Assembly: GCA_042584585.1 (NCBI GenBank)
Contig: JBHOSQ010000002.1
Location: 57,808 to 121,807 of the forward strand
Length of the DNA stretch: 64,000 nucleotides
Origin: an archaeon
GTDB lineage: Archaea; B1Sed10-29; WALL01
Direction of reading: 5' to 3'
Shown: in pieces, positions 1 to 64,000 of the stretch
How positions within the stretch are numbered: the stretch's first letter is position 1
How the letters are laid out: each line of letters opens with the position of its first letter
Program-made: the position numbers and the translations under genes
Notes under the pieces: model-generated
What the model saw: the letters and a program-made list of their open reading frames with translations, nothing else
The model's database searches: none
What the model was told of the DNA's origin: nothing

Positions 1-1
1 C

Positions 2-1405
2 GACTTGTGCGGCGGGGACCCGAAGTGCGCGAAGGTGTGTGTGAAAGGATTGCGGCTCGATGCCACGGAAGAAGAAAATGAAGAGACGCGGAGGATACTC
101 GGCTGGGAAAAAATGGGTGGGGAGTATGACACTGGAGTCTATTTCCCAAGCTGCCAGGAAGCGCGATTGGTTGAGGGGGTGGTCAAGGCATTCCGCGAGG
201 CAGCCAAGCAGGAGGATACAGACGTAGAAGAAGTATTCGAGGAATACTGTGAGGCGCAGGGGCTGGTTTTGGACGAAGGGCAGCACGAGGACTTGCTGCG
301 GCTCATGAAGTACGAGGTGCACGGCTTTTCTGTGCTCGAGCCACTGCTGGCGGACGAGTCGCTCGAGGAGATTACTGTGAATGGGATAGGGGAGCCGATA
401 AGAGTATACCGCCGCGGCGTCGGTTGGCTCGAAGCAGACGTCGCTTTCCTCGACGCGAAAAAAGTCGTTGGCGTTATCAACCGGATTGCGCGGTCGCTGG
501 GGAGGAGGATTACTCTGCAGAAGCCGAGGATAAACGCGTGCCTGCCGAACGGGTCGCGACTGCACGCCGCGATTCCGCCGGTGACGAAGCAGCCCTGCCT
601 GACGATAAGGAAGTTCACCGAAAAGCCACTGTCGCCGAGGCAGTTGATTGACAACGAGACAATCAGCGCGGAAGCCATGGCGTTTTTGTGGATGGCCATG
701 CAGTGCGACCTGAATATCTTGGTGGCCGGGTCGACCGGGTCGGGCAAGACGACGACGCTGAATTGCCTGAGCGCGTTTATCCCGCTGACCGAGCGCGTGA
801 TCATCGTGGAAGAGACACCGGAAATAAGCATCCCCCACGAGCACAGCGTGCGGCTTACCGTGAACCACGAGCTAGGGATAAAAATGGGTGATTTGGTGAG
901 GGACACGCTGAGGATGAGGCCGGACAGGATTGTTGTGGGCGAGGTGCGGAGTGCTGGCGAGGCAAAGGCATTGATGGACACCATGCTCGCCGGGCAGGGA
1001 AAGGGAAGCGTGGCGACTTTTCATGCGCTGAGCACCCGGGAGGCAATCAACCGCCTGAAGGCGCTGGGAATAAGCGACCATGACCTGCCCACCATTGACT
1101 TGATTGTCGTGCAGAAGCGGTGGGACCGGTACGACCCGGAGGAAAAGCGGACGGAAGAATTGCGGAGGGTCATGGAAATAAGCGAAGTGACGGCCAACGG
1201 GGCAAAGCCCTTGTTCGACTACGACACGGCAAAGGGAAAGCTAGTAAGGGTTGGGAGTGGCCAGGTGGGGAAAAAGATTATGAAGGCGTTTTCGCTGGAC
1301 GAGCTGGACGGGGAATGGGCGAAGCGCGAGAAAGCGCTTACGGATTCTTCCGAAGACTTCACAGAGGCGGTGAGGCAGGTAAATGAAACTGTTTTCGGGG
1401 CTTGA
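2..1405 (+). CDS. TadA/CpaF (VirB11-family) pilus assembly ATPase; may be 5'-truncated by the window edge
   Basis: Walker A GSTGSGKTT, Asp box EETPEI, LRMRPDRIVVGEVR Walker B region, ATFHA. Frame is open from position 2; alternative ATG at 113. Confidence 0.9.
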   Translation, partial: DLCGGDPKCAKVCVKGLRLDATEEENEETRRILGWEKMGGEYDTGVYFPSCQEARLVEGVVKAFREAAKQEDTDVEEVFEEYCEAQGLVLDEGQHEDLLRLMKYEVHGFSVLEPLLADESLEEITVNGIGEPIRVYRRGVGWLEADVAFLDAKKVVGVINRIARSLGRRITLQKPRINACLPNGSRLHAAIPPVTKQPCLTIRKFTEKPLSPRQLIDNETISAEAMAFLWMAMQCDLNILVAGSTGSGKTTTLNCLSAFIPLTERVIIVEETPEISIPHEHSVRLTVNHELGIKMGDLVRDTLRMRPDRIVVGEVRSAGEAKALMDTMLAGQGKGSVATFHALSTREAINRLKALGISDHDLPTIDLIVVQKRWDRYDPEEKRTEELRRVMEISEVTANGAKPLFDYDTAKGKLVRVGSGQVGKKIMKAFSLDELDGEWAKREKALTDSSEDFTEAVRQVNETVFGA

Positions 1406-2123
1406 GAAAGACCTGCGGCTCGCAGAGATGGGACAGGACAGGGAAAAGTGGCTGAAGTACTGCGCGGCTTCTGCCGGAGCGGGGTTCATGGCAATGCTTG
1501 CCGCCTGGCCAACAGCCGCGCCGGTCGTGGCGGGGATTGTATTTGCTGCCGTGTACAAAATCCCGTGGTACAGGAAGAAGTCATTGGCTGGAAAAGCCGA
1601 GAAGGAGTTGCCGCTCGTGCTGAGGTCAATGGCCACGCTGGTATCGGTCGGGCTTCCGTTCGAGGAAGCTCTGCGGCAGAGCTGCGGCGACTCCGTGCTG
1701 GCGAGGCACGTGCATATTGCGTTGGGCGAAGTGAAATTGGGGGCGCCGGTGCCACAGGCACTTAACTCGATGGCGGAAAGGATTGACTCGAAGCAAATGC
1801 AGAAGGCGGTGATGCAGCTCAACACGATTTACGCCAAGAAAGGCGGCGTGTCCGCACTGAAAAAAATGAGCGCGGAAATCGCTGCCGCGCAAAAAGCGGC
1901 GTTGCGCGAGTACGCGGGAAAGCTCGCGGTGTACTCGCTCGTCTTCATCGCGTTGTCCGCGGTGCTGCCGGCACTGTTCCAGGCGTACGTTATTGTGGGG
2001 TCCGCGTTCATGAGCGTGAAGCTGACGCCAAGCGACGCTTTTTGGGTTCCGGTGGTCGCTTTTCCAGTGATTGACTGCGCGATGCTCGCCATCATAAAGC
2101 TGAGGAGGCCATTCTTCGCATGA
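1383..2123 (+). CDS. TadB/TadC-like (T2SSF domain) pilus platform membrane protein
   Basis: ELPLVLRSMATLVSVGLPFEEAL and GAPVPQAL motifs, TM helices, overlaps the ATPase gene. Confidence 0.85.
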   Translation: MKLFSGLEKDLRLAEMGQDREKWLKYCAASAGAGFMAMLAAWPTAAPVVAGIVFAAVYKIPWYRKKSLAGKAEKELPLVLRSMATLVSVGLPFEEALRQSCGDSVLARHVHIALGEVKLGAPVPQALNSMAERIDSKQMQKAVMQLNTIYAKKGGVSALKKMSAEIAAAQKAALREYAGKLAVYSLVFIALSAVLPALFQAYVIVGSAFMSVKLTPSDAFWVPVVAFPVIDCAMLAIIKLRRPFFA

Positions 2124-2977
2124 TGGACAGGTTGTTGTTTGGGGTGCAGAAGGCAATGACCGGCCTGGGGTGGGGAGACGCCAGGCAGTGGCTGGGGCGC
2201 GCCATGTGGGCAGGGGCGGCAGTATTGGTGTTGGGAGTTGCATTGCACGAGTGGCTCGTTTGTACGATTTCGCTGCTTCCGCTGGCCGCGATGTATGCGG
2301 TGCCGACGTATTTCTGGGCAAGGAAGCAAAGGCTCATGGAAGAAGAGCTGCCGCAAGCGCTTTACCGCGCCGCCTCCAGCACAATAAGGCCCATGGAAGA
2401 GTTGGTTGGTGAGCTGGCCGAGGGGGGCACGCCATTGGCCGGGGAATTCGCGAAAGCGAACAGGCAGGTGGCGAACGGCGTCGCGGTCGACGACGCACTC
2501 GAGGCCATGGTGGAGTGCAACGACTCCCAACTGCTGAAACGCGCGATTGGGCTGGTTTTGCAGGGCTACCGCACGGGCGCGGACATGGGCGACTCGCTGC
2601 GGGAGACGGCCGAGGAAATCAGCGGCGCCGCAGAAGTGGTGCGGGAGCAGGCCGCGACCACCGCGATAGAGAAGTATACCTTATTGCTTGCTGGGGGTGT
2701 GATTGTGCCACTCGTTCTCGGGGCATTGGTGTCGATGGTGTCGACGCTGAACTTCACGGGCCTCGCCGAAATAGGGTTCGGGCCCGCCGACCCGAAGGCG
2801 ATGCTGGCGAGCGCGCTGCTCGGGAGCCAGATTTACATCCTTGAGTACGCGGTGATTGCGTCCGTGTTCGTCGCCTACCAGGAAAACAACATTGAGAAGG
2901 CGTTTGTCTACGCGGCGGTGCTGGTGCCGTTGTCAATGGCATTGTTCTTGGCCGCAAAAGCGGCGATGGTCGTATGA
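2120..2977 (+). CDS. TadC-like (T2SSF domain) pilus platform membrane protein
   Basis: ELPQALY...GEFAKANRQVANGVAVDDAL...GYRTGADMGDSL; ATGA overlap with the previous gene. Confidence 0.85.
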   Translation: MMDRLLFGVQKAMTGLGWGDARQWLGRAMWAGAAVLVLGVALHEWLVCTISLLPLAAMYAVPTYFWARKQRLMEEELPQALYRAASSTIRPMEELVGELAEGGTPLAGEFAKANRQVANGVAVDDALEAMVECNDSQLLKRAIGLVLQGYRTGADMGDSLRETAEEISGAAEVVREQAATTAIEKYTLLLAGGVIVPLVLGALVSMVSTLNFTGLAEIGFGPADPKAMLASALLGSQIYILEYAVIASVFVAYQENNIEKAFVYAAVLVPLSMALFLAAKAAMVV

Positions 2978-3223
2978 GACACCCCCCTACCACCTATTGC
3001 AATTACTATTCAGAGATAATGGGGATTAACGAATAGCCCGGAAAGGAGGGTATACAGAGGATACACTCGACTGCGTGGGCGGGCAACGTTCTGGTGCGCT
3101 TCAGGGTCAAGGACAGGGGATACTGCCGGCTCAAGGCGCAGCAGATTGGCGCCGTGATTGACGTGCGGCTCGCCACGCTGAGCGCGAAAACATTCCGCTA
3201 GCTTTTTAAACCGCTAGCGAATA

Positions 3224-3985
3224 ATGGGTTTTATGGCAGAGAAGGAGCAAGTCGTGAAAATAGTCCAGACCCACCCCCAAAAGGTCGAGGGCTATACTTT
3301 GGTGGAGGGATTCCCAGGCATTGGCCTAATCGGCACGATTGCCGTGGGCTATTTGGCGGAAAAGCAGAAGACCGAGCCCGTCGGCTACATAATGTCCCGG
3401 CAGTTCCCCCCGATGGCGTCCATCCACAAGGGCGAGCCCCTTTTCCCCGCACGGATTTACGTCGACCACAAGCACAAGCTTGTGCTGTTGTTCTCCGAAT
3501 TCGTCGTGCCAGCGAGCACGGTCTATGACATCGCCGACCAAATAATCGCGTGGGCCCAGGAAAACAAAATCAAGCGGATTATTTCACTGGCGGGAATGAC
3601 TTCCCGGGAAAAGGCGGGCGAGTCCGAGATTTATGGGATTGCCTCGACCGATGGCATGATAAAAGACCTCGAGAAGCACAAAGTAAAGGTAATCACAGAA
3701 GGCGTGACGACCGGAGTGTCGGGAATACTCATGGCCAAGTGCAACGCCATCAAGTTCCCCGCGCTTAGCCTCTTGATTGAGACGGAGCACGGCTACCCAG
3801 ACCCCGGTGCCGCGGCGGAGCTCTTGGAGCGGCTCGAAAAGTTCCTCGGCTACGACATAAAGACCGCGGACCTGTTGGGCGAGGCCAAGGAAATCGAGGG
3901 CAAGATGAAGAAAATGCTCACCCAAATCAAGCTCGGGAAGATGAAGTACCAAGAAGCGGAAGAAAAAACGCCTATGTACGGCTAA
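3224..3985 (+). CDS. PAC2-family proteasome assembly chaperone
   Basis: EGFPGIGLIGTIA and YPDPGAAA motifs; C-terminal MYG (HbYX-like). Confidence 0.9.
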   Translation: MGFMAEKEQVVKIVQTHPQKVEGYTLVEGFPGIGLIGTIAVGYLAEKQKTEPVGYIMSRQFPPMASIHKGEPLFPARIYVDHKHKLVLLFSEFVVPASTVYDIADQIIAWAQENKIKRIISLAGMTSREKAGESEIYGIASTDGMIKDLEKHKVKVITEGVTTGVSGILMAKCNAIKFPALSLLIETEHGYPDPGAAAELLERLEKFLGYDIKTADLLGEAKEIEGKMKKMLTQIKLGKMKYQEAEEKTPMYG

Positions 3986-4020
3986 GGCTTCTGCAAACCG
4001 ATTTGGGAATCCACACTGAA

Positions 4021-4051
4021 CTAGGGGGATGCCAATTGGCATCCCCCCTAG
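4021..4051. repeat. Intergenic near-perfect palindrome, CCAATTGG core
   Basis: CTAGGGGGATGCCAATTGGCATCCCCCCTAG. Confidence 0.85.
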
Positions 4052-4127
4052 GCCGGCGGCAATTGTCACTCCCTGCGTTCTCAGCCCCCCAGTAAGTATT
4101 TTATACTTCCGAGGCTTAACTAGGCTC

Positions 4128-4664
4128 GTGAGGCTCCAGGACTACTACCGGCTAATGTCACCCAAGCTAACCGTGCTAGTCACAACCATTGACGAAAAAG
4201 GCAGGACCGACGTGTCCCCGTTTTCGTTCGTTTCGCCGGTCTCGTTCGAGCCCCCCCTCGTGATGCTTAGCGTGGGGCTGAACAAGCACTCTTACTGGGC
4301 AATGACCCGCGTCAAAGAGTTCGTGATTAATGTTCCGACCGAAAAAATCCTGGACAAGCTCTGGATTGCCGGCGGAAAATGGGACCCCAACGAGAGCAAG
4401 ATAGACAAAGCGAAGCTGAAAACGGAGCCAGCCGAAAAAGTGAGGCCACCCCGGCTCTCGGAGTGCGTTGCGCACATCGAGTGCTACGAAGAGTTCTCGA
4501 AAAAGGCGGGGGACCACATCATGGTCGTCGGAAAAGTCGTCGCCGTGTCCGCGAACGAGGAATACCTCGACGAAAACAACAATCTGAAGGTTGATGACGC
4601 CCGGCCGCCGCTGCATATAGCAGACAATTTGTTCGCTTTCCCGTATGTAACAAAAAGCTTGTGA
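4128..4664 (+). CDS. Flavin reductase-like (DIM6/NTAB) family protein
   Basis: SPFSFVSPVSFEPP, EFVINVP, AHIEC, GDHIMVVGKVV; GTG start at 4128 inferred. Confidence 0.85.
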   Translation: MRLQDYYRLMSPKLTVLVTTIDEKGRTDVSPFSFVSPVSFEPPLVMLSVGLNKHSYWAMTRVKEFVINVPTEKILDKLWIAGGKWDPNESKIDKAKLKTEPAEKVRPPRLSECVAHIECYEEFSKKAGDHIMVVGKVVAVSANEEYLDENNNLKVDDARPPLHIADNLFAFPYVTKSL

Positions 4665-4667
4665 AAA

Positions 4668-5591
4668 CTATTTCTTTAGGGCACTCACGAGGAGCGGCAG
4701 CAGTATTGTCGCGTCGCCCTCGACAGTGACGTACTTGGCGTCTTCCTTTACCTTGCCCCACGAGACTGCCTCGCGGACCCTGGCGCCGGAAAGCGAGCCG
4801 TCCCACTCCGCCGCAGTCGTCATGCCAATCGCGTAATCCAAGCCCCCGCGGAACTGGTTCCACCAAATCACGTGGTGCTTGCTGATGCCGCCGCCAACCA
4901 TCAAGGCACCGGTGTTCTTCGCATCGAAGACTATTTCGCTAAGTGCCTGCTCGTCCTCGAACAGGTTTACCTTGAAGTCCTTGTGGCTGTCCTGCCAGTA
5001 CATCCAAAGCTGTGAGCCCCACGCGCCGTCCATCGGGCCCGGCAGGAAAACCGGGACCTTGTTTTTCCACGCCCAGTACGCAATGGACTCTTCCGCCTTT
5101 TCCTCGTCCTTGATTGCCTCGCCAAAGGCCCAGACCAGGTCGCGCGTGGACCACTCGGATTTCTTTTTGTGCAGCTTCGGGAGGATTTCCTGCATTTTCT
5201 GCTCCAGAATAACGCCGTATGAATCGTTGGGGACGAAGACGTTCCCAAGCCGGTTAATGCCCTTCTTGTACAGCTCGGCGTCGTCCGCCTGGAAAGAGCC
5301 GTGGTAGTAATCCCTCCACAAGCGCGCGAGGTCATGGTCCATCGTGCCACACGTCGTTATGACGACGTCTGCCATTTTTTCCTTTACCATCTCCTTGATG
5401 ATGCCGCGCGTCCCGGTGGCGATAATGCACGCGGGAAACGACAAGAACTTTGTGCAGTCCCCGTCGAGCATGCGCTTGTAAATGTCCGTGGCTACCCCCA
5501 ACTTTTTTGCCGTGAAGCCACCGGAGCCAAGGTACTGGCTCATCAGCTCTTCGACGCTTTCAGTTGCATGAATATCCCTAACAGGTTCCAT
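4668..5591 (-). CDS. dys: Deoxyhypusine synthase
   Basis: GINRLGNVFVPND, GGGISKH, DGSLSGA, EAVSWGK, GDATI; ATG at 5591. Confidence 0.95.
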   Translation of the reverse strand: MEPVRDIHATESVEELMSQYLGSGGFTAKKLGVATDIYKRMLDGDCTKFLSFPACIIATGTRGIIKEMVKEKMADVVITTCGTMDHDLARLWRDYYHGSFQADDAELYKKGINRLGNVFVPNDSYGVILEQKMQEILPKLHKKKSEWSTRDLVWAFGEAIKDEEKAEESIAYWAWKNKVPVFLPGPMDGAWGSQLWMYWQDSHKDFKVNLFEDEQALSEIVFDAKNTGALMVGGGISKHHVIWWNQFRGGLDYAIGMTTAAEWDGSLSGARVREAVSWGKVKEDAKYVTVEGDATILLPLLVSALKK

Positions 5592-5604
5592 AGAAAAACA
5601 CCCC

Positions 5605-8600
5605 TTAAGTCTTGCGGTAAATGAAGTACATTCCCGCGAACAAGAAAAGCAGGTACATGAACAGCTCGGCACCCTCGCCGCGGAGCGGAACCGCCGGCGG
5701 GGTGATGTCCTCGCCCTCGTATTCCCTGACTTCGCTGCGCACGCTGCTCGGCTGCAGCAGCGGCGGGTCAGTGCGGCCGGTGATTGGGTTGAAGCCGTTG
5801 AGCTTGAAGTCGTTGTTCAGCTCGACCGGCTGGCCGTTCACGAATATGTAGTTGTTGTTGTCCGCGTCGTAGCGGATGGCGCCGCCGGTCCCCTTCAGAT
5901 AAGTGACGAGCGCTTCCTCGAGCAATATGTTGCCTTTGCCGTCGTTTATCGTCAAAAGCGTCCGGCCAAGCGAGTCTACCTTGGTCTGGATTTCGCGGAG
6001 CAGGTTGGCCTCGACGTGTGGCTGGTCCTTCTCGTACACCAGTATGTCGCCGGTCGCCTCGTCAATCTCGACTTGGTCCGCGTCGTAAATCTCTTTTTCC
6101 CCGTTGTAGAACAACTCGAACTTGGTCTCGTTGTCCTCGTCGGTGAAGAACCTCCAGCCCGCCTTCTCCTCGTCCTGGACCTCTCCGTCTCCGTTCATGT
6201 CCTTCCACGCGTCCAGCCTCGTGATGGTGCCGAGCTTGTCGCCGCCCGGAACCCCCGCGACCGCCGCGTTAAGCCCGAGCAAGTTGTTCTGTGCGTCAAA
6301 CACTTCCAATTGCTCGCCGGTAACGCTGCGCAAAGGCACGCCCTGAGTGTAGTCAAGCCACTGCTTGCCACTCATGGTCGGCATGAAGTACTTGGGGAGA
6401 ATGTAAATCTTGTCGCCCTTCTTGATTATCGAGCCGCCGGTGAACACCGCGGACTCGAAGCCAAGTGTCTCGTCGTTGAACAAGACGTTCGCTGTGGCGG
6501 TGACGGTGGCGTCTTCCTCGCTGAAGCCGAACGAGCCGTCGGGCCGGTCGTGCTCGAAGCGGAAGTCGCCGTTGTAGTCCACGCTCGGGTAGATGGAGCC
6601 GCCGTCCGTGTTGATTACGCGGAGCGTGCCCATCATCCTTGCGACTTCGTCAAAGCCTTCTTCCTCGAACTTTGTGACGACGTCCTGGTTGATTGTGAGG
6701 CGTGTCCCGGTCTTGTCCACCGAGAACAGCATGCAATCAGTTGCCGCTGGCGTGTTCACCGCAATCGCGGTGTTGGGAATCACTAGTGCGGGGAGCTCGG
6801 TGTCCATCCACTTGAACGGCACCAACTCGTCCGTGACGATTGTCCTGCCGCCGACCGTGACCGACTCGCCCTGGATGTTGAGGCATGTTTCTTCCATTGG
6901 GTTGCCAGCGTCGTCAAGGCTACACAGGTTAATCGGTAGGTTGCCCTCGAGCCACTGGACTGAGACGTCCTGCAGGTGCGCGTAGTACACCTCATCCATC
7001 GCTATTCGGCCGGACGCGTCGTATCCCTCGGTGTGGACGTTGAGCTGCTGCTGCGAGAACTCTTCCAGCGGGTTGGTGACGTCGCCGAGGCCGCTGGCGT
7101 CAAGGAAGTCGCCGACGGGCAGGTTCTCTAGGCCGGGCAGGGACTTCAGTTGCTCTGCCTGCTGCTGCTCCGCAATCATGACCGGGTCGCTGTAGGACGC
7201 GGCGCCAATAATCGTGAAAGTGTGTTCCTGGCACGTGCCCAAGTCGCGGAGGCACGCCTCGCGGAGCTGGATTTTGTAAATCGCGAGCGCGACGTCTGCA
7301 AGCACTATTACCGCGCCGGCGGGACCAGCCAAGCCCATGGATGCAATCGCAACGTCGGCTACTGCAGTGCCGACCATTCCAGTGCTGCCCATTCCTTCCT
7401 GGTTGAGGCAGCTGCTCAGGACCGTGGCGCAGTTTTTTCTCTCGTCGCACGTGAAATCAGGGTTGTCGGACTCGCCTGTACGCACACATTGGGAAAGGTC
7501 CTCCATGTCGGTGTACTGCGCGGTCACGAACGCCTCACCCGCGAGGAGTGAGCTCTTCGTCGTTAGGAATAAGCCGAGCGGTGCGCCAAGTACGCTCGCA
7601 CCGAGCCCAAGGCCGCCGAGCGTCCCGCGGGTGAAGAACAGTGAATAAGAAGATGACGCAAGGAGCATGTTGGTGAACACGCCCCAGTTCCCTATCTTCT
7701 TAATGAAAGAGTCGAACTGCGTGAAGACTCCGCCCGGCAGGTTTTGCTCGTCCTCGTACATGTGGCCGTACAAGTCAATCTTGTTGGTCCACATGCCCAT
7801 TGCGGTTACGAGATTGTTTTCGCCGCCTTTTTTGTGCATGGTGCGGACGTCTTCGACCGCTGAGTAGACGTGGTCATCCCACTCGCGGATGTGCATGATG
7901 TAATGGTCGCCTTTCTGCTCGATGTGGGTGGTGCCGGTCGGGTTTTCTTCGACTACTTCGATTACTCCACCACTGGGCGGGTACATTATCCCGCCGAACA
8001 CGAGGACGTCGCCGAGCAGGTTTGCCTTCGAGACGAGGGGCTCCATGTTTTCGTTTACTTGTCCAAGCACGCCGAAGAAAATGGCGCCGAGCTCGCCGCC
8101 CGTGTAAGATGACAACAAGCCTTTGACGAGGCTGTTCTGGGCGAGGAGCACGATGACTGAGTCGTCTTGGTAGTACTCGCCGATTTCGTCTTTGTTGTAG
8201 CGGAGGGTCAGGCCCGCGCCGCTGAGCTCGAAGAAGCCCTGGCGGAAGAACAAGTCGTTGACCGAGTGCAGGCCGCGCGCGACCATGACCGCGAGCGTAC
8301 CTGGGCTCGTGTAAATAGCTATGGCGAGGCGGTTAAGCGAGTTTACTGCAACCTGAACGCCAATGCTTCCACCTGACCTAGCTGCACTTTCTGCTGCGTC
8401 AGGGAACACTTCCTTGAAAATGGCTGAGGGTGAGCCACTCGTAACAGCGGTGCCAAACCGCCTCAGGCCGCCTGCAGCCCTCTGCCCGACAATTCCATCG
8501 AGGAGCGCGATGCCGGCGTCCTGTTCGCCCATTAACTCTTTGGCAAGATCCTCATAGCCCAGGGGCGATAAGACTTCTTGTCCACCCTGACGAAACATAT

Positions 8601-10263
8601 TCTTTTCATTACGGAGGTAAAAGTCAAAGTCGTCTCCCCATCTTGTTTGTCTCTCATCTACTGGCAGGCGCAAGTAGCCTTCGTAAAGCTCGTCCCGCCT
8701 TTTCAGCCAGTCTTCTGCCTTGGCTACCTTCCCCTCCATCATATAGTCCAAGTCAACTGTTGCAACGCCCCGTTCCATCTTAGCGACGAGGCCTTGCCCC
8801 GAGACAGCCGACTGGATATCCCCGCTCTTCATGGCTCTACCCAAGTCGTCGTATTGCTTGAACAACTCTTTTCCGGTATCTGCGTCTATAATATTCTTTT
8901 CGTACTTGGCGAGCTGCCCTTGGTAGGTGGCTATATCGTCATAAGAATGCAGCCCAGCGGGGAAATTATTATTCAAATAATTAAGCAGCCGCTGGTTTTG
9001 GGCAAGTTCTGAAACTCCCCCATCACCCAGCCCATTCAACCGATACAATTCTTGAGCCATTTCAGGGTCATTAACAAACTCCTGGATGAAGTTCAGATTA
9101 GTGTAGTAATTGTAGTCCGTCATCATCCCCTTACTGATGGGAACCTCATCAATGTTCTGAAGGGCCTTGGCCCTCAACACATCCATCTGTTTTATGCCTT
9201 GCTCCCCTCGCGTCGAAAACAATTCTCCTAGTGCCTCCAATTGCTTTGGATCTTTTGGATCCAGACTCGCAACGTCGTCTGCGAAACCCCCATGCGTCTT
9301 CGCCAAACTGCGCAGGTCAGTCATAGCCAAGGAATCGTCCATCATCTTGCCGGCGCTTCCCCTGCTGGTGGCGACATCCCTAATCCACTGGAAAAACCCT
9401 TTTCGTTGGTTGGCGTTCGCTCCTTTTTTCAAGTGTTTTGCAGTTTTGAACGATGCAGCCGCGCCAACAACGCCGACCACTAAGTCGACCATGTCCAGCT
9501 TTTTCATGGCAGCCGTGTAAATCACGAGTGCCTGTGGAAGAATGAAAACAGTCGAGCCGGGGCCGCTCGTGGCCATGCTCGTCGTGAACTCCGTCATGCG
9601 GATTCGGGATTGGCCAAGGTCCAAAACATCCGCAGGCGCGAGCTCGCCGATTCCCTCAAGGCTCACGAAGAAAGACATTAAGTCGGCCTTCGTCTTCGCC
9701 TTCTCAAGCTCCGCGATGTAAGCATCGCGCTTGTCCAAGTCGCCCTTAGCCACGCACACATTCTCGGTCACGTTCGACGGGCTCTTCCCGCACATCGCAA
9801 GGTTTTCCCGGAGGTGGCCGCCGTACTCGATTCTTCCGGTGATTTCGGTGCCAATCAAGTAGCCGTTGTCCGGGCGCATTAAATCATCGAGAACCTCGTA
9901 GTAAAACACGGCGCCGTCAGGCCCCATGAAATAAAAGTTGTAGTTGTCGAGCAATTTCGAGCGGTCCGTGCGGGTGTCGACGCCCAATTCCTCGAGCGCG
10001 GACTGGCGGCGGTACTCTTCCGCAGAAGTCGCGACGTCCTGCGTCACAATCCCCTGCAAGGCAGTCGCCTGACGGTAGTCAAGCTCCACAACCTCAAGGG
10101 CGGAATCAACCGCACACGTGCTGCCAGGCTCGGAAATTAGCTCAGGCTCACCAGAAATTAGCTCGATTTCTTCCTCGCCGTTCTCCTGCGCCATAACGCC
10201 GAACGGCGTGAACAGCGAGAACAATAGGAGGGACAAAATGAATACAGCAGACGCCCTATCCAT
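5605..10263 (-). CDS. 1552-aa secreted protein with C-terminal membrane anchor, function unknown
   Basis: N-terminal signal peptide; internal Gly/Ala-rich hydrophobic segments; DMNGDGEVQDEE Ca-binding-like loop; PPAVP + TM + RKT tail. Confidence 0.8.
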   Translation of the reverse strand: MDRASAVFILSLLLFSLFTPFGVMAQENGEEEIELISGEPELISEPGSTCAVDSALEVVELDYRQATALQGIVTQDVATSAEEYRRQSALEELGVDTRTDRSKLLDNYNFYFMGPDGAVFYYEVLDDLMRPDNGYLIGTEITGRIEYGGHLRENLAMCGKSPSNVTENVCVAKGDLDKRDAYIAELEKAKTKADLMSFFVSLEGIGELAPADVLDLGQSRIRMTEFTTSMATSGPGSTVFILPQALVIYTAAMKKLDMVDLVVGVVGAAASFKTAKHLKKGANANQRKGFFQWIRDVATSRGSAGKMMDDSLAMTDLRSLAKTHGGFADDVASLDPKDPKQLEALGELFSTRGEQGIKQMDVLRAKALQNIDEVPISKGMMTDYNYYTNLNFIQEFVNDPEMAQELYRLNGLGDGGVSELAQNQRLLNYLNNNFPAGLHSYDDIATYQGQLAKYEKNIIDADTGKELFKQYDDLGRAMKSGDIQSAVSGQGLVAKMERGVATVDLDYMMEGKVAKAEDWLKRRDELYEGYLRLPVDERQTRWGDDFDFYLRNEKNMFRQGGQEVLSPLGYEDLAKELMGEQDAGIALLDGIVGQRAAGGLRRFGTAVTSGSPSAIFKEVFPDAAESAARSGGSIGVQVAVNSLNRLAIAIYTSPGTLAVMVARGLHSVNDLFFRQGFFELSGAGLTLRYNKDEIGEYYQDDSVIVLLAQNSLVKGLLSSYTGGELGAIFFGVLGQVNENMEPLVSKANLLGDVLVFGGIMYPPSGGVIEVVEENPTGTTHIEQKGDHYIMHIREWDDHVYSAVEDVRTMHKKGGENNLVTAMGMWTNKIDLYGHMYEDEQNLPGGVFTQFDSFIKKIGNWGVFTNMLLASSSYSLFFTRGTLGGLGLGASVLGAPLGLFLTTKSSLLAGEAFVTAQYTDMEDLSQCVRTGESDNPDFTCDERKNCATVLSSCLNQEGMGSTGMVGTAVADVAIASMGLAGPAGAVIVLADVALAIYKIQLREACLRDLGTCQEHTFTIIGAASYSDPVMIAEQQQAEQLKSLPGLENLPVGDFLDASGLGDVTNPLEEFSQQQLNVHTEGYDASGRIAMDEVYYAHLQDVSVQWLEGNLPINLCSLDDAGNPMEETCLNIQGESVTVGGRTIVTDELVPFKWMDTELPALVIPNTAIAVNTPAATDCMLFSVDKTGTRLTINQDVVTKFEEEGFDEVARMMGTLRVINTDGGSIYPSVDYNGDFRFEHDRPDGSFGFSEEDATVTATANVLFNDETLGFESAVFTGGSIIKKGDKIYILPKYFMPTMSGKQWLDYTQGVPLRSVTGEQLEVFDAQNNLLGLNAAVAGVPGGDKLGTITRLDAWKDMNGDGEVQDEEKAGWRFFTDEDNETKFELFYNGEKEIYDADQVEIDEATGDILVYEKDQPHVEANLLREIQTKVDSLGRTLLTINDGKGNILLEEALVTYLKGTGGAIRYDADNNNYIFVNGQPVELNNDFKLNGFNPITGRTDPPLLQPSSVRSEVREYEGEDITPPAVPLRGEGAELFMYLLFLFAGMYFIYRKT

Positions 10264-10286
10264 ACTATGTTTATACCATTAAAGAG

Positions 10287-10294
10287 TATATAAA
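10287..10294 (-). promoter_or_regulatory. TATA box (TTTATATA) for the 1552-aa gene, probably leaderless transcript
   Basis: 24 bp upstream of the ATG at 10263. Confidence 0.6.
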
Positions 10295-10316
10295 GGTCGC
10301 GTCTTCTCCGTCAGCG

Positions 10317-10745
10317 CTAGAGCAGCGCAAAGACCTGGAACACAAACACCATGAAATACCAGAAGACTAAGGACGCCAAAAGCGACAGGAAGTAAATCAT
10401 GAGGTGCCACGGCAGCACCGGCCACTTCTCCATGATTTTGCGGTAGACCATTGCCATTGGCATCACGAAGACGACAAAGGTATAGGTCGCGGGCTCGAAA
10501 AAAGTCAGGATGGGAATAGCCGTCCCGTACCAGAAGGCGATGACGGTTTGTGCCAGAAGGAAATACGCCTCTGTCGCGAGAAACGCGGAAAAGTACCACG
10601 GCTTCAGGTTCTTGAGCGCGAGCTTCGCCGCAACCGCCGCGGCAAACGCCACGAGCGACGAAAGAAACGCGATTATGAGCGTCGCTTGGTAGTCGCCGTA
10701 CAGGAGCGGCAGCCTCAAAAACGTGAAATAAATCTCGAGCAGCAT
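10317..10745 (-). CDS. Hypothetical multi-pass membrane protein at the end of the pilin operon
   Basis: About 4 hydrophobic segments; ATG at 10745 (MLLEIY) inferred. Confidence 0.7.
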   Translation of the reverse strand: MLLEIYFTFLRLPLLYGDYQATLIIAFLSSLVAFAAAVAAKLALKNLKPWYFSAFLATEAYFLLAQTVIAFWYGTAIPILTFFEPATYTFVVFVMPMAMVYRKIMEKWPVLPWHLMIYFLSLLASLVFWYFMVFVFQVFALL

Positions 10746-10765
10746 TCGGTTACACCATACGCGCT

Positions 10766-11305
10766 TCAGTAATAAATCTTTATGTCCATCACGCACCGGA
10801 AAGTGCCGCACGTCTTGTGCTCGATGGGCGAAGAGTAATACGAAAACTTGTAAAAGTTGATTGTGCCGTCAGGGTTCCGGAGGCGCGACAGCAAGTTGCC
10901 GCAGTCCAGGTAAATCGGGTTTTCCGTGTCGCCGACGCGCACGCCGTCGGACTCGCTGTACAAAGTGAGCAAAAGCGGCGTGGGGGACTGCTCGCAAAGC
11001 TCCTCCCACTGCGAGTTAAGCAGTGCATAGCGGCCGCTAGTGCTGTTGAAGTCACCGCGCATGTACGACCCCATTTCGTTCAGCCACGGCTTCAGCACCG
11101 CCCCTCCGCCAATGTCGTATTCGTACTCCAGGTTGCTCAATGCCACGACAGAGCTGCCGACGTAGTCAGAAAAGTAAATGTAGCGGTAGGCCTCGAAGCT
11201 CTTGTTGCCGTAGACAGAGCCCGCCCACAAAAGCACGGCCGCCGCGAGCCCGCAAATCATCAGGAAAAAAATCGCGTCGAAGACCATTGCCTGGCCCCTC
11301 TTCAT
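10766..11305 (-). CDS. Pilin-like protein (class III signal peptide)
   Basis: MKRG/QAMVFDAIFFLMICGLAAAVL; ATGA overlap with the upstream gene. Confidence 0.8.
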   Translation of the reverse strand: MKRGQAMVFDAIFFLMICGLAAAVLLWAGSVYGNKSFEAYRYIYFSDYVGSSVVALSNLEYEYDIGGGAVLKPWLNEMGSYMRGDFNSTSGRYALLNSQWEELCEQSPTPLLLTLYSESDGVRVGDTENPIYLDCGNLLSRLRNPDGTINFYKFSYYSSPIEHKTCGTFRCVMDIKIYY

Positions 11306-11841
11306 GTCCACGTCGTCACCACCAGAGTCGCCAGCTCGTTGCCGGTCTCGGCCTCAATCAAAACAGGGTACACGAGGGAGATAAAGAAGTCTGTTTCGTA
11401 TGGGATGGAGTCGCCGTATTCGTCCTCGGTGTCGACGCACGGGTTTTCGTAAAGCCGGTCGTTGAACGGCGACGAAGTCAAGCGCGGGATGAACTCAATT
11501 GTTTCCACCGGGACGCCGGGGTCGTGCTTCTTCAGCTCCAGCTTCGCGCGCACCCCATAGTTCGCCTTGGTGCGGTCCACCAGCGCGCACATCCCCGAGG
11601 TGTCGTCGCCCCAATACTCTTTCGAGAACACCAATTGCGAGCGCGCCGCCTTTGCCAGCGCGACGTTCGCCTCTATCAAAAGCGCGGCGTTTCGCTTCTC
11701 GGTATAATAGTCGTACGTCAAAGTGATTGCCGAAAAAAACAGCATCAATCCAAGGGCAATCGGGAAAATCGCGGGGAAGTCGTCGCCCAACGGCCCGAGG
11801 TATCCCCTAGATGCAGTTGGAATTATCTTCCCACCCCCCAT
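11302..11841 (-). CDS. Pilin-like protein
   Basis: SRG/YLGPLGDDFPAIFPIALGLMLFF N-terminal helix; operon context. Confidence 0.65.
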   Translation of the reverse strand: MGGGKIIPTASRGYLGPLGDDFPAIFPIALGLMLFFSAITLTYDYYTEKRNAALLIEANVALAKAARSQLVFSKEYWGDDTSGMCALVDRTKANYGVRAKLELKKHDPGVPVETIEFIPRLTSSPFNDRLYENPCVDTEDEYGDSIPYETDFFISLVYPVLIEAETGNELATLVVTTWT

Positions 11842-12439
11842 AGCAGCACTCACCCAGCCGCTCTACAGAAGCCTCGACGGGCACGCCTTCCTTGACAGTG
11901 CCCACGCAAAACACGGTGTTGTTCCGCGAGAATATGATTGTGTCGTCCCGGCCGGAATTCACTGACGGCGAGACGATGAGCGTGTCGCTGGGAAACGCTT
12001 CCCTGAAGCCGACTTCGCCGTCCCTGCCCTCGAACAAAAGGATTTCGCCGTTCGGGTCGTCCGAAATGTCGAAGGGCATGCTTACTGCTGTGGCTGCAAC
12101 AATGCCGTCTTCCGTCATTTCGTCCTCGGTCTCGTGCAGTCCCCACGCCAGAAAAATCGCGACCCGCTCGTTGGACACGCGCTTGACCATCACGGTGTAG
12201 GGGCGCGACGCTTCCCTCACCTCCATGAGCCTCGACAAGTAGACACTGTCGGTGCTGGCCCGGTAAAGCAACGCGCCGTTCGCGACCTCGCCCCACAAAA
12301 GCGTGTGGCTGCGCGCGGTGTCAGAAATTATTTTTTCGCTGTAGACCCGCATGAACAAAGTGAGCACAAGCACGAGCGAGAATAAGAAAATCAGCATTAC
12401 CATCTTGCTCATTATCCACATTCCCAAGCCGCGCTTCAC
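11807..12439 (-). CDS. Pilin-like protein (class III signal peptide)
   Basis: MKRG/LGMWIMSKMVMLIFLFSLVLVL. Confidence 0.75.
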   Translation of the reverse strand: MKRGLGMWIMSKMVMLIFLFSLVLVLTLFMRVYSEKIISDTARSHTLLWGEVANGALLYRASTDSVYLSRLMEVREASRPYTVMVKRVSNERVAIFLAWGLHETEDEMTEDGIVAATAVSMPFDISDDPNGEILLFEGRDGEVGFREAFPSDTLIVSPSVNSGRDDTIIFSRNNTVFCVGTVKEGVPVEASVERLGECCYGGWEDNSNCI

Positions 12440-12451
12440 TCAAAAACCACC

Positions 12452-13003
12452 TCAGTTCGGGACCTTGCACATGAAAACTTTGTAGCCCTCTTTTATCAAC
12501 GCAATCTGGTAATAGCCCGGGATAAGCATGGTACCCCCCGCGGCAATGTCCTCGTAGTCGTACCTAAAACACTCGTCGGTGATGAACTCCATGTTCACCG
12601 GAATCCGCACGCACACCGGCGACGTCGCCTGGGCCAAGCCCAGCGATTCCCCAGTGTATGGATCCTTGTCCTCATACACTCCTTCGAGTAGCATACAATT
12701 TGGATCATGGCAAATTTGTTGGCATGCGTCGCGGCCTTGCGGCGTCAGCGTGAAGTTGTCGACCCTCAATCCCGGGCACGAGTAAAGCGCCAGGTCGACC
12801 GCCACTATGCGCTTTGTGCCCCCCAGTGTCGACGAAAGCTCGATGTCGCGCGCGAAGCCCTGCATGTTGTTCTGCACCCTCTGCTCGCACTCCCACGACT
12901 GGAAAGAGTCAAACAAAAACGCGGCCACGGGGATGACCATCGCCATCATTGCGACCGCAAGCAAAAGCGAAAACGGGGCCTCTTCTTGTCCACGACTAGC
13001 CAT
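12452..13003 (-). CDS. Pilin-like protein (class III signal peptide), Cys-rich
   Basis: MASRG/QEEAPFSLLLAVAMMAMVI. Confidence 0.8.
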   Translation of the reverse strand: MASRGQEEAPFSLLLAVAMMAMVIPVAAFLFDSFQSWECEQRVQNNMQGFARDIELSSTLGGTKRIVAVDLALYSCPGLRVDNFTLTPQGRDACQQICHDPNCMLLEGVYEDKDPYTGESLGLAQATSPVCVRIPVNMEFITDECFRYDYEDIAAGGTMLIPGYYQIALIKEGYKVFMCKVPN

Positions 13004-13034
13004 AACAAAAACAAAGAAAGAGTTGTTTAAATTC

Positions 13035-13193
13035 TTATGGGGCTGCGGAGACCGCGCCAGCGACCGCCGACTGGAACATCGGCTTGATTACGCTGATGAG
13101 CAAAATGGCTGCGATGGCTGCCAAAATCAAGAGATAGATGGGCGTCCAATTAACGTCGCCCCTCTTGTCCATCAGCAGCCACTTAAGCCACAT
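13035..13193 (-). CDS. 52-aa minimal pilin-like protein, absent from the ORF track
   Basis: Manual translation: MWLKWLLMDKRG/DVNWTPIYLLILAAIAAILLISVIKPMFQSAVAGAVSAAP*; fills the gap in the pilin operon. Confidence 0.8.
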   Translation of the reverse strand: MWLKWLLMDKRGDVNWTPIYLLILAAIAAILLISVIKPMFQSAVAGAVSAAP

Positions 13194-13198
13194 AAACC

Positions 13199-13657
13199 TT
13201 ACCGCTCAGCCCTGAAGCCAATGCTGCACAATTCGCCTCGTCCACTCGGGCAGTACGCGCGTATCGATCCCGACACGTCCGACTTCACCGCCAAATGGCC
13301 TTCGGTGGTTGCAGTGCCTTCAGTACACTCGAACTGGGCCTCAGAAAACTCGTAGCCCGTACACTGGCTCATTGAGCTGCCCTCGCAGCAGAAGCCAACC
13401 GAGTACTCGTTCAGCTCGGCAGCGCGAGCCACCGCGTTCGCAAAGAACTCTTCGTCCTCATTGAACCTGACGACGTTCGAGACAGAGGCACGGCCCCCGC
13501 CACGGACTTCCTTCAGTTCCTGGCCCATGACCCTCAACGGGTCTTCACTGGCAATCGTAATTCCGCCGATGATGTTCAGCAAAATCACTAGGATTGCGCC
13601 TGCCACCACCGCAGCAATCAATAATTTGAAAGCGTCAAAAGCTTGTCCACGTTGCAT
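13199..13657 (-). CDS. Pilin-like protein (class III signal peptide)
   Basis: MQRG/QAFDAFKLLIAAVVAGAILVILL; has its own TATA box at 13697-13704. Confidence 0.85.
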   Translation of the reverse strand: MQRGQAFDAFKLLIAAVVAGAILVILLNIIGGITIASEDPLRVMGQELKEVRGGGRASVSNVVRFNEDEEFFANAVARAAELNEYSVGFCCEGSSMSQCTGYEFSEAQFECTEGTATTEGHLAVKSDVSGSIRAYCPSGRGELCSIGFRAER

Positions 13658-13696
13658 TTTGGATAACCCCCTTCGTTAACGGATAATGAGTTGAGA

Positions 13697-13704
13697 TATA
13701 TAAA
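13697..13704 (-). promoter_or_regulatory. TATA box upstream of the pilin sub-operon
   Basis: TTTATATA on the minus strand, 40 bp before the ATG at 13657. Confidence 0.55.
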
Positions 13705-13707
13705 GCT

Positions 13708-14277
13708 TTAGCAAACAGTTTCGCCAAACCACGCGTGGCACTTGTTTTCCTCACAAACCACGCACACATCGATGCTTTCGCCCGGCGCGAACCCCATCGT
13801 GGTGCACCTCGAGGTCACGAGGCCACACTTCCCCAGCACGGTCACGGGCACCTCGCCCTCAAGGCAATACGGATGGCGGCAATGCATGAAAACGTCTACG
13901 TTGGACGGCAGTCCCGACTTGAACACCAATGCCTCGGAAGAGAACTCTTCTTCCTCAAGAATCGCTTCCCTCACGAAGTTCACGCCCGTCTCCCTGCCCG
14001 CATAGGCAGAGCTGAGCAATTCGGATGTGACGAAAAACACGGACGCCGCCGGAGCCTGCTCCCTCACAGACTGCACCACCCCGTAAACGACCATCAGCAT
14101 GACGACAGCAATGACCCCGCCCTGCAAAAGCTTCATCACGGCCCATTGTTGCCCGCGGGAGCCGATGCCAATGCCAAACCGCCTGCGAAGCAGGCCGGGG
14201 GGTTTGCTTCCCGGGGTAGCAGGGGGGCAGAGCCCCCCTAAGACGCCGGTACATTGCTGGCCCTTGGAGCCAATCAA
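13708..14277 (-). CDS. Pilin-like protein with duplicated signal motif and an in-frame palindromic insertion
   Basis: MIGSKGQQ...IGSRG/QQWAVMKLLQGGVIAVVMLMVV; similar to the neighbouring pilin (FKLL..VVA). Confidence 0.75.
   Translation of the reverse strand: MIGSKGQQCTGVLGGLCPPATPGSKPPGLLRRRFGIGIGSRGQQWAVMKLLQGGVIAVVMLMVVYGVVQSVREQAPAASVFFVTSELLSSAYAGRETGVNFVREAILEEEEFSSEALVFKSGLPSNVDVFMHCRHPYCLEGEVPVTVLGKCGLVTSRCTTMGFAPGESIDVCVVCEENKCHAWFGETVC
14167..14251 (-). mobile_element. Hairpin element inserted in the pilin gene
   Basis: CGGCGTC-TTA-GGGGGGCTCTGCCCCCC-T-GCTACCCCGGGAAGC-AAA-CCCCCC matches the tRNA-flanking elements; flanked by 17/23 direct repeats. Confidence 0.65.
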
Positions 14278-16452
14278 CTACATTGCCCCCGCAGTCATCT
14301 TCATCGCCATAAACGTCACGCCAAAGAAAATAGCCATGGCAATGGGCATCGCCTGGGCCAACGCCATCTTGAACGCCAGGTCGTTGTCGCCCTCGTTGAC
14401 GTGCGAGGCAAAATACATGAGGATGGCCACAATCTCAATCATGTAAAAGCTGATTATTAAAAGGAGCTCGGCCTGCGACGCCGCGCTCTCCAACACATCC
14501 GCCCCGCCCAAAGACGGCATCTCGAACGCCCCGCCGGGCATGCTCGACGAGCCCTCGCTCAGCCCCGACTTGCCCATGGACGACATCGCGCTCATGATGA
14601 TTTGCTGGAGCGCGATTGTGATGCCGAGCACGACCGGCGCGATGAACATGCTCATCGTCGCCATCATGGTAGTGATGTCCGAAAGCATTGCCTTCAGCGC
14701 CTTCTCGACTTTTTGCATGTCACGGATTTGCAGCGAGAGAGAGATTAGTGAGCGGGCTGCGGTCTGCACCCCAAGGCCCAGCGAGTCGACCACGATGCGC
14801 ATCGTGCCGTGGATGAACCCACTCGGGATGAACCGGAGCGATCCGTACGCCTCGTCGAACAAAGCCGTCTTCACGGTCATGCCAAGCATGCGGACGTTAT
14901 GGAGCGTCGGCAGGAAAATTCTTTTTGTCGCCTGGGAGTTGGGAATGAACTCCGCGGCGTGCTTCATCGCGTCCTCCATGGGGCGGCCCTCGCCAAGGCG
15001 CGACGCCAGGATGTAAAGCGTTTCCTGGAACCCGTTCTCCATCTCGATGAGCTCGCGCTGCATCGCCCACCTGTCCTTGTAGCTCGACCACAGGAAGAAC
15101 CCAAACGCCGACACGATGCCGAGCATGAAGCCCGCGTATTGCAGGTACGGGATGCAGCCGATGGTGCGGTGGACCAAGCCCGAGGCGTCGGTTATTGGGC
15201 CGAGCCCGCCGAGCAGGCAGTAGCTGTCATACCCCGACTCGAAAGACAGTGGCTGCGGGTCGAGGAAGGGCGTGCCGATTAACGACGCGACCACGAGGCC
15301 CGCGAAAATCATGAAAGCGACTACACGCACAGGCAATTGGTAGCCCGCAATGCTGAACCATCCCGGCTTCGGAAGGCCAGGCATGTCGGCGGGGACCTTC
15401 GGGACCTCGCGCGTCGGCGGGCGCTTCTCGAGAATGCTCTTCGCGAGGAAAAACGACGCCACCGGAATAAGCAAATTGTAAATGACCGCGAGCGGGAAAG
15501 CGCCGGCGAGCCAGCCGATGTCCTCGCCGCCCATCATCGCGCCGACCGGGATGATGATAATCAGCAAAAGCGGGAGCAGCACGCCGAAGTAGTACAGGTA
15601 GATGCTCGGCTGGTGCATCGCGCGGCTGTAGAAATCCATTTTTTCCTGGATGCCCTCGAGCACGTCGCTGATTGCCTTGTCGAGCAAGTCGTTCCGCTTG
15701 TTCTCGTCCGCCTCCATCACGGACGAGCGGATGAGCATGAGCGCGTGCTTGAACTCGGAAGAGTACTCGCCCCACTTCCACGCCATGTTGTCCAAAGCCT
15801 CTTCGACAGACCGGTACTTGCCGACGTGAATGTCGTACTGCAGGTCCTTGAAGTCCTCGGCGATGCGGCCCTGGCCGTGCTTCGCCACGAAGCCAATGGC
15901 GCGCTCGAGGTTTGGCGTCACCTTCATCGCCATGACAAAATAATTAACGATTTCGGGAATGAACGTCAGGGAGCGGATGCGCAGCTTTTCCGCTTCCTTC
16001 ATTGGGTAGGACTGCACGTAGTACATGGCGTACATCGCGAGCGCGAACGGCCCGAAGTACCAGAACAGCCCCAAGTCCATGGTCAATGGATGGCCGATTA
16101 AAGTGAAGCCGGCGATTGTTATCGGGCCAATCATCGTGGAAAAGATGTACTCCATCAATGCCCACACAAACGCGATGCCGACGCCGACGTACATAACGAA
16201 CAATGGCGCGGAATTCAATTCCGCGGGCTTCAATTTCCAGCCGAGGAAAGCAAGTGCGACCTTGTACTGCTCGGTCAACTCTTTTTTCGCGCCCGAGCCG
16301 AACATCTTGTGGGTGTACTTACAGAAGTTGATGTAGCGGTTCGGCTTCACCACTTCTTTTGTCTTGGCCTTCTTGCCGCCGCCGAAAAGGAGCTCCGCCA
16401 CGTTGGCCTTGGGCTTACTCTTTGGCTTTCGGCTTGACCTTGGCAAGTGCAT
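14278..16452 (-). CDS. Large pilus platform membrane protein (two T2SSF-like halves, FlaJ/TadC-like)
   Basis: PNLERAI...IAEDFK and LASRLGEGRPMEDAM motifs, many TM helices, adjacent to an ATPase; GAGGAGG RBS. Confidence 0.85.
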   Translation of the reverse strand: MHLPRSSRKPKSKPKANVAELLFGGGKKAKTKEVVKPNRYINFCKYTHKMFGSGAKKELTEQYKVALAFLGWKLKPAELNSAPLFVMYVGVGIAFVWALMEYIFSTMIGPITIAGFTLIGHPLTMDLGLFWYFGPFALAMYAMYYVQSYPMKEAEKLRIRSLTFIPEIVNYFVMAMKVTPNLERAIGFVAKHGQGRIAEDFKDLQYDIHVGKYRSVEEALDNMAWKWGEYSSEFKHALMLIRSSVMEADENKRNDLLDKAISDVLEGIQEKMDFYSRAMHQPSIYLYYFGVLLPLLLIIIIPVGAMMGGEDIGWLAGAFPLAVIYNLLIPVASFFLAKSILEKRPPTREVPKVPADMPGLPKPGWFSIAGYQLPVRVVAFMIFAGLVVASLIGTPFLDPQPLSFESGYDSYCLLGGLGPITDASGLVHRTIGCIPYLQYAGFMLGIVSAFGFFLWSSYKDRWAMQRELIEMENGFQETLYILASRLGEGRPMEDAMKHAAEFIPNSQATKRIFLPTLHNVRMLGMTVKTALFDEAYGSLRFIPSGFIHGTMRIVVDSLGLGVQTAARSLISLSLQIRDMQKVEKALKAMLSDITTMMATMSMFIAPVVLGITIALQQIIMSAMSSMGKSGLSEGSSSMPGGAFEMPSLGGADVLESAASQAELLLIISFYMIEIVAILMYFASHVNEGDNDLAFKMALAQAMPIAMAIFFGVTFMAMKMTAGAM

Positions 16453-18718
16453 TCCTCCTCGAAACCAATTCCTTCACGAAGCCTTCCTTCACCCACTGCT
16501 TCCACTCGTCCAACACCTTGGGGTAGTCGACGGCGCCGATTTCCCGGCGCGACTGCTCCTGCATAAGCACGTACTTGTCGTTCGCGCGCACGGTGTAGCC
16601 CGCCTCGAGCAAGCCGGGGATTTTGTACTCGTTCTTCATGTCCACCATGAACTGCTTGGAAGAAGCGCGGTGCTGCACGTCCTCCCAAATCATGTCAATG
16701 TCCATGCCACGGCGGCTCTGGATTTTCTTGAAGAACTGCGAGTTCTCGAAAATGTTGTCCTTATGGACCGTTTGGGTGTCGGTCGTCGCGTCATAGGTCA
16801 TCAAGTCGATGAGCCCACCCTCGCGCCCCGGGTCCTCGTACCAGGTCTTCCCGACCTCGGTGATTTCCACGAGGCGGCGCGTCTTCTGCAGCGAGCCCTT
16901 GAACCGAATCGGCGCCGACACAATGCACATGTCCGTCGCCTTGAACGAAGTGTTCGGGACGCCGAGGTCGTTGACCACGCGGTCCCAGACCGAGTAAGCG
17001 TTCTCCGCGTGAATCGTCCCCATGACTACGTTGCCGACGGCGCCGACGCGCATGGCCTCGTAAAGCACAAGCGCTTCCTTCGAGCGGACCTCGCCCATAA
17101 TCAGGACAGAGTCGCCGAGGCGCAGCGCGGTGCGCAGCGCGTCCTCGGGCGATACCTCGGAGCTGATTGCACCGACAGTGATTGCGGAGCGCGTCTTCAG
17201 GCGGCAAATGTTGTAGCCGGTCTTGCGCATGTGCTCGACCGGCAGCTCAAGCGTGTCCTCGATTGTGATGATACGGAGCGACGGCAAAATCTCGAGCATC
17301 AGGCTCATCATCATCGACGTCTTGCCGGAGCCACGGGAGCCGACAATCAGTGACGACGCCTGCGCGTCGATGAGGAACGACAACAGGCCCGCGACCTCCG
17401 GCGTAATCATCTTCACGCCGATGAATTGCGGGAGGGTCCACGGCGTCCCCTTGTGGAGGCGGAGCGCGAACGCGACGCCGTCCGGAGACAGCGGCGGCCC
17501 GATGGTCGCGGTGCGGGTGTGGTACTCGTGCAGGTCGAAGTCCAAGACACTGTGTGCCTCGTCGAACGGCCTCCCGGACAGCGAGCGGAACCTGGAAATG
17601 ATGGAGTTCGCCTCTTCACCGGAAAAGAACACGTTGGTCTGGCACGGGCCGTAGTCGCTGTGCACGACGTAGACCGGCTTCTGTCCCAGTGGCGCGTCGA
17701 TGTATACGTCGGTCAAGCGCTCGTCGCTGAGGAGAAGGCCCATCATGCCGAAGCCAACGGTGTAGCGCGCGACGATTTGCGCGAGCTGCTTTACGTCCGA
17801 CTGCGTGACTTCGATGTCATTTTGCCTCGCCAAGTCGGCGATTGTTGTCTCGTAGATGCGCATGAAATAGTCTTTGCTCGTCGCGAGCTCGGTGAACTCC
17901 AGGCCCTCGGGGTGGTACTCGCTGACTATTTCTTTTGTCTTGCTGAGCAGGAAGTATTGCTCGGGAGTGAGTGCGTACTCGGGCGGGTTGATGTGGTACA
18001 AGTACTCGATTTTTTCGGGGTGCTTGTAAATCGTGACGGTCGTTCCCTTGACAGTGTACTGGTCGAGCAACTCGATTTGCTCGGGAAGCTTGAACAGCAG
18101 GCGCGAGCCGATGAACGACGGCTTTAGCTGGGCCTCGAAAACCGTGTGGTAAAAGCCCCTTCCGGGTGGGAGCTTCTTCAGCTTTCTGACGTAGGTCTTG
18201 AGCCGCTGGATTAGGTCGGTGGCCTCGAAGTTTGCCTTGATGTATTCCAAAGTAGTGAGGTACGTTTCGGTGCACTTCTTTTGGTCTGGCGGAAGCTGCG
18301 CGAGCGTTGCCTTTTCGCGCTGGATTGCCTCGACGCATTTCAGGTAGGCACGAATCGGGTCGGTGCGGAGCAGGTCAGAAGCAATGTTAACGACCAGGTC
18401 GTGGCGCGTCGGCAAGTACTGGGAACACGCGTCCCCGCCCAAGTACTGCGGCGACCAAACCCCTTTGACGCGAAGCCGCTGCACCAGCTCGGCGAGCTGC
18501 TTGAGCATTCGCGTCTGCTCTTCGTCGTAGACTCGCTCGTAGACTTCGGCGAGCACCACGCGGTCTGCGTCGGTCTTGCCAAGGTATTCGATTACCTCGG
18601 ACATACGCTGCGGATAGTCCGCGATGCTAGGCCCATAAGACGAGCCGCGGCAGTCAATAATCAGGTACTTGGTCGTACCCTCACTCTTGACAGTGTAGGG
18701 GCTCTTTTCCTCAGCCAT
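16415..18718 (-). CDS. Type II/IV secretion (FlaI/VirB11-family) ATPase with long N-terminal domain
   Basis: GSRGSGKTS, TIEDTLEL, ALRLGDSVLIMGEVR, GTIHA; start MAEEK at 18718 lies 24 bp from a TATA-like box (18742-18749). Confidence 0.9.
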   Translation of the reverse strand: MAEEKSPYTVKSEGTTKYLIIDCRGSSYGPSIADYPQRMSEVIEYLGKTDADRVVLAEVYERVYDEEQTRMLKQLAELVQRLRVKGVWSPQYLGGDACSQYLPTRHDLVVNIASDLLRTDPIRAYLKCVEAIQREKATLAQLPPDQKKCTETYLTTLEYIKANFEATDLIQRLKTYVRKLKKLPPGRGFYHTVFEAQLKPSFIGSRLLFKLPEQIELLDQYTVKGTTVTIYKHPEKIEYLYHINPPEYALTPEQYFLLSKTKEIVSEYHPEGLEFTELATSKDYFMRIYETTIADLARQNDIEVTQSDVKQLAQIVARYTVGFGMMGLLLSDERLTDVYIDAPLGQKPVYVVHSDYGPCQTNVFFSGEEANSIISRFRSLSGRPFDEAHSVLDFDLHEYHTRTATIGPPLSPDGVAFALRLHKGTPWTLPQFIGVKMITPEVAGLLSFLIDAQASSLIVGSRGSGKTSMMMSLMLEILPSLRIITIEDTLELPVEHMRKTGYNICRLKTRSAITVGAISSEVSPEDALRTALRLGDSVLIMGEVRSKEALVLYEAMRVGAVGNVVMGTIHAENAYSVWDRVVNDLGVPNTSFKATDMCIVSAPIRFKGSLQKTRRLVEITEVGKTWYEDPGREGGLIDLMTYDATTDTQTVHKDNIFENSQFFKKIQSRRGMDIDMIWEDVQHRASSKQFMVDMKNEYKIPGLLEAGYTVRANDKYVLMQEQSRREIGAVDYPKVLDEWKQWVKEGFVKELVSRRNALAKVKPKAKE

Positions 18719-18753
18719 CCTGCTTAAAAACGTGGGGGGAGTATATAAGAGTA

Positions 18754-19269
18754 ATGCTGCTCGAAAAGCGGAAAGGGGTAAGGTTTGCTGTTGGGACCGC
18801 GGTATTCGGCGGATTGGCGTACCTCGTTGCCTCGGGCCTGATGCCCGTGCTGAAGCCGTTGACCGCGGCAATGTCGGCAGCGGTGCTGTCGCTTTTTGGC
18901 TCGGCGTATTCCCAGGGCGCACTCGTTTTCTTCAACTCGCTTTCTGTGCAAGTGATTCCGCTTTGCGTGGGCGACATTGAGATCGCCGTCTTGGCGGGCG
19001 CGATGTTCGCGACCGAGGACCGCACGGTGCGCGACCGAATCCTTGGGGTAACGGGCGCGTTTGTTTTCGTGATGGCGATTAACTCCTTGCGCATCGCGGC
19101 GACGCTGCTCGCGTGGCAGGCGTGGGGAATCGGCGCGGTCGAAGCCGTACATTCCGCGCTGTTCCGCACGACACTGGTTGTCGCAATTGTCGGGTTTTAT
19201 GGGGCCTGGTATTTGCGGGACGTGATTGGCGAAAAGGTTAAGTTGCACAAGCTGCTTAAAGAAAGGTAA
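18754..19269 (+). CDS. Exosortase/archaeosortase-family protein
   Basis: VIPLCVG (Cys), NSLRI (Arg), AVH (His) in a multi-TM protein. Confidence 0.8.
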   Translation: MLLEKRKGVRFAVGTAVFGGLAYLVASGLMPVLKPLTAAMSAAVLSLFGSAYSQGALVFFNSLSVQVIPLCVGDIEIAVLAGAMFATEDRTVRDRILGVTGAFVFVMAINSLRIAATLLAWQAWGIGAVEAVHSALFRTTLVVAIVGFYGAWYLRDVIGEKVKLHKLLKER

Positions 19270-20084
19270 TGCCCCTCCTCAAAAAAAAGAAAAAGCTGAA
19301 GCCTCGAGCGATAGCCCAGCAAGAAGGCGGGATAAAGGAAGGATTTATCCACGGCTCGATTCCACTGAGGGGAAAGGAAAGGGGTTTCGCGCGCATCACG
19401 CAAGCCGTCGGCCGCGCACTCGCGCCAATCATCTGGAGGAAGGCGAAGCGCGAGGCGCTGGAGGAGCACGGCAAGGCAATCGAAAATGTGTGGGGCACTG
19501 ACGAGTACAACAAGTTCGCCGGGAAGTGGGGCGTCACCCACGACGACGTGCACCTGATGGGCGAGCGGGCGAGGCGGCTCATACACTGGAAGACTCTGGT
19601 CGAGAGGCACGAGGAGCTGTGGGGAGAAGTAAAGACCAGCAAAAGCAAGGCAAGCGATGCCCTGAGACTTGTCGCGGAAAAGGGAGTAGACATCGACAAG
19701 CTTGAAGAGAAAATCGTGGAGCTTGAAGGGAAAATCCAGGTGCTCGAGCAAAAGAGAGTGGAGGAAGCGCCAGTGGTGAAAGAAGAGAAGCCGCTGAAGG
19801 GGTGGCCATTGCCGGAAGAAGAACTGGAAGAAAAGGAGCCTCTACGGGAACTGCAGCCAATCACTGACGACGATGGCTTGAGCAGCGGGGCAGTGCCGCG
19901 AAAGACGCAAAAAGCCAAGCGGCAGAAGAGTGGGGAAAGGGGAGTGCCTGAAAGCATGATTCTTGAAGTCGTGAGGGGGAAAGACGTGTCGCCGAGACCC
20001 GACGATACACTGCTGCGGGACAAGCACACATACGATTTGGTGCCAAAGAAAAAAATCAAGCAACTGAAAAGCGGAAAAGCTTAA
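19269..20084 (+). CDS. Hypothetical charged protein with coiled coil
   Basis: Translationally coupled to the sortase gene (TAATG); IDKLEEKIVELEGKIQVLE heptads. Confidence 0.6.
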   Translation: MPLLKKKKKLKPRAIAQQEGGIKEGFIHGSIPLRGKERGFARITQAVGRALAPIIWRKAKREALEEHGKAIENVWGTDEYNKFAGKWGVTHDDVHLMGERARRLIHWKTLVERHEELWGEVKTSKSKASDALRLVAEKGVDIDKLEEKIVELEGKIQVLEQKRVEEAPVVKEEKPLKGWPLPEEELEEKEPLRELQPITDDDGLSSGAVPRKTQKAKRQKSGERGVPESMILEVVRGKDVSPRPDDTLLRDKHTYDLVPKKKIKQLKSGKA

Positions 20085-20111
20085 ATTGCCCCGCTTGGTA
20101 ACGGGGAGTGA

Positions 20112-22208
20112 ATGAAGAATAAGCGTGGCTTCGCTGTCTTTACCCCAATGGTGGGCTTGCTCGTCATCCTGATTACAATGCTCATAGTGTCATCCATAAT
20201 CGCGAACGAGCGCATCGCGGTGCAGGGCAGCGTCAAGTCGTACCGCTCGAGCGAACTCGTCAACCTCGCGTCCGAGGCGCAGACCACCGTGGTCGAGCAG
20301 GTCCGCACCGCAATCACTTCGCGGCTCGAAAAGTTTTACGAGGGGACCGGCGAGCCGGTCATGAAAATAAAAGTTTTGGATTGCCCACCCCCTGACATAG
20401 CGGACAACATAAACTTTGACGAGCCAGAGTGCGACGACGGAACGAACACGTACCCCTGCGTTTGCGACGATGAAGGCACGCCGTGCTTCGCGGAAGAGAC
20501 TTGCTGGGGGCAGACCTTCAACGAAGTAAACCTTACGGCTGGGAATGAGCTGATAGGCAAGGGCCTTGTCAAGTCAAGCATCGAGCACACGCTCGCGGCA
20601 ATCGCGAACAAGTACGACCTCGCAAGAATAGAGCCGAGCGACGTCGAGCTCGACGAGGCAATAACGGGCATCGAGTTTCTGGACTGCGAAATCGACTATG
20701 ACCCGTTCCGCCCCGACGAGAGCGGTGACTGCGGCGACGGCAGGATACGCGTCACTGTCGACTTCAGCGAGCTCGAGGGCAAGCCCATCGCCGAAGTCAT
20801 AAGCGAGGGCAAGCGGCTGCAGGTGTTCATGCCCCCCGAGCAGAGAGAGTACACGACGAACGAGCCGTTCATGCAGTACGCGAAGCTGACGGCGGACCTG
20901 TTCAACCAATTCCAATTGCTCAACGAAAGCTGGCACGGCGCCGGCGGCGAAGAAAGCCACAACCCCAACTACAAAGAGACCGACGGCAGCGAGTGGTACC
21001 ACTACAACTACGCGGAGCACGATAGGTATTATGGAACGCCGGGGAAGAACACGTTCGCGAGCGACTGGGCGCCCGGCTTCGCGGTCGAGCAAAGCAACTT
21101 GGGCGCGGTCGACCCGTACGATTATTTCGATGACGGCGAGACGCTTACTGATTATATACAAGAGCTTCTTACGCCCGCGCGCAAGCGCGTGAAGGGCGCG
21201 GACGTAATCACCGGCGAGGAAGACACGCAGAACTTTCGGTTCGACACCTCGTTCGACGACGACAACAACTGGGCGAAGCTTCTTAACTTCGTGTCTGGGT
21301 ATGCCACGGACGAGGAAGGCAAGACCGGCAGCACCATGAGCTTGGGAAGCAGCGTGGCAAAGCAGGGAACCGTTTTCCCGGGCGGGTGCATCTCGCCTTC
21401 TGCTACGCCGGGGGCATGCGCGACGTCCGGCATTGTCTACAACTGCCTTGTGCCGGACACCACGTTCGACAACATCCAATACAGCTCAAGCACGATTGTC
21501 GTGAACACCAGCGCGGACTACGACAAGAAACTGACCGAGCGCATGGGCGACCAGGTCGACGGAATGCTCGAGAGCATCCTCGACAACGGCCAAATCCTGA
21601 ACGGCCTCGGAGTCGGGTTCGATAAGCCACTGGATTACAAATTGATTGTGACTTCAAAGCAGTACTACGCTGAAGGAAAAGGGTTTTCGGGCGGGGACAA
21701 CTGGCGGTGCGGCCAGTTCCTTACTCTCTATCAAACCAGGAGCGCTGGCACGACCTGTTCCGGCATACGGCAGAATTTCGGTGGGGGCAAAGATGTGTAC
21801 GCCAATTGCGTCGCGGGCTCGTGCAGCACGCCGTGCGCCGGAGGAAAAGGCGGCAACTGCCCGTGGTTCATTTCCGAGCCGATTGACTGGGAATGCAGCT
21901 CCAGGACGCTTTACCGCGTGGAAGAAACGTACCGCCTCTACCGCAGCACGACCACGAGCGCCGAGCCCACGCGGCCCGTGTTCATGGCCGAGTACAACCG
22001 GGGCAAAGACGCGTACCCGGAAGTGGCTGCCGGAGGGCATGACACAGGCCTGTGGACGTTTTCGGACAAATACCTGGACATCACCTCGAAAGATGACGCA
22101 AAAGACTCGGGCAGCGACGAGGTCAGCAGCCTCCGAAAATGCACTTACACGTATACTACCGAGGATGGCGGCGGCTTGGAGTACGAGTGCAGCTGGATTC
22201 CGGGGTGA
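20112..22208 (+). CDS. 698-aa pilin-like adhesin (class III signal peptide, Cys-rich)
   Basis: MKNKRG/FAVFTPMVGLLVILITMLIV; many Cys. Confidence 0.75.
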   Translation: MKNKRGFAVFTPMVGLLVILITMLIVSSIIANERIAVQGSVKSYRSSELVNLASEAQTTVVEQVRTAITSRLEKFYEGTGEPVMKIKVLDCPPPDIADNINFDEPECDDGTNTYPCVCDDEGTPCFAEETCWGQTFNEVNLTAGNELIGKGLVKSSIEHTLAAIANKYDLARIEPSDVELDEAITGIEFLDCEIDYDPFRPDESGDCGDGRIRVTVDFSELEGKPIAEVISEGKRLQVFMPPEQREYTTNEPFMQYAKLTADLFNQFQLLNESWHGAGGEESHNPNYKETDGSEWYHYNYAEHDRYYGTPGKNTFASDWAPGFAVEQSNLGAVDPYDYFDDGETLTDYIQELLTPARKRVKGADVITGEEDTQNFRFDTSFDDDNNWAKLLNFVSGYATDEEGKTGSTMSLGSSVAKQGTVFPGGCISPSATPGACATSGIVYNCLVPDTTFDNIQYSSSTIVVNTSADYDKKLTERMGDQVDGMLESILDNGQILNGLGVGFDKPLDYKLIVTSKQYYAEGKGFSGGDNWRCGQFLTLYQTRSAGTTCSGIRQNFGGGKDVYANCVAGSCSTPCAGGKGGNCPWFISEPIDWECSSRTLYRVEETYRLYRSTTTSAEPTRPVFMAEYNRGKDAYPEVAAGGHDTGLWTFSDKYLDITSKDDAKDSGSDEVSSLRKCTYTYTTEDGGGLEYECSWIPG

Positions 22209-22257
22209 ACCTTATATATATTCAGAGTAGCATAACTTTACAAGCCGAGGGATTTCC

Positions 22258-25200
22258 ATGGATTTGAAAACTATTTATTCCCAACTGGAAGAAAAGTGGT
22301 ACGGCCTTCTTGACGCAATAGACTCGAAAGGCATTCCTGTGTACAAGGCCATCGACCCCATCGAAAACGCGGGCATTCCGTCGCTGCCGCTTGTGGCTGG
22401 CATATTGATTGTGTTCATCGCAATCGCTGCCTACATGATGAGCGGGGCCGCGCCGGACCTGGTTGGGGGCGACTATGTTGTCACAGTGCTCGACACTGAC
22501 GGTAACGCGATAAAGGGCGCGACAGTCGCGATGATAGTCGACGCGGATGCTGTGGCGGAAGAAAACACTAATTCCAGGGGCGAGGCATACTTCAGCCTCG
22601 ACGCCAACAAGGAATACCAAGTGGAAGTCACTACGGACTTATGCGGCAGGGAAGTCGACTTGTTCGACACCGCCGACATGGACTCCATTGAATTAACAGT
22701 CGAATGCGTTTCACCGGAATTCGCGGGCTGTTCCTCACTCGGCGAGGACAAGCTCGTGACCCAGCTCGCGGACGACCAAAACAACCTCCCCGCGGCATGC
22801 ACCATGCGGGTATACGACTCACAGAACGAGGCCATCGACCACCCGTTCAAGGTAACGAGCAACGGCGAGCTCGACATCTCGGGAAGCGGCAGCTGCCCCG
22901 AGGACAACAACCGGGCACTCATCGACTGCCAATACCACAAGTGGGAAGGCACGGTCTCCGGGATGTACAACGAGCTGCAATTGTTCGGCCAGCTGACCCT
23001 AGTGGTCAAGGAAGACGTCCAGCCCGAAACCCCGGTCTACCTCCCGCCAGTCGAAATAACGCGTGACATTTACGTCAAGGTCCAGAACACACAGGGCACC
23101 CCCCTCGAGGGGACGGCCGTCTCAATCGTTGACTCCAACGGAGACCCGCTGCCGCTTCTGCTCGCGGGCGTGGTCGGCGAGGCAATCACTGACGCCACCG
23201 GAAGCGCAAAGCTCGTGCTCCCCGACCAGCAAGAGTTCCACGTGCACCTTGAGGACGCCAACGGCGCGTACCAGCCGTACACGTCTGCGTCGTCGTACAA
23301 GGCAACGCTCACCCAAACACAAAACCAAATCATACTCAACATGGCCAATGGGTTCGAAACCACCATCTACGTGAAGGAAGAGGCGCGGCAGACCGCAATC
23401 GCGGACGCCACGGTCACCGTAATGCGCGACGACAAGGTCATCTCCCAGGGCACGACCAGCAGCGGCGGCTCGTACAAGGTTAGCCTGCTCCAGTCGGCAC
23501 AGTACCAGGTCGACGTGACGCACCCCCAGTTCTTCGCTGGGACTGCAACGGTCACCGGCGCACTCGACCAAAGCGTCTTCATGTCGCCCATCGACGCGAC
23601 CAAGACCGGCACCATCATCGTGGACACGTTCACCGCGACCGGAGTGCAGGAAGAGTTCCCGCAGGTTCGCCTCCAGCTCTACTCCAAGGACGCGAACAAC
23701 ACGCGCTGGATGAGCTGCATCACGCCCGGCAACGGCAGGTGCGTGTTCAGCAAGGTCAAGCAAGGCACTTACTACATCACCGCGACCCCGCCCGGAGCAA
23801 TCTCGGAACAGTCGTTCCCAGCGTTCCAGGTAGTCGCACAGAACACAACCGTCCAGAAAATCAGCGTCATGCCAAACCAATTGACGCTCACCGTGCTCAC
23901 CGAAGTAATGCTCAGCGGCGACGCCGTGCGCAAAAAAGACGTTGAGGTGACGCTGTGGAACGCGGACTACAACGAGCCCGTCGACACCAAGGAAAGCGGC
24001 ACCACACGAAAAGTCGATTTCACGCTGGACCAGGGCACACGGTACTTCCTCGTGGCCGAATACGTCGACACCCAAACCGGCACCAAGTACGGCCCGGTCA
24101 AGACCAGCGCCACGACCATGACGCAGCACAGGAAGACAAGCATCACGCTCACCCGCGTCTCCGAAGAAGTAGACGTCACCACTCCGTTCGAAATCGAGAA
24201 GGGCACCGAAGCCACGCTCACCATGCGGATGAGCCTGCCCGAGTACAGGCCCAACCAGCCGTACGAGTCGGCGACCATGGAAATGTTCTTGGGGGATCCG
24301 GGCAGTGTCCAGGACATCAAGCGCACCCCGTTCGTCATCCAGCCAATCCACTTGAGTGACGTCTCGTCGCAGGAACCGTTCGTCGCATCCGTCGAGAAGG
24401 CGGACGAATACCAGTACGAGTCCGAGCCAAAGCCAGACAACGACGGCGTCTCGAAATACATCAAGATCACAATCGGCCACTACACGCAGCCGACGACTTA
24501 CACAGTTGACATACCCGTGTACGCAAAGGCACTGGCGTCCAGCGGCGAAGTCAAGATAAGCTACCGCGCGACGTGGACAGCCGGCGGCGAAGAAGTCACG
24601 AGCAACGAAGGCCTGTGGGCAGAGAAAACAGTGTCACTGGTCGGCGACAGCGAGGCAGACACCGCGCTGGAAACAGGCGACTTCTATTCCTACGAGGCGT
24701 ACTTCTCGAAGCAGCTCGCCGGCGGCTCAATCCTAGAGCCGGACGTGCCCAACGGCTCGCCGTTCTACCTGCACGTCAAGGCCAAGGCCCGCTCCGCAGT
24801 CCAGTCGTGGAGCGTTGACGCAAACAACCTGCCCGACAAGGCAGAGGCTGTTGCCTATTCCGGCAGCATCAAGCGCGCCGCCGGGGGAACTGTCGAAATC
24901 GCGGAGTTCGCGCTGAGCGGCTCTGACTTTACCATTACCAATTCCGAAGAGGCGTACGGCCTAGAGAAAGACGACGAGCTCACACTTGTCGTGGCACTCC
25001 GCGCCAAGGAGCGCGGCAAGGGCACGCTCACACTGTTCGGTGACTACGACAACTCCTTGTCGTACGAGGTCACGCGCGAGGCGCGCGTTGGCACGACCCC
25101 AATCGCGGGCGTCGAGGCAATGATTGTAGCGTCGTCCAACTTTTGCATCCCCGGCTATGACAACGGAGACGAAAGCGGAAACTCGTGCTACATGGACTAC

Positions 25201-28200
25201 CCGGAGGGCGAGACCCTGCCGACCAACAACAAGGACTTCAGGCTGCAACTGTCATTGACCGGCGAGGCCAGCGCAAATGTTCTGGTCGAGGCGGCGGACT
25301 CCACCATCAAGTTCGCGGACACACAGGCCAATTATTACGAGACGACCGTCGACACGCCGAAGACCCTGCTCATCGAGGGGCACGGCACGTCTCTCACCGA
25401 CAACCTGATGAGTGTCTACATCTGGGAGGCCGGCGGCACCAAGCCAACGGCTCCAGCGATGACCGTCGTGTACGGCCCGGTGGACTACCGGATGCTCGTG
25501 ACCCCGTTCAACACAGGCCTTGCAGAGCTAGGGGTCAGCGAGACGACCGACGAAATCCAAGTGAAAATCATGAAGGGCACCCTTGGCACAGAGCAGACCG
25601 TCACTGCGGACGCGGAAGTCCAGGTGCTCACCGGCACAAGCAGCGGCGCCGCGGCGCTGGTGCTTAGCGCAGAGCCGTACTACAAATACACAGTTGACCC
25701 ACTCCTGCCGCCGCAGAGCGAGGAAGGGGTCAGCATCACGGCGGACAGCCCGTACTTCGGCAGGCTCGAGTACGAGTCCGGTGTCTCAGGCCTTGAGTTC
25801 ATTCCCAAGTTCCCCGCGCTCATGTTCGAGAAAGACGTGTTCGCGCTGGGCGACACACTCAACGACGAAGTGGAAATCAAGAGCACGTGGGACGAGCCAG
25901 TGCACGTAACCATGAACAGGCTTGAGCGCGATGGCTGGGACATACTCATGACCGTTGCCACGTTCTCTTCGAGCAACGTGCCGCTCGACACGAAGAGCGG
26001 GACCGGCATCGGCGAGGGCATTGACATTCCCGCCGGTGGAAGGGCAGAAATCAATCTTGCCGCGACCGCGAAAAGCACGCGCTGCAGGCTAGAGCTCACG
26101 CCAACCATCCTGGAGCTTGAGGTGGACAAGGTCGCGGCAACGCCGCACTACACAGTTGACCTCAAGTGCCAGATTGACGAGGGCGAGATGCCGTCGATTG
26201 ACGCGGTCGGCGTCGGCCAGTACGTGGCGCGGGAAGACCTGCCGCCCGGAAAGATAACGGCGGACTCGTGTGCCGTGGCATCGGACGGCGACTACGCGTT
26301 CGTGTGTGACGCCGAGCAGCTGAGCGTCGCGATTGCCAAGGCGGCGGACGCATTGTTCCTCGACCCGTCCATCATCAGTGACGCGCAGTTCTACGCGTTC
26401 GGCAACGACGAGTTCGGCGCGGCGATAATGGACACCGCGGTAAACGAGAACACTGCCGAGGCAGGCATCCAAGCGATTGACAACGTGTTCAACAAGGAAA
26501 GTGCGGCCGTGTCGTCGACGAGCAACGACCTCTGGCTTGTGGGCGATGCCGAGTGCGGCATTGTGCAGGTGACGCTCGAGAAGATGAACCTTGACGAAGA
26601 CATCAAAGTGACTTTCACCATGGACAACAGCAGCACCTGGTGCAATGACGCGAGCTCGCACTACATCATGGGGCTCATGAACTACGACAAGACCCTGCGC
26701 CCGGACTTCGGGAGCTACATGTCTTTCCAGGGCGAGGCACAGTTGTTCCTGGACGCAATCGCGAAGGCCAAGGAGCAGGGCAATGACATTGACGCGACCC
26801 TGATATTCGGCCACGACGCCTACAACACGCAAAAGCGCACGGGCCAGGAGGCCATGACCTTCTTCACTTACCAAGAGTGCGAGAAGGGCGACTCCAGCGA
26901 CTGCCCGACGTTTGCGGCGAAGCGCGTGAGCGACGACTTCCCAGTAATCGGATACTACCACGTGACCGACCGGGACGACATACTGATTGGAATGGTTTAT
27001 GACGAAGACAAGATTGTGGGCCCGGGCGGGGCTTACACCTTAATACCCAAGTATAGGATGGCGTTCGCCAAGGCCATGACTATTTACTTCACGACTGGCT
27101 TGACCGACGGCTGGGGCGTTGAGAACTCGGGCTGGCCAGTGTTCAACAAACAGAATTTCCAGATGACCATGAGCCCGGCGCACTACGGGTTGGCAGACCA
27201 ATTGATTGACCTCACGGGCCCAGTGCTAAGCGACTTTAAGATTTACGGTTACACGCCGTTCATGGAAGGCAGGCAGGAAAGCATGGTTGGGAGCAAGGAC
27301 GTTGACATCGAGTTCGTCGTCACTGGCGACCCAGACGTGTGTTTCATCTCGAACCTTGACGCGAGCGGCCAGGCAATCCAGGAAATCCCGTCCGCCGAGT
27401 TCCTGCATCAGGGCAGCTACCAAGTGCTTTCGATGCCGTGGGAGCTTATGGAAGGAAGTGGATTGAAGTGGGTTAGCGCGTACTGCGTGAACGAGTTTGG
27501 AATCCCATCGCACAAGCTCAGGGCGAACATAACTCTTGACGACAGCAAGATGAAGCTCGTGCGGCCATTGCCAAGAATAATCACGACCAACAAGGCAGTG
27601 ACTTCGGTGCCGACGACCAAGGACTGGACCCTTGAGGTTCGGGACAGGTACTCGCCGCTGCAGTTCTGCCAGCTGAAGCTGCCTGATGGCACCTATGACA
27701 ACATCGAGGAGTGCGACGACAACAACGACGGCAAGTTTGAAGACACGGTTGACACCGTGGATAATAACAACAACGGCGTGCCAGTGAGCTCGGACAATCC
27801 GTCCGGCCCGAGGGTGATTGAGAAAACAGACATAGCCTCATACCTCGACGGCTGCTGCAAAATTACACCCAAGTCCGTGCCTGGAGAGGCGGGGTATTAC
27901 TTCATCGACGAATTGACGTGCTGGTCGCCGTTCATCACCGAGATGGACGCGGCAACTGAAGTCGAGCTGGAGTGCAGAGACGAGAGCGGCAACACCGAGT
28001 CGCTTGGCACTGTCAGCATCTGGAGGTACAGCGACGACAAGCCTGACTTCGAGGTGCCGGAAGACTTCATCATGAGCACGGACTACGACTTCAAATACCC
28101 GCAGGACCGGCAGATGCAGCCGTCGGACAGCACATTCCACTTCAACTTGCCGGACATGCCTTCGGGCGCGGAAGGAAAAGCAGTATTTGGCGACTTTGAG

Positions 28201-29901
28201 CTAGAGCCGGTTGACGGTGGGCTCTGGAGCCCAGAGGGAGGCATGTTCGAGTACTCGTTCACAGTGTTCGACATGGACGGATTCGACCCGAGCGGGCCGT
28301 GTGAAGTTGACTTCGAACGCTACACTGTAGACGCCGCAAACGCATTCAGCCCGGACACACCATACCCATGCACTGGCGAGCCAACCGAACCTGGCTCACT
28401 GCGTGAACAGCGCGTGACGTGTGAGATGCCCCTCTTAAAAGACTACATCAATAGGGCATCCATCACGTGCACTGACCTAAGCGCGGGCGGCGGCAAAGAG
28501 GCAACGAAGTCGTTCGAGCTCACGTGGGACGAGAAGCCCGCGGAAGTGCTCGACGCCTCGTTTGACATGGAGGCACTGGGAGTAGGCCGCATGGGGGGCG
28601 GACGCGCGATTAATCCGGAGATTTTCTTTGACGTCCAGGACGACTACTCGAACGTGGAGTCTTGTAAAGTCGAGATTGGCACTCGCGCGACCATTGAAGA
28701 CGCTTTCTTCGAGTACGCTTGCGAGCTGCAGGACAAGCTCCGGTCGGACGGAAACACCTACGGTGGAACCTACAAGCACGCCGTGTGCTCGCCAATCGAC
28801 AACAGCACTGTACACTCGGCGATGATAAGCTTCCACGAGGACTCACTCAAGGTAACTTGCACCGACGAGGTCAAAAACCTCAAGAAGGAGACCATCAACA
28901 AGTGGGACGGCGGCATCAAGACCCCAACGATTGACAACATGTACCAGGACCTCATAGACATGTGCCGCATGGTTAGGGACAAGTCCTCGGCAGAAGAGAT
29001 TGAAGCAAAAGGCTACATCGACCTCGGCGACAAAGCAGGCTCAATCAAGTTGGACGACGGGTTCGGCTCGGACGACATTGACGAGGACGGCGTTGCCTAC
29101 GTCATGGCGTACCAAGCAACCGATAAGGATTATCCGGACCATGTCAAGAACTGGTGGCAAGATACGTTTGATAGCCCGTGGGCAAAAGAAGACATCGCAG
29201 AATATGTCGGTAGCGAAACAAAGACCATGGAAATCGGGAGGTCCGCCGAATGCGCGACTGGAGGAGCTGTTGACGTATTGATACTCGGAACAATGCTGGC
29301 CACCGGTGGAACATCAACACTAACATGGGAAGCGGCTAAGCAAGAAGCACAAATATCGGTAAGACACGCCATGGCTTGGGCCGTGAGCACGGCAGCGAAA
29401 ACAACATTTTCAACCACTGGGGCGGCTAATCTGGCGCGATACTTGGTTGTAGCCACAGTGCAAGGATACGCTACCCCAATACAAAAGAACTTAGTGGATG
29501 TGGGTATGGAATCCGCCTTTGAAGACGACATGCAATCAGACGTAGCACTGGAGTGTAACGAAGAGCCAGGCATGACCGGAAGCGACATTGTGGAAGCACT
29601 CCCAGTTGTCCGGTTGCTGGGCGTTGGCATACCCGACGAATTCCAGGCGTTTGTGTGTGCGCCGGAAAAAGATGGGCTGAAGCCGAACCAACTATATTAC
29701 ATGGTGGCATCGGCCAAGAAGTTTGACTTCAGCGGTATTGGCTCAGACTCCGGAGGAGCCAGCGACGTTGTAACAGACGTTGTCTCGATAGCCCTAGACT
29801 CGTGCGACGATTTCGTGTGCGTCGTTGGGGTGGTTCCAATGGACCGGGGCGAGGGCCCGTCCTCGACCGCAGGCAAGGACCTCAACCCATCCAACGAGTA
29901 A
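22258..29901 (+). CDS. Giant surface protein 1 (2547 aa), N-anchored, with repeated carboxypeptidase-regulatory/Cna-like beta-sandwich domains
   Basis: Conserved leader + TM; VTVLDTDGNAIKGATV-type repeats; CDAEQ core; TTATATA at 22212. Confidence 0.85.
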   Translation: MDLKTIYSQLEEKWYGLLDAIDSKGIPVYKAIDPIENAGIPSLPLVAGILIVFIAIAAYMMSGAAPDLVGGDYVVTVLDTDGNAIKGATVAMIVDADAVAEENTNSRGEAYFSLDANKEYQVEVTTDLCGREVDLFDTADMDSIELTVECVSPEFAGCSSLGEDKLVTQLADDQNNLPAACTMRVYDSQNEAIDHPFKVTSNGELDISGSGSCPEDNNRALIDCQYHKWEGTVSGMYNELQLFGQLTLVVKEDVQPETPVYLPPVEITRDIYVKVQNTQGTPLEGTAVSIVDSNGDPLPLLLAGVVGEAITDATGSAKLVLPDQQEFHVHLEDANGAYQPYTSASSYKATLTQTQNQIILNMANGFETTIYVKEEARQTAIADATVTVMRDDKVISQGTTSSGGSYKVSLLQSAQYQVDVTHPQFFAGTATVTGALDQSVFMSPIDATKTGTIIVDTFTATGVQEEFPQVRLQLYSKDANNTRWMSCITPGNGRCVFSKVKQGTYYITATPPGAISEQSFPAFQVVAQNTTVQKISVMPNQLTLTVLTEVMLSGDAVRKKDVEVTLWNADYNEPVDTKESGTTRKVDFTLDQGTRYFLVAEYVDTQTGTKYGPVKTSATTMTQHRKTSITLTRVSEEVDVTTPFEIEKGTEATLTMRMSLPEYRPNQPYESATMEMFLGDPGSVQDIKRTPFVIQPIHLSDVSSQEPFVASVEKADEYQYESEPKPDNDGVSKYIKITIGHYTQPTTYTVDIPVYAKALASSGEVKISYRATWTAGGEEVTSNEGLWAEKTVSLVGDSEADTALETGDFYSYEAYFSKQLAGGSILEPDVPNGSPFYLHVKAKARSAVQSWSVDANNLPDKAEAVAYSGSIKRAAGGTVEIAEFALSGSDFTITNSEEAYGLEKDDELTLVVALRAKERGKGTLTLFGDYDNSLSYEVTREARVGTTPIAGVEAMIVASSNFCIPGYDNGDESGNSCYMDYPEGETLPTNNKDFRLQLSLTGEASANVLVEAADSTIKFADTQANYYETTVDTPKTLLIEGHGTSLTDNLMSVYIWEAGGTKPTAPAMTVVYGPVDYRMLVTPFNTGLAELGVSETTDEIQVKIMKGTLGTEQTVTADAEVQVLTGTSSGAAALVLSAEPYYKYTVDPLLPPQSEEGVSITADSPYFGRLEYESGVSGLEFIPKFPALMFEKDVFALGDTLNDEVEIKSTWDEPVHVTMNRLERDGWDILMTVATFSSSNVPLDTKSGTGIGEGIDIPAGGRAEINLAATAKSTRCRLELTPTILELEVDKVAATPHYTVDLKCQIDEGEMPSIDAVGVGQYVAREDLPPGKITADSCAVASDGDYAFVCDAEQLSVAIAKAADALFLDPSIISDAQFYAFGNDEFGAAIMDTAVNENTAEAGIQAIDNVFNKESAAVSSTSNDLWLVGDAECGIVQVTLEKMNLDEDIKVTFTMDNSSTWCNDASSHYIMGLMNYDKTLRPDFGSYMSFQGEAQLFLDAIAKAKEQGNDIDATLIFGHDAYNTQKRTGQEAMTFFTYQECEKGDSSDCPTFAAKRVSDDFPVIGYYHVTDRDDILIGMVYDEDKIVGPGGAYTLIPKYRMAFAKAMTIYFTTGLTDGWGVENSGWPVFNKQNFQMTMSPAHYGLADQLIDLTGPVLSDFKIYGYTPFMEGRQESMVGSKDVDIEFVVTGDPDVCFISNLDASGQAIQEIPSAEFLHQGSYQVLSMPWELMEGSGLKWVSAYCVNEFGIPSHKLRANITLDDSKMKLVRPLPRIITTNKAVTSVPTTKDWTLEVRDRYSPLQFCQLKLPDGTYDNIEECDDNNDGKFEDTVDTVDNNNNGVPVSSDNPSGPRVIEKTDIASYLDGCCKITPKSVPGEAGYYFIDELTCWSPFITEMDAATEVELECRDESGNTESLGTVSIWRYSDDKPDFEVPEDFIMSTDYDFKYPQDRQMQPSDSTFHFNLPDMPSGAEGKAVFGDFELEPVDGGLWSPEGGMFEYSFTVFDMDGFDPSGPCEVDFERYTVDAANAFSPDTPYPCTGEPTEPGSLREQRVTCEMPLLKDYINRASITCTDLSAGGGKEATKSFELTWDEKPAEVLDASFDMEALGVGRMGGGRAINPEIFFDVQDDYSNVESCKVEIGTRATIEDAFFEYACELQDKLRSDGNTYGGTYKHAVCSPIDNSTVHSAMISFHEDSLKVTCTDEVKNLKKETINKWDGGIKTPTIDNMYQDLIDMCRMVRDKSSAEEIEAKGYIDLGDKAGSIKLDDGFGSDDIDEDGVAYVMAYQATDKDYPDHVKNWWQDTFDSPWAKEDIAEYVGSETKTMEIGRSAECATGGAVDVLILGTMLATGGTSTLTWEAAKQEAQISVRHAMAWAVSTAAKTTFSTTGAANLARYLVVATVQGYATPIQKNLVDVGMESAFEDDMQSDVALECNEEPGMTGSDIVEALPVVRLLGVGIPDEFQAFVCAPEKDGLKPNQLYYMVASAKKFDFSGIGSDSGGASDVVTDVVSIALDSCDDFVCVVGVVPMDRGEGPSSTAGKDLNPSNE

Positions 29902-29939
29902 ACTCCCTTGGAACCGGAGCAACCCGGGTTTTAACCGGA

Positions 29940-29961
29940 GGATAAGCCAATTGGCTTATCC
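29940..29961. repeat. Perfect 22-bp palindrome, CCAATTGG core
   Basis: GGATAAGCCAATTGGCTTATCC. Confidence 0.85.
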
Positions 29962-30046
29962 CCCACTTGGGTTCTTTTTGTAACGGTTGAATCTATTTCT
30001 CCAGAGGGCAAATTGTTTATATACTCTATTACCTAATTGAAGTCAG

Positions 30047-33000
30047 GTGCTTATTGTGGACGCTGGACAGATTACTGCCATCTACAAGCAAGTCGAGACG
30101 AAGTGGTACTCACTCCTCGACGCGCTGAGTGACAAGGGAGTGCCCGTGTACAAGCTCGTGGACCCCATCGAAAACATGGGGATACCCTCGTTCCCGCTGT
30201 TTGTTGGTGGATTAATCGTGCTTCTCGCGCTCGTTGCATTCCTCTTGATTGGAGGCGCCGGAGGGCCGGCACTGACTGTTACCGTAACTAGTGGAGGGGC
30301 ACCGCTCGCTGGAGCCACGGTAATCGCAGGGGACTACGAAGCAACTACTAATGAGGACGGGATAGCCGGGCTGGACCACCCCGGCGAAGGCATCGACATC
30401 CAGATAACCAAAGAAAACTGTGAGGCGCAGGTCACAACGCTCACCGGCACCGAAGCAACGCTGGAATTCGACTTAATCTGCAGGGAAGCGCCGCCCGTAG
30501 GCGCGTGCAGCACAATCTCAAAAGAATACGACGCAATCGTAATGGTCGGCGAAGACAACGCGCCGCTCGAGGACTGCGTAATCATCGCGCTCAACGGCGG
30601 CGACCCGATGGAGACCGGGTGGGGCGCAGACGGCAACACCCTCTTCCTCGACGATGCGACTTGTCTGCAGGAGGACCACCAAATACAAATCACTTGCCTC
30701 GGGCACGAAAGGACTTTGTTCATTGACGAGCTGAGGAACGAAATCGAGGAAAAAGGTGAAATCACGCTCAACAAGCGCGGCTCAAGCGGCGCTTCCACCG
30801 GGCAGGGAGACTGCGACCGCGACGGAATCCCCGACGCGCAAGACCTCGACAACGACAACGACGGAATCTTTGACGTCGAAGACTTCGACATTGACGGTGA
30901 TGGAGTCACCAACGCGCTCGACGCAGACACGTGCGGCCAAGACACCCGCGAAGACGCGTACAGCCCGACAGATGTGCCGGGGCTGGTGGACTTGCCGGTT
31001 GGCACGCAGGCACAGCAGACCTTCAACAGCTACGTCACCGTAGTCGCGGACACCGGCGAAAAGCTGGACGGGATTCGGGTAACTGCCACCGACGTGAAGG
31101 GCACGAAGCTGTCGACTGGGTACGCGAACACAGTGGTTGAAGCCACGACCGCGAACGGCAGCGCCACGCTGTCCTTGCCAGAAGGCCAGAAGTACTACAT
31201 CACTGCCGAGGACAGCAACGACGTCTACCGCTCCGCCAAGAGCGGGCTGCTCACGCAGAACAGGCAGCAGGAAGTCAAGCTCGTCATGCAGAAGGGATTC
31301 CTCACCGTGATAACCGTCGTCAGCGACCGAGCCGTTCCATACGCGACCGTGCGCGTGCTCGACGACCCACAGATGGAGAGGCAGACCAGCAAGATTGGCC
31401 AGGCCATATTCGTGCTCGTGAAAGGCATTGACTACGACGTCGAGGTCGTGCACGAGAATTACATCCCCCTCAAGACCAAGGTAGTCGGCGGGTCCGAGAC
31501 CGAAATAAGGCTCGAGGCGCTGGACGCAAGCAACTCCGGCGACGTGACCGCGACGGTTCGGAACGCACAGGGAATCGAGGAAGGCTTTCCGAGCGTGCTG
31601 CTGGAGCTTGTCGACTCCAAAAACATAGTCGTTAAGAAATGCACAACGCCCGCCAGTGGCATGTGCCAGTTCACCAAAGCCATGGCCGGCGACTACACGC
31701 TCCGCGCGACGCCGCCTGGGGAAATCTCGTACACCGAGAGCAAGAAGTTCACTGTGGTGGCCGGGGAGTCTGTGGACCATGAAATGCTCATAGACCCGGC
31801 TGAAGCAGAAATCGACGTGTTGACTACGATAGACGGGAACCCGACGAAGGGCGTCACGGTAACGCTTTACGACTTGAGCTACGGGGTGCCCGAAAAGCTT
31901 TCGGCGCAGAAGAGCGCGGAGAACCGGAGGGTCAAGTTCAACAGCTACCGCGGGAAAAAGGTTTATCTCGAGGCGGAGTACCGTGGGGCTCTCGGCGAGT
32001 TCGGCCCCCTCACCACCGCGCCGTTCACGCTCACCGGGAACAAGGACATGGAACTAGACCTCAAGGAAATCACGCGCAGCGTTTCGCTTGAGCTGCCGAC
32101 AGGCGGCGAAATCGCGCCGGGACAAATCCATTACGCCAAGCTCGTGCTTGAGCTGCCGTATGCAAGCGAAGAACTGAAGGAGACGTACGACAAGGCGATG
32201 GCAGAGGTATGGTTCGGAGAGCCCGGCGACAAGTCCAACCCATTGAAGTCACCGGTTTTGATTGGGCCGATTGACAGCTACATTTTCGAGCAGCAGGAAA
32301 AGCCGAACGTGCTTGTGTCGGTGGGCAACTCGTACACGTTCAACCAAGAAGTGATTGTTGGGGACAGTGGAACGACTAGTAAGATAGCTAGGTTCACGGT
32401 CAGCGACTACGACCCAACGCTTTATGAAATTGAATTGCCAATGCTCGCGAGGCGCGAGGCACAAGGCGATGTAACTGTGCGCTACCGCGCGACGTGGACC
32501 GACGATGATGGCCGGGTGTTCACTAGCCACGGAGGGGAATGGGCAGAGGACACCCTTACTGTTCTTGCGGGCGACGATGACGACGACGCAGACTGGGTCG
32601 AGACAACCGGCGACTTCGGGCTCTGGAACGCTTTCCTGAGCGCGGACCCCAGCATTGAAGAAGAACAAGGCGCGGAAGAGACCGGCGAAGAAGAAGACGA
32701 GCTCGCCGCATCGTTCTTCCCGGACGGTGGAGAAACAAATGTTGAAGAAGACGGAGTGCCGTCGTTCACAAGTGGCTCCTTGGCTTTCCTACACGTGCGC
32801 GCGATTGCTGCGCAGGAGACAGACACTTACGTAATCAAGGTTGACTCGTTCCCGCCGATTGGCAGCGGCGACAAGCACATGGCGCCCCTCGCGTACCGCG
32901 GCGTAATCAACAAGGCCGGCGGCAAGTCACGGATTGTTTATCCCACGACGCTGGCTGGGGATTTGCCGATAACGTTTTCGCCGACGCAGCAGAGCAAAGA

Positions 33001-36000
33001 CTATTATGCACTGGACGTCGACGACGAGATTCACTTGGTGGTCGCGATGCGGCCGCAGGACGCGACGCCTTTAGCGGAAGTCGCGGTGTTCAACGACATG
33101 GAAAACACTTTGCCGTACCGCGTCAAGCAGGTCGGTGAGGGGTTCGAGCCCACGGACATCCCGAACGTCGAAGGCAACATAATGATAAAGACGTTGATTT
33201 GCCCGAGCCCGCCGTATATCGGTGAATGTGGCGAAGGGGAAACAACTGTGAACGAGACCCTGCCGAGCTATGACGCGGACCGCACCGAGGGAAGGGACTT
33301 CACGATAAAGATAGAGCTCAGAAACAAGGACTCGGTCGACAAAAACATGAAGATGCGCGTGGACGCGACAGGCATTGAGGGCCTTGAGTACGAGGACGAT
33401 GCGCTGCTCACCGGCAACAGCGGCGAGACCCTGTCCATCACTGGCAAGGGCGCATCAGCAGGTGGAGGCGAAATCAAGATTTTCATCTGGCTCGACGGAA
33501 TGGAGGAAAGCGAGTGGAAGTCCATCAAGCACAGCGCGGTTAAGTACAAGCTCGAAGTCGTTGCGACTGGCGATGACGGCAAGTCGTTCCAGGAAGGCGA
33601 GCTCAACACCCACGCCGCGGAGATAGAGGTCGCGGCAGTCAGGGAGACATGGGGCGAGGCCAGCGAAGAAATAACCACTGGCATCACCACGGTCGGCCAT
33701 GCCGACGCGATAAGGCTGTCCAAGGACTCAGTCGAGGCTTGGGCGAGGCTTGCGCAGGATATGAGCGGCAACAAGAAGTTCACGACCGCCCCGGACGAGC
33801 TTGACTTGGACTGGGGAATGCTTACTGTGCAGGCGGGCCACCCCGAGTTCAGGTGGCTGGAGCGCTCGTACGAAGTGCACGGCTCATTGATTGACCCGGT
33901 TACATCGGAATACGGGTTCACGCTTACTGATTTTGAGCCTTTCGAGTTCAGGTACGCAGTAATCACAAACAACTGGGACGAAGAAATTAAGGTCACGGTG
34001 GCAAAGGACAGGTGGGAAAGCACGGTCTTCGGCGAGGAGTACGGACTCTCGCATGAATTGCGGGTGGTCGACGCCATGGGCACCGAGAGGGATGTCGAGG
34101 ACAGCTACCGGCTGACTAGGAACGTTCCGGCGCGCGGCAAGGCAGAGCTCTGGATACTGGCCGCGCCGCCCGGTGACGGGTGCAAGATTGCGCCGAGCCT
34201 CAACAAGCTCTCGGTCACTGCGGCGACGACTCTGACAAAGTCAGAAGGCGGCGTTGTGGAAGACGAGGGGGCATATGAAATCAACTTCACGTGCGCGATG
34301 GAAGGCGGGCCGGCACCGGCAGGAGACATGGCCACCGGCATCGTGATGAAGGTGGGCTACCAGCCGGCGGACATCACACCGGACTCGTGCACGACTTCCG
34401 ACGACGTGACTTACATTTGTGACGCGGAACAGTTCAGCGTCGCGGTCCTCAAGAGCGCGAAGGAATTGACTGACGGCCACTCCCAAGCAATCCGAAAAGT
34501 GCTGGCGCTTTCGGACGATGTGGTGAACTCGCTGGTGATTGCGACCGCGAGGCAGGAAAACAGCCTCAGCAAGGGGTACCCGGTGGACGTCACTTCGTCT
34601 GCCTCCACTGCGAGGGACGGGAGCCTGATACTGACGCAGGACGAAATCACGTGCGGGCTCGTCACGATTCTTTTCGAGAAGCTCACGGACGAAAAAATAA
34701 AGGCAACAATTGAAGAAGTCAACAGCAGTATGCCGTGGTGTGCTGGCGGGTCTGGGAGCTTCCTCGGGATACTGAACTACGACAAGAACCTGCGGAAAGA
34801 AGCGGACACTGATGTGCTGTTGCAGTACGCCGAGTTTGCCCCCGACACGGACGTCACGGAGTTCAGGGCAGCGGTCGCGGCGATTACGACGGAGAAGTAC
34901 GTGTTCGGCCACATGAACCCGACTACACCGGACGTCAAGGGCAAGGCCGCGAAGCACGTGGTCTATTACGACGAGTTCACCGCGGACGAGTTCAAGCAGG
35001 TCGGCATCAGGGACCCGATGTACAGCTGGCTCACGCAGGACTACGACACCACCGGGTACTTCAACATCAACGACAAGGGCGACGTGCAACTCGGAATCAT
35101 TTACGAAAGCGCCGACAACCTCGAGAGGAACAGGGAGTGCATGGTGTACAACCTGCTGACGTACTGGAGCCTTGGCGACAGTTCGGTGCTCGATGGCATT
35201 GGCAATGAAGAAGAAACGTTTGACTTGAGCACGTGCGAGATGGAGGGAACGCTTGCCGCTCCGCCCGGAGTGAGCCTGCGGCTCGACGCGACAACGCCGG
35301 AATACAAGGTAGGTGCCTCTTCGACCGGCGACCCCGAGATTGCGCTTTACATCACTTCAGACATCAAGGCCGAAGCGTGCTACGTCTGGAACGGGCACGA
35401 TGAAAACCCGGACAAGTCCATCAAGAAGTTTGTCTCGCAGGAAGGTGTGTTCGAGGTCGAGGCTGGCCAGGTTGTGTGGGACGGCTACACCCTGCAGGTT
35501 CCTTCGTGGGACTTGAAGCCAGGTGCGGACAGCCGCGCGTACACGGTGAAGGCGGCTTGCATTTCGGATGTCGGGATATGGTCCGAGCGCGTGAGCAAGC
35601 AAATCATTTACGACGCGACGCCGCCAGAGATAGTTATCGTGTCCACTGAGGACAACGGCGTGACCAAGAAAGAGGCCGTGAAAATCAGCTTCACGGCGAG
35701 TGACAAGTACGCAATCAGGGAGTGCTCCATCGAGGGCGTGTGCCCGGAGTTCTTGATTGACACGGACTGCACTCTTCCGGCGGAGGCGCCAGTGAACGAG
35801 ATGGGCAACAAGGTTTATACAGTCACGGACTGCGTGACGCCGCTTTTGAAACTGAATGGCGACATAAAAGACACGTGCAGCCCATCGGGCTACAACCAGC
35901 TCAAGCTGACTTGCACTGACGAGCACGACAACACGGCAAGTGTTGAGAAGAACGTGTACAGGCTGGCCACGACACAGGCCGGGATTGTCCCACCGACGTG

Positions 36001-37591
36001 CGACGACATGGAGACGGGCGATGGCACGGAATGCAAGGACTATGACTCCAATACTCCAAACGGCTTCGTCGAGAAGGGCGACAGGTATTACGTGGACAGC
36101 GACGACGTGACCATCTCCGTAGTCGTGAGTTCGGACAACCCACTAATAGGATGCAGCCTCAAGCAAGGCGACACGGAAGCGTCGTGCGGCCTGCCAAAGT
36201 CGGGGAGCACGGACTACCTGCAGTATTATGACTGCAACACCAAGCAGCCCGGCATTGACTTGCTGGGCGACGGTGAGACCAAAGTCAGTGTCAAGTGCTC
36301 GCAGACCGGGACAGAAGAGCTCGCGGAAGTGGAGCTGCTGCCGTTCGTGGTCGACACCGAGCCGCCGACATGCAACATAATCGGCGGGGAGTATCCACAG
36401 GACTGGAGTGTTTACTTGGCCCCCTGGAAGTTTGCGAAAATCAGGGGGCAGTCCAGCAAGGCATACATCGGCGTGATGCCAGTGGACGACACTGGATGGT
36501 CCAAGGTCGTGTGCGGCGGGGAGACGTTCAAGCCAAGCGACTCCACGCGGAGCCACGAGTTCACGGTGATGAATACTATGACGGGTAGTGGGTACTGGGC
36601 TTCTGTCTCCAGCAGCGGAACCAAGCAGACCTTCACGGCAACGACAGACCGCCTGACAGAGGGTCAGGTGATAATGAAGTGCACTGGAGATGACTGCCGC
36701 ACGATAATGGTGAGCGTGAAGTTTACGGACCCAGAGAGTGGCGAGAGTCTGGGTAGCTCGACGAGCATAGGCGGGAGCGGCAAGTGCAGGAACTTCGAGC
36801 CCATGCTCAAAGCCTCCGAGCAAGCAGTGACTCCGGGGAAAGAGTACCAGCTTAAGATTGAGGGCGATTCGTGGGAGTACTACAACGTGCCAGGTGACTA
36901 CTACACTGGCGGGAAAAGCATCGGTAGCCGGGACATTGAGGCGATTATTTACGGGACTGTGCCAGTCGAGTTCGACCTGTGGGAGCTATATCCAGAGAGC
37001 GACGGCACAATCAGCTGCACCGCCTATGACTTTGTTGGCCACAGCAATACATGCACCCAGAAGTACACGACAAAGATACTTGACAGTGCTGACGACTGTT
37101 CTAAAAGGTACGATGTTGGCAGCGACACAAAAGACTGGAAAAAGACCAAGCTTGACGCGTTCGAGGCGTACGCCATACGCTATGCATTCAACAGCGAGGA
37201 CGGCCTGTGCAACATAAACGGTGGTGTCGACTGCTATATATCAGAGTTCAACCCGTTCACCGGCGAAACAGAAAGCGGCTGGGGCAAGATCCTCTCGTCG
37301 ACAAAAGAGATGCCGCCCACGAACAACCGGAAAGTCTATGCATACCAGTACAAGGGCGTGTTCTTCTTCGGAGATGAATACGACGAGGAAAGGTTCTTTG
37401 CAACGGGGAATGGGGGCAGGATGCGGGTCCGCACATATACTGATGCCATTACTGATCTCACTGGCATAACGCCCTGCAGAAATGAAATAGACGAAGAAGA
37501 CTTCTTGAGCGGGGACGAGAGCAACATGAGAATATACTACGCCGTTCCAGGGTGCTATACTGAAAGGAGCATAGCCAACTATTACTGTTAG
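30047..37591 (+). CDS. Giant surface protein 2 (about 2510 aa), paralogue with thrombospondin type 3-like Ca-binding repeats
   Basis: Same leader; DCDRDGIPDAQDLDNDNDGIFDVEDFDIDGDG at about 30809-30930; CDAEQ core; TTTATATA at 30016; true start may be GTG 30056. Confidence 0.85.
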   Translation: MLIVDAGQITAIYKQVETKWYSLLDALSDKGVPVYKLVDPIENMGIPSFPLFVGGLIVLLALVAFLLIGGAGGPALTVTVTSGGAPLAGATVIAGDYEATTNEDGIAGLDHPGEGIDIQITKENCEAQVTTLTGTEATLEFDLICREAPPVGACSTISKEYDAIVMVGEDNAPLEDCVIIALNGGDPMETGWGADGNTLFLDDATCLQEDHQIQITCLGHERTLFIDELRNEIEEKGEITLNKRGSSGASTGQGDCDRDGIPDAQDLDNDNDGIFDVEDFDIDGDGVTNALDADTCGQDTREDAYSPTDVPGLVDLPVGTQAQQTFNSYVTVVADTGEKLDGIRVTATDVKGTKLSTGYANTVVEATTANGSATLSLPEGQKYYITAEDSNDVYRSAKSGLLTQNRQQEVKLVMQKGFLTVITVVSDRAVPYATVRVLDDPQMERQTSKIGQAIFVLVKGIDYDVEVVHENYIPLKTKVVGGSETEIRLEALDASNSGDVTATVRNAQGIEEGFPSVLLELVDSKNIVVKKCTTPASGMCQFTKAMAGDYTLRATPPGEISYTESKKFTVVAGESVDHEMLIDPAEAEIDVLTTIDGNPTKGVTVTLYDLSYGVPEKLSAQKSAENRRVKFNSYRGKKVYLEAEYRGALGEFGPLTTAPFTLTGNKDMELDLKEITRSVSLELPTGGEIAPGQIHYAKLVLELPYASEELKETYDKAMAEVWFGEPGDKSNPLKSPVLIGPIDSYIFEQQEKPNVLVSVGNSYTFNQEVIVGDSGTTSKIARFTVSDYDPTLYEIELPMLARREAQGDVTVRYRATWTDDDGRVFTSHGGEWAEDTLTVLAGDDDDDADWVETTGDFGLWNAFLSADPSIEEEQGAEETGEEEDELAASFFPDGGETNVEEDGVPSFTSGSLAFLHVRAIAAQETDTYVIKVDSFPPIGSGDKHMAPLAYRGVINKAGGKSRIVYPTTLAGDLPITFSPTQQSKDYYALDVDDEIHLVVAMRPQDATPLAEVAVFNDMENTLPYRVKQVGEGFEPTDIPNVEGNIMIKTLICPSPPYIGECGEGETTVNETLPSYDADRTEGRDFTIKIELRNKDSVDKNMKMRVDATGIEGLEYEDDALLTGNSGETLSITGKGASAGGGEIKIFIWLDGMEESEWKSIKHSAVKYKLEVVATGDDGKSFQEGELNTHAAEIEVAAVRETWGEASEEITTGITTVGHADAIRLSKDSVEAWARLAQDMSGNKKFTTAPDELDLDWGMLTVQAGHPEFRWLERSYEVHGSLIDPVTSEYGFTLTDFEPFEFRYAVITNNWDEEIKVTVAKDRWESTVFGEEYGLSHELRVVDAMGTERDVEDSYRLTRNVPARGKAELWILAAPPGDGCKIAPSLNKLSVTAATTLTKSEGGVVEDEGAYEINFTCAMEGGPAPAGDMATGIVMKVGYQPADITPDSCTTSDDVTYICDAEQFSVAVLKSAKELTDGHSQAIRKVLALSDDVVNSLVIATARQENSLSKGYPVDVTSSASTARDGSLILTQDEITCGLVTILFEKLTDEKIKATIEEVNSSMPWCAGGSGSFLGILNYDKNLRKEADTDVLLQYAEFAPDTDVTEFRAAVAAITTEKYVFGHMNPTTPDVKGKAAKHVVYYDEFTADEFKQVGIRDPMYSWLTQDYDTTGYFNINDKGDVQLGIIYESADNLERNRECMVYNLLTYWSLGDSSVLDGIGNEEETFDLSTCEMEGTLAAPPGVSLRLDATTPEYKVGASSTGDPEIALYITSDIKAEACYVWNGHDENPDKSIKKFVSQEGVFEVEAGQVVWDGYTLQVPSWDLKPGADSRAYTVKAACISDVGIWSERVSKQIIYDATPPEIVIVSTEDNGVTKKEAVKISFTASDKYAIRECSIEGVCPEFLIDTDCTLPAEAPVNEMGNKVYTVTDCVTPLLKLNGDIKDTCSPSGYNQLKLTCTDEHDNTASVEKNVYRLATTQAGIVPPTCDDMETGDGTECKDYDSNTPNGFVEKGDRYYVDSDDVTISVVVSSDNPLIGCSLKQGDTEASCGLPKSGSTDYLQYYDCNTKQPGIDLLGDGETKVSVKCSQTGTEELAEVELLPFVVDTEPPTCNIIGGEYPQDWSVYLAPWKFAKIRGQSSKAYIGVMPVDDTGWSKVVCGGETFKPSDSTRSHEFTVMNTMTGSGYWASVSSSGTKQTFTATTDRLTEGQVIMKCTGDDCRTIMVSVKFTDPESGESLGSSTSIGGSGKCRNFEPMLKASEQAVTPGKEYQLKIEGDSWEYYNVPGDYYTGGKSIGSRDIEAIIYGTVPVEFDLWELYPESDGTISCTAYDFVGHSNTCTQKYTTKILDSADDCSKRYDVGSDTKDWKKTKLDAFEAYAIRYAFNSEDGLCNINGGVDCYISEFNPFTGETESGWGKILSSTKEMPPTNNRKVYAYQYKGVFFFGDEYDEERFFATGNGGRMRVRTYTDAITDLTGITPCRNEIDEEDFLSGDESNMRIYYAVPGCYTERSIANYYC

Positions 37592-37671
37592 GGGGCACCA
37601 AAGCCCCCCCCTTATTTATATACTGTTTGTCATTAATTGTTGCAATCGGTTACTTATAGAGGGTAATATAA

Positions 37672-40600
37672 ATGGGCTTCTATTCTGAACTTGAAAAGAA
37701 ATGGTATAAATTGGTGGAGTCACTGGACAAGAAAGGAATTCCAATCCGTGCAATCACAGACCCCATCGAGACCGCTGGGCTGCCGAGCCTCCCCGTCGTC
37801 GCCGGCGTTGGGCTCGTGCTTTTGGCACTCGTGGCGTTTACGCTGCTGCCCGCCCAGGGAGCAACACTGATGCTGCAGGTCACTTCGGACGGCTCGGCCG
37901 TCGAAGGGGCTGAAGTCGCCGCCATGTTCGGGGACACCGAAGTGTTCTCGACCACAGGGCCAGACGGCTACGCCGAACTAATGCTTCCGTTCAACCAAGA
38001 AGTGGACTTAAGCATTACAAAAAGCGGGTGCGACACCCGCGCCGACTCCGTTTTGCTTGAGCAAGACGACGAAATCGAGATGAGTTTGAGCTGCAAAGGA
38101 AGCCCATCCTTTGCCGCGTGCATAACCTCTGCCCAAGAAATCGACACCGTAACCCTCACCACGCCAACCGGCGCCTACGCAAAAGGCTGCACGGTCGGCA
38201 TAAGGAACTCTGACTACAGCGCAGCCGACCTCGGCTGGCTCGTCAGCGGCAAAAAGCTTTTCATGACGTACAGCGCCGACAACTGCCCGCAAGAAGGGCA
38301 AAGCGTCGACATTTCCTGCAACGACTATAGTTACAGCGCGGACATGGAAGATTTCATCAACGACGCGCAGAAAGACCTGGAAATAGCGCTCGTCGAAGAA
38401 GACGATGACTACTACGCGGCTTCCGCCGCGGACCGGGTCTACACCGCCACTGTCCACGTCAAGGGCGCTGGCTCAAGCCTCAAGGGAATCCGCGTCAGCG
38501 CCACCGACGGCTCTGGAAACGCGCTTTCGTTCACTTACTCCAACATAATGCTCCAGGCCACCACCGGCACGGACGGCATTGCCATGCTCGTGATACCTGA
38601 GAACACTGTGTACTACATCAACGCAGAAGACACGGGAACGTCCTACGCGACCAAGATAAGCGGGTCGTACATCGCGACTGAAGACAAGACGATTAACGTC
38701 GAGCTCGAGAAAGGGTTCGAGACCCTGCTGACTGTGCTTAACATGAACGATAACTCGGCAGTCCCCAACGCATACATTGATTTGCTGCTGGATGACGTGC
38801 AGGTCGCGTACGGGTTCAGTGACAGCGGCGGAAAGGCCAAGTTCAAGCTCGAGAAGGCGGACTACACCGCGAAGGTGTCGAAGGCCAACTACGTCATGAC
38901 CTCGGTCGACTTTGTCGGCGGGACAAGCAACACACAAATACTGCTTGAGCCGCTCGACGACACCAACTCCGGATTCCTCAACGTCGAGGTAAAGAACGCG
39001 CACGGCGTCGGCGAGCCAATCGAGGGAGTCAAGGTAAAGCTGTTCAGCGGCGACGAAGAAATCAAGCACTCGTACTCCAACGACGACGGCCTCGTCAGCT
39101 TCGGCCGCATCAAGGCGGGGAGCTACACAATAACCGGCGAGGAAGAGGGCAGTGACACCGTCAGCGTGACCATCGTCGCGGGCGAGACCACCGACTCCGA
39201 CCTAACCGTCATTCCCCCGCAGGAAAAGCTTAAGGTATTCACCCAAGTCAACGGTGAGCACCAGAACGGGGTCGACGTCGAGATTTACGACATCACTTAC
39301 TCCGTAAACATTCCCACGCTGCTCGGCTCGTTTGTGTCTGGCACGAACCGCAGGGTCGAGTTCAGCTACGACAAGGGCAGCAAGCTCTACCTCAAGGCGA
39401 GCTTCACCAACCCGAACACCGGCGAAAAGTATGGCCCCGTCGTGTCCGCACCGATTGACCTGGACAACGACACGGAATACACGATTGACGTCACCGGCGT
39501 CAAGAACAACGTCGGCATCAAAATACTCAACGACGACAAGCAGGAGCACACCGGCTCGCTGGAAGAAGGCGGGAACTATTACGTGCAACTGGACGTCGGG
39601 ATACCTTACTACGACCCACAGAAAAAAGAGACGTACGACAGCGTTTACGTCGAGTTCTTCACCGGCGGAATCGGCGACCTCGAGGACATCGAGGCCACGC
39701 CGATACTGATCCGCAAGGTAACCGCCAACGACTTCGTGGTCGAAGACCCCGTGGTCGGGTCGATGGTGCTTTCCGACTCCTACGTGTACCACCAGGCAAA
39801 CTTTCCCGAGAGCACCGGCGCGTCCAAGTACATCCGGCTCGACATCATTGACTACAGCGAGGGATTGGTTTTCCCCATGCAGATACCCATCCACGTCCGC
39901 AGCAACGTGCAGGGCGAGAACAGCGTCATCAACTACCGCGTGTTCTGGAAGAGCCCTGAAGGCGCCGAGTTCGCGACGAACGGCGGGAAGTGGACACAGC
40001 AGCCAATCACGATAGACACCAAGACCAGCGGCTGGAGACTGCTGGACACGCACCCACACTTTTACTTTTACGACGCGTGGCTGTCCTACGACAGGGCGGG
40101 CAACAATGTCGCGGCCAGCTGGGCGACCACGAGCCACGCAGCTGCCCCGGAGTTCGCGGAAGGCAGCGCGTTCTACCTGCAGGTGAGAGGTAAGGCAAGG
40201 GTGCCGACCAACAACTACGGCGTCGAAATAAGCGCGATGCCGCAGGCCGGCTACCCGTACGCCATTCCCACCAGCTACTCGGGAAGCATTGTGCGGACCA
40301 ACGGCGTTGTGCAGGAGATTTTCCCGGCAGACGCCATCAGCATCAACGAAATCAGCCCGGCGTCCGGCTCGCAGGGCCTGGACTACTCGCTTGACGCGGA
40401 CGACGAGCTCCGCCTCGCAATCCGCATGGAGACGCGGCTCAAGGCAGAAGGCGGCGTCGGCGAAGACGCCCCAGTTGAAATCGCGGTGTTCGATGACTAC
40501 GGCAGGCAGAAGCTGTTGCTGAACGTTCGCAGCCTCAAGCCGAGCGAAATAACGCCGGTCTCAAACCTCATCGCGACGCAGGTGGTTGGCAGCCTCATCG

Positions 40601-43600
40601 AAGGGGTGCCGCGCGTCTACGACCACAGCGAAGAAGTTATTCCGTCTTACCACGTGCCGGAGTACGGCTCGACAGAGGGCAGGGTGTTCGGCGCGCTGCT
40701 GAGCTTCAACAACAGTGACCAGAACGACAAGAGCCTCAAGTTCATCATCCAGGACGAGCACAAGACAATTGACAACAAAGTGCCGTGGGCAAGGTTTTAC
40801 AAGCAGGCGCTCCCGGTGTACATCGACGCGGACTTTGCGGCGGAATGGCCGTTCATGTCGGAGAAGCAGGCGTTCATCCTTGGGCACACGACCGCGACGC
40901 ACTGCGACAATTTGACCATCGCAATAACGGAAGAGGCCACGGAACTAACAACAACGAAGATCAACTGCACGGTCGAGAACAACGAGTTCGCGTTCGACTT
41001 CGTGCCGACCGGAGTGGGCTGGCACACGGTCAACGTCGGCATTGACGTGCCGACACTGGACGGCAAGTCACAGGTGTACGAGGACGAGATACGCATCTAC
41101 GTCACGAACCTGCCAGAGATGACGGCCACCGCAAGCGCGGCGGCTTCGGTCAGGGAAGGGCAGAACATCACCATCACGGCAACGGTCTACAACACGGACC
41201 CCACTTACGCGACCACGATACTCAGCTACACCGGCAGCTACGGGAACCTTGACCCCGAGCAGAAGACGTCACTCGAGCCGCGGGCGTGGATATCCATTGG
41301 GACGAGCCACATCGCGACGGCGGCACTGGATGTAATTCAGCCGAGCACGAGCACGAAGATTGACTTCGTGTGGGAGGCGACCGGCGGCGGGCCTTTGACC
41401 GCCACGGTGTGCGCGGGATACTTCAAGTGGGACGGCGAGAGCTGGGACGTGCTTGAGGGAACGGAAAACTGTGACAACATCCCGATTGTCGTAAACGCCG
41501 AGGCAGACACCACGCTGATGGACCTGGGCATTGAGATGGACCTCAACGCGACGACCCATTACAAGGTGGACCTTGACACTGTCACTCTTAACGCCACAGT
41601 CATTAACCACGGCGAGAACTACACCACTTCGGACTTTGGTTTGAGTGTGTACATGTGGGTCACCAACGAAGAAGGGTTCCCCGAACTGAACAGTGCGCAC
41701 ATTGGCGGCGCCGAGGGGCTCAAGAACGGAACCAACTACACGGTAACCAAAGAGATTAACATGGAGGCGTTCGACTATGGAGTCTACACTGTCACGGTGT
41801 GCGCGGTGTACGACGACTACGAGGGAAGCACCTACGCGGACGGCGGCGGGGAGCCGGAGTGCGCGAGCCAGTCGTTCACCATCGAGCGCGAGCCGAGGGA
41901 CTCGTACGAGGGAGAAAAGACGCTTGACATATTCGGCGGCAGCAATAAACAAGAAGAAGACACTGCGTCGACAACAGGTAACGTCAACATAAGATACTAC
42001 ATCGAGAACGGCGATTATGCAACTGCGCTTGAGAAGCTGCTGTTGATTGACCGCCAGGAAGAGCCGACCATAGAAAAGATTGAGTCGCCCGTATGGACGC
42101 TCAAGCCCGGCGAAAGCGACTGGACTTTCTTCATCGGCAAGGGAATGCTGGCCGTTGGCAATGATGACATCAGGAGCAAGACGTCGAACCTGGAGATTTA
42201 CCTGTTCGAGAGCGATGCCGATACCTCTGGCCTAGAGCCGTGGGAGCAGGGCTCGTTCAAGCACGGATGGGTAGACTACGACCTGGCTCTGACGGGGTAT
42301 GACGACGAGTACAACGAGGGGCTGGACATTTACGCGGCGTCTCTTGGGGCGGCGATAATCCGCAAGGACGCGGACAGCCCATGCAGCGTCAAGGACTACA
42401 AGAATTACCCACAGCAGCCACCACTCAGCTGGTACCTCCAGAGCTGCAATGTGCTGCCGGTCGACTCGGACACGGACAACTGGCTGCTCGCGAACGGGAC
42501 TGCGGTCGAGCACATCCTCAACAATCCGGGCGGGTACAGCAGCGACAACGACGCCAGCCACCTCGTGATTCCGTACCACAACGAGTACGACATGTTCCTG
42601 AGGTACTTGCCGGAGCAGATGCAGGCAAGGATTCACTCGGGCAACATAACCGTGTACGCGAAAGGCGACCGGTTCGTCGTCGAGAAGACGTTCACTGTGT
42701 CCGGCGTTGACATCAAGCCAGCAACGCACACGTTTGACTTCACTGACGAGACCGCGGCCGGGAACAATTACGCGCAGAAGAGGGTGCAGCTGACGGTCAG
42801 CAACCTCGGGGACTCTGAAATCGAGATCGAGAAGATTGTGTGGAACCCGTCATCCGTCGCGCAGACCTATAACCTTGGCGTGAACGCAATCGGCTCGTAC
42901 GACAAGTTCGACTACAAGCAGCTGGACCCGTTCAAGATTCCGTCGGAAGGCATTGGGTACATCGACGTTACTTCGACGCCGTCGGTGGAAGTGTGTAAGG
43001 GCGAGACGACGGCTGGGCTCGAGATTTTCCTGGTCGACGAGGAAGTGCCGTGGAAAGTGGTGTTCAGCCTCAAGTGCCCGGGGATTGCAGAAGAAGACGT
43101 GGGCGCGGCTGCGGCGCAGCTAGTGTACAAGGAAAAGATTTCCCCCGACGCAATCAGCACGAGCCCACGCGCTTGTGAAGTGAGTGAGAGCGGCGGGAAC
43201 GAAATCGTGCGGGTGTGCGACGCGGAACAGTTCACAATGGCTGTACTGCAGGACGCGGCCGACGGGGGCAGGACACAGGCAGTGTATGCGCTCGGCGAGG
43301 AAGAAGTCACCGCGACAGTTATGGACAACGCAAGGGCGGCGCATGGGTTCACCAAGCTGAAGGACGTGATGCTGATTGGCCAGATGAGCACCGGCGACAC
43401 AAACCAGAAGCAGGCCTGGCTCGACAACGAAAACATCGGGTGCGGCAAGGTCATTGTCAGTTTCGAGAAACTCAGTGGGAGCAAGGGCGGCGACGAAGAC
43501 AAAGACGTCTTGATTACTCCTGTGACCGTTACCACGAACGCTACGTGGTGCGCGGGCGGCAGTGACGGCGACCATGCGGTCGCAATCGGGCTGCTCAATC

Positions 43601-44796
43601 TTGACGGCGCGTTGCGGCCGGACCAGGGCAGCGGCGTGCAGTACACTGGCTTCAGCGGAATGGACAAGTTCTTGACCGCGATGAACAACGCGGTCACGAA
43701 GGGCAGGCTAATTGTTGGGCTGCCGGACGTGTTCGGCTACGCCGGGACGAGCCCGAGCGAGGTGGACACTGAGTTCAGCGCTGACTACGACTACCGAACG
43801 CACACGTTTGTCTACAAGGACTGGCACGCCAGCGAGCTCGTGTCAAGTGACTGGGTGTGGCTGAGGGACCAGGTGACCGTGAATAACCCGGTTGTGCATT
43901 ACACCCAGATTGTTGATGACGTCAGCAGGGGCGGTAAGATTGTGCGGCTTGGTTTAGCTTACAACGACGCGGGCGTAAGTGCGTCCACGCTGCAGCAGCA
44001 CAGGGAAGACCTTGCGGTTGACCTTGTCAACTCGTGGACAGGAGCATCAATCGGGACTGCAGTCTGCGGCAAAGGCCACACGAAGGTGACCGGCCACACG
44101 GCGGCGTCTGGAAGCTGGTGCGAGGTCAGGATATATGGCTTGCCGATGGATGGTTACATCACTCGCCAGCAGCTGAAGCCGCCACACATACCTTTCACAG
44201 AAGTCATGAAGGAACCGGTCGGCACAAGTGTTAACGCAGACAGTGACTTTGCGATGGCCGGCCAGCTTTGTTATTGGACGGCAAGCGGGAATTGGATATA
44301 CGAAACGTACAAATCGTTTGTCTATTTCGACGCGGCCAGCGAGCTCGCCCCCAGCGCAAAAATCAAGTGGGTTGCCCTAGAGCTTTATGGCAAAGTCCCG
44401 CTCTACCAAGGACATGGCATACGGCCCGACTCTTCGATGCCTAACGACGAACGTGACGTGATGGTGCAGCGGGCGGTTAGCAACTGGAACCACCCCCGTG
44501 AGCCACTTGTGATCACGGACTTCAACTTCTTGCTTTATGACGAGACGACGGCCGAGCGGATGTGGGGTGGATGGAGCGCCTATAGTCGGAATGAGATACT
44601 TGACGTCCCTGAAAACACCGTGAACCGCAATGGCCTGACCAAGTTCGCGGTGCGGACAAGGGATGAATACTTGAGGGACCCAGTTCCCTGCCCAGGTGAT
44701 ACCCAAGGAACGAGCATAGGAGAAGTGATAAGCTTCTACACCTCCGAGGCTCCCGCAACCAAGCGGCCAGTCCTTGAAATCGCCTACGACCCGTGA
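37672..44796 (+). CDS. Giant surface protein 3 (2374 aa), paralogue with extra Ig/CARDB-like domains and a DNRLRE-like C-terminal domain
   Basis: Same leader; ITITATVYN and VTLNATVIN repeats; YKSFVYFD...IKWVALELY...FYTSEA...RPVLEIAY; TTTATATA at 37615. Confidence 0.85.
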   Translation: MGFYSELEKKWYKLVESLDKKGIPIRAITDPIETAGLPSLPVVAGVGLVLLALVAFTLLPAQGATLMLQVTSDGSAVEGAEVAAMFGDTEVFSTTGPDGYAELMLPFNQEVDLSITKSGCDTRADSVLLEQDDEIEMSLSCKGSPSFAACITSAQEIDTVTLTTPTGAYAKGCTVGIRNSDYSAADLGWLVSGKKLFMTYSADNCPQEGQSVDISCNDYSYSADMEDFINDAQKDLEIALVEEDDDYYAASAADRVYTATVHVKGAGSSLKGIRVSATDGSGNALSFTYSNIMLQATTGTDGIAMLVIPENTVYYINAEDTGTSYATKISGSYIATEDKTINVELEKGFETLLTVLNMNDNSAVPNAYIDLLLDDVQVAYGFSDSGGKAKFKLEKADYTAKVSKANYVMTSVDFVGGTSNTQILLEPLDDTNSGFLNVEVKNAHGVGEPIEGVKVKLFSGDEEIKHSYSNDDGLVSFGRIKAGSYTITGEEEGSDTVSVTIVAGETTDSDLTVIPPQEKLKVFTQVNGEHQNGVDVEIYDITYSVNIPTLLGSFVSGTNRRVEFSYDKGSKLYLKASFTNPNTGEKYGPVVSAPIDLDNDTEYTIDVTGVKNNVGIKILNDDKQEHTGSLEEGGNYYVQLDVGIPYYDPQKKETYDSVYVEFFTGGIGDLEDIEATPILIRKVTANDFVVEDPVVGSMVLSDSYVYHQANFPESTGASKYIRLDIIDYSEGLVFPMQIPIHVRSNVQGENSVINYRVFWKSPEGAEFATNGGKWTQQPITIDTKTSGWRLLDTHPHFYFYDAWLSYDRAGNNVAASWATTSHAAAPEFAEGSAFYLQVRGKARVPTNNYGVEISAMPQAGYPYAIPTSYSGSIVRTNGVVQEIFPADAISINEISPASGSQGLDYSLDADDELRLAIRMETRLKAEGGVGEDAPVEIAVFDDYGRQKLLLNVRSLKPSEITPVSNLIATQVVGSLIEGVPRVYDHSEEVIPSYHVPEYGSTEGRVFGALLSFNNSDQNDKSLKFIIQDEHKTIDNKVPWARFYKQALPVYIDADFAAEWPFMSEKQAFILGHTTATHCDNLTIAITEEATELTTTKINCTVENNEFAFDFVPTGVGWHTVNVGIDVPTLDGKSQVYEDEIRIYVTNLPEMTATASAAASVREGQNITITATVYNTDPTYATTILSYTGSYGNLDPEQKTSLEPRAWISIGTSHIATAALDVIQPSTSTKIDFVWEATGGGPLTATVCAGYFKWDGESWDVLEGTENCDNIPIVVNAEADTTLMDLGIEMDLNATTHYKVDLDTVTLNATVINHGENYTTSDFGLSVYMWVTNEEGFPELNSAHIGGAEGLKNGTNYTVTKEINMEAFDYGVYTVTVCAVYDDYEGSTYADGGGEPECASQSFTIEREPRDSYEGEKTLDIFGGSNKQEEDTASTTGNVNIRYYIENGDYATALEKLLLIDRQEEPTIEKIESPVWTLKPGESDWTFFIGKGMLAVGNDDIRSKTSNLEIYLFESDADTSGLEPWEQGSFKHGWVDYDLALTGYDDEYNEGLDIYAASLGAAIIRKDADSPCSVKDYKNYPQQPPLSWYLQSCNVLPVDSDTDNWLLANGTAVEHILNNPGGYSSDNDASHLVIPYHNEYDMFLRYLPEQMQARIHSGNITVYAKGDRFVVEKTFTVSGVDIKPATHTFDFTDETAAGNNYAQKRVQLTVSNLGDSEIEIEKIVWNPSSVAQTYNLGVNAIGSYDKFDYKQLDPFKIPSEGIGYIDVTSTPSVEVCKGETTAGLEIFLVDEEVPWKVVFSLKCPGIAEEDVGAAAAQLVYKEKISPDAISTSPRACEVSESGGNEIVRVCDAEQFTMAVLQDAADGGRTQAVYALGEEEVTATVMDNARAAHGFTKLKDVMLIGQMSTGDTNQKQAWLDNENIGCGKVIVSFEKLSGSKGGDEDKDVLITPVTVTTNATWCAGGSDGDHAVAIGLLNLDGALRPDQGSGVQYTGFSGMDKFLTAMNNAVTKGRLIVGLPDVFGYAGTSPSEVDTEFSADYDYRTHTFVYKDWHASELVSSDWVWLRDQVTVNNPVVHYTQIVDDVSRGGKIVRLGLAYNDAGVSASTLQQHREDLAVDLVNSWTGASIGTAVCGKGHTKVTGHTAASGSWCEVRIYGLPMDGYITRQQLKPPHIPFTEVMKEPVGTSVNADSDFAMAGQLCYWTASGNWIYETYKSFVYFDAASELAPSAKIKWVALELYGKVPLYQGHGIRPDSSMPNDERDVMVQRAVSNWNHPREPLVITDFNFLLYDETTAERMWGGWSAYSRNEILDVPENTVNRNGLTKFAVRTRDEYLRDPVPCPGDTQGTSIGEVISFYTSEAPATKRPVLEIAYDP

Positions 44797-44801
44797 ATGG
44801 T

Positions 44802-45191
44802 ATGATACAAGAAAAATGGGCCGGGATAGTTGACTCGCTCGCCGACAAGGGCGTGCCGCTTTATTTAGTGGCTGACCCACTGGACGACCACGGCATCCCC
44901 AGCTGGGCTGTTTTGGCGGCTATTTGGCTTGTTTTGGTGTTTGGCTTGGTTTTTGTGCTTTTTCCGGGTGTGAAGTATAGTTTAGACATCACAACAACGC
45001 CCGGAGCCAAGGTGCTCGTCACGTACGACGAAGCCCAGCTCACCAGCACAGCAGAAACCGGCACAGTAAGCTTTAAACTGCCGCTGGGAGCCGCCGCAAA
45101 CGTCAAAATCACGATGGCCGGGTGCGAAGGCGAATCCCTGGAAGTAGTGATGATTGACCACTACGAGTTCGAGAAAGAGCTAGTCTGTTGA
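44802..45191 (+). CDS. Mini-paralogue: leader + TM + one beta-sandwich domain
   Basis: EKWAGIVDSLADKGVPLYLVADPLDDHGIPSW; ITMAGC...LVC matches the first domain of the giants. Confidence 0.8.
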   Translation: MIQEKWAGIVDSLADKGVPLYLVADPLDDHGIPSWAVLAAIWLVLVFGLVFVLFPGVKYSLDITTTPGAKVLVTYDEAQLTSTAETGTVSFKLPLGAAANVKITMAGCEGESLEVVMIDHYEFEKELVC

Positions 45192-45587
45192 TTCCAGCAG
45201 GCCTTTAATCACGTGCTTCAGCGACCGCTCGCCCCTCTGCAAGTGGATTTTGTCGAGGTGGTGCTTGGCCTTTTCGTGGAACGGCGCGTCCTCGGGCGGC
45301 GCGTCCTTTGACTTTATTTTTCCCACGAGCGAGCGCTGCGCAGTCTTGTGCAGTGACTTTTCGCCCGTCTTCAATTGCATCTTGTTAAAGTGGTGGCGCA
45401 TTTTTTCGTGGAGCGGGGCGTGCTCCGGAGGCTTTTCCACGTACTTTTCCTTGTTGCCGTCAGTCAAGAAGCCCTTGTAGCGGAGGTCCCGCAAAAACTT
45501 CAGTGGCCGCGTCCACGTCAAAGTGTGCTGGATTTGCTGGGCCTGCACCGCGCCGCTCCCGCCGAATGGCTTGGGCTTTTTGGGCAT
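45180..45587 (-). CDS. Small basic His-rich hypothetical protein with an internal repeat
   Basis: PPEHAPLHEKMRHHFNKMQLKTGEKSL / PPEDAPFHEKAKHHLDKIHLQRGERSL. Confidence 0.65.
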   Translation of the reverse strand: MPKKPKPFGGSGAVQAQQIQHTLTWTRPLKFLRDLRYKGFLTDGNKEKYVEKPPEHAPLHEKMRHHFNKMQLKTGEKSLHKTAQRSLVGKIKSKDAPPEDAPFHEKAKHHLDKIHLQRGERSLKHVIKGLLESTD

Positions 45588-45647
45588 AGGCAAACAAACT
45601 GCGAGCCAGTATAAAAAACTGTGCCCGGTAGAAGGCGCCATACTATT

Positions 45648-45677
45648 GGGGGGCCGCGCCAATTGGCGGCGGCCCCC
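45648..45677. repeat. Intergenic imperfect palindrome, CCAATTGG core
   Basis: GGGGGGCCGCGCCAATTGGCGGCGGCCCCC. Confidence 0.75.
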
Positions 45678-45751
45678 GAGGGCGCTATGCATTATTGTAG
45701 GTGGCCCACCAATAGATAACGCTTTTAAACACGGGCTACTTCTTGTAGGGC

Positions 45752-46114
45752 ATGGGCTTCCTGGACTCGGTGCTCGGCACAGGCATGGGCGCCATGGGTG
45801 GGGTATGCGGATTCATCCCCAACTGCGAGTTCATTATGCTCGGCCTCAAGATTGTGATGCTCTTGTTCATAATCGGGTGGGTCAGGAGCCACCTCGGCGG
45901 AGGATTGGTCGCCACAATCGTGATGCTGTTCATTGGGTACTTGGCATTGTTCCAGTACTTCGCGGTGTTCGGGCCGCTCACGATTGTTTACTTGCTGATT
46001 ATAATGGGTGTCGGCGGGGCAATTACTGACCTGGCATTCGGCAGGGAGTACTACGGCCTTGGCGGAGAATCGGGGGCGGCAAGCCTCCAGCAAAGGATGA
46101 TGAGGCACGAATGA
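45752..46114 (+). CDS. Small membrane protein (cluster gene 1)
   Basis: About 3 TM; IIGWVRSHLGGGLVATI. Confidence 0.8.
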   Translation: MGFLDSVLGTGMGAMGGVCGFIPNCEFIMLGLKIVMLLFIIGWVRSHLGGGLVATIVMLFIGYLALFQYFAVFGPLTIVYLLIIMGVGGAITDLAFGREYYGLGGESGAASLQQRMMRHE

Positions 46115-46452
46115 TGAAGGGATTCATACAGTTCATTCCCGCGGGGTTCATGCTTCCCGCGCTTTTCATAGTGTTCCTGCTAATCATTTTCGTGCCAATA
46201 GTCGCCATCACGCTTTCGAGCGAGCTGATGCTCTTGTTCCAGGTCGGGGCGGCAATCATGGTGTTTTCGTGGGTCCGGAACGTCGTGGGCCCGGGATTGT
46301 TGAGTTACGCGATTGCGGGCGTTTTGATTTACATATTCGTGTTCATCCTGCCCCAATTCACAATGGGGCTGTACATAATTTGGACGATAATGGGCTTCGG
46401 CCTGTTCGGTATGCTGTTCTGGGGCCTGACCTTGTTCAGGCTGGCCGGGTGA
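46111..46452 (+). CDS. Small membrane protein (cluster gene 2)
   Basis: About 4 TM; VFSWVRNVVGPGLLSY resembles gene 1. Confidence 0.8.
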   Translation: MMKGFIQFIPAGFMLPALFIVFLLIIFVPIVAITLSSELMLLFQVGAAIMVFSWVRNVVGPGLLSYAIAGVLIYIFVFILPQFTMGLYIIWTIMGFGLFGMLFWGLTLFRLAG

Positions 46453-46499
46453 CACAGTAATATAAAGAAGAAAGTCAAGAATAATTGCAAGGTGGAAAA

Positions 46500-46748
46500 A
46501 TGGGTGACCTTTGGACCGACCTACAGCTGGCGGGAATACTGTTCGTATTCGTCTACTTGACGCAATGGGCCATCGGCATGACCGGCTCGCGCAGGGTAGG
46601 CATACTATTAGCCATAATCATCGTGTACCTCACGATATACCAGCACATGGAAGTGCTCGTGATTGTGATAGCACTGTTCTTCGGATACGCGTTCTTCGAG
46701 ACGTTCGAGAACACGTTCGTCCCCATGGGCAGTGGAATCAAGCCATAG
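46500..46748 (+). CDS. Small membrane protein (cluster gene 3)
   Basis: About 3 TM; LTQWAIGMTGSRRVGI; TATA-like TATAAA at about 46461. Confidence 0.75.
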   Translation: MGDLWTDLQLAGILFVFVYLTQWAIGMTGSRRVGILLAIIIVYLTIYQHMEVLVIVIALFFGYAFFETFENTFVPMGSGIKP

Positions 46749-46757
46749 GAGGAGTGA

Positions 46758-47045
46758 ATGGATACTTTCACCATTGTCATCTTCCTCATTATGATAATGG
46801 TCGCGATAAGCCAGAACGTGCTTTGGGCGGCAGCGCTGCTCATGCTGTTGTTCGTCGTGGCCGTCCGCAGCAAAGGGCTAATTGCCATGGCCGTCATCGG
46901 CGTGCTGCTCGCGTACATGTTCCAGGCGCAGCAGCAAGTCGTGATGCTCCTCGTCGCAGTCGTGGTGCTGGGGATATTCATGTTCACAAAAGGCAAGGGC
47001 GGGCCAGAAATGTACTCGCCCGGCATGCTCCTCGGGGGAAGATAA
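46758..47045 (+). CDS. Small membrane protein (cluster gene 4)
   Basis: 4 short TM; AGGAG RBS. Confidence 0.8.
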   Translation: MDTFTIVIFLIMIMVAISQNVLWAAALLMLLFVVAVRSKGLIAMAVIGVLLAYMFQAQQQVVMLLVAVVVLGIFMFTKGKGGPEMYSPGMLLGGR

Positions 47046-47402
47046 ATGGACATACTGACGCTGTTGCTGCTGGCATCCATTGTCTGGGTGGGCTTCACCT
47101 ACAACATGGCGTGGCTCTCGCTAATCAGTGGGCTGCTGCTGGCGGTATACATCTGGGGCGTCAGGAGTGAGCCACCGCCCGCGCCCGTTGCTTCAGGCAT
47201 GCCCAAGGTACGGCCAATCATCGTGAAGCGCAGGTACTCCGGACCTCCAAGCATTTACCCCAGCACGATGAGGATGCGCGTCAACCCACGGTGGAACACT
47301 TATGACTGGTGGGAAAACGCGTTCGGCGCAGCCGGCGTTGGGGTAGGCCTGCTCGCGCAAATGTTCAAGCCCGCCGGAAGAGGCAGGATAGGGAAGACTT
47401 AG
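47046..47402 (+). CDS. Small membrane protein (gene 5, hairpin-anchor paralogue)
   Basis: 2 TM + Pro linker + PIIV..P.IYP..RVNPRW...WENAFG. Confidence 0.8.
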   Translation: MDILTLLLLASIVWVGFTYNMAWLSLISGLLLAVYIWGVRSEPPPAPVASGMPKVRPIIVKRRYSGPPSIYPSTMRMRVNPRWNTYDWWENAFGAAGVGVGLLAQMFKPAGRGRIGKT

Positions 47403-47403
47403 T

Positions 47404-47790
47404 ATGGACCAAATACAGAGGCCCGTCGGCCTCATGGCATTCGTGCTTTTGCTCGCGATTTACCTAGACCTTACGTGGCTCGCGGCACTAGTCGGCGCGG
47501 GAGCCTTTTTCGTCATACTCTCGACAGTGAACTTCAGCAGGCCAATGCCCGTGGCACAGGCAGCGCCGCCACAAAAAGAGGAAGAAGTGCTGACTCCAGT
47601 GGTCGTGCAGGACACAGGCGAAGCGCCTTATTTGTATCCCCCGGATTTCAGGCTCAAAGTGAGGCCAAACTGGCCCGCCAACACGTTCTTCGAGAACGCG
47701 TCGGGTGGCCTCGGGCTGGCGCACCGTGGGCTGCACAGCATGATGGGCGGAAGGCCACTGCAGCGGTCGGGGTGGTTCAATGGACCTTGA
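47404..47790 (+). CDS. Small membrane protein (gene 6, hairpin-anchor paralogue)
   Basis: 2 TM + PVVV..PYLYP..KVRPNW...FENASG. Confidence 0.8.
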   Translation: MDQIQRPVGLMAFVLLLAIYLDLTWLAALVGAGAFFVILSTVNFSRPMPVAQAAPPQKEEEVLTPVVVQDTGEAPYLYPPDFRLKVRPNWPANTFFENASGGLGLAHRGLHSMMGGRPLQRSGWFNGP

Positions 47791-48148
47791 CAGCGAACAG
47801 ATCATACTGCTGGGCGCGGTCTGCGTCGCCGTCTACCTAGCGGGATACGGCTCGCTCGCAATTGGGATATTCATCCTTCTCATTATTTCATCTGTCGTGA
47901 TGGGTGGAAAGAAAGTGATAAAGCCCAAGGGCACGTCCATGGGCGGCGTGCGAATCAAGGGCGCGGAAGCCCTGGAGCCCATAATCATTGAGACCACGCG
48001 TGGCGCACCGTTCCGGATTCCCGCGAACATGAACGTCCGCGTGCGCTCGAACTGGGGCGGCCAGACCTGGATTGAAAAAGCCATGGGCAAGGGCGCCGGC
48101 CGTGCCGCTCGCATGATGTACCGGTCCACGGGCCGAAGCCAGTACTAG
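47780..48148 (+). CDS. Small membrane protein (gene 7, hairpin-anchor paralogue)
   Basis: 2 TM + PIII..PFRIP..RVRSNW...IEKAMG. Confidence 0.8.
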   Translation: MDLDSEQIILLGAVCVAVYLAGYGSLAIGIFILLIISSVVMGGKKVIKPKGTSMGGVRIKGAEALEPIIIETTRGAPFRIPANMNVRVRSNWGGQTWIEKAMGKGAGRAARMMYRSTGRSQY

Positions 48149-48157
48149 TGATGCCTA

Positions 48158-48667
48158 ATGATTGGACTGCTCGCCGCAATCGCCCTCATTTTCTTGGGCG
48201 CGTCAATTAAGTCAGAGCTATTGATTGGTTTCGGGTTCATCGCGATTGCGCTGCAGCTTACTCTTGACCGCTTGCAGCCGAGGCCACTCCCGCAAGCAGT
48301 GGCGCAGGCGGCGGCAAGGCCGCGGCTGAAGCACAAACTGATTGAGGCCCCCGAAGACATGTGGGAAAAGCAGGAGGACAAGACGTGGCAGGCCATGATG
48401 AGTGGTGGGCCATCTGCCCTGAACATCGGGGGGGCCGGGAACTTCATGGGCTTTGCCTCGCGGGGCATTGGAAGCCCGATGGCTGGCGGATTGATGCGCG
48501 GAATGCTTCCGTTCCAGAACTACGGGAGCAGCGGGGTTGCGGGAATTCTCGAGAACATGTTTATTGGGTTTCCGATGGGCATGGGCAACTTTTTTGGGGG
48601 GAATGTACCGTCCGAGCCGTTTAGCCGGCCGCACTACACTGACCCCGATAGTGGGGAACCGCTTTGA
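48158..48667 (+). CDS. Small membrane protein (gene 8, Gly/Met-rich tail)
   Basis: 2 TM + Gly-rich amphipathic tail. Confidence 0.7.
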   Translation: MIGLLAAIALIFLGASIKSELLIGFGFIAIALQLTLDRLQPRPLPQAVAQAAARPRLKHKLIEAPEDMWEKQEDKTWQAMMSGGPSALNIGGAGNFMGFASRGIGSPMAGGLMRGMLPFQNYGSSGVAGILENMFIGFPMGMGNFFGGNVPSEPFSRPHYTDPDSGEPL

Positions 48668-48705
48668 CGTATAGGTTTATTAGGCATAATGGGGTAAGCC
48701 AAGTG

Positions 48706-49320
48706 ATGAAAAGGCTTTTGCTGGCGCTGCTGGTTTTGAGCGTTGCATTTGCAGTTGATGTGGACGATGCCACGGGCTGCGAAAAGTATTCTGACCACGT
48801 TATTTGCCCGCAAGCAACGGACGTGGCACTGGAAATAACTTATACGACTGACGCGGACTGCTATTCGCTGCAGAACGAGTTCGGCAACCTCGAGGACCTC
48901 GGGTGCTACGCGGACGCCGTCACGAGCGGCATTGAGTACGAGGCGTGCGGAATGTACGTGCCGTTCGACGAAAACGATATTTTGATTAGCGAAATTGACT
49001 ACGAGCACCAGTGCTCGACAGAAAAAATAGCTGCGGGGGAAACGATTTACGTCTTTGGCTTCCAGGACCAGTTCACTGGGTGCGAGACGATTGAAGAAGA
49101 CGAGTTTTACGGCGAGTACTTGTGCCCCGTGAACGGCCAGAAGCGCGGGGTCACTGGAGCCATCGAGTACTACGAGGGCGACTACGGCTTGTTGCTTTAC
49201 ACGCAGGAAGAGCAGGCGATTGCCGGCGGGCTCGAGGACATAGGAATCGCGGTCGTGGTGCTAGGAATAATCGTCTTGTTTATTTACGCGCTCTACATCT
49301 GGAGCGAGAGGGAGAAGTAA
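48706..49320 (+). CDS. Acidic Cys-rich secreted protein with C-terminal TM
   Basis: MKRLLLALLVLSVAFA signal peptide; C-terminal TM + EREK. Confidence 0.8.
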   Translation: MKRLLLALLVLSVAFAVDVDDATGCEKYSDHVICPQATDVALEITYTTDADCYSLQNEFGNLEDLGCYADAVTSGIEYEACGMYVPFDENDILISEIDYEHQCSTEKIAAGETIYVFGFQDQFTGCETIEEDEFYGEYLCPVNGQKRGVTGAIEYYEGDYGLLLYTQEEQAIAGGLEDIGIAVVVLGIIVLFIYALYIWSEREK

Positions 49321-49356
49321 GAACGTTTTTATGTGCTAAACTGCCTAGTGTTAAGC

Positions 49357-50001
49357 ATGCCACCGGAAGAAAAGCTCGACCGCAAAGAAGCACTCAGGAG
49401 GGTGGACGCGGTCAGCGACAAGTACTTCAACGCACTCGAAAACGCTGACAAGGACGCGCTTCACGCGGCATTCAAGGACATTCAAGAGCTGCACCTGCAG
49501 GGGCATATCGGGCTCGAGAACTTCAAGGAATACGAAGACGAAGTCAAGGGCATAATGGAGAAAGGGTTCCCGCAAGAAGAAGTGGAAGCGGTTGAAAGAG
49601 GGATAAAACCACCAAAAGAAGAGCCGCCAGTGGAAAAAGCGCCGGAAGAAAAAAAGCCTGTGCCAACAGAAGAAGATGAGCACATAAAGCGTGTCAACAA
49701 AATAATCACGAAGTTCAACAAGATTTTCCTCGCCTTGCGCCTTAGGGATTCAGAACAAATTGAGAAGTACGGCAAAAAATACGACGACTTATACGAGCAG
49801 CACAAAGACGACCCGGAGAAAATGCACACCGCGTTAACCGGGCTCCTTGACGAATTGTCCCAAGAAATTGGCCCAGAAAACGTCGAGCTACTAGCCAATT
49901 GGGCAGACAAGGAGGACCAGATGGTATCTGGAAAACTCTTCCCAAAAGATTATGGGAACTACTACGGGAAGCGTAAGTCGATTTATAACAAAAAGCGATA
50001 A
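49357..50001 (+). CDS. Hypothetical helical protein
   Basis: Uninterrupted ORF with typical codon usage; ATG at 49357 inferred. Confidence 0.65.
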   Translation: MPPEEKLDRKEALRRVDAVSDKYFNALENADKDALHAAFKDIQELHLQGHIGLENFKEYEDEVKGIMEKGFPQEEVEAVERGIKPPKEEPPVEKAPEEKKPVPTEEDEHIKRVNKIITKFNKIFLALRLRDSEQIEKYGKKYDDLYEQHKDDPEKMHTALTGLLDELSQEIGPENVELLANWADKEDQMVSGKLFPKDYGNYYGKRKSIYNKKR

Positions 50002-50002
50002 G

Positions 50003-50410
50003 CTACTTCGTCGCGAGCCGCGCGAGCATCTTTTTGTTGATGTCGATTAGGTTTTCGTTGATTCTTTTCAGGGCGCCGAGCTGTGGCTTTATGTCGTTGA
50101 TTTCCGCCTTGATTTCCTGGAGCTCGTGCTTGATGTCGTCGATGCCGGAGAGCGAGCCCTTCATCTCGTCGTGCTTGACGTGGAGCTCGTTGACGTTCGT
50201 GTGCAGCCGCTCGATGTGCTCCTCAGCCACCGGCGGAACCGGCTCAAGGGGCTTTGGGGCCTGGAGGCCGGACTCGACCAAAATGCCCTCAAGCTCGTCA
50301 TCGGACACACCCATAGACCGAAGGTTTTCCACTATCGCGTCCTTCTCCATGCCACTGGACTGCATGGTCTTCACGATTCCAACAATGCGCTGCAGCGTTG
50401 CGTCGTCCAT
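50003..50410 (-). CDS. Hypothetical coiled-coil protein
   Basis: IDDIKHELQEIKAEINDIK heptads; ATG at 50410. Confidence 0.7.
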   Translation of the reverse strand: MDDATLQRIVGIVKTMQSSGMEKDAIVENLRSMGVSDDELEGILVESGLQAPKPLEPVPPVAEEHIERLHTNVNELHVKHDEMKGSLSGIDDIKHELQEIKAEINDIKPQLGALKRINENLIDINKKMLARLATK

Positions 50411-50485
50411 AGTGCACAACCTATAAATACAGTTTCGACGTTGTAAGCATACCAACTGGAACTATTTAAATATGAGGGTGTTGGA

Positions 50486-51940
50486 CTGAAGTCACTAGAC
50501 CTACCGCACGGCCCATGGAAACACGTACTTTCAGGGATATGGAGCGACAAGGAAATCTCGTACCACGAAAACCCTGACAAGGACCTATTGGTAATGATTT
50601 ACGACAGGCGCGGCGACGCCGTGCGCGGAATGGTCTTTTTCATGGCCAAAGTCTTCGTCGTCGAGGGCAACCCCGGCGGGTTCTTCGAGGCCGCGGGGCC
50701 AAACACCATAGTCGTGCAGAAAAACACGCCCACTTACAAGGGCAGCTTTTTGATTGTGACGACAACGCCGGAATACGTCAAGTTCTCGCCGAGGGAATTG
50801 ATTGCGGTCGCGGACAACCACTGCGACGAAATCGAGAAGCGGGCGACCGACGTCCGCAGCAAGACCGGCGACTTCGCGATTAAATTGGTGGAGGCGAAGT
50901 ACGCGGACCTGGAGAACACGAACGAATTGTTCGGCGAGCCACTCGCATTGCCGGCGCTTGTGGTGCGGAAAGAAGGGCCGGGGCTGGAGTCCGCGGAACT
51001 GACGGGCAGGGTGCACCTCGGCCAGAAGCTGGACGGCGAAAAGTCAGAGGAAGACATAAAGTCGTTCCTGCTGACGACCCTTTCCGGCGCGGACACGACG
51101 CGGGGGCTGCACGTCATGATGGAGGGCTGTGTAATCAACGGAGTGTCGGGCGTGGTGTTCGACGGCTTCCAACAAGTCGACTCGCCAAACGCAAACACGG
51201 ACGAGTACGGCAAGTACGGGCTGACCGTGGACCCAATGGGAATGCCCGTGAGGCGGTTCAAGCCGGGCGCGGACTTTTTCATTGACCTGAAGCTCTTGAA
51301 CAAGGACTTGTTCGGCGACATAGTGGGCGCGGGGCACGGCGTGGACATGGAACTCATTGGCGAGGCACTCGAGAAAAAGCCGTTCAACCTCAAGGGGCTG
51401 ATTGAATTGCTCAGGGGCATCAAGGCCGAGGACAAAAAGTTTTTCGGCGCCAGGGCAATCCGGATTTGCCGCTTGATGGAAGTCGCTTACCCCGGGCTGT
51501 TTGACGGGGCGCTGGAGCCCAAGGAAATCGTTGCGCCGTGGCTCAAGAAAATGGGCCGCATCGCAGTGGTGGACACGAGGGGCATGAAGCCATCGCTCAA
51601 GAAGGGATTGGTGTACTGCACCCTCAAGACGCTTTACGAGAGCTACAAAAAAGAGTTCGCGAGCAGCAACATGAAGGTGCTCGTGGTGGTCAGTGACCCG
51701 GATCTCGTGGGCGAGCCGAAGTCGCTGCTTGACCGCGAGGCCAACCGATTGATTAAATTGTCTGGGGAGACTGGAATCGGTGTTTGTGCAGTCGCGAAGG
51801 CTAGGAGCGAGCTCGACCCGGACATTCGCCAGAACTCGACCCTGGCAATTGAAGTGATGGAAGGCAACAACGCCAGCGTAAACGAGCACGGCGGCAAGCC
51901 TTACAGGATTAGTTTCCGGCCCACGCTTAGTGCGGTGTGA
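50486..51940 (+). CDS. Degenerate HerA/VirB4-like P-loop protein; start uncertain
   Basis: C-terminal ETGIGVCAVAKARSELDPDIRQNS resembles the HerA-family RKxGxGxxxxTQxPxDxDxxI motif; no intact Walker A; frame open from 50447. Confidence 0.55.
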   Translation: MKSLDLPHGPWKHVLSGIWSDKEISYHENPDKDLLVMIYDRRGDAVRGMVFFMAKVFVVEGNPGGFFEAAGPNTIVVQKNTPTYKGSFLIVTTTPEYVKFSPRELIAVADNHCDEIEKRATDVRSKTGDFAIKLVEAKYADLENTNELFGEPLALPALVVRKEGPGLESAELTGRVHLGQKLDGEKSEEDIKSFLLTTLSGADTTRGLHVMMEGCVINGVSGVVFDGFQQVDSPNANTDEYGKYGLTVDPMGMPVRRFKPGADFFIDLKLLNKDLFGDIVGAGHGVDMELIGEALEKKPFNLKGLIELLRGIKAEDKKFFGARAIRICRLMEVAYPGLFDGALEPKEIVAPWLKKMGRIAVVDTRGMKPSLKKGLVYCTLKTLYESYKKEFASSNMKVLVVVSDPDLVGEPKSLLDREANRLIKLSGETGIGVCAVAKARSELDPDIRQNSTLAIEVMEGNNASVNEHGGKPYRISFRPTLSAV

Positions 51941-51942
51941 AG

Positions 51943-52434
51943 CTACTTCCGCATCTTTTGGTCAATCACGTCGCTTAATTGGTCCAGCGTGACGTATTCC
52001 AGTGGGTTGATGGAGTCAATTACGTACTTCAGCTCGTTGACTTCCTGGCGCAGCTCTTCCATTGACTTGCGGAGGTTAATGATTTCCGCGGAGTCCCTGC
52101 GCCTCGCCGTGGGATGCTCCATCGGGGGAGAAATCTCGCCGCCGCCCATGAGTTCAGCCTTCAGTTCGTCGCGGAGCGTGTCCTTCAGCTTTATTAGGTC
52201 GGCTGGCTTTCCGCCGGCGCCGCCTGCCGCAAGCGCAATCTCGAATTCCTTCATTTTTTTGTTGTGGGAGACCAGTGTGCGGCCGATGACCTGCTCGTTG
52301 TTCTCCATGATTTTGAGCCGCTGCGTGATAAGCTTCAGCTTGGCGTCGAGAGAGGCGAGGCTCGCGGACATTCCCGGCGAACTCGCGGAAGCGGAGGATG
52401 AAGAAGGCCTTGGCCTGTGTCTCTGGGGGGGCAT
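51943..52434 (-). CDS. Hypothetical coiled-coil protein
   Basis: Two heptad regions; AGGTG RBS. Confidence 0.7.
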   Translation of the reverse strand: MPPQRHRPRPSSSSASASSPGMSASLASLDAKLKLITQRLKIMENNEQVIGRTLVSHNKKMKEFEIALAAGGAGGKPADLIKLKDTLRDELKAELMGGGEISPPMEHPTARRRDSAEIINLRKSMEELRQEVNELKYVIDSINPLEYVTLDQLSDVIDQKMRK

Positions 52435-52498
52435 TGCAGCACCTTTAGGTTAATAAAGCATAAACCCGTAAGGCTATAAAAACATAGCGGGCTCAGCC

Positions 52499-54763
52499 AT
52501 GAAAGGCACTCTCATCGACATCGGGCACTCTGAAGAAGACGGCCAGAGCTACGTAGACCTTTACGTCAAGGGCGAAAAGCTTGAGGTAATCAAGGAAGCG
52601 TTCGACCCGTACTTTTATTTCGAGGGAGCGGAGCCCGAGCACGAACTGGTAAAAAAAGCCGAGCTGAGCGGCAGGCTGTGGAAAGTTTTTGTTAATGCCC
52701 CGGGCGACGTTCCGAAGCTGCGCGAGGAATTGGTGAAGCAGGGCCGGATTTTCGAGTACGACATTCCTTACACGCAGCGCTATTTGATTGACCATGACAT
52801 CGTGCCGTTCACTGTCTACGAGTGGAAAAAGGGCAAGCCCGGAAAGCCATTGGGCGACTACGAGCCCTCCAGGGTCGCGTTTGACATCGAGACGTACAAC
52901 CCACGCGGAATGCCCGAGGCGGACAAGGACGCAATCGTGATGGTGTCCACGCACGACGGGGAAAAAGGCGCGGTTTACACGTGGAAAAAAATCGGGCTGC
53001 CTTTCGTGAAGTCGTACAAGAACGAGGGCGAGATGCTCGCGAACTTTGTCGAGGGCATGGATTACGACGTGGTCTACACTTACAACGGGGACAACTTTGA
53101 CTTGCCGTACGTCAAGACACGGGTCGAGGAGCTCGGCATCAAGGAAGGCATGCACATTTCGCTGCGCCAGGGAATGCGCGGGCTCAAGGCACGGATTCCG
53201 GGCAAGGTGCACATCGACGCGTACCGCGGAATGGTTTTCCTGTCAGTAATCGGGGCATTGAAATTGCCGCGGTACACGCTGGAAGACGTTTACAAGGAAC
53301 TGACCGGCAAGGAAAAGCTGGACATCGACACAAAGAACCTGTGGAAGATTTGGGACAAGGGCAGCAAAGCCGAACTGGAGGAGCTCGCGACTTATTCCCT
53401 GCAGGACTCGGAGGCCGCGTTTGAGTTAGGCGAGCAGATGCTGCCATTGTATACCGCATTGTCCAAGCTGATTAACCAGATGCCTTTCGACGTGTCGCGG
53501 ATGACGTCGAGCCAGATTGTCGAGCTGCTGCTGCTGAAGATGGCGAAGAAGCGCGGCGAAATCGCGCCGAACCGGCCTGTGGAAGGCGAGTTCAAGGCCC
53601 GGGTGACCAAACAGTTAAAGGGCGCGTTCGTGCGGGAGCCCGAGCCCGGGCTGCACGAGGACATCGTGGTGCTGGACTTCAAGGGCCTGTACCCGAGCAT
53701 CATTATTTCGCACAACATTGACCCGAGCACATTGGATTGTGATTGCTGCAAGGACCCGTTCGAGTCGCCGATGGGCCAGAAATTCTGCAGGAAAAAGAGG
53801 GGATTGATTCCCGAGATGCTTGAGAAAGTCGTCGGGGCCCGGGCCGGTGCGAAGAAAAAGCTGAAGTCTGCGAAGGGCAAGGAAAAGCGTGACTTGGGCG
53901 CGGAGCAGCAGGCGCTGAAGATTGTGGCGAATTCTACTTATGGCTACATGAATTACGCGCGTGCGCGGTGGTACTCGTACGACTGTGCCGAGGCGACGAC
54001 GGCGTGGGGCAGGAAGTTCATCAAGGACGCGGCGTCCGAGGCGGAGAAGCGCGGGTTCAAGGTCATTTATGGGGATACCGATTCCGTGTTCATGCTTCGC
54101 GGCGGAAAAAGCAAGGAAGACGTGCTGAAGTTCCTGAAGGACTACAACGATTCTTTGCCGGGCAAAATGGAATTGGAGCTCGAGGGCTTTTATCCGCGCG
54201 GAATTTTTGTCACGAAGAAAGAGGGCGGCGCGGCGAAGAAGAGGTACGCGTTGATTCGCGAGGACGGGCAGATCGAGATAAAGGGCCTGGAGTTCGTGCG
54301 GAGGGACTGGTCGCAGATTGCCAAAAGGACCCAGCGCGAAGTAATCCAGAGGGTGCTGGAGAACGACGTGGAGGGCGCGAAGGCGCTGGTGCTCGAGAAG
54401 ATTGAGCTGGTGCGGAAGAACAAGGTGCCAATCGATGAGTACGTGATTCGCACGCAGCTGAAGCGCAGAATTGCGAAGTATTCATCGCAGGGGCCGCACG
54501 TCCGCGCGGCGATGAGGCTCGAGGAGTCTGGGGAGAAAGTGGGGAAAGGCACGCTTATTGAGTACGTTGTCTGCCAGGGCGCGGGCAACATCGGCGACAG
54601 GAGCTATTCAGTTAGGATGCTCGGGAAAAGGAAGCCGGACGTTGATTATTACGTGACGCACCAGTTGTTGCCTGCGGTCATGAAGATTCTCGCGGAATTC
54701 GGGATAAGCGCGGATGAATTGATGACTGGCACGAAGCAGGCGGGATTGGGTGCTTGGGCCTAG
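52499..54763 (+). CDS. polB: Family B DNA polymerase
   Basis: DIETY, YNGDNFD, DFKGLYPSII, KIVANSTYG, YGDTDS; C-terminal PIP box QAGLGAW. Confidence 0.97.
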   Translation: MKGTLIDIGHSEEDGQSYVDLYVKGEKLEVIKEAFDPYFYFEGAEPEHELVKKAELSGRLWKVFVNAPGDVPKLREELVKQGRIFEYDIPYTQRYLIDHDIVPFTVYEWKKGKPGKPLGDYEPSRVAFDIETYNPRGMPEADKDAIVMVSTHDGEKGAVYTWKKIGLPFVKSYKNEGEMLANFVEGMDYDVVYTYNGDNFDLPYVKTRVEELGIKEGMHISLRQGMRGLKARIPGKVHIDAYRGMVFLSVIGALKLPRYTLEDVYKELTGKEKLDIDTKNLWKIWDKGSKAELEELATYSLQDSEAAFELGEQMLPLYTALSKLINQMPFDVSRMTSSQIVELLLLKMAKKRGEIAPNRPVEGEFKARVTKQLKGAFVREPEPGLHEDIVVLDFKGLYPSIIISHNIDPSTLDCDCCKDPFESPMGQKFCRKKRGLIPEMLEKVVGARAGAKKKLKSAKGKEKRDLGAEQQALKIVANSTYGYMNYARARWYSYDCAEATTAWGRKFIKDAASEAEKRGFKVIYGDTDSVFMLRGGKSKEDVLKFLKDYNDSLPGKMELELEGFYPRGIFVTKKEGGAAKKRYALIREDGQIEIKGLEFVRRDWSQIAKRTQREVIQRVLENDVEGAKALVLEKIELVRKNKVPIDEYVIRTQLKRRIAKYSSQGPHVRAAMRLEESGEKVGKGTLIEYVVCQGAGNIGDRSYSVRMLGKRKPDVDYYVTHQLLPAVMKILAEFGISADELMTGTKQAGLGAWA

Positions 54764-54975
54764 AATAGCTTGTTGACGACGTCGGCGCAGAGCTGTTCCC
54801 AAATGTAAGGCTTTTTTTCCTTGAGGTCGCGCTCGTTGAAATAGCCCTTGTCGTGGGCTGCCTTGTTTATGTGGTCGATTACCCTGCGGCGGTCGACCAC
54901 GTTAAGTGCCTCGAACTTGTCCATGGCCATTTCGTTTCTCATTCTCGTCGCCGGATCCACTGAACCACCAAACAA
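54760..54975 (-). CDS. Small hypothetical protein
   Basis: 71-aa ORF filling the gap; TTTAAATA upstream. Confidence 0.55.
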   Translation of the reverse strand: MFGGSVDPATRMRNEMAMDKFEALNVVDRRRVIDHINKAAHDKGYFNERDLKEKKPYIWEQLCADVVNKLF

Positions 54976-55021
54976 GAATACGGCAACATTATTTAAATAA
55001 CTACGGATTAAGGAAAACCGA

Positions 55022-55891
55022 ATGGAAGAAGACTACCGCAAGGCAGGCAAAGTCGCGCGTGAAGCGCTCGAGAAAGGCGCCAAAAAAGTCAAGGTCGGGG
55101 CGTCGCTATTGAAGCTCGCCGAAGAAATCGAGAAGGACATTCTTGACAAAGCTGACGGGCTCGCGTTTCCAGTTAATATTTCTCTCAACAACCAGGCCGC
55201 ACACTACACGCCCGGAGTCAACGACGAAGCGGTGTTCGGAAAAGACGTCGTGAAGCTCGACGTGGGGGCGCACGCCAACGGGTACATTGGCGACACCGCG
55301 TTGACTGTTGATTTGACTGGCGAGAACGGCAAATTGGTCGAGGCCAGCGAAAAAGCATTGGAAGAGGTGATTGCCGCGATAAAGCCCGGGGCCAACACGG
55401 GGGACCTCGGGAAATTGGTGCAGGAAACGATTGAGGGGTACGGGTTCAAGCCAATCATGAACCTCGGTGGCCACGTGCTTGGGCAGTGGATGTTGCACAG
55501 CGGGTTGACGGTGCCGAACGTGGCAAGCACAGGGTTCGACTTGGAGGAAGGAATGGCAATTGCGATTGAGCCGTTTGCCTCGGCGGGCCGCGGGCGGGTC
55601 ACGGAGGACCGGCGGGTCGAGATTTTTGCGCTGAATTCTCCGGGGGCGGTGCGGAACGCGGACGCCAGGAAAGTCATCGCGTTCGCGGCAGAGAACTACG
55701 AGCACTTCCCGTTCGCCGAGCGGCACCTCGCGGGGGCCTGTTCAGGGCTAAAGCTTAAAATAGCCTTGCGTGAGATAGTTTCAAAAGAGATATTCACTAG
55801 CTACCCCATCCTCAGTGACAACGGCCTGGTGTCCCAGGCTGAAAAGACGGTCATCGTGACTGCGGACGGGTGTGAGGTGACGACGAAATGA
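55022..55891 (+). CDS. map: Methionine aminopeptidase type II
   Basis: AFPVNISLN, AAHYTP, DVGAH..GYIGDTA, NLGGH, IEPFA, SQAEKT. Confidence 0.95.
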   Translation: MEEDYRKAGKVAREALEKGAKKVKVGASLLKLAEEIEKDILDKADGLAFPVNISLNNQAAHYTPGVNDEAVFGKDVVKLDVGAHANGYIGDTALTVDLTGENGKLVEASEKALEEVIAAIKPGANTGDLGKLVQETIEGYGFKPIMNLGGHVLGQWMLHSGLTVPNVASTGFDLEEGMAIAIEPFASAGRGRVTEDRRVEIFALNSPGAVRNADARKVIAFAAENYEHFPFAERHLAGACSGLKLKIALREIVSKEIFTSYPILSDNGLVSQAEKTVIVTADGCEVTTK

Positions 55892-56916
55892 AGAAAACAC
55901 ACTTCCTTGGCGCTGCCGTCAGCATTTCAATAATTGCGGGGCTGCTATCGTTCGTGCTCTTGTCGGGCATAGGATTTTCGATTGGGGGTGTGTTGAGCCC
56001 AGCCTTTTACGATGGATTGATGGGCATGAACATCATAATGCTCATCCTGGGGCTCGTGTTCCTCGGCGTTTCGATGGGCGCACTGTTTTCCGCGACAAGG
56101 TTCTTGGCGCACATGAGGGCGCTCGGCCTCGCGGCAATCACAAGCCTTATTGTGGCATTAATCGGGTCAGTGTTTTACTGGCAGCAAATGACCAGCTACA
56201 CCATCGTGGCGCTGGCGTTCGTCGCAGGGATTACGGCGGCCGGGTTCTTGTCCAGCAAGGCACGGGGCACCAAGTTCAGCGTCGGATTCGAGCACGCGGG
56301 CAAGGCAATGCTCATCATGGCGATAGTGGCGTGCGTGGGGACACTGATTGTTGTGACGGTCGACGCCAAGCCGTACGAAGACCAATTCATTGAGGGCATC
56401 ACCGGGATTGCTGTCATCGACGTGGACGAGGCAACTGTCGAACAAATGGTGAGGGCGGAAAACCCCAAGATGGATTTCAACACGTTCCTTGCGCAACTCG
56501 CTTCGGGCTACCCGGGCTACACGCTCGAGGACCAGCAAAAAGTGGAGCAGTTATATAGTGATTATGAGGCGGACTACGAGGCCGAGGTCGCCCGCTCTGT
56601 GCAGGAGACAATGTCCACGATTAACGAGTCCAAAGAAGCGTCGAGCACCTTGATTCGGTCTACTAGTTACTTCGAGCTGATGTACAAGTATATCTCAGTG
56701 TCTTATGGGCTGGCGATGCTGCTGCTTTTGGGGTTGAGCGCGATAGTTTCTGCGCCCGTGGCAGGAGGAGTCAGTACTGTGCTGCACAGGCCATTGCCAA
56801 AGGCCGCGCACCCACAGCCCAAGGAAAAGGCGCCCGCTGTATGGGAAGAAGAAAAAGCAGTGGAACAGCACAAAAAGCTGGAAGAGCTCGAAGACCAGGC
56901 TATGGGGAAGAAATAA
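55888..56916 (+). CDS. Hypothetical multi-pass membrane protein
   Basis: About 6 TM plus an acidic loop; ATGA overlap with map. Confidence 0.75.
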   Translation: MKKTHFLGAAVSISIIAGLLSFVLLSGIGFSIGGVLSPAFYDGLMGMNIIMLILGLVFLGVSMGALFSATRFLAHMRALGLAAITSLIVALIGSVFYWQQMTSYTIVALAFVAGITAAGFLSSKARGTKFSVGFEHAGKAMLIMAIVACVGTLIVVTVDAKPYEDQFIEGITGIAVIDVDEATVEQMVRAENPKMDFNTFLAQLASGYPGYTLEDQQKVEQLYSDYEADYEAEVARSVQETMSTINESKEASSTLIRSTSYFELMYKYISVSYGLAMLLLLGLSAIVSAPVAGGVSTVLHRPLPKAAHPQPKEKAPAVWEEEKAVEQHKKLEELEDQAMGKK

Positions 56917-57115
56917 GCGGGCCCGGAGGGATTTCAACGCCTGAAACTCAGGCGGCACGTTAGGCTTGGGAGCCGCGGGTGGACGTTGACCCAAGTCAAC
57001 GTCAAGGGCCTAGGGCTCCCAGAGACAAAAACTGCGAGCGCCAGCGAGCTCTTATCCACTCGCCTGGGGGGGCGCTTCCCAGGGTAGCGGGGGGCTGTGC
57101 CCCCCATGACGCTGA
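56915..57115 (-). mobile_element. 201-bp hairpin-rich element at the tRNA-Arg 3' end, closed by a duplicate of that end
   Basis: Direct repeat 56915-56938 vs 57116-57139 (23/24); blocks collinear with 63866-64000. Confidence 0.75.
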
Positions 57116-57118
57116 AAG

Positions 57119-57193
57119 CGGGCCCGGAGGGATTTGAACCCCCGATCTATTGCTCCGAAGGCAATCGCGTTATCCAAGCTACGCTACAGGCCC
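57119..57193 (-). tRNA. tRNA-Arg(TCG)
   Basis: GGGCCTG/CGGGCCC acceptor, ATTGC-CTTCGGA-GCAAT anticodon arm, GTTCAAATC; TATA at 57217-57224; no encoded CCA. Confidence 0.95.
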
Positions 57194-57225
57194 ATGAAAA
57201 GATGTTAATGGGGCAGTATATAAAT

Positions 57226-57681
57226 TTAGACTACTGGAACCTGTGTAACCAGCCTTTCGTCGTACTCTTTGTCGCAGTAGTCGCACCGCATCCGCAGCGG
57301 GTTTGCCGACACGGTAAAGCTCGTCTCCAAAGGCTCGCGGGCCGCGTTCGTCACGCAATGCGGGTTCAGGCACTTCAAGTAGCCCTGCACCGTCTTCGGC
57401 AAGCCCACTTTGTGCTTCTCCACGCGCTTCCCGCCCTTGATTGTGTTGATGGTCGCGTCCGGCGCAACAAGCGCGATGATGTCACGGCGCTCCTTGCTCA
57501 CAAAAACGTCTTCCAGCTTCACGATGTCTTTCTTGCCCATGCTCGGCGACTTCGCGTTCAGCAAAAGCACTGACTGGCCGCCGTTCGCCCCCCCAAGCAA
57601 AGTGTAGACCACCAAACCCTTTCCCGCGGGAATGTGGTCAACCACTGTTCCGTCCTTGATTGGCTTTACCTCGAGTGCCAT
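57226..57681 (-). CDS. pyrI: Aspartate carbamoyltransferase regulatory subunit
   Basis: IKDGTVVDHI, KKDIVKLE, CLNPHC...CDYC. Confidence 0.95.
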   Translation of the reverse strand: MALEVKPIKDGTVVDHIPAGKGLVVYTLLGGANGGQSVLLLNAKSPSMGKKDIVKLEDVFVSKERRDIIALVAPDATINTIKGGKRVEKHKVGLPKTVQGYLKCLNPHCVTNAAREPLETSFTVSANPLRMRCDYCDKEYDERLVTQVPVV

Positions 57682-57682
57682 T

Positions 57683-58579
57683 TCACACCGCCCCCAAAAG
57701 CATTGCTATGAGCGCCATTCGCGTCGGCACCCCGTAAAACGCCTGCTTGAAGTACACGCACCGTGGGTCCGAGTCGCACTCCCACGTGATTTCGTCCACG
57801 CGCGGAAGCGGGTGCATCACAATGCTCTTTTTCTTCATCGTCGACAAGACATCCGGCGTGAGGATGAAGCTGTCCTTGACTTTTTCGTATTCTGTGGGGT
57901 CCGAAAACCTCTCGCCCTGGATGCGCGTCATGTACACCACGTCCGCGTCGGCGACGTCAAGCTCGTTGAACTCGTCGTATTTCAATCCTTTTTTGTACTC
58001 GTCCGGCATCTTCAGCAAGTCCGGCGCGATGAACCTGAAGTCCGCGCCGTACAGGTTAAGCGCTTCGCAAAGAGAGTGCACGGTGCGGCCGTACTTAAGG
58101 TCGCCGACCATTGCCACCTTGAGGTTCTTGAGCGTGCCCAATTCTTTCTGGATGGTGAACAAGTCCAGGAGCGTTTGGGTTGGGTGCTGGTGCGAGCCGT
58201 CGCCGCCGTTGAGTACGGGGACGCTTGAGACCTCGCTCGCGAGCCTTGCCGCGCCGTCCATGGGGTGGCGCATCGCGATTATATCGGAATAGGCCGCGGC
58301 CATGCGGATTGTGTCCGCGGTCGTCTCCTTTTTCTTTATGGACGTGCCTGAGGGATCGGAAAAGCCGATTACCGAGCCGCCGAGGCGGTGCATCGCGGCC
58401 TCAAAGGACAGCCTCGTGCGGGTGCTGGGCTCGAAAAACAGTGAGGCCAGTACCTTGCCGTGCAGCATGTCGCTTGAGCCCTGCTTGTTGAGGATTGTGA
58501 GCATTTTGTCGGCACGGGAGAGAACGAGGTCGATGTCCTTGCGCGAAAAGTCCTTAATTGAGATTACGTGCTTGAACAC
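57683..58579 (-). CDS. pyrB: Aspartate carbamoyltransferase catalytic subunit
   Basis: FFEPSTRT, HPTQTLLD, GDLKYGRTVHS, HPLPR. Confidence 0.97.
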   Translation of the reverse strand: MFKHVISIKDFSRKDIDLVLSRADKMLTILNKQGSSDMLHGKVLASLFFEPSTRTRLSFEAAMHRLGGSVIGFSDPSGTSIKKKETTADTIRMAAAYSDIIAMRHPMDGAARLASEVSSVPVLNGGDGSHQHPTQTLLDLFTIQKELGTLKNLKVAMVGDLKYGRTVHSLCEALNLYGADFRFIAPDLLKMPDEYKKGLKYDEFNELDVADADVVYMTRIQGERFSDPTEYEKVKDSFILTPDVLSTMKKKSIVMHPLPRVDEITWECDSDPRCVYFKQAFYGVPTRMALIAMLLGAV

Positions 58580-58669
58580 TTGAACACCTCAAATTTTAGG
58601 GGGACGAGGGTATAAAAAGCTAGCCCAGGAAAAGGCTTAAAAAAGGCAGTAAGCACAAACCTCAACCCC

Positions 58670-59965
58670 ATGAGGCTTAGAAGCTTAGTCGGCGTGCTCG
58701 TCTTCATTGCTTTTGTGCTGCTGTCCGCAGCAGCCTTTACCTATTTTGACGCATACCTCATGTTCACGATAAGCAGCTCGCTGTTCGTAACCCAGGCAGC
58801 GATTTTTTTGATGGCACTCGAAGACGCCGACTTGAAAGACCCTAAGCCCAAACGGTACCCCTCGCTCACGATAATGGTGCCGGCGTACAACGCAGGGAGC
58901 ACCATTGTCGAAAGCATCAAGCGCATCAAGGAAATGGAGTACCCCCGTAAGTTCAAGATAATCGTGATGGAAGACGCGAGCACGGACGACACTTACGAAA
59001 AAATCAAGAACATTCCTGGAATCAAGATAATCCGGAACACGAAGAACCAGGGCAAGGCCGCGAGCCAAAACCAGGTATTGGCTGTTGTTGATACTGAATT
59101 GGTGGCGAACATTGACTCCGACACCTTCCCCGAAAAAGACGCTTTGATGAAGACCATTGGGCACTTCAATGACCCAAAAATCGGGGCTGTGACTGTGTTG
59201 ATTCTGCCGACGCACACGCGGAACTGGCTGCAGAAGGTCCAGCAGTTCGAGTACTACAACGCGTTCGGGTTCTGGCACAAGAGCATTTCTTCGCTCGGCG
59301 GCATGTACGTCACGCCCGGGCCGATGACTGTGTACAGGACGCAGGCGCTGCAGGACGTCGACGGTTTCGACCCCGGCAACATCACTGAGGACATGGAGGT
59401 CGCGCTGCACATGCAGAAGATGGGGTGGGACATCAAGTGCTCGGTTAATACCAAGGTTTACACCGAGGTGCCGGACACGCTGCGGAGCTATTTCCGCCAG
59501 CGCATCAGGTGGTACCGCGGGAAGTTCCTTAATGGGGTTAAATACAAAGATTTATTGTTCAACCGGTCGCACGGCGCGCTTGGCACGTTCATTTACCCAA
59601 TGAGCTTCATCGTCGAGATATTGTCGATGACCGTGTTGATTGGGATAATCACGATTAATCTGGACGGGTTTATTCGCGCGGTGAAGCACTTCGTGGGAGT
59701 GGTGCAGCAGAACGCGTTCAGCCTCGAATTGTTGTTTAATTTTGACCCGCTGACGTGGCCGCCGTACCTCGTGTTTCTGGTGCTGACGCTGCTGATTTGG
59801 GGCTATTTGCTGTACACTAGCATGGGGTTCGACAGCAACCGGAAGCCGAAGCTGACGGAGCTGCCATACATACTGTTTTATTTGACTTTCTACTCATTCT
59901 TCATCACGTTCACGTACGTCATGAGCTTTTTCCACGAGCTAAAGGGAAGTGAAAGAGTATGGTAA
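58670..59965 (+). CDS. GT2-family processive glycosyltransferase (PgaC/cellulose synthase-like)
   Basis: DASTD, DSD, TED, QRIRW motifs; N- and C-terminal TMs. Confidence 0.9.
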   Translation: MRLRSLVGVLVFIAFVLLSAAAFTYFDAYLMFTISSSLFVTQAAIFLMALEDADLKDPKPKRYPSLTIMVPAYNAGSTIVESIKRIKEMEYPRKFKIIVMEDASTDDTYEKIKNIPGIKIIRNTKNQGKAASQNQVLAVVDTELVANIDSDTFPEKDALMKTIGHFNDPKIGAVTVLILPTHTRNWLQKVQQFEYYNAFGFWHKSISSLGGMYVTPGPMTVYRTQALQDVDGFDPGNITEDMEVALHMQKMGWDIKCSVNTKVYTEVPDTLRSYFRQRIRWYRGKFLNGVKYKDLLFNRSHGALGTFIYPMSFIVEILSMTVLIGIITINLDGFIRAVKHFVGVVQQNAFSLELLFNFDPLTWPPYLVFLVLTLLIWGYLLYTSMGFDSNRKPKLTELPYILFYLTFYSFFITFTYVMSFFHELKGSERVW

Positions 59966-60621
59966 GCACTTATGTCAAGGGAATCGCGCTGGGGGCAGTG
60001 CTGTTGATTGCGAGCATGTCCGCGCTATGGATACTGGACCAGCAGCGCACCAACATACTGTCCAAGGAAATCCAGGACATGACCTGGGAAATGGAGGACT
60101 CGCGGCTTTACCTCGAGTACTTGGGCACGCTGGGGACTGACTCATGCGAAGTGATGAACACGCGCGTCGTGCAGCAGGTCGGGAAAAGCGACGAGCTAGC
60201 CAAAAAGATTGACTCGTACAAGAACGCGAACATGTTCAGCGAAGAATACTACGCCATCAAGAAGACTTTCATTTACAAGAACTTTGAGTTGTTCCTGACG
60301 TTCAAGACATTGAAGGAAGAATGCGGCGCAAACGTGAACCAAGTGATTTACTTTTACGCCGAAGACGACCCCGACCAGTCGATTTGCCCGGACTGTGGGG
60401 TACAGGCAGGCATCCTGAACACGCTTTCGAACAACTGCCCGAACACGTGGGTGTTCGCCCTGCCGTACAACGGGTACATTGACCTGGTGAACGTCGTCAG
60501 GGACCAGTACGGAGTCGAGGGTATGGCCGTCGTCGTGAACGGCGAGAACGTGCACTATGCACTGACGGACTTGCCGACGCTTGAGGGCGAGATTACATGC
60601 GGCGCGAACCCGCTTGAATAA
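59959..60621 (+). CDS. Membrane-anchored thioredoxin-like protein
   Basis: N-terminal TM; IYFY...CPDC. Confidence 0.65.
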   Translation: MVSTYVKGIALGAVLLIASMSALWILDQQRTNILSKEIQDMTWEMEDSRLYLEYLGTLGTDSCEVMNTRVVQQVGKSDELAKKIDSYKNANMFSEEYYAIKKTFIYKNFELFLTFKTLKEECGANVNQVIYFYAEDDPDQSICPDCGVQAGILNTLSNNCPNTWVFALPYNGYIDLVNVVRDQYGVEGMAVVVNGENVHYALTDLPTLEGEITCGANPLE

Positions 60622-60651
60622 AAAGGAAAAGGGACAAAAAGCCTTTCAACG

Positions 60652-60713
60652 GGGGATGCCGCCGAATTGGCGGCACTCCCCAAGCGGCCCGACATTGACC
60701 CAAGGTCAATGTC
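60652..60713. repeat. Two hairpins upstream of tRNA-Gln
   Basis: GGGGATGCCGCCGAATTGGCGGCACTCCCC and GACATTGACCCAAGGTCAATGTC. Confidence 0.8.
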
Positions 60714-60721
60714 ACTCAAAA

Positions 60722-60794
60722 AGCCCCGTAGTCTAGTGGCCAAGGATGAGAGGTTCTGGACCTCTTGACATCGGTTCGAATCCGGTCGGGGCTA
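60722..60794 (+). tRNA. tRNA-Gln(CTG)
   Basis: AGCCCCG/CGGGGCT acceptor, AGAGG-TTCTGGA-CCTCT, GTTCGAATC. Confidence 0.95.
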
Positions 60795-60818
60795 TTGCAA
60801 ACCGACACCGCAGGTCTG

Positions 60819-60840
60819 GACGTTGACCAAAGTCAACGTC
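60819..60840. repeat. 22-bp palindrome between the tRNAs
   Basis: GACGTTGACCAAAGTCAACGTC. Confidence 0.85.
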
Positions 60841-60863
60841 AGGGGCTGCCGGTGTCACTCAAG

Positions 60864-60938
60864 GGGCCCGTGGTCTAGTCTGGTTAGGACGTCTGTTTCA
60901 CAGACAGAAGATCCCCGGTTCAAATCCGGGCGGGCCCA
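60864..60938 (+). tRNA. tRNA-Val(CAC)
   Basis: GGGCCCG/CGGGCCC acceptor, TCTGT-TTCACAG-ACAGA, GTTCAAATC. Confidence 0.95.
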
Positions 60939-60941
60939 CTC

Positions 60942-61029
60942 ATTTTTTTGTTTTTAGTCCGCTGGCCAGCGCCAGCTGGGCACGGACAACGTGCCGCCTG
61001 AGTTTCAGGCGATACGGGTGGGCCCACTC
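60942..61029 (+). mobile_element. Short version of the tRNA-3' element, closed by a duplicate of the tRNA-Val 3' end
   Basis: 60988-61011 is the exact reverse complement of 56938-56961; 61012-61029 matches 60924-60941 at 16/18. Confidence 0.7.
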
Positions 61030-61112
61030 TTCTTTTAATTTGTCCCTTTTGAGTGGTTTCAACGAAAATGCTTTTAAAGGCTGGCTGAGTTACTGCAATG
61101 TTGGTGTTAGCC

Positions 61113-63725
61113 ATGAATAAGGCAATCCTATTAGTTCTTGTAATCGCCATCTTGGGCACTGGGGGCGCTTGTGCCGAGAGTATACTCACTTTCGGCGACG
61201 CCAGCCACAATATGTCTCTCCAAGAAACAGTGTTTATGGAGGGTGATACTGTTTACGTGTCGGTATTCCCTGACACGATAGGGCTGGGAGCGCCACGCAA
61301 CTACAGCGTGTCCAGCTCGGACGACGCTGTTGGCACCACCATGAACCTATCCGCCAACGGCCTGGCGGAGTGGCGCGGCAGCTTTGTCGTGGGATCAGTA
61401 ACCCAGCAAAACGTGTCCATAAAAGCCGACAGCGCCACGGCAAACGTAACGGTCTTTGCCGACTTGGACAGCAATGGCGCCAACGCCAGTAAACTTCTGG
61501 AAATCGACAACACCGCGCCGGCGATTACTCCGTCGGTGAACTCCAGTGACGTGGCGAACGGGCAGACCGTCAAAATCAGTGCCACTGTCTCGGACTCCAA
61601 CGGCGTGGACAACGTCAGCATCAGCGTGAACGGGACCTCGCTATCTGTCACGAACTCAAGCGGCACGTACACCGCGACGTATACTGCGGGTGGAGTCGAG
61701 GGGACTTACATCGCGAACGTGACCGCGAACGACACCATAGGCAACTTCGGGTTTTCGACGACGAGCTTCGGCGTCGACAACTCCGCGCCCACCGGCGCGG
61801 TGGTTCAGCCGGCGAACGAAAGCTACGTGAGCTCGCAGTCCCCAATGATTTGCGCGAACATCACGGACCCCAATGACGTGGACGTTTCTTCGATAGCAAT
61901 GGATGTGTTCGACGGGAACACACACTTCCCCCTTGAGACCACGACTGCGATTACGGATGGGTACAAGGCGTGCATCGACATCGCGCCGCAGACCGAGAAC
62001 GACGGCACACACTTGGACGTTTATGTGAATGCGACGGACTCGTTAAGCGCGTCGAATAAGCTCGTGAACTTTTACTGGTGGTTCAAGGTTGACTTGAACC
62101 CACCCTCCATTACGCTGCACGCGCCGGGCAACGGAAGCGTGAACCCCGCCCACGTGAACATCACGGTGACGGACAGCTCGTCCGGCGAGATGAACTGCTC
62201 GTACTTCCTGAATTCCACTACTGAATATTATATTGGGTGGGTCGCGAACAACACATTCAACTCGACGAACCTGACGACCCCGGCCGACGGGAATTATTCC
62301 TTGACCGTGTCGTGCGAGGACATGGCGGGCCACAGCTCTACCACGGGGCCTTCGTCCATCACGGTTGACACGACTCCCCCTGTAATAGGCGTGGCGGTCA
62401 ACGACACGTATTTGATTGTGGGCGAAGCCGCATTGGTTACAGCGACTGTGGCGGACCTGCTTGGCGTGGACAACGTCAGCATCAGCGTGGGCGGTGTGCC
62501 GATGTCGACGACTGGTGGCGGCGGGACTTACACTGCGGTTTTCACCCCCGGCGCGCTGCCGGATGGAATTTATAATGTTAACGTGACTGCCAACGACACG
62601 CTCGGGAACATCGCGTTCAACGACACCATGAACATCACGGTGGACGCGACTGCGCCTGTGATAACCGTTTACGAGCCAACGGGCGTCTACAACGACTCCG
62701 AGGCCGTCAACTTCAACATCACTGTCCTAGAGAAGGGAAACCTTTACGTGGACGCCAACTTCAGCAACCAGACCGAAGTCACTTGTGAGTGGAGTGTGGA
62801 TAGCCCTGGATGGGGCACACTAGACGGCCTCTTCGGAACCTTTACTCACAAAGAAAATGGCTCGCACTTCGTGGCGTTCAACTGCAGTGACGCGGCTGGA
62901 AACACAGCACAGTTCAATGCGACGTATGATGTTAACGACAGCACCCCGCCGGTCATGAACTTGATTTCCCCGGAAAACCTCAATTACACTTCCACCAGTG
63001 TGCTGCTTGAGTTCAACGTGACGGAACACGCCAACTGCAGCTACAGTGTCGACAACGGCGCGGCGAGCGACGTCGTCATTGGCTACGGGAACATGTACCC
63101 GGCGTACACGGACTATTACTGGAACACTACGCTCACCCTTTCGAACGCGTCGCACAACATTTCGGTTAACTGTACTGACACAGGAAACAACACTGTTTCG
63201 GCGCAGCAAAACTTCACGGTGCAAATCATTTTCCCTGACGGGGACGGCGACGGGTACGACAACCAGACGGACTGCAACGACGCCAACGCCGCGGTAAACC
63301 CCGGCGCGACTGAAGCATGCAACGGAATTGACGACGACTGCGACGGCACGATTGACGAGGGCTGCGGAGGCGGTGGAACCCCGCCAGGGCCAGGCGGATC
63401 GGGGCCAGATGGTGGGTCATTTACCCCCAACAACGAGGACCCACCCGAGGCAGTGCCTGAAGACGACCCGATAGAGCTTCCGACGCCGACCCCAATTCCT
63501 GTGGCAACTGCCACACCGGAGCCAACTCCAGAGCCGACTCCGACACCCACTCCAGAGCCAACGGCTACGCCGACCCCAACGCCGGCATCGAGCCCGATAA
63601 CCGGCCTTTTGTTCTCCAACGGAAGCCTCTTGTGGGGCTTGGCTGCGTTAATGGCGCTTGCCACTGCGTGGTCGCTGTGGGCAATGAGCAAAGAAAGGGC
63701 CAAGCGCAAGTGGTACGAAAACTAA
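61113..63725 (+). CDS. Ig-like repeat surface glycoprotein with MopE-like metal-binding motif, PT linker and C-terminal TM
   Basis: Signal peptide; repeated DxTxP-bounded domains; many NxS/T; DCNDANAAVNPGATEACNGIDDDCDG; PT repeats; SPITG + TM + basic tail. Confidence 0.85.
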   Translation: MNKAILLVLVIAILGTGGACAESILTFGDASHNMSLQETVFMEGDTVYVSVFPDTIGLGAPRNYSVSSSDDAVGTTMNLSANGLAEWRGSFVVGSVTQQNVSIKADSATANVTVFADLDSNGANASKLLEIDNTAPAITPSVNSSDVANGQTVKISATVSDSNGVDNVSISVNGTSLSVTNSSGTYTATYTAGGVEGTYIANVTANDTIGNFGFSTTSFGVDNSAPTGAVVQPANESYVSSQSPMICANITDPNDVDVSSIAMDVFDGNTHFPLETTTAITDGYKACIDIAPQTENDGTHLDVYVNATDSLSASNKLVNFYWWFKVDLNPPSITLHAPGNGSVNPAHVNITVTDSSSGEMNCSYFLNSTTEYYIGWVANNTFNSTNLTTPADGNYSLTVSCEDMAGHSSTTGPSSITVDTTPPVIGVAVNDTYLIVGEAALVTATVADLLGVDNVSISVGGVPMSTTGGGGTYTAVFTPGALPDGIYNVNVTANDTLGNIAFNDTMNITVDATAPVITVYEPTGVYNDSEAVNFNITVLEKGNLYVDANFSNQTEVTCEWSVDSPGWGTLDGLFGTFTHKENGSHFVAFNCSDAAGNTAQFNATYDVNDSTPPVMNLISPENLNYTSTSVLLEFNVTEHANCSYSVDNGAASDVVIGYGNMYPAYTDYYWNTTLTLSNASHNISVNCTDTGNNTVSAQQNFTVQIIFPDGDGDGYDNQTDCNDANAAVNPGATEACNGIDDDCDGTIDEGCGGGGTPPGPGGSGPDGGSFTPNNEDPPEAVPEDDPIELPTPTPIPVATATPEPTPEPTPTPTPEPTATPTPTPASSPITGLLFSNGSLLWGLAALMALATAWSLWAMSKERAKRKWYEN

Positions 63726-63757
63726 TAAAAAGCAGTATGTATAGAATAGCGCAGACC

Positions 63758-63779
63758 GGCATTGACCCGAGTCAATGCC
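63758..63779. repeat. 22-bp palindrome upstream of tRNA-Glu
   Basis: GGCATTGACCCGAGTCAATGCC. Confidence 0.85.
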
Positions 63780-63789
63780 ATTGACTAGC

Positions 63790-63862
63790 GCTCCCGTAGT
63801 CTAGTGGCCAAGGATTACAGGTTCTCAACCTGTCGACGTGGGTTCAAATCCCGCCGGGAGTA
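63790..63862 (+). tRNA. tRNA-Glu(CTC)
   Basis: GCTCCCG/CGGGAGT acceptor, ACAGG-TTCTCAA-CCTGT, GTTCAAATC. Confidence 0.95.
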
Positions 63863-63865
63863 CTC

Positions 63866-64000
63866 CAGCGTCCCTAGGGGGGAGCGCAGCTCCCCCCTGG
63901 CTACCCTGGGAAGCCCACCCCCCTCAGTAAATTGTCTCTGGGGGTCTTGTGCCCCCCGTTGCCCGACGTTGACCCAAGTCAACGTCCAGTCCCGACGTGC
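63866..64000 (+). mobile_element. tRNA-3' hairpin element, truncated by the window end
   Basis: CAGCGTC, G6/C6 hairpin, GCTACCCTGGGAAGC, TTGTCTCTGGG, GACGTTGACCCAAGTCAACGTC, ACGTGC in the same order as at tRNA-Arg. Confidence 0.75.

Follow-up and report, generated by a model that had tools for sequence, protein, structure and literature searches.

The filament machine and its pilin-like genes

The window, a 64,000-nucleotide stretch of archaeal DNA, contains a block of about 44 kb (positions 5605-49320) in which all the parts named by an earlier sequence-only reading could be located. The block occupies 43.7 kb of a genome of 1017 kb, or 4.3%. That reading recognised no housekeeping gene in the block, and searches of Pfam and NCBIfam likewise gave no match to housekeeping families between 5605 and 49320. 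To its inventory we add one ORF, a 271-aa ORFan. No description of such a locus was found in the literature searched.

The core of the locus is a type IV filament (T4F) machine. Its assembly ATPase (767 aa; 16415..18718, minus strand) matches Pfam T2SSE above the cut-off (5.1e-19) and contains a FlaI/PilB/TadA-class core at residues ~291-693, behind an N-terminal extension of ~290 aa. Fifteen NCBIfam secretion-ATPase models match this protein, every one below its equivalog cut-off; the FlaI model gives 4.7e-39 and 134.5 bits (cut-off 550) and the TadA model 2e-38, also below its cut-off. Orthologues of the ATPase, 53-91% identical, are present in 26 of the 31 genomes of the class. The end of the ATPase gene is overlapped by the start of the gene for the platform protein (724 aa; 14278..16452, minus strand), a single gene that encodes two T2SSF-like repeats and seven hydrophobic segments. 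The platform protein of the locus itself has no match in Pfam, and its assignment to the T2SSF/TadC/FlaJ family is made through its orthologues: among 39 of them, 23 match T2SSF at E<=0.001 and five reach the cut-off, and the T2SSF-matching orthologues in turn match the profile of the locus platform at E<=1e-100. Direct comparison of the locus platform with the two T2SSF proteins of the window by hhalign gave a probability of 2%. The platform profile (A1) led to 46 loci.

Downstream of the platform gene, six genes on the minus strand encode proteins in which a short basic leader closes with [KR]G and leads into a hydrophobic helix, an architecture conserved in their orthologues. Pilin family models of Pfam and NCBIfam match neither these six proteins nor the 698-aa protein described below, and the class III leaders are evidence at the level of a motif. 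The orthologues of P1 (13708..14277), which are 31-58% identical within the order, begin with M.RGQ or KGQ and continue into the hydrophobic helix; the true start of P1 is probably internal, near the ...SRGQQ motif. P2 (152 aa; 13199..13657) has an N-terminus, (K/R)GQAFDAFKLLIAAVVAG, that is nearly invariant out to the level of the class, and it is the only pilin found by BLAST beside the platform gene in the class-level genome G015, which makes it a candidate for the major pilin. P3 (12452..13003), P4 (11807..12439), P5 (11302..11853) and P6 (10766..11311) keep their order and overlaps in all five genus- and order-level relatives. The seventh pilin-like gene of the sequence-only reading (10317..10745, minus strand) does not belong to this set: its 142-aa product lacks a [KR]G leader and is a polytopic membrane protein, in which three hydrophobic segments were counted at the threshold used, and it has orthologues of 142-150 aa at the same position in five relatives.

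Two genes for family A24 prepilin peptidases (PF01478, above the cut-off) are present in the genome (C5 and C3), and none lies within the locus. The view that the locus is not an archaellum is supported: archaellin (PF01917) had no match in the 84%-complete genome in a search confined to this component, whose control was positive in four archaeal genomes.

Archaeosortase, giant proteins and membrane operon

What was earlier called a sortase is more properly named an enzyme of the archaeosortase family. Its product (171 aa; 18754..19269, plus strand) is a minimal member of the archaeosortase/exosortase family, matching TIGR04178 with 33.9 bits (cut-off 23). Residues Cys71, Arg113 and His133 are invariant across eight archaeosortase orthologues, and we take these conserved Cys, Arg and His to be the archaeosortase/exosortase active site. 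Against the models of the named subfamilies ArtD, ArtE, pacearchaeosortase and XrtH the protein scores 20.9-27.8 bits, far below the cut-offs of 80-125, and it was placed in none of them. An orthologue (E<=2.3e-27) is found in 26 of the 31 class genomes.

The intergenic region between the divergent archaeosortase and ATPase genes is 35 bp long (18719..18753) and contains two A/T boxes, TATATAA at 18742-18748, centred 27 nt from the ATG of the ATPase gene, and TTAAAAA at 18724-18730, centred 27 nt from the ATG of the archaeosortase gene. By analogy with the known position of the archaeal TATA box, these boxes at about -27 may be promoters. Because the two starts are 35 bp apart and the TATA-like boxes stand back to back, joint control of the two genes would be possible.

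At the other end of the pilin-like genes lies the gene for a 1552-aa secreted protein (5605..10263, minus strand), which starts with a signal peptide, is anchored in the membrane at its C-terminus and has no match in Pfam, PDB or Atlas. The family has one gene, and one open frame, per genome, located on the same contig as the ATPase gene and ~4-9 kb from it in the class-level genomes read. Throughout the class its C-terminal signal is tripartite, composed of a Pro motif, then a membrane helix, then a basic tail; within the order the motif is (V/I)P(L/T)RPE, and at the level of the class it is LPSxP(E/T)(G). This protein is a probable substrate of the archaeosortase, judging from its C-terminus, and in one relative its gene lies directly 3' of the archaeosortase gene. 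The assignment is nevertheless unsettled, since the archaeosortase gene adjoins the genes of the giant proteins far more often than that of the 1552-aa protein, and no C-terminal sorting signal was found in the giants.

The archaeosortase gene is followed by the K/E-rich 271-aa ORFan (19269..20084, plus strand), whose membership in the locus is doubtful: no homologue was found in the fetched loci of relatives or elsewhere in its own genome (L001 being its own locus), and in the same-genus genome G002 the gene for the 698-aa protein directly follows the archaeosortase gene. This 698-aa pilin-like protein (20112..22208, plus strand) has a class III-type leader, KRG|FAVFTPMVG, and is Cys-rich, with 20 Cys. 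It has no match in Pfam; its orthologues are 25-49% identical within the order, and at the level of the class the N-terminus alone is recognisable.

The three giants, giant 1 (2547 aa; 22258..29901), giant 2 (2514 aa; 30047..37591) and giant 3 (2374 aa; 37672..44796), all on the plus strand, are tagged paralogues that are mutually 24-34% identical in BLAST segments. Each consists of an N-terminal tag of ~45 aa, one membrane helix, a beta-sandwich stalk and then ~1900 aa without a family match; the Pfam families CarboxypepD_reg, SpaA, SdrD_B and Big_1 match within the first ~550 aa only. The tag (consensus in alignment A2, KWY..LD..KGIP.Y..DPIE..GIPS.P) has no model in Pfam or NCBIfam and is present in 26 of the 31 class genomes and in none of the 10 outside the class. 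In public data its profile matches 1073 cluster representatives at E<=0.001 and at least 473 clusters at E<=1e-10, which are mostly giant proteins. Among 21 tagged giants taken from public data, CarboxypepD_reg occurs in 19, discoidin in one and PKD in two, and no enzyme domain was detected at E<=1e-5. With their beta-sandwich stalks and the domain content of these public counterparts, the giants look like adhesins. Their copy number among relatives varies from 1 to 4. Directly behind the giants, a mini-paralogue (132 aa; 44793..45191, plus strand) combines the tag, the membrane helix and one beta-sandwich domain; it matches all three giants by BLAST (1e-7 to 6e-14) and has counterparts in three relatives (G001, G002 and G004). 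Other very large surface proteins are encoded in the same genome.

Between the giants and an operon for small membrane proteins (45752..49320, plus strand), recognised by hydrophobic segments and paralogy, there is a gap of 560 bp that holds a conserved antisense ORF. The run of such proteins noted earlier is there, and their number is nine and not eight, with 46485-46748 included. The operon encodes three paralogous 3-helix proteins (45752-46114, 46111-46452 and 46485-46748), a small membrane protein (46758-47045), three paralogues with a conserved PIIV..PP.YP motif (47046-47402, 47404-47790 and 47780-48148), a Gly/Met/Phe-rich small membrane protein (48158-48667) and an anchored acidic exoprotein (48664-49320). 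No family could be assigned to this nine-gene module. A tagged gene precedes it in the window, as in relatives that belong to many families, and it is directly 3' of a tagged giant also in G016, G018 and G025.

Beyond the operon there are three conserved neighbours whose membership in the locus is uncertain, a HerA-like gene (~50472..51940, plus strand) and the coiled-coil genes on either side of it (50003..50455 and 51943..52434, both minus strand). The AF2 model of the ~480-aa HerA-like protein (pLDDT 84.2) has HerA hexamers as its best Foldseek matches in PDB (E 3.6e-13, probability 1.00, TM 0.47), and its language-model neighbours are DUF87/HerA clusters (score 0.94). There is no Pfam DUF87 match at E<=0.01, and the Walker A motif GxxxxGK[ST] is absent from all 16 aligned orthologues. 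The gene is present in 27 of the 31 class genomes. Among 20 loci fetched around it, the membrane operon is collinear in 16 and PolB adjoins the HerA-like gene in 17; in G018 the membrane operon stays with the giant and the HerA-like gene is separated from it. On the opposite flank of the locus, DHS adjoins the gene for the 1552-aa protein in 10 loci.

Distribution and gene order

We searched 41 genomes, 31 of which belong to the class and 10 of which lie outside it. The ATPase orthologue, the tag and the orthologous archaeosortase occur in the same 26 class genomes and are absent from the same five; this perfect co-occurrence is partly trivial, because the five negative genomes are incomplete (completeness 61-87%), and genes that lie close to one another tend to be missing jointly. 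The 1552-aa family is likewise found in 26 of the 31 class genomes, and the triplicated membrane protein of the operon in 28. None of these accessory parts (tag, archaeosortase, 1552-aa family, triplicated membrane protein) was detected in the 10 genomes outside the class. The ATPase-platform pair ranges wider. It is present without archaeosortase, tag, giants, 698-aa or 1552-aa family in all six Methanocella-type loci, and the orthologous pair of three other DPANN genomes, G035, G038 and G039, is also free of accessories, the profiles of the tag, the archaeosortase, the 1552-aa protein and the membrane operon having found nothing beside it.

The gene order of the locus is kept across relatives, and in all 14 class-level genomes with both genes on one contig the ATPase and archaeosortase genes are adjacent and divergent. 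Around the platform gene, 26 of 40 DPANN loci contain an archaeosortase. Of the 14 without it, eight stop within 0-2 nt of the ATPase ORF on its upstream side, and the six with 1.3-7.6 kb of upstream flank have neither archaeosortase nor tag. Archaeosortase and giant stay beside the ATPase-platform pair in each of three arrangements. They can be divergent from it, lie downstream of the platform gene in the same direction (L056, L057, L060 and L073) or be inverted (L041), the last being a single internal inversion that by itself preserves adjacency. The arrangement recurs in seven of seven related regions and in most of the 40 DPANN loci, which come from named records, and is not due to chance. 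Synteny overstates functional linkage in this lineage, however, since the housekeeping neighbours PolB and DHS are equally syntenic.

The proposal of the sequence-only reading that the parts may form one apparatus came through phylogenetic profiling and the synteny comparison only in part. The accessory parts showed no independent phyletic patterns and conserved their synteny, but the ATPase-platform pair has a wider range of its own and synteny is weak evidence.

Affinities and possible role of the locus

Judging from published descriptions and from the orthology of its ATPase to Methanocella ATPases, the T4F machine most resembles System 2 / subclade 4F. Excerpts of the two accounts of this group (PMC4858521; PMC13705601) give it an extended ATPase N-terminal domain, one platform gene and several pilins, of which some have a clear class III motif and others do not, and its loci are said there to contain additional membrane proteins as well as large proteins resembling adhesins or S-layer proteins. 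The locus also has an extended ATPase N-terminus (~290 aa), a single platform gene, pilins, membrane proteins and large surface proteins, and the Methanocella orthologues of its ATPase (35-41% identical) bear the Cys-rich N-terminal domain described for 4F. It differs in that the N-terminal domain of its own ATPase has only 4 Cys, compared to 11-13 in the N-terminal 320 aa of the Methanocella ATPases, and in having a dedicated archaeosortase, N-tagged giants and a nine-gene membrane operon, which are missing from the descriptions in these excerpts (PMC4858521; PMC13705601). The words 'archaeosortase', 'giant' and 'Iainarchaeota' do not occur in the main text of PMC13705601 (Sivabalasarma & Albers 2026), nor do 'archaeosortase' and 'DPANN' in PMC4858521 (Makarova, Koonin & Albers 2016).

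The enzyme of the locus shares with archaeosortase A and exosortase the TIGR04178 signature, the conserved Cys/Arg/His and a nearby protein with a tripartite C-terminus. Haft et al. 2012 reportedly paired archaeosortase A with PGF-CTERM substrates (Haloferax volcanii) and exosortase with PEP-CTERM. The locus enzyme differs in being only 171 aa long, in having a single apparent substrate and in the position of its gene beside signal-less giants, and the C-terminal motif of the family is LPSxPE / VPxRPE and not PGF.

We consider it somewhat probable that the locus is a lineage-wide cell-surface cluster of Iainarchaeota-type DPANN, built around the T4F machine, whose parts jointly give an attachment surface for a host cell or a substrate. 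Contact with a host is what we infer, and a host is assumed because we know of no cultured member of the lineage. In such a cluster, the prepilin peptidases encoded elsewhere in the genome would cut the [KR]G leaders, and the ATPase and platform would polymerise P2 as the main subunit, with P1 and P3-P6 as minor or priming pilins and the 698-aa protein as a large subunit on or beside the filament. The archaeosortase would cleave the C-terminal signal of the 1552-aa protein and re-anchor this protein at the surface. The giants would be type II membrane proteins, fixed by the N-terminal helix so that the short tag lies in the cytoplasm, and would project long beta-sandwich stalks, with fast-evolving distal parts that may act as adhesins. 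The nine small membrane proteins may form a membrane complex that serves the giants in insertion, clustering or anchoring. It is a tentative possibility, on the unlikely side, that all this amounts to a composite undescribed organelle in which the T4F motor, the dedicated archaeosortase and the nine-protein complex insert, sort and cluster tag-addressed giant fibres, and which would be the host-attachment device of the whole DPANN class.

The same genes could be neighbours and not one machine, that is, two or three independent units (an adhesion pilus operon from the ATPase to the 1552-aa protein, the giants with the archaeosortase, and the membrane-protein operon) that have no more in common than a gene order passed on by descent, in a genome that is compact and slow to rearrange. 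The equal synteny of PolB and DHS, the ATPase-platform pairs without accessories in Methanocella-type loci and other DPANN, and the 560-bp gap with its antisense ORF between giants and membrane operon all point this way. We nonetheless regard this explanation as unlikely, given the single phyletic range common to all accessory families, the 35 bp between the ATPase and archaeosortase start codons, the divergent adjacency of these two genes in all 14 class-level genomes that have both on one contig, and the presence of archaeosortase and giant within a few kb of the ATPase-platform pair in three arrangements, where the platforms are only 35-44% identical to that of the window.

Less probable again is a locus that builds the envelope, with the giants and the 1552-aa protein forming an S-layer-like coat and the whole cluster serving envelope biogenesis instead of cell contact. 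Near-universal presence in the class and the share of the genome devoted to the locus agree with it, and so does the fact that the substrates of archaeosortases in model archaea are S-layer glycoproteins (Haloferax ArtA). S-layer-like proteins are noted in subclade 4F loci in part of the published account (Makarova et al. 2016, PMC4858521), which favours a coat as well. The giants, however, diverge rapidly, at 22-53% identity compared with 59-91% for the ATPase, and their copy number ranges from 1 to 4, two traits that suit adhesins more than a lattice protein. The genome also has other very large surface proteins. A machine for transfer of DNA or macromolecules, of the Ced/Ted or type IV secretion kind, with a channel made of the HerA/VirB4-like protein and the small membrane proteins and a pilus that draws cells together, seems to us very improbable. 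The run of small 2-3-helix membrane proteins would suit it, as would the HerA fold and DUF87/HerA language-model neighbours of the adjacent protein and the appearance of the VirB4 protein TrwK at rank 32 of its Foldseek matches. This protein shares the fold of HerA translocases and VirB4 (PDB 9x1m, 4d2i, 7wrw, 7o43) but lacks Walker A GK[ST], so ATP-driven transport by it is unlikely. The context of its gene also differs from that of HerA/VirB4: it keeps with PolB and the two flanking coiled-coil genes and is apart from the membrane operon in G018, and no Pfam or NCBIfam match ties the small proteins to VirB2, VirB3 or CedA.

DPANN make up a large part of archaeal diversity. A 44-kb block kept in nearly every class genome searched offers concrete candidates in P2 as major pilin and in the membrane module, together with a candidate pair of one archaeosortase and one substrate, for which the C-terminal motif is new, and an N-terminal tag, also new, whose carriers in public data are mostly giant proteins. 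A functional analogy stands behind the host-contact reading: in episymbiotic Saccharibacteria, which are ultrasmall and have a reduced genome, type IV pili mediate association with the host cell, according to an excerpt of PMC9894109, although these are bacterial T4P without homologous accessories.

The Epd pilus of T4F System 1 (Methanococcus maripaludis type) is likewise an adhesion filament of the type IV kind and includes many minor pilins, but its platform is encoded by two genes of half size, whereas the locus has one gene of 724 aa. In the part of the newest archaeal T4F census that we cite (PMC13705601), ordered loci are rare in these archaea and Iainarchaeum is mostly System 1, and table S5 gives this label to 26 of the first 30 Iainarchaeum genomes listed; because of this, the strongly ordered locus described here fills a gap in the census. 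A System-1-like set, an ATPase with two T2SSF genes, is present elsewhere in the window at 5-2977, with its two platform genes at 1383-2977.

The class-wide locus and its gene content

The region at 5605-49320 is a real, strongly conserved, class-wide surface locus, and it may plausibly have a role in host contact. The 1.02-Mb genome that carries it (32 contigs, 84% complete, about 57% G+C) has its closest loci in named public records labelled Candidatus Iainarchaeum, Diapherotrites, Micrarchaeota or Nanobdellati archaeon, which places the organism among the DPANN archaea of Iainarchaeota type. Two gene sets diverge from a 35-bp gap (18719-18753). The leftward set encodes a 767-aa ATPase (16415-18718, minus strand; T2SSE, 5.1e-19), a 724-aa membrane protein that we call the platform (14278-16452, minus strand), six small proteins in which a short basic leader ending in [KR]G is followed by a hydrophobic helix, as in their orthologues, a 142-aa polytopic membrane protein, and a C-terminally anchored 1552-aa protein with a signal peptide (5605-10263, minus strand). 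The rightward set encodes a 171-aa archaeosortase-family protein (18754-19269, plus strand; TIGR04178, 33.9 bits with a cut-off of 23), a 271-aa ORFan, a 698-aa protein with a pilin-type leader, three giant proteins of 2547, 2514 and 2374 aa (22258-44796; mutual identity 24-34% in BLAST segments), a 132-aa mini-paralogue of the giants, and nine small membrane proteins (45752-49320, plus strand; the membrane operon). The latter are three paralogous three-helix proteins, one further hydrophobic protein, three paralogues with the motif PIIV...PP.YP...V.P.W, a Gly/Met/Phe-rich protein and an anchored acidic exoprotein. The sequence-only reading had named these components correctly; its counts needed adjustment, since the pilin-like genes number six and not seven and the small membrane genes nine and not eight, and it had missed the 271-aa ORF.

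Each of two A/T boxes in the 35-bp gap, TATATAA (18742-18748) and TTAAAAA (18724-18730), is centred 27 nt from the facing start codon, which is the usual spacing between an archaeal TATA box and the start of a leaderless mRNA. We infer that these divergent boxes may be promoters. A query for public sequencing runs covering positions 14001-24000 of the window listed none. The K/E-rich 271-aa ORF (19269-20084) and a second K/E-rich ORF of 222 aa (49333-50001) have a counterpart in no fetched relative nor elsewhere in the genome, and are either lineage-specific insertions or non-genes. An antisense 170-aa ORF (45180-45692, minus strand), which lies in the 560 bp separating the mini-paralogue from the membrane operon, has a gene-like third-position G+C of 0.75, a two-fold internal repeat, and 44.5% identity over 128 aa to the sequence at the same position in G002, one of the compared genomes.

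Regions were fetched from seven relatives, two of the same genus, three of the same order and two of the same class. The ATPase, platform and sortase genes are present in all seven, giants bearing the N-terminal segment that unites this family (the tag) in six, the contig of the seventh stopping inside the 698-aa gene, and the membrane operon in all three regions that extend past the giants. Within the fetched flanks of 40 named DPANN loci the sortase was found in 26 and a tagged gene in 20; eight of the 14 loci without a sortase stop 0-2 nt upstream of the ATPase ORF, and the remaining six have 1.3-7.6 kb of flank with no match. The sortase and giant genes diverge from the ATPase gene in most loci, are co-directional with it after the platform gene in four (L056, L057, L060, L073), and are rearranged through one internal inversion in another (L041).

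Among the 31 genomes of the class that were searched, the ATPase orthologue, the tag and the orthologous sortase occur in the same 26, and the five genomes without them are 61-87% complete. The 1552-aa family is found in 26 of the 31 and the triplicated membrane protein, mostly in three tandem copies, in 28. No accessory family was detected in ten genomes from outside the class, except for a weak sortase-family match (4.4e-8) in G037. The ATPase is present at 34-48% identity in four of these ten; it is accompanied by an orthologous platform gene in G035, G038 and G039, and pilin-like proteins of 386-543 aa lie near the pair in G035 and G039. The tag, sortase, 1552-aa and membrane-operon profiles matched nothing in these three regions, save for a marginal tag match (0.0041) to a 71-aa ORF of G038. 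In G019, a member of the compared set, contigs C1 and C8 give identical double matches for the ATPase, tag, sortase, membrane triplet and HerA-like neighbour, and this assembly seems to hold the locus twice, by redundancy or by real duplication.

The ATPase-platform core and its known relatives

The ATPase has a FlaI/TadA-like core (residues 291-693) preceded by an extension of ~290 aa. The window's own platform protein has no family match. A platform profile built from it and six orthologues found 46 loci in a species-representative genome collection; it had no match among PDB sequences, and hhalign gave it 2% probability with the window's two T2SSF proteins. Among 39 orthologues from these loci, Pfam T2SSF matched 23 at E<=0.001 and reached its curated cut-off in five; the match covers residues ~140-325 in 22 proteins and falls in the second half of the 23rd. 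Given these matches among orthologues, the protein is therefore a divergent, fused two-repeat platform. Outside the locus, the genome also has two A24 prepilin peptidase genes. An archaellum was rejected, archaellin not having been found in the 84%-complete genome.

The core is a known kind of machine, for which T4F System 2 and subclade 4F are both candidates by description. In PMC13705601, the published description of System 2 matches the locus in having an extended ATPase, one platform gene, numerous pilins, additional membrane proteins and large surface proteins, and that of 4F adds an adhesin-like protein. A many-cysteine N-terminal domain of the ATPase is given as a trait of subclade 4F, with a Methanocella arvoryzae locus cited, in Makarova et al. 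2016 (PMC4858521). Six loci in Methanocella-type records hold orthologues of both the ATPase and the platform. In three of them BLAST gives identities of 35-41% for the ATPase and 26-27% for the platform, and the ATPase alignment is near full length in two (query residues 19-744 and 15-751) and begins at residue 200 in the third. Their ATPase N-terminal domains carry 11-13 cysteines per 320 aa; that of the window retains the aligned 'DC' with which this cysteine motif begins, yet has only four cysteines.

According to PMC13705601, ordered T4F loci are rare in Nanobdellati, and 26 of the first 30 Iainarchaeum rows of supplementary table S5 are labelled System 1; a word search of its main text found no mention of archaeosortase or giant proteins. 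In two other papers, a DPANN pilus island with unrecognised pilins appears in Figure 2A (PMC6393860) and a Micrarchaeon with two T4P systems is described (PMC5498576). Full-text literature searches returned no description of this combination of parts, and further supplementary tables or papers may hold more; to our searches, the accessory set has not been described previously.

A second, System-1/Epd-like core is located at 5-2977 of the window, where a T2SSE ATPase (2.4e-38) is followed by two half-size T2SSF genes; G006, G008 and G015 also have homologues of this set close to the main locus. Some class members have a second ATPase paralogous to that of the locus, at 37-41% identity to the window's (G011, contig C13, and G024, contig C54; loci L105 and L106). 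The G024 paralogue has a platform gene alongside and adjoins an unrelated 1858-aa protein, and the G011 paralogue lies on a short contig with no platform gene detected beside it.

Giant proteins, archaeosortase and its candidate substrate

The giants begin with a conserved segment of ~45 aa (Y..LE.KWY.LLD.LD.KGIPVY..IDPIE..GIPSLP), the tag; a hydrophobic helix and then a two-cysteine beta-sandwich domain come after it. Neither Pfam nor NCBIfam has a model that covers the tag. A tag-plus-helix profile run against 1.84 billion proteins, clustered at 50% identity, matched 1073 cluster representatives at E<=0.001, of which 473 also passed E<=1e-10. The 150 matches listed all have the tag within their first 125 residues, and 87 of them are at least 1200 aa long. 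In 21 tagged giants scanned, CarboxypepD_reg-type domains were found in 19, a discoidin domain in one and PKD domains in two, and an enzyme or toxin domain at E<=1e-5 in none. Family matches of the window's giants are confined to the first ~550 aa. Pfam searches with 260-aa pieces of the giants, the 698-aa and the 1552-aa proteins gave nothing beyond the N-terminal beta-sandwich domains, save for two weak matches (TubZ-like_C below its cut-off, and CARDB at 23.4 bits vs 22.7), and residues 560-1760 of the first giant, searched for homologues by word index, retrieved only that giant itself and one protein at 57% identity. An 875-aa protein elsewhere in the window (61098-63725), with Big_13, Big_7 and MopE-type metal-binding motifs, shows weak similarity to further very large proteins, encoded on contigs C4, C5 and C11.

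Cys71, Arg113 and His133 of the sortase are invariant across eight aligned orthologues. Substrates of exosortases and archaeosortases have a tripartite C-terminal architecture, as does the 1552-aa family, whose C-terminus comprises a proline motif (PAVPLRGEG or IPTRPE in the window's order; AQLPSVPEG, LPSIPPG or LPWTPTE in class-level relatives), a membrane helix and a basic tail. This family has one open frame per genome, its gene lies directly 3' of the sortase gene in one relative (L041), and it is the only protein of the locus with a C-terminal signal of the Pro-motif type; a 218-aa exoprotein (48664-49320) has a terminal membrane helix and a basic tail without the motif. The sortase gene co-travels with the giants, though these lack a C-terminal signal, and no C-terminal anchor was found in them. 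The substrate is thus the weakest link of the proposed mechanism. That the sortase might act on the GIPSLP-helix region at the N-terminus of the giants is speculation and would require an unusual topology. For the 1552-aa protein, an AF2 model of the conserved C-terminal 913 aa has a pLDDT of 48.1, and the only VIA-align matches to it were helical hairpins (Z<=8.9) within a low-confidence stretch; the family profile had no significant match among PDB sequences (best E 0.43), and the Atlas gave no usable match.

Synteny controls and the HerA-like neighbour

Housekeeping neighbours are also syntenic, and in this lineage even unrelated genes tend to keep their order, so that synteny among members of the window's order is weak evidence; deoxyhypusine synthase, for example, adjoins the 1552-aa gene in 10 order-level loci. 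The weight of the case is in the class-level and deeper comparisons and in the shared phyletic range, which is partly an effect of linked genes being lost together from incomplete assemblies.

A HerA-like gene (about 50472-51940, plus strand), found in 27 of the 31 class genomes, was proposed as a member of the locus and withdrawn after a control on the family B DNA polymerase gene (PolB) and a breakpoint in G018. PolB is located 3' of the HerA-like gene in 17 of 20 loci fetched around it, and in G018 the block of coiled-coil, HerA-like, coiled-coil and PolB genes is on another contig, with the membrane operon still after the giant gene. In family f5 (L081, L083) the membrane operon still precedes the HerA-like gene, with neither PolB nor the flanking coiled-coil gene found next to it. 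Membership of the HerA-like gene in the locus is uncertain. An uncontrolled complex prediction for the tag (residues 1-46) with the HerA-like protein scored 0.00.

The HerA-like protein of ~480 aa has an AF2 model with pLDDT 84.2 that matches HerA hexamers (E 3.6e-13), and its language-model neighbours agree with the HerA assignment. The family profile had no significant match among PDB sequences (best E 0.019), and none of 16 aligned orthologues has a Walker A motif. The gene is flanked by two conserved coiled-coil genes on the opposite strand, and the conserved block at 50003-54763 reads coiled-coil (minus), P-loop-less HerA-like (plus), coiled-coil (minus) and PolB (plus). A HerA-like pseudo-ATPase tied to PolB may merit separate study. 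In the window, the HerA-like gene has no in-frame ATG, GTG or TTG before 50588, and orthologues begin ~35 aa earlier; the ATG at 50472 encodes MRVL, as in the same-genus orthologue, but is one base out of frame. This break looks like a one-base gap in a G run, either an assembly error or a real frameshift.

Follow-up and report, generated by a model that had tools for sequence, protein, structure and literature searches.

A conserved N-terminal module of giant archaeal surface proteins is genomically linked to a pilus-like gene cluster

Three giant proteins and one small protein, encoded in tandem in the window (the whole stretch of 64,000 nucleotides analysed here), begin with the same acidic module followed by one membrane helix. 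This leader is conserved at the N-termini of giant proteins throughout the class and is strictly linked to a cluster encoding a type IV pilus-like machine, a mini archaeosortase and small membrane proteins. We propose, with about even confidence in the reading as a whole, that it is an N-terminal module of giant surface proteins, lineage-wide and not named before, which would serve as an uncleaved handle and anchor.

Four tandem genes with a common N-terminus

The first-pass annotation described four tandem genes with a common leader, each giant having its own TATA box. All four open reading frames (ORFs) are present on the plus strand (2547, 2514, 2374 and 132 aa), and TATA-like boxes were found by eye upstream of all three giants:

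22212-22220, TATA-like box of giant 1, TTATATATA (read by eye)
22258..29901, plus strand, giant 1, 2547 aa; leader at residues 1-44 (22258-22389), membrane helix at about residues 45-62 (22390-22443)
30016-30023, TATA-like box of giant 2, TTTATATA (read by eye)
30047..37591, plus strand, giant 2, 2514 aa if started at the GTG at 30047; leader up to 30196, membrane helix at 30197-30253
37612-37622, TATA-like box of giant 3, TTATTTATATA (read by eye)
37672..44796, plus strand, giant 3, 2374 aa; leader at residues 1-41 (37672-37794), membrane helix at 37795-37848
44793..45191, plus strand, mini, 132 aa if started at the GTG; its record has 129 aa, with the ATG at 44802 as start

For giant 2, the GTG at 30056 is a more likely start than that at 30047 and yields an M-D-A-G start as in giant 1. 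The mini consists of the leader, the membrane helix and a single seven-stranded beta-sandwich; in its recorded form (129 aa) the first few residues of the module are missing. As its ORF and giant 3's stop codon overlap, it has no promoter of its own. The giant ectodomains contain CarboxypepD_reg/Ig-like domains and 24-47 cysteines; that of giant 1, which has cysteines and both types of domain, is acidic. A 14-nt palindrome lies at 29937-29964, downstream of giant 1. Among sequencing runs, none of RNA was listed as containing the sequence, and one DNA run contains just a small part of its words.

As the first reading had it, a single membrane helix follows the module in all four proteins; the module is about 40 residues long. 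The four N-termini can be aligned over approximately 65 columns, with K13, W14, K24, G25, P27, D33, P34, G39, P41 and S42 invariant, and those of giant 2, giant 3 and the mini are 55, 47 and 30% identical to giant 1, respectively, whereas the giant bodies are only 26-30% identical; the leader is indeed more conserved than the ectodomains. A hidden Markov model (HMM) of the four sequences matched only these four proteins in the 1.02-Mb genome (E-values from 2e-34 to 4e-31). With a 32-sequence HMM, an unfiltered six-frame scan of 13,975 ORF segments returned the same number of matches at E <= 9.3e-24, the next best having an E-value of 1.7. The likeness among the four genes is far beyond chance.

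Distribution and conservation of the leader

Neither Pfam nor NCBIfam yielded a match to the leader, whether the four proteins were searched at E <= 0.1 or a set of 32 leaders at E <= 10; no already characterised domain was recovered. A look-up of the leader in the ESM Atlas gave no usable match, and no published description of it was found in the literature searched, although the supplementary tables of a census of archaeal type IV pili (PMC4858521) could list parts of the cluster.

Of 31 genomes belonging to the same class, 24 have the leader, including all eleven that are at least 90% complete. A library of 1.84 billion proteins contains 1047 representatives that match it at E <= 1e-3, of which 439 reach E <= 1e-10; nearly all of these matches have the module at the very N-terminus, and in the best 150 of the 1047 the match starts within residues 1-63. 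Named relatives have the titles Iainarchaeum, Diapherotrites or Micrarchaeota.

We collected conservation counts over 152 leader sequences, 85 of which are at least 1500 aa long; many of the short ones look like fragments at contig ends. Among the conserved positions are P39 (151 sequences), E34 (150), E9 (148), D17 and Y27 (147 each), D31 (146) and Y5 (142). The conserved tyrosine is carried by 147 of the 152 sequences, in 140 of these at residues 2-15. Class-wide, the leader alone is still recognisable between giants, and distant giants match the mini and not the giant bodies.

The gene cluster and its linkage to the leader

The ATPase, platform and pilin-like genes diverge from a set that encodes the sortase, the large pilin-like protein and the giants, followed by about eight small membrane proteins:

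5605..10263, minus strand, protein of 1552 aa; Sec-type signal and, at the C-terminus, a Pro-rich motif, membrane helix and basic tail
12452..14277, minus strand, pilin-like genes of 189, 152, 52 and 183 aa; Arg-Gly-Gln class III-type starts in the 189-, 152- and 183-aa products (by eye)
14278..16452, minus strand, polytopic platform protein, T2SSF/TadC/FlaJ-like, 724 aa; orthologues match Pfam T2SSF; adjoins the ATPase gene
16415..18922, minus strand, FlaI/TadA-like secretion ATPase, ORF of 835 aa
18754..19269, plus strand, mini archaeosortase/exosortase-family protein, 171 aa (TIGR04178); first gene of the giants' strand
19269..20084, plus strand, Lys/Glu-rich protein, 271 aa; no predicted membrane helix, homologue only among close relatives
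20112..22208, plus strand, large pilin-like protein, 698 aa; class III-type start with basic residues, Gly and a hydrophobic helix
45752..48667, plus strand, eight small membrane proteins in an order conserved class-wide
45752-46114, 46111-46452, 46485-46748 and 46758-47045, plus strand, small membrane proteins 1-4
47046-47402, 47404-47790, 47780-48148 and 48158-48667, plus strand, small membrane proteins 5-8
48664..49320, plus strand, secreted Cys-rich protein, 218 aa, with a C-terminal membrane helix; end of the conserved module of genes

The ATPase probably starts at M69, because alignments with its relatives begin at about residue 66-75. Of 21 platform orthologues, 15 match Pfam T2SSF (best E-value 4.4e-9), and the copy in the window does not; searches of PDB sequences with the platform protein and its profile gave nothing relevant. 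A homologue of the 698-aa pilin-like protein lies between the sortase and the giant in most relatives. Three of the small membrane proteins are paralogous, and the last 75 residues of two of them have mean charges of +7.6 and +6.3.

A link between the leader and either the adjacent pilus-like machine or the small membrane proteins had been suggested from the window; across the class it holds for both. Among 25 leader genomes, the mini archaeosortase shares a contig with the leader, no more than 15 kb away, in 21, the orthologous FlaI/TadA-like ATPase in 20 and the first small membrane protein (45752-46114) in 19, the exceptions being genes on separate contigs of fragmented assemblies. The phyletic pattern of this small protein is identical to that of the leader, and gene order is kept in the related loci examined. 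In the contiguous assemblies examined there was no case of a leader outside the cluster. Six loci from other classes that have the orthologous ATPase and platform are without leader giants, sortase and small proteins. Comparison of the ATPase and the platform with out-of-class orthologues revealed no insertion specific to leader-bearing genomes, and a docking insert for the leader in either protein was rejected.

Predicted structure and fate of the leader

An AlphaFold2 model of the mini (24 sequences, pLDDT 89.4) has helices at residues 2-18 and 24-32, a membrane helix at 37-56 and then the beta-sandwich. The predicted leader thus comprises two short acidic helices and a Gly/Asn-Ile-Pro turn leading into the transmembrane helix. 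In a Foldseek search against the PDB the model retrieved only weak transthyretin/CBM-like sandwiches (best E-value 8.9e-4), with no match to the leader and no pilin.

The mean net charge of the leader is -2.8, and the uncharged span after the conserved proline has a median of 27 residues (range 19-46, n = 152). The 15 residues before the helix contain on average 1.43 Lys and Arg versus 0.85 after it; in 145 sequences the number is higher before the helix in 78, equal in 45 and lower in 22. Because this bias is mild and both flanks are net acidic, the proposed N-in/C-out topology rests mainly on the nature of the ectodomains.

The first-pass view that the leader does not resemble a Sec, Tat or lipoprotein signal is borne out by its composition. 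A Sec signal would have a short basic n-region, an h-region of 7-15 residues and an A-x-A site; the leader has an n-region of about 40 residues ahead of the long uncharged span. Neither a twin-arginine motif nor a lipobox cysteine was seen in the four leaders, and the four leaders and helices contain no cysteine at all. The module could still be a targeting or pacing extension of a Sec-type signal, with the whole N-terminus including the helix cut by signal peptidase I and the giants held otherwise. It occurs almost only on very large exported proteins, and bacterial giants use conserved N-terminal extensions of this kind (ESPR, YSIRK, KxYKxGKxW). The strong conservation would also fit a transient targeting signal, and Gly, Ala, Ser or Pro often follow the hydrophobic stretch, small residues that may be compatible with cleavage there. 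The span itself, however, with a minimum of 19 uncharged residues, is more anchor-like than a cleaved h-region. Moreover, in three aligned minis the linker between helix and beta-sandwich is 4-5 residues long, and small residues at both -1 and -3 are found in only one of them, the other two having Lys at -1. Nor do the giants have another anchor, since no C-terminal membrane helix was found at the ends of any of the three. We consider such an extended signal unlikely.

A class III signal, which the first reading had also discounted, would require cleavage after the conserved Gly by an A24 peptidase, so that the helix beginning Ile-Pro-Ser-x-Pro becomes a pilin-like helix and the giants and the pilin-sized mini are subunits or tip adhesins of the machine. 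The Gly often follows Lys or Arg and directly precedes about 22 hydrophobic residues, the genome has two genes for A24 peptidases (PF01478), canonical class III proteins are encoded in the cluster along with an ATPase and a platform, and such a cut would leave the mini with a pilin's size and layout. Prepilin peptidases, however, require Gly or Ala at -1, as far as is known. Of the 152 sequences, 128 have Gly at the candidate position, 22 have Asn and two have a gap; cleavage by a prepilin peptidase is unlikely because of the Asn in these 22 sequences. The position is deleted in two giants of one genome (G051). Furthermore, a leader of 36-45 residues that is acidic and predicted to be folded differs from the short basic class III leaders known in archaea, and the structural search with the mini gave no pilin. 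The class III explanation is therefore decidedly improbable in our view.

Finally, the leader might be a plain topogenic anchor with no partner, a fast-folding acidic knob that blocks passage of the N-terminus and forces a very long chain into the N-in/C-out orientation. The confident prediction of the monomer without a partner and the lack of a partner-specific insertion in the ATPase and the platform are consistent with this. On the other hand, near-invariance of E9, D17, D31 and E34 (146-150 of 152) exceeds what folding alone would need, and the module was never seen outside the cluster in the contiguous assemblies examined. We regard this possibility as very unlikely.

The mini archaeosortase and its likely substrate

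The archaeosortase-like gene at 18754-19269, which heads the operon of the giants, was missed at the first reading. Its 171-aa product scores 33.9 bits with TIGR04178 (cut-off 23) and 24.7 bits with Pfam Exosortase_EpsH, slightly below the cut-off of 25.7; C71, R113 and H133 are invariant in 17 orthologues. It thus has both the signature profile and the conserved Cys/Arg/His of the exosortase/archaeosortase family. An AlphaFold2 model (pLDDT 93.4) found nothing at E <= 0.001 in Foldseek, and from the loop charges on this model we infer that the invariant Cys, Arg and His would be near the outer face.

In 18 of the 25 leader genomes a sortase orthologue lies 0.1-4 kb upstream of a leader gene on the same strand, and in two of them (G013 and G017) it directly adjoins that gene (about 120-130 bp). 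The sortase could accordingly read the Ile-Pro-Ser-x-Pro motif and helix as an N-terminal sorting signal, in the way that PGF-CTERM and PEP-CTERM are read at C-termini. The motif and helix resemble the C-terminal Leu-Pro-x-x-Pro-Glu and helix of neighbouring large anchored proteins and are in register with them by hhalign, but at a probability of only 12.7%. The motif would also be on the cytoplasmic side, opposite to the predicted position of the sortase residues. Although the leader co-occurs with a cognate sortase, it is N-terminal and has no basic cluster after its helix, and the same cluster encodes a conventional substrate with a C-terminal motif, helix and basic tail. In one genome (G006) a gene for such a substrate is directly downstream of the sortase. 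Recognition of the leader by the sortase was set aside as extremely improbable. The archaeosortase more likely serves a neighbour with the C-terminal motif-helix-basic signal than the leader, and the 1552-aa protein is its likely substrate.

Comparison with known systems

In bacteria, the extended signal peptide region (ESPR) is found on large autotransporters and TpsA proteins, and YSIRK and KxYKxGKxW on giant adhesins of Gram-positive species; each is a conserved N-terminal extension before a hydrophobic export segment of very large surface proteins, some of which have a dedicated export route. The leader is likewise a conserved extension ahead of a hydrophobic segment on giants. It differs in being archaeal, with no matching profile in the Pfam and NCBIfam results; in its predicted acidic two-helix fold, as opposed to a basic n-region, and a hydrophobic segment of anchor length; and in being linked to a pilus-like cluster instead of to SecA2/Y2 or a transporter of the outer membrane.

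Bitopic assembly proteins of type IV pili and type II secretion dock via a conserved cytoplasmic N-terminus, PilN to PilM and GspL to GspE. Leader proteins similarly combine a short conserved, presumably cytoplasmic N-terminus, one helix and a large outer part, and are encoded beside a secretion ATPase and a platform. There is no homology, however, the outer part of the giants is an adhesin-like ectodomain of 2,300-2,500 residues, and no PilM-like or GspL-like partner was identified; docking is putative. With archaeal class III signals the leader shares an N-in helix after a Gly, often with a basic residue, and a locus that also encodes true class III proteins, a FlaI-like ATPase and a TadC-like platform; those signals are short (about 3-15 residues) and usually basic.

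The archaeosortase/exosortase sorting signals (PGF-CTERM, PEP-CTERM and relatives) were reportedly described by Haft and co-workers in 2012. The leader resembles them in its Pro-containing motif directly before a membrane helix and the co-located sortase-family gene, and differs in its N-terminal position, a motif presumed to be cytoplasmic and an acidic ectodomain in place of the basic cluster after the helix.

The SPEARE-type giants of Nanohaloarchaeota are described as membrane-associated surface proteins that have a proposed role in host contact and combine a Sec signal peptide with an ATPase domain of the VirB4/TraG-like type (PMC10266531). On that account both groups are giant membrane-associated surface proteins of DPANN archaea, but the giants described here carry the new leader and have no ATPase domain of that VirB4/TraG-like type.

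A possible role for the leader

As the best explanation, and one we hold at roughly even odds, the leader would be an uncleaved cytoplasmic two-helix handle and signal-anchor tying the giants to the cluster. It would consist of two short acidic helices in the cytoplasm, a tight turn (Gly/Asn-Ile-Pro-Ser-x-Pro) and a single membrane helix acting as the signal-anchor; the leader would not be removed and would hold the giant ectodomain N-in/C-out. The cytoplasmic knob would be the handle tying the giants to the cluster that always encodes them, together with the type IV pilus-like ATPase, platform and pilins, the mini archaeosortase, the large pilin-like protein and the small membrane proteins, whose basic tails would be cytoplasmic. 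The mechanism put forward at the first reading, docking or oligomerisation in the cytoplasm, is putative. The negative charge of the leader (mean -2.8) is complementary to the positive tails of the small proteins (+7.6 and +6.3), which argues for this explanation.

DPANN archaea live attached to other cells. The organisms that carry the leader are tiny archaea, probably host-dependent. In them giant surface proteins are marked, throughout a whole class, by a compact and easily recognised tag whose genes are locked to those for a pilus-type motor, a mini archaeosortase and small membrane proteins; the result is a concrete set of about 25 genes for a candidate apparatus. The leader HMM can be used as a search handle for giants in fragmented metagenomes, and the leader itself is a good candidate for a tag, not described before, that anchors or docks. 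More speculatively, and with rather little confidence, it may be the handle that couples, in the cytoplasm, giant adhesins to an archaeal attachment apparatus not yet described, in which the pilus-type ATPase and platform, along with the small membrane proteins, would position, insert or mechanically act on these adhesins, the leader being a dedicated sorting code for giants read in the cytoplasm. These observations raise the question of whether archaea, like bacteria, route very large adhesins by special N-terminal codes; if the tag is a docking handle, it would represent a new way to couple surface proteins to a type IV filament machine.

The shared leader of the giant genes

Four successive ORFs at 22258-45191 on the forward strand encode three giant proteins and one small protein (mini):

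22258-29901, + strand: giant 1, 2547 aa
30047-37591, + strand: giant 2, 2514 aa
37672-44796, + strand: giant 3, 2374 aa
44793-45191, + strand: mini, 132 aa

The first 40-50 residues of all four ORFs can be aligned, ten positions being invariant among the four sequences, and each of these leaders is followed by a single hydrophobic helix. The leaders of giant 2, giant 3 and the mini are 55, 47 and 30% identical to that of giant 1, whereas the giant bodies, which are paralogous, are 26-30% identical over 950-1970 aligned residues; as proposed in the first-pass annotation, the leader is more conserved than the ectodomains and is clearly the best-kept part of the giants. An HMM built from the four sequences matched exactly these four copies in the 1.02-Mb genome (84% complete), and an unfiltered six-frame scan of 13,975 ORF segments with a broader HMM gave four matches at E <= 9.3e-24 and, beyond these, none better than E 1.7. 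The alignment and both scans therefore confirm the four tandem genes with a common leader.

Each giant had also been credited with its own TATA box, and by eye TATA-like boxes are seen upstream of the three giants only, not of the mini, whose ORF overlaps the giant 3 stop codon and which is on record as a hypothetical protein of 129 aa with an ATG start at 44802. Giant 2 probably starts with the GTG at 30056. The gap separating giant 1 from the giant 2 TATA-like box contains a 14-nt palindrome (29937-29964; 93% complementary) with a T-rich run a few bases beyond it. The palindrome may be a terminator; it was not called in a simple terminator scan. Residues ~255-300 of giant 2 (window ~30800-30940) are Asp-rich, with repeated motifs of the Asp-x-Asp-x-Asp-Gly type (by eye) that resemble thrombospondin type 3 repeats, which bind calcium. 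A weak, sub-threshold match of giant 2 to TubZ-like_C (E 0.0014) was regarded as noise.

Distribution of the leader

The leader matches no family in Pfam or NCBIfam: the four whole proteins gave no leader match at E <= 0.1, and 32 isolated leaders gave stray membrane-helix matches only at E <= 10. The leader is present in 24 of 31 genomes of the same class as the window's genome (11 of 11 among those at least 90% complete) and, outside the class, in one of 30 archaeal genomes, here called G051. Searched against 1.84 billion representative proteins, a leader profile gave 1047 matches with E <= 1e-3, of which 439 reach E <= 1e-10; the match starts at protein residues 1-63 in the best 150 of the 1047. 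Named leader-bearing records carry the titles of Candidatus Iainarchaeum, Diapherotrites or Micrarchaeota MAGs.

Among 152 collected sequences, the conserved Tyr is found in 147, at residue 2-15 in 140 of them; the others look like over-long start calls. Eighty five proteins have at least 1500 aa and 54 have less than 500 aa, many of the latter being read as contig-end fragments of giants, and in the closest families the giant array repeatedly ends in a true mini (128-209 aa). The leader is thus a family and no local curiosity.

Conserved gene cluster around the giants

The cluster comprises the following features besides the giants and the mini:

5605-10263, - strand: large Sec-signal protein with a C-terminal motif, helix and basic tail
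Strand opposite to the giants: several small proteins, three with Arg-Gly-Gln class III-type starts (by eye)
Strand opposite to the giants: platform protein, 724 aa, polytopic; Pfam T2SSF matches 15 of 21 orthologues and does not match the window copy
16415-18922, - strand: FlaI/TadA-like ATPase (NCBIfam FlaI, E 5.9e-39; Pfam T2SSE, E 5e-19)
18754-19269, + strand: exosortase/archaeosortase-family protein, 171 aa (TIGR04178, 33.9 bits, cut-off 23)
Downstream of the sortase, + strand: Lys/Glu-rich protein, 271 aa
Between the 271-aa protein and the giants, + strand: 698-aa protein with a canonical class III-type start
45752-48667, + strand, after the giants and the mini: eight small membrane proteins
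After the small membrane proteins, + strand: secreted protein with a C-terminal anchor

The sortase, divergent from the ATPase, is the first gene on the giants' strand; 17 orthologues all retain its Cys71, Arg113 and His133, and its AF2 model has a pLDDT of 93.4. The ATPase ORF (835 aa) overlaps the sortase ORF on the opposite strand. Since ATPase relatives can be aligned only from residue 66-75, the true start is probably Met69, which would leave a very short divergent intergenic region.

The loci compared from across the class share the order sortase, large pilin-like protein, giant(s) and the same small-protein series. Linkage of the leader to the pilus-like genes and the small membrane proteins, anticipated in the first-pass annotation, was borne out: in 25 leader genomes, the orthologous ATPase lies within 15 kb on the same contig in 20, the sortase orthologue in 21 and the first small membrane protein in 19, the remainder having these genes on separate contigs of fragmented assemblies. 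In the long-contig assemblies (the window's genome G000, G002, G015, G020 and G051), every leader gene is in this single locus. The first small membrane protein, found in 27 of 30 class genomes and G051 and in none of the other 29, shares the leader's phyletic pattern. Orthologous ATPase and platform genes are found in further classes, and in six such out-of-class loci leader giants, sortase and small proteins are all absent; the giants, sortase and small proteins thus form an add-on module on an older pilus-type core.

In genome G019, identical copies of the stretch with ATPase, sortase, giant and small proteins (G019:C1:79122-89488 and G019:C8:3333-13699; identical scores) are probably an assembly duplicate. 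After the cluster, nearly all genomes of the class, as well as G051, have a 150-aa coiled-coil protein (50003-50455, - strand) and a 450-aa protein without a family (50588-51940, + strand); a weak relative of the former is a neighbour of the ATPase in one locus from outside the class (L063). A family B DNA polymerase (52499-54763, + strand; Pfam DNA_pol_B, E 6e-70) is encoded shortly beyond the cluster.

Predicted structure and topology of the leader

Column counts of the 152 sequences gave the leader consensus. Nearly fixed are Tyr5 (142/152), Glu9 (148/152), Asp/Glu at 10, Lys11, an aromatic pair at 12-13, Asp17 (147/152), Leu19, Lys22-Gly23-(Ile/Val)-Pro25, Tyr27 (147/152), Asp31 (146/152), Pro32 and Glu34 (150/152); position 37, preceded by two often basic residues, is Gly in 128 and Asn in 22, and Ile38, Pro39 (151/152), Ser/Thr, Phe/Leu and Pro42 complete the leader. 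The AlphaFold2 model of the mini (24 aligned sequences) is confident (pLDDT 89.4) and features helices 2-18 and 24-32, a Gly-Ile-Pro turn, a membrane helix (37-56) and, four residues past it, a seven-stranded beta-sandwich with weak transthyretin- or carbohydrate-binding-module-like matches only, and no pilin, in the PDB.

The leader is acidic (mean net charge -2.8). Positive residues per 15 number 1.43 before the membrane helix vs 0.85 after it (n=145; more before in 78, equal in 45, fewer in 22). Because of this bias, and because the giant ectodomains have CarboxypepD_reg/Ig-like domains and 24-47 cysteines, leader proteins are predicted to be N-in/C-out. In our main reading, to which we give an even chance, the leader would act as a signal-anchor that is not cleaved, its two acidic helices forming a cytoplasmic knob that serves as a handle.

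A prepilin-type cut at the conserved Gly looks attractive at first but is improbable. The hydrophobic helix directly follows the Gly region, position -2 is often basic, cleavage would leave a pilin-sized mini, and the genome has two A24 peptidase genes, both outside the window (G000:C5:4285-4599 and G000:C3:97131-97472), the former 3 kb from another secretion ATPase. However, the Gly is replaced by Asn in the 22 sequences, its position is deleted in two G051 giants, and in the mini model it sits in the turn capping the membrane helix; it is therefore read as a structural residue rather than a cleavage site. That the leader is a cleaved, ESPR-like extended signal is a minor possibility, as the uncharged stretch past Pro42 (median 27 residues, range 19-46) favours a permanent anchor and, in minis, the linker of four to five residues from the helix to the first domain shows no conserved small-x-small site.

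Encoded at the far end of the pilin operon are large proteins with a Sec signal and a tripartite C-terminus, in which a Pro-rich motif (in many cases Leu-Pro-x-x-Pro-Glu) precedes a membrane helix and a basic tail; this C-terminus is also found at loci L041, L042, L043, L044, L045, L047, L054 and L058. We take it for a probable new sorting signal of the mini archaeosortase. The Ile-Pro-Ser-x-Pro and helix of the leader resemble it, and the boldest reading, in which the sortase recognises the leader itself, is very improbable: hhalign gave the two signals a probability of 12.7% only; the leader motif would face the cytoplasm, whereas the loop charge pattern suggests that the sortase catalytic residues lie near the outer face; and the C-terminal signal would provide a conventional substrate, encoded in genome G006 directly downstream of the sortase.

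Candidate partners and significance

If the signal-anchor is retained, candidate partners of its handle would be the co-inherited small membrane proteins; no specific insertion was found in the ATPase and platform of leader-bearing genomes. The order of the eight small proteins is kept across the class, and none of them matches Pfam or NCBIfam. Three (47046-47402, 47404-47790 and 47780-48148) are paralogous, each having two membrane helices, conserved Pro-rich strands and a C-terminal tail with conserved motifs of the Pro-Ile-Ile-Val and Tyr-Pro type. In two the tail is strongly basic (last 75 aa, +7.6 and +6.3; third, +2.4), while the leader is acidic, and we hypothesise that the leader docks to these tails. 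The proteins at 45752-46114 and 46111-46452 look related to each other and, in iterated searches, to the relatives' counterpart of 46485-46748.

Giant bacterial adhesins have conserved N-terminal extensions (ESPR, YSIRK, KxYKxGKxW), and the bitopic pilus-assembly proteins PilN and GspL have a cytoplasmic docking peptide. We liken the leader to these as its nearest functional analogues; in Pfam and NCBIfam it belongs to none of these families by sequence. No description of the leader was found in the literature searched. A census of archaeal type IV pili (PMC4858521) does not mention sortases in the passages compared, and those of a dark-matter review go no further than stating that certain DPANN pilus loci have components that cannot be recognised. 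Nanohaloarchaeal giants, as described in PMC10266531, have a Sec signal, whereas the giants of the window have the leader instead. The leader may represent a specialised N-terminal code carried by giant surface proteins. The finding clearly merits attention, since with it an entire candidate attachment apparatus is defined in an archaeal lineage about which little is known.

What the first reader, a model, noticed from the sequence alone, without database searches (positions are those of the whole stretch)
56915..64000. Non-coding hairpin element family at the 3' ends of different tRNAs, with duplication of each tRNA's own 3' end
Seen: read in tRNA sense, the DNA after tRNA-Arg (57115 to 56938) and after tRNA-Glu (63866-64000) has the same ordered blocks: CAGCGTC, GGGGGG-loop-CCCCCC, GCTACCCTGGGAAGC, C-run, CAGT..TTGTCTCTGGG, GACGTTGAC-N4-GTCAACGTC-CA, ACGTGC. 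At Arg the element ends in AACGTGCCGCCTGAGTTTCAGGCG, followed at once by a 23/24 copy of the tRNA-Arg 3' end. The identical 24-mer lies after tRNA-Val (60988-61011), again followed at once by a 16/18 copy of the tRNA-Val 3' end. One conserved end therefore abuts duplications of two different tRNAs. Known: tyrosine integrases and casposons target tRNA genes and leave such duplications, usually for one tRNA and around large cargo. Inference: a 90-200 bp non-autonomous element with relaxed tRNA specificity and ~18-24 bp target duplications, mobilised in trans. Alternatively it is a structured RNA trailer co-transcribed with tRNAs.
Basis: partly seen in the sequence, partly recalled or inferred. 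Interest (0 to 1): 0.85.

Follow-up and report, generated by a model that had tools for sequence, protein, structure and literature searches.

The report
Small mobile hairpins beside archaeal tRNAs
A family of tiny non-coding DNA elements in an uncultured DPANN archaeon has inserted repeatedly at the ends of tRNA and protein genes, duplicating 10-39 bases of the gene end each time, and no known enzyme that could move it was found in the genome.

Summary
The window comes from a Candidatus Iainarchaeum MAG (DPANN). The conserved 24-mer is the 3' end of a two-hairpin module that I call Z: a variable, covarying hairpin 1, an invariant AACGTGCC linker and a terminal 7-bp hairpin with a GTT loop. 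My covariance model finds 35 copies in this 1.0-Mb genome, 53 and 6 in the two sister species, and none in 28 other genomes of the class. Stems are 97% paired with heavy compensatory change. 25 of 74 distinct copies are flanked by a duplication of 10-39 nt of the upstream sequence (tRNA 3' ends, one tRNA 5' end, stop-codon regions). Two tRNA sites are empty in this genome and filled elsewhere; a third is filled here but empty in a relative. The same tRNA is hit independently by different variants. No reverse transcriptase, Cas1, Y1 or DDE transposase was found, and no tyrosine integrase in this genome. Best reading: a non-autonomous, structure-defined insertion element moved in trans by an unidentified enzyme. 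Other hairpin elements behave alike in sister genera.

The parts
57118..57193 (-). tRNA-Arg(tcg), intact; its last 21 nt plus 2 trailer nt form the proximal copy of the duplication
   Evidence: ARAGORN; Rfam tRNA 65.4 bits
56938..57117 (-). Composite element after tRNA-Arg. It has module X (57066-57117: CAGCGTC, G6/C6 hairpin, GCTACCCTGGGAAGC, C-run), a 38-nt linker (57028-57065) and module Z (56938-57027).
   Evidence: Sequence. CM hit 70.4 bits at 56938-57027. The same X-linker-Z architecture sits at a tRNA-Thr end copy in the sister species. RNA fold z = -3.2 for 56943-57117, which lacks the last 5 nt.
56982..57003 (.). Palindrome GACGTTGAC-N4-GTCAACGTC (palA) nested in the loop of hairpin 1 of the Arg element
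   Evidence: (it aligns as an insertion in the hairpin-1 loop)
56938..56954 (-). Terminal hairpin CGCCTGA-GTT-TCAGGCG, the 3' end of the Arg element
   Evidence: 7 pairs with compensatory changes across copies
56915..56937 (-). Distal duplicate of the tRNA-Arg 3' end plus 2 trailer nt (22/23; the mismatch is at the third base after the hairpin)
60864..60939 (+). tRNA-Val(cac), intact
60940..61011 (+). Short element after tRNA-Val: a T-rich tract (60940-60956) followed by Z with a type-iii hairpin 1 (60957-61011; terminal hairpin 60995-61011)
   Evidence: CM hit 39.2 bits; RNA fold z = -4.1
61012..61029 (+). Distal duplicate of the tRNA-Val 3' end (16/18); weaker similarity continues into the T-rich trailer
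63790..63863 (+). tRNA-Glu(ctc), intact
63864..64000 (+). Composite X + Z element after tRNA-Glu, cut by the contig end; palA lies at 63965-63986. It probably continues on contig C8:1-54, followed by a degenerate tRNA-Glu end copy at C8:55-73.
60691..60713 (.). palA-type palindrome 8 nt upstream of tRNA-Gln; absent at the same place in the sister species
60819..60840 (.). palA palindrome between tRNA-Gln and tRNA-Val; absent at the same place in the sister species
63758..63779 (.). palA-like palindrome GGCATTGAC-N4-GTCAATGCC 10 nt upstream of tRNA-Glu
   Evidence: Read

Best explanation
Z is the recognition end of a family of non-autonomous insertion elements specific to the genus Ca. Iainarchaeum. 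The minimal element is about 59 nt. It consists of a short T-rich 5' start, hairpin 1 (at least four sequence types, free to vary if it stays paired), the invariant linker (C)TAACGTGCC and a terminal 7-bp hairpin with a GTT loop. Longer forms carry other repeat modules (X, Y, palA) on the 5' side, and at least X-linker-Z moves as a unit. I infer that a trans-acting protein recognises the two-hairpin 3' module, probably as folded single-stranded DNA because the pairing is almost purely Watson-Crick on both strands. I further infer that it joins the element into targets through two nicks set 10-39 nt apart, with gap filling producing the duplication. Targets resemble the tRNA T-loop and T-stem (TTCRAATCC). 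The left nick therefore often falls in the T-loop and the right nick just past the tRNA 3' end. Only insertions whose duplication leaves a whole gene survive, which is why copies sit at tRNA ends and at or just after stop codons. Shown: the family, its structure, insertion polymorphism, variable duplications and target bias. Inferred: the DNA-level mechanism, the staggered nicks and the existence of the enzyme.
For: Family and structure: the CM gives 35, 53 and 6 copies in the three species of the genus and none in 28 other genomes of the class. In 76 distinct copies 96.9% of cells are paired, against 75.0% in shuffles. 14 of 17 pairs show changes on both sides, and covariation is 0.429 against 0.112 (0 of 500 shuffles reach it; slid controls <=0.057). 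The linker is almost invariant while the stems differ. G.T pairs are 12 of 1176 and A.C 7 of 1176, so the fold is symmetric on both strands. Insertion: tRNA-Met is empty in this genome but carries a 59-nt Z with a ~20-nt duplication in contig L067. tRNA-Leu(cag) is empty here but filled by a type-iii Z in L072 and by X+Z in the sister species. The site after tRNA-Ser(gga) is filled here and empty in L075. Duplications: 25 of 74 distinct copies score >=10, with lengths of 10-39 nt, against 2% in mismatched controls. They cover tRNA 3' ends, a tRNA-Gly 5' end in inverse orientation, and stop-codon regions including overlapping convergent stops. Two different elements sit in tandem at one tRNA-Thr end copy, each followed by the same 11 nt. 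Target bias: 12 of 35 copies lie within 200 nt of a tRNA, against 0.7 expected. The flank consensus has T at position 2 in 48 of 73 copies, A/T at position 7 in 79% and C at position 9 in 39 of 73, which resembles a T-loop. The X-linker-Z composite is conserved between species at different tRNAs. Many contigs break inside Z.
Against: No candidate enzyme was found. RVT_1, Cas1 and Y1_Tnp gave nothing over cut-off in five genomes. DDE_Tnp_1 gave nothing over cut-off in the three genomes of the genus. Phage_integrase gave nothing in this genome. TnpB-like hits over cut-off occur only in the sister species. The MAGs are only 84-89% complete. I saw no terminal inverted repeats or long autonomous copy. 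49 of 74 copies show no clear duplication, and one filled/empty pair has none. Hairpin 1 can differ completely at one and the same site between close relatives, which simple transposition does not predict. The near-perfect pairing and the invariant linker could equally reflect a host function. Mismatches peak at the third base after the hairpin (12 of 23 pairs), and I have no worked-out explanation for this.
Confidence: 0.45

Rival explanations
1. Replication template switching without a dedicated enzyme (MMBIR/FoSTeS-like). A nascent strand stalls at a gene or tRNA end and copies an element elsewhere as far as its strong terminal hairpin. It then re-anneals by microhomology upstream of where it left, so 10-39 nt are copied twice.
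For: No transposase was found. Duplication length is variable, as are the element's 5' starts and module content. The first 1-2 bases after the hairpin usually match the target while the third often does not, as with imperfect microhomology priming. TTAT-AATCC recurs at three different tRNAs (Ser, Leu, Glu), as if the primer end came from a donor's T-loop-like flank. In L052 a Z at tRNA-Arg is followed by a tRNA-Leu end copy, as if a donor's flank had been copied along.
Against: A passive process does not explain why the linker is invariant and both hairpins stay 97% paired across about 76 diverged copies. It also does not explain why two different elements in tandem have identical boundaries. 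No donor-recipient pair was traced.
Confidence: 0.17
2. SINE-like retroposition. Z is the 3' tail of small RNAs that are reverse-transcribed at nicked targets (target-primed), giving a shared 3' end, variable 5' extent and variable duplications.
For: All copies share the 3' module while their 5' ends vary. Duplication length varies and the filler after the hairpin is short and T-rich. Some copies lie where read-through from tRNA genes could transcribe them. Mismatches cluster at T-loop positions 56-57 of the distal tRNA copies. From general knowledge, those positions are modified in archaeal tRNA.
Against: No RVT_1 match was found in five genomes, with positive controls working. Duplications include 1-10 trailer bases and no CCA, so mature tRNA was not the template. 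The same junction mismatches occur at protein-gene targets. G.U pairs are as rare as A.C. The many stem variants would need many master genes. No RNA data were available.
Confidence: 0.12
3. Footprints of tyrosine-integrase elements (att-flanked remnants, CIME-like). Each copy would be what is left after an integrated element carrying its own tRNA-end mimic was deleted.
For: The sister species has a classic 9.5-kb island with an integrase in tRNA-Thr. It has a ~40-nt att repeat, and Z elements lie at its attR side. The mismatches lie on the element-proximal side of the distal copy, as in attR sites.
Against: There are dozens of different targets, including stop-codon regions and a tRNA 5' end, each with its own duplication. 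That would require a matching attP for each target. The elements are 59-290 nt with no remnant genes. No integrase was found in this genome. The island's own ends carry no Z.
Confidence: 0.05
4. Z is primarily a host functional element, for example a 3'-end or terminator structure, an RNA-stability element or a protein-binding site. It would spread by ordinary recombination, and the duplications would be by-products.
For: Structure and linker are strongly conserved. Copies sit at gene ends and between convergent genes. Single copies fold well, with z of -2.7 to -4.7 for three whole short copies. One orthologous site keeps the same terminal-hairpin variant while hairpin 1 differs.
Against: It is restricted to one genus, and copy number ranges from 6 to 53 among congeners. 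Sites are polymorphic between close relatives. Copies occur in both orientations relative to neighbouring genes. A T7 tract separates tRNA-Val from its element. There is no Rfam match.
Confidence: 0.1

Closest known systems
Bacterial REP/BIME mosaic elements and their RAYT (Y1) transposases
   Same: Short extragenic palindromic units in tens of copies. Their stems keep pairing through compensatory change. They combine with other small motifs into mosaics and are often found between convergent genes.
   Different: No Y1/RAYT gene was found. Z has two hairpins and an invariant single-stranded linker rather than a GTAG-headed palindrome (recalled feature). Z insertions carry 10-39-nt target duplications and favour tRNA ends. 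Z is archaeal.
MITEs (including archaeal ones)
   Same: Non-autonomous, non-coding, intergenic and multi-copy, with target duplications and insertion polymorphism.
   Different: I read no terminal inverted repeats at the element ends. The duplication length is not fixed. No parent IS was found. The 5' end is variable and only the 3' module is shared.
IS1634/IS1549 (IS1634 family)
   Same: Long direct repeats of variable length at insertion. Passages read in PMC2266710 give 8-514 bp with no mechanistic model, and say the family is preferentially found in Euryarchaeota.
   Different: Those are 1.5-2-kb elements encoding a DDE transposase. No DDE_Tnp_1 match over cut-off was found in the genus. 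No sequence relation was tested beyond that.
Casposons and tyrosine-integrase elements that target tRNA 3' ends
   Same: Insertion at the 3' end of tRNA genes with duplication of the tRNA end, so that the gene stays whole. One such island is present in the sister species.
   Different: Those elements are large and carry their own integrase. Each usually targets one site with a fixed repeat; I saw only the search listing for PMC5137440. Z is 59-290 nt, hits many targets, and neither Cas1 nor, in this genome, an integrase was found.
Integron attC sites
   Same: Recombination signals defined by fold rather than by stem sequence. In one island Z lies in the same orientation between genes (13 copies in 18 kb).
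   Different: Z is not a single R''-L''/L'-R' palindrome (recalled definition). No IntI-type integrase was found in this genome. Z insertions duplicate the target. The island's genes run in both directions.
SINEs and target-primed reverse transcription
   Same: Shared 3' tail, variable 5' extent, variable-length target duplications, no coding capacity.
   Different: No reverse transcriptase was found, there is no evidence of an RNA intermediate, and the pairing is symmetric on both strands.
Transposing tRNA introns of Thermoproteales and mobile-element-driven tRNA gene disruption
   Same: Small related sequences recur in and around different tRNA genes. A sibling module (Y) of this repeat zoo lies inside a tRNA intron in another family of the class.
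   Different: Z itself was never seen inside a tRNA. Z carries target duplications, which the passages I read on intron gain do not describe (PMC3293823 abstract; bioRxiv 10.64898/2026.10.13.758758 passages).

Membership tests
MITE | Terminal inverted repeats at both ends | tested here: not met
   Read directly. The 5' starts (TTTGYCTCTGGG or (T)TCAGCGTC) are not the reverse complement of the 3' end (…GTTTCAGSYG). No separate inverted-repeat scan was run.
MITE | Target duplication of fixed length set by the transposase | tested here: not met
   Lengths run from 10 to 39 nt in 25 copies.
MITE | A related autonomous IS with matching ends in the genome or its relatives | tested here: not met
   No DDE_Tnp_1 over cut-off in the genus and no Y1_Tnp over cut-off in five genomes. 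TnpB-like genes occur only in the sister species. The MAGs are 84-89% complete.
REP/BIME with RAYT | A RAYT (Y1 HUH) gene in the genome | tested here: not met
   PF01797: nothing over cut-off in 5 genomes; positive controls ring in 7 of 14.
REP/BIME with RAYT | Extragenic palindromic units with compensatory stem changes, combined in mosaics | tested here: met
Casposon-derived element | Cas1 casposase present; terminal inverted repeats; 14-15-bp duplication (recalled) | tested here: not met
   PF01867: 0 of 5 genomes. Duplications are variable.
Tyrosine-integrase att-flanked element (CIME-like) | One integrase and one cognate att core shared by element and target | tested here: not met
   25 different duplicated sequences. 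No Phage_integrase match in this genome.
IS200/IS605-derived PATE | Subterminal hairpins at both ends, no target duplication, Y1 TnpA in trans | tested here: not met
   Duplications are present and there is no Y1. Both conserved hairpins lie at the 3' end only.
Integron attC | IntI integrase with an attI site, and an attC palindrome with paired R and L boxes | tested here: not met
   No tyrosine recombinase in this genome. Z is two separate hairpins.
SINE-like retroposon | A reverse transcriptase partner | tested here: not met
   PF00078: 0 of 5 genomes; positive controls ring in 3 of 14.
SINE-like retroposon | An RNA intermediate (the element is transcribed) | not testable with these tools
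   No sequencing run could be listed.
Known RNA family (Rfam 15) | Match to a curated covariance model | tested here: not met
   Only tRNA matches at E<=1 over window 56000-64000 (three Z copies) and over six further loci.

The most novel reading that the evidence does not exclude
Iainarchaeia harbour an undescribed insertion machinery with no detectable relative among the transposase, integrase, casposase and RT families I searched. It would recognise small folded hairpin modules (Z in this genus, Y and others in sister genera). It would insert them at T-loop-like sequences through nicks one to four helical turns apart. The same machinery would seed hairpin elements inside tRNA genes, where they persist as introns if the splicing endonuclease can remove them. 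That would be a concrete route for the arrival of archaeal tRNA introns.
Probability: 0.25. Interest if true: 0.85.

Novelty: new variant of a known kind. Interest (0 to 1): 0.65.

Why it matters
Small non-autonomous elements are well known in bacteria but little described in DPANN archaea. My four literature searches found no paper on this family. This one combines features that no single known class shows together:
- a fold-defined two-hairpin 3' module
- no inverted repeats
- long target duplications of variable length
- a strong bias to tRNA ends
- no recognisable mobilising enzyme

It breaks MAG assemblies at tRNA loci and creates pseudo-tRNA ends that annotation pipelines could misread. 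It also appears to drive rearrangements. Sibling elements in neighbouring genera behave the same way, and one sibling motif lies inside a tRNA intron. The lineage therefore offers a tractable case for how small sequences enter tRNA genes. A 2026 preprint I read in passages states that this question remains open.

Tried and rejected

2. Sequencing runs: none was listed for window 56000-63800. There are therefore no read-level empty sites and no expression data.

3. Viral contigs. The 24-mer pattern gave 0. Two 15-mers gave 42 and at least 118 single hits. The CM on the 42 gave one 23.8-bit hit (L129), which on reading lacks the terminal hairpin, so I take it as chance. The loci were not scanned with the CM.

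4. Metagenome contigs L069 and L073 matched the 24-mer but show no hairpin 1. I left them out.

5. Island proteins. The Z-dense island C6:4-24 kb holds Fic, a PD-(D/E)XK exonuclease, an Eco57I-type enzyme, a weak transglutaminase-like match just below cut-off, and unknowns. The corresponding island in the sister species shares only the restriction-modification enzyme. The 422-aa unknown is found in no other of 40 relatives. None is a consistent partner.

6. A 259-aa ORF inserted next to a Z in L071. A 188-aa version from an internal start had no PHROGs match; Pfam was not run on it.

7. Sister-species orthologues of two protein-gene sites (C13:13244, C13:23023) lack Z. Their downstream flanks are not homologous, so they are not clean empty sites. 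tRNA-Val(cac) in the sister species has no Z, but synteny ends at the tRNA.

8. C/D-box reading of the inserted extra hairpin (CATGACGTGAATCCC...): considered from sequence only and dropped. I saw no canonical C box.

9. Mature tRNA as template for the distal copies: rejected, because the duplications contain trailer bases and no CCA.

10. In one search I folded 56943-57117, which lacks the last 5 nt of the terminal hairpin. Its z-score is for that truncated stretch. The second sequence (56943-57027) is truncated in the same way.

11. ARAGORN missed several intron-bearing tRNAs in sister-species loci. I read those by eye.

12. Supplementary files of papers were not requested. Structure prediction, complex prediction and protein homology searches were not used.
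Full report
WHAT IS THERE. The window is G000:C2:57808-121807 and ends at the contig end. The genome is a 1.02-Mb, 32-contig MAG with 45 tRNA genes. Its two nearest relatives carry the record titles Candidatus Iainarchaeum and Nanobdellati archaeon. ARAGORN and Rfam agree on four tRNAs in the region. Read in tRNA sense, tRNA-Arg(tcg) is followed by a 180-nt element (57117 to 56938) and then a 22/23 copy of its own last 21 nt plus two trailer bases. tRNA-Val(cac) is followed by a 72-nt element and a 16/18 copy of its end. tRNA-Glu(ctc) is followed by an element that runs off the contig. Contig C8 starts with the last 37 nt of C2, continues with the conserved hairpin, and then has a 14/19 copy of the tRNA-Glu end. 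The 37-mer occurs four times in the genome. The join therefore rests also on contig L068 from a relative, where a Z element, a cleaner tRNA-Glu end copy and the same downstream gene lie together.

THE FAMILY. The shared 24-mer is the end of a module I call Z. Z consists of hairpin 1, the linker (C)TAACGTGCC and a terminal hairpin C-R-S-C-T-K-A / GTT / T-M-A-G-S-Y-G. Hairpin 1 comes in at least four sequence types:
- type i: CTCTGGG...CCCAAG
- type ii: CTATTTGCGG...CCGCTTTAG
- type iii: GTCCGCTGG...CACGGAC
- type iv: GCCGCCGGG...CCCTCG

Some copies carry a further hairpin inside the 5' arm of the terminal hairpin, or the palindrome GACGTTGAC-N4-GTCAACGTC inside the loop of hairpin 1. A covariance model built from ten clean copies finds 35 copies in G000, 53 in G002 and 6 in G001 at E<=0.01. 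It finds none in 28 other genomes of the class at E<=0.001. The strict pattern is found in only those two MAGs among one genome for each of 185,579 species, in 11 metagenome contigs (two of which I judge chance) and in no viral contig. Rfam has no match.

STRUCTURE. On the model-fitted alignment of 78 hits (76 distinct), 96.9% of cells pair, against 75.0% after shuffling. 14 of 17 pairs show changes on both sides, and 215 cells are compensatory. The covariation score is 0.429, against 0.112 for shuffles (0 of 500 reach it) and at most 0.057 for slid partners. The alignment leans towards the model, but the raw sequences show the same thing. Watson-Crick pairs make up 1128 of 1176 cells, G.T 12 and A.C 7. 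The fold is thus equally good on both strands, which fits a DNA-level signal better than a typical RNA. Three whole short copies fold with z-scores of -2.7 to -4.7.

INSERTION AND DUPLICATION.
- In G000, 9 of 35 copies have a flank duplication of score >=10, against 14 of 658 mismatched flank pairs.
- Across all sequence held, 25 of 74 distinct copies do, with lengths of 10-39 nt and element lengths of 59-336 nt.
- The duplicated segments include tRNA 3' ends (Arg, Val, Ser, Leu, Thr, Met and others) and a tRNA-Gly 5' end with the element in inverse orientation.
- They also include the last 35-39 nt of a protein gene, and stop-codon regions including two pairs of convergent genes whose stops nearly overlap.
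- In each case one whole gene copy survives.
- Clean site comparisons exist. tRNA-Met is empty in G000 and carries a 59-nt Z plus a ~20-nt duplication in L067. tRNA-Leu(cag) is empty in G000 and filled by different Z variants in L072 and in G002. The site after tRNA-Ser(gga) holds a ~150-nt Y+Z composite in G000 and is empty in L075, without a clear duplication.
- In G002 two different X...Z elements lie in tandem at the attR-side copy of tRNA-Thr, each followed by the same 11 nt.
- X-linker-Z is conserved between species but sits at different tRNAs, so it moves as a unit.

TARGET AND JUNCTION.
- 12 of 35 copies lie within 200 nt of a tRNA, against 0.7 expected (maximum 5 in 2000 random placements). 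Another 13 lie in one 18-kb island next to the rRNA operon, all in one orientation.
- In tRNA targets the duplication usually starts in the T-loop and ends 0-10 nt past the discriminator base. It never contains CCA.
- Over 73 copies the flank has T at position 2 in 48, A/T at position 7 in 79% and C at position 9 in 39, a T-loop-like consensus.
- Unexplained: mismatches between the two copies cluster in the first six bases after the hairpin (30 of 138, against 8 of 307 later) and peak at base 3 (12 of 23 pairs). I dropped two of the 25 pairs that sit in larger repeats.
- TTAT-AATCC follows the hairpin at three different tRNAs.

WHAT MOVES IT. I found no reverse transcriptase, Cas1 or Y1 transposase over cut-off in five genomes, and no DDE_Tnp_1 over cut-off in the genus. 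There is no tyrosine recombinase in G000 (one each in G001 and G002). TnpB-like genes over cut-off occur only in G002. The genomes are 84-89% complete and repeats assemble badly, so absence is not shown. The G002 integrase belongs to an ordinary 9.5-kb island in tRNA-Thr with its own ~40-nt att repeat. Island proteins next to Z clusters are not shared between species. No sequencing run could be listed.

READING. The invariant linker and the strictly kept but freely varying stems point to recognition by a specific protein. The polymorphic sites and duplications show insertion. I therefore favour a non-autonomous element moved in trans by an unidentified enzyme, through widely and variably staggered nicks at T-loop-like targets (0.45). 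Replication template switching (0.17), retroposition (0.12), a primarily host-functional element (0.10) and integrase footprints (0.05) remain. Variable long direct repeats are known for IS1634 and IS1549, with no model (passages of PMC2266710). Hairpin 1 can be of a different type at exactly the same site in close relatives. At the tRNA-Leu(cag) 3' end this is best explained by independent hits, because G000 is empty there. Elsewhere, replacement by recombination between copies is possible. L052 shows a Z at tRNA-Arg followed by a tRNA-Leu end copy.

WIDER PATTERN.
- tRNA-Arg(tcg) in G001 and in G003 (another genus), and tRNA-Gln in G005 (another genus), also have a copy of their 3' end 85-132 nt downstream. 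The elements in between differ: a hairpin plus inverted module Y, an unrelated three-hairpin element, and inverted Y.
- The Y core motif GGAAAAGCGYYGRYGGAAAA, allowing one mismatch, occurs in 10 of 41 genomes searched. These include all six of the family and one genome related only at the level of domain; reversed-pattern controls gave 0-1.
- In G001 and G004, Y sits upstream of tRNAs between repeated copies of the tRNA 5' end. In G020 it lies inside a 135-nt Rfam tRNA match, that is, in an intron.
- The behaviour is therefore a property of the lineage and not of Z alone. It touches the open question of how archaeal tRNA introns arrive (passages of bioRxiv 10.64898/2026.10.13.758758; abstract of PMC3293823).

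LITERATURE. Four searches returned no description of this family. The nearest item is a MITE-like C/D-box element in Pyrobaculum (passages of PMC6009581), which has inverted repeats and differs in kind.

Noticed in passing
G000 C8:44421-44495, C13:8610-8678, C13:14070-14140 (-), C13:21808-21940 (-), C24:816-900 (-), C1:59160-59229; loci L266, L269, L270, L272, L275: Module Y (CCCTTTTYCTG - variable hairpin - GGTGGAAAAGCGYYGRYGGAAAA) follows or precedes tRNA genes. Its core motif (allowing one mismatch) is found in 10 of 41 genomes searched, far beyond the genus. It lies inside a tRNA intron in G020 and between repeated tRNA 5'-end copies in G001 and G004.
   Followed up: partly
window 14150-14250 (-), around C2:72023: A solitary copy of module X (GCGTC, G6/C6 hairpin, GCTACCCCGGGAAGC, C6) lies upstream of a gene, without Z and without a tRNA.
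   Followed up: no
G000 C6:4000-24000 (loci L081, L082); G002 C7:66000-72100 (L098): A lower-GC island beside the rRNA operon carries 13 Z copies in one orientation (4 in the sister species). It also has repeated promoter-like boxes (GGATAAAAGG, GATAGATTTAAG) and a 20-nt motif W (GAGTGGSWCCARGTRGRCAT). Gene content is unrelated between the species apart from a restriction-modification enzyme.
   Followed up: partly
L078 (G002:C12:74870-84850): A 9.5-kb integrated island in tRNA-Thr(cgt) with a 389-aa tyrosine integrase and a ~40-nt att repeat (tRNA end plus CTGACCCTACGGTAG...). Two tandem X...Z elements interrupt its attR side.
   Followed up: partly
G000 C8:2757-2816; L064:4814-4875, L065:1574-1626, L052:4737-4793, L055:3121-3183: A second Z lineage has linker CTACCKCGCC and terminal hairpin AGCTCAGGTTTGGGCTG. 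At tRNA-Arg(ccg) it is followed by a degenerate copy of that tRNA's end.
   Followed up: no
L064:1290-1400, L068 (minus strand, first 40 nt), L062 flank: Inverted copies of type-ii hairpin 1 (CAACCGCAGACTAAAGCGGGG...CCCCGCAAATAGGCAT) sit next to a CCAATTGCGATTGG palindrome, head to head with a forward Z. This is a further mosaic module.
   Followed up: no
L035 (G003:C32), 135 nt after tRNA-Arg(tcg): In another genus an unrelated three-hairpin element lies between tRNA-Arg(tcg) (CCA encoded) and a 14/16 copy of its 3' end.
   Followed up: no
G000 C4:11768-12170 (-): The introns of tRNA-Trp (59 nt) and tRNA-Arg(cct) (82 nt) look like box C/D RNAs (GATGA and CTGA motifs). This was read by eye only.
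   Followed up: no
L071:514-1293 (-): A ~700-nt segment with an ORF of up to 259 aa is present next to a Z in a metagenome relative and absent at the same site in G000 (C1:49217). A 188-aa version had no PHROGs match.
   Followed up: partly
G002 C13:134192, C3:79611, C3:10561, C3:102282: Four TnpB-like (PF07282) genes over cut-off in the sister species, with none over cut-off in G000 or G001. Their positions relative to Z were not examined.
   Followed up: no
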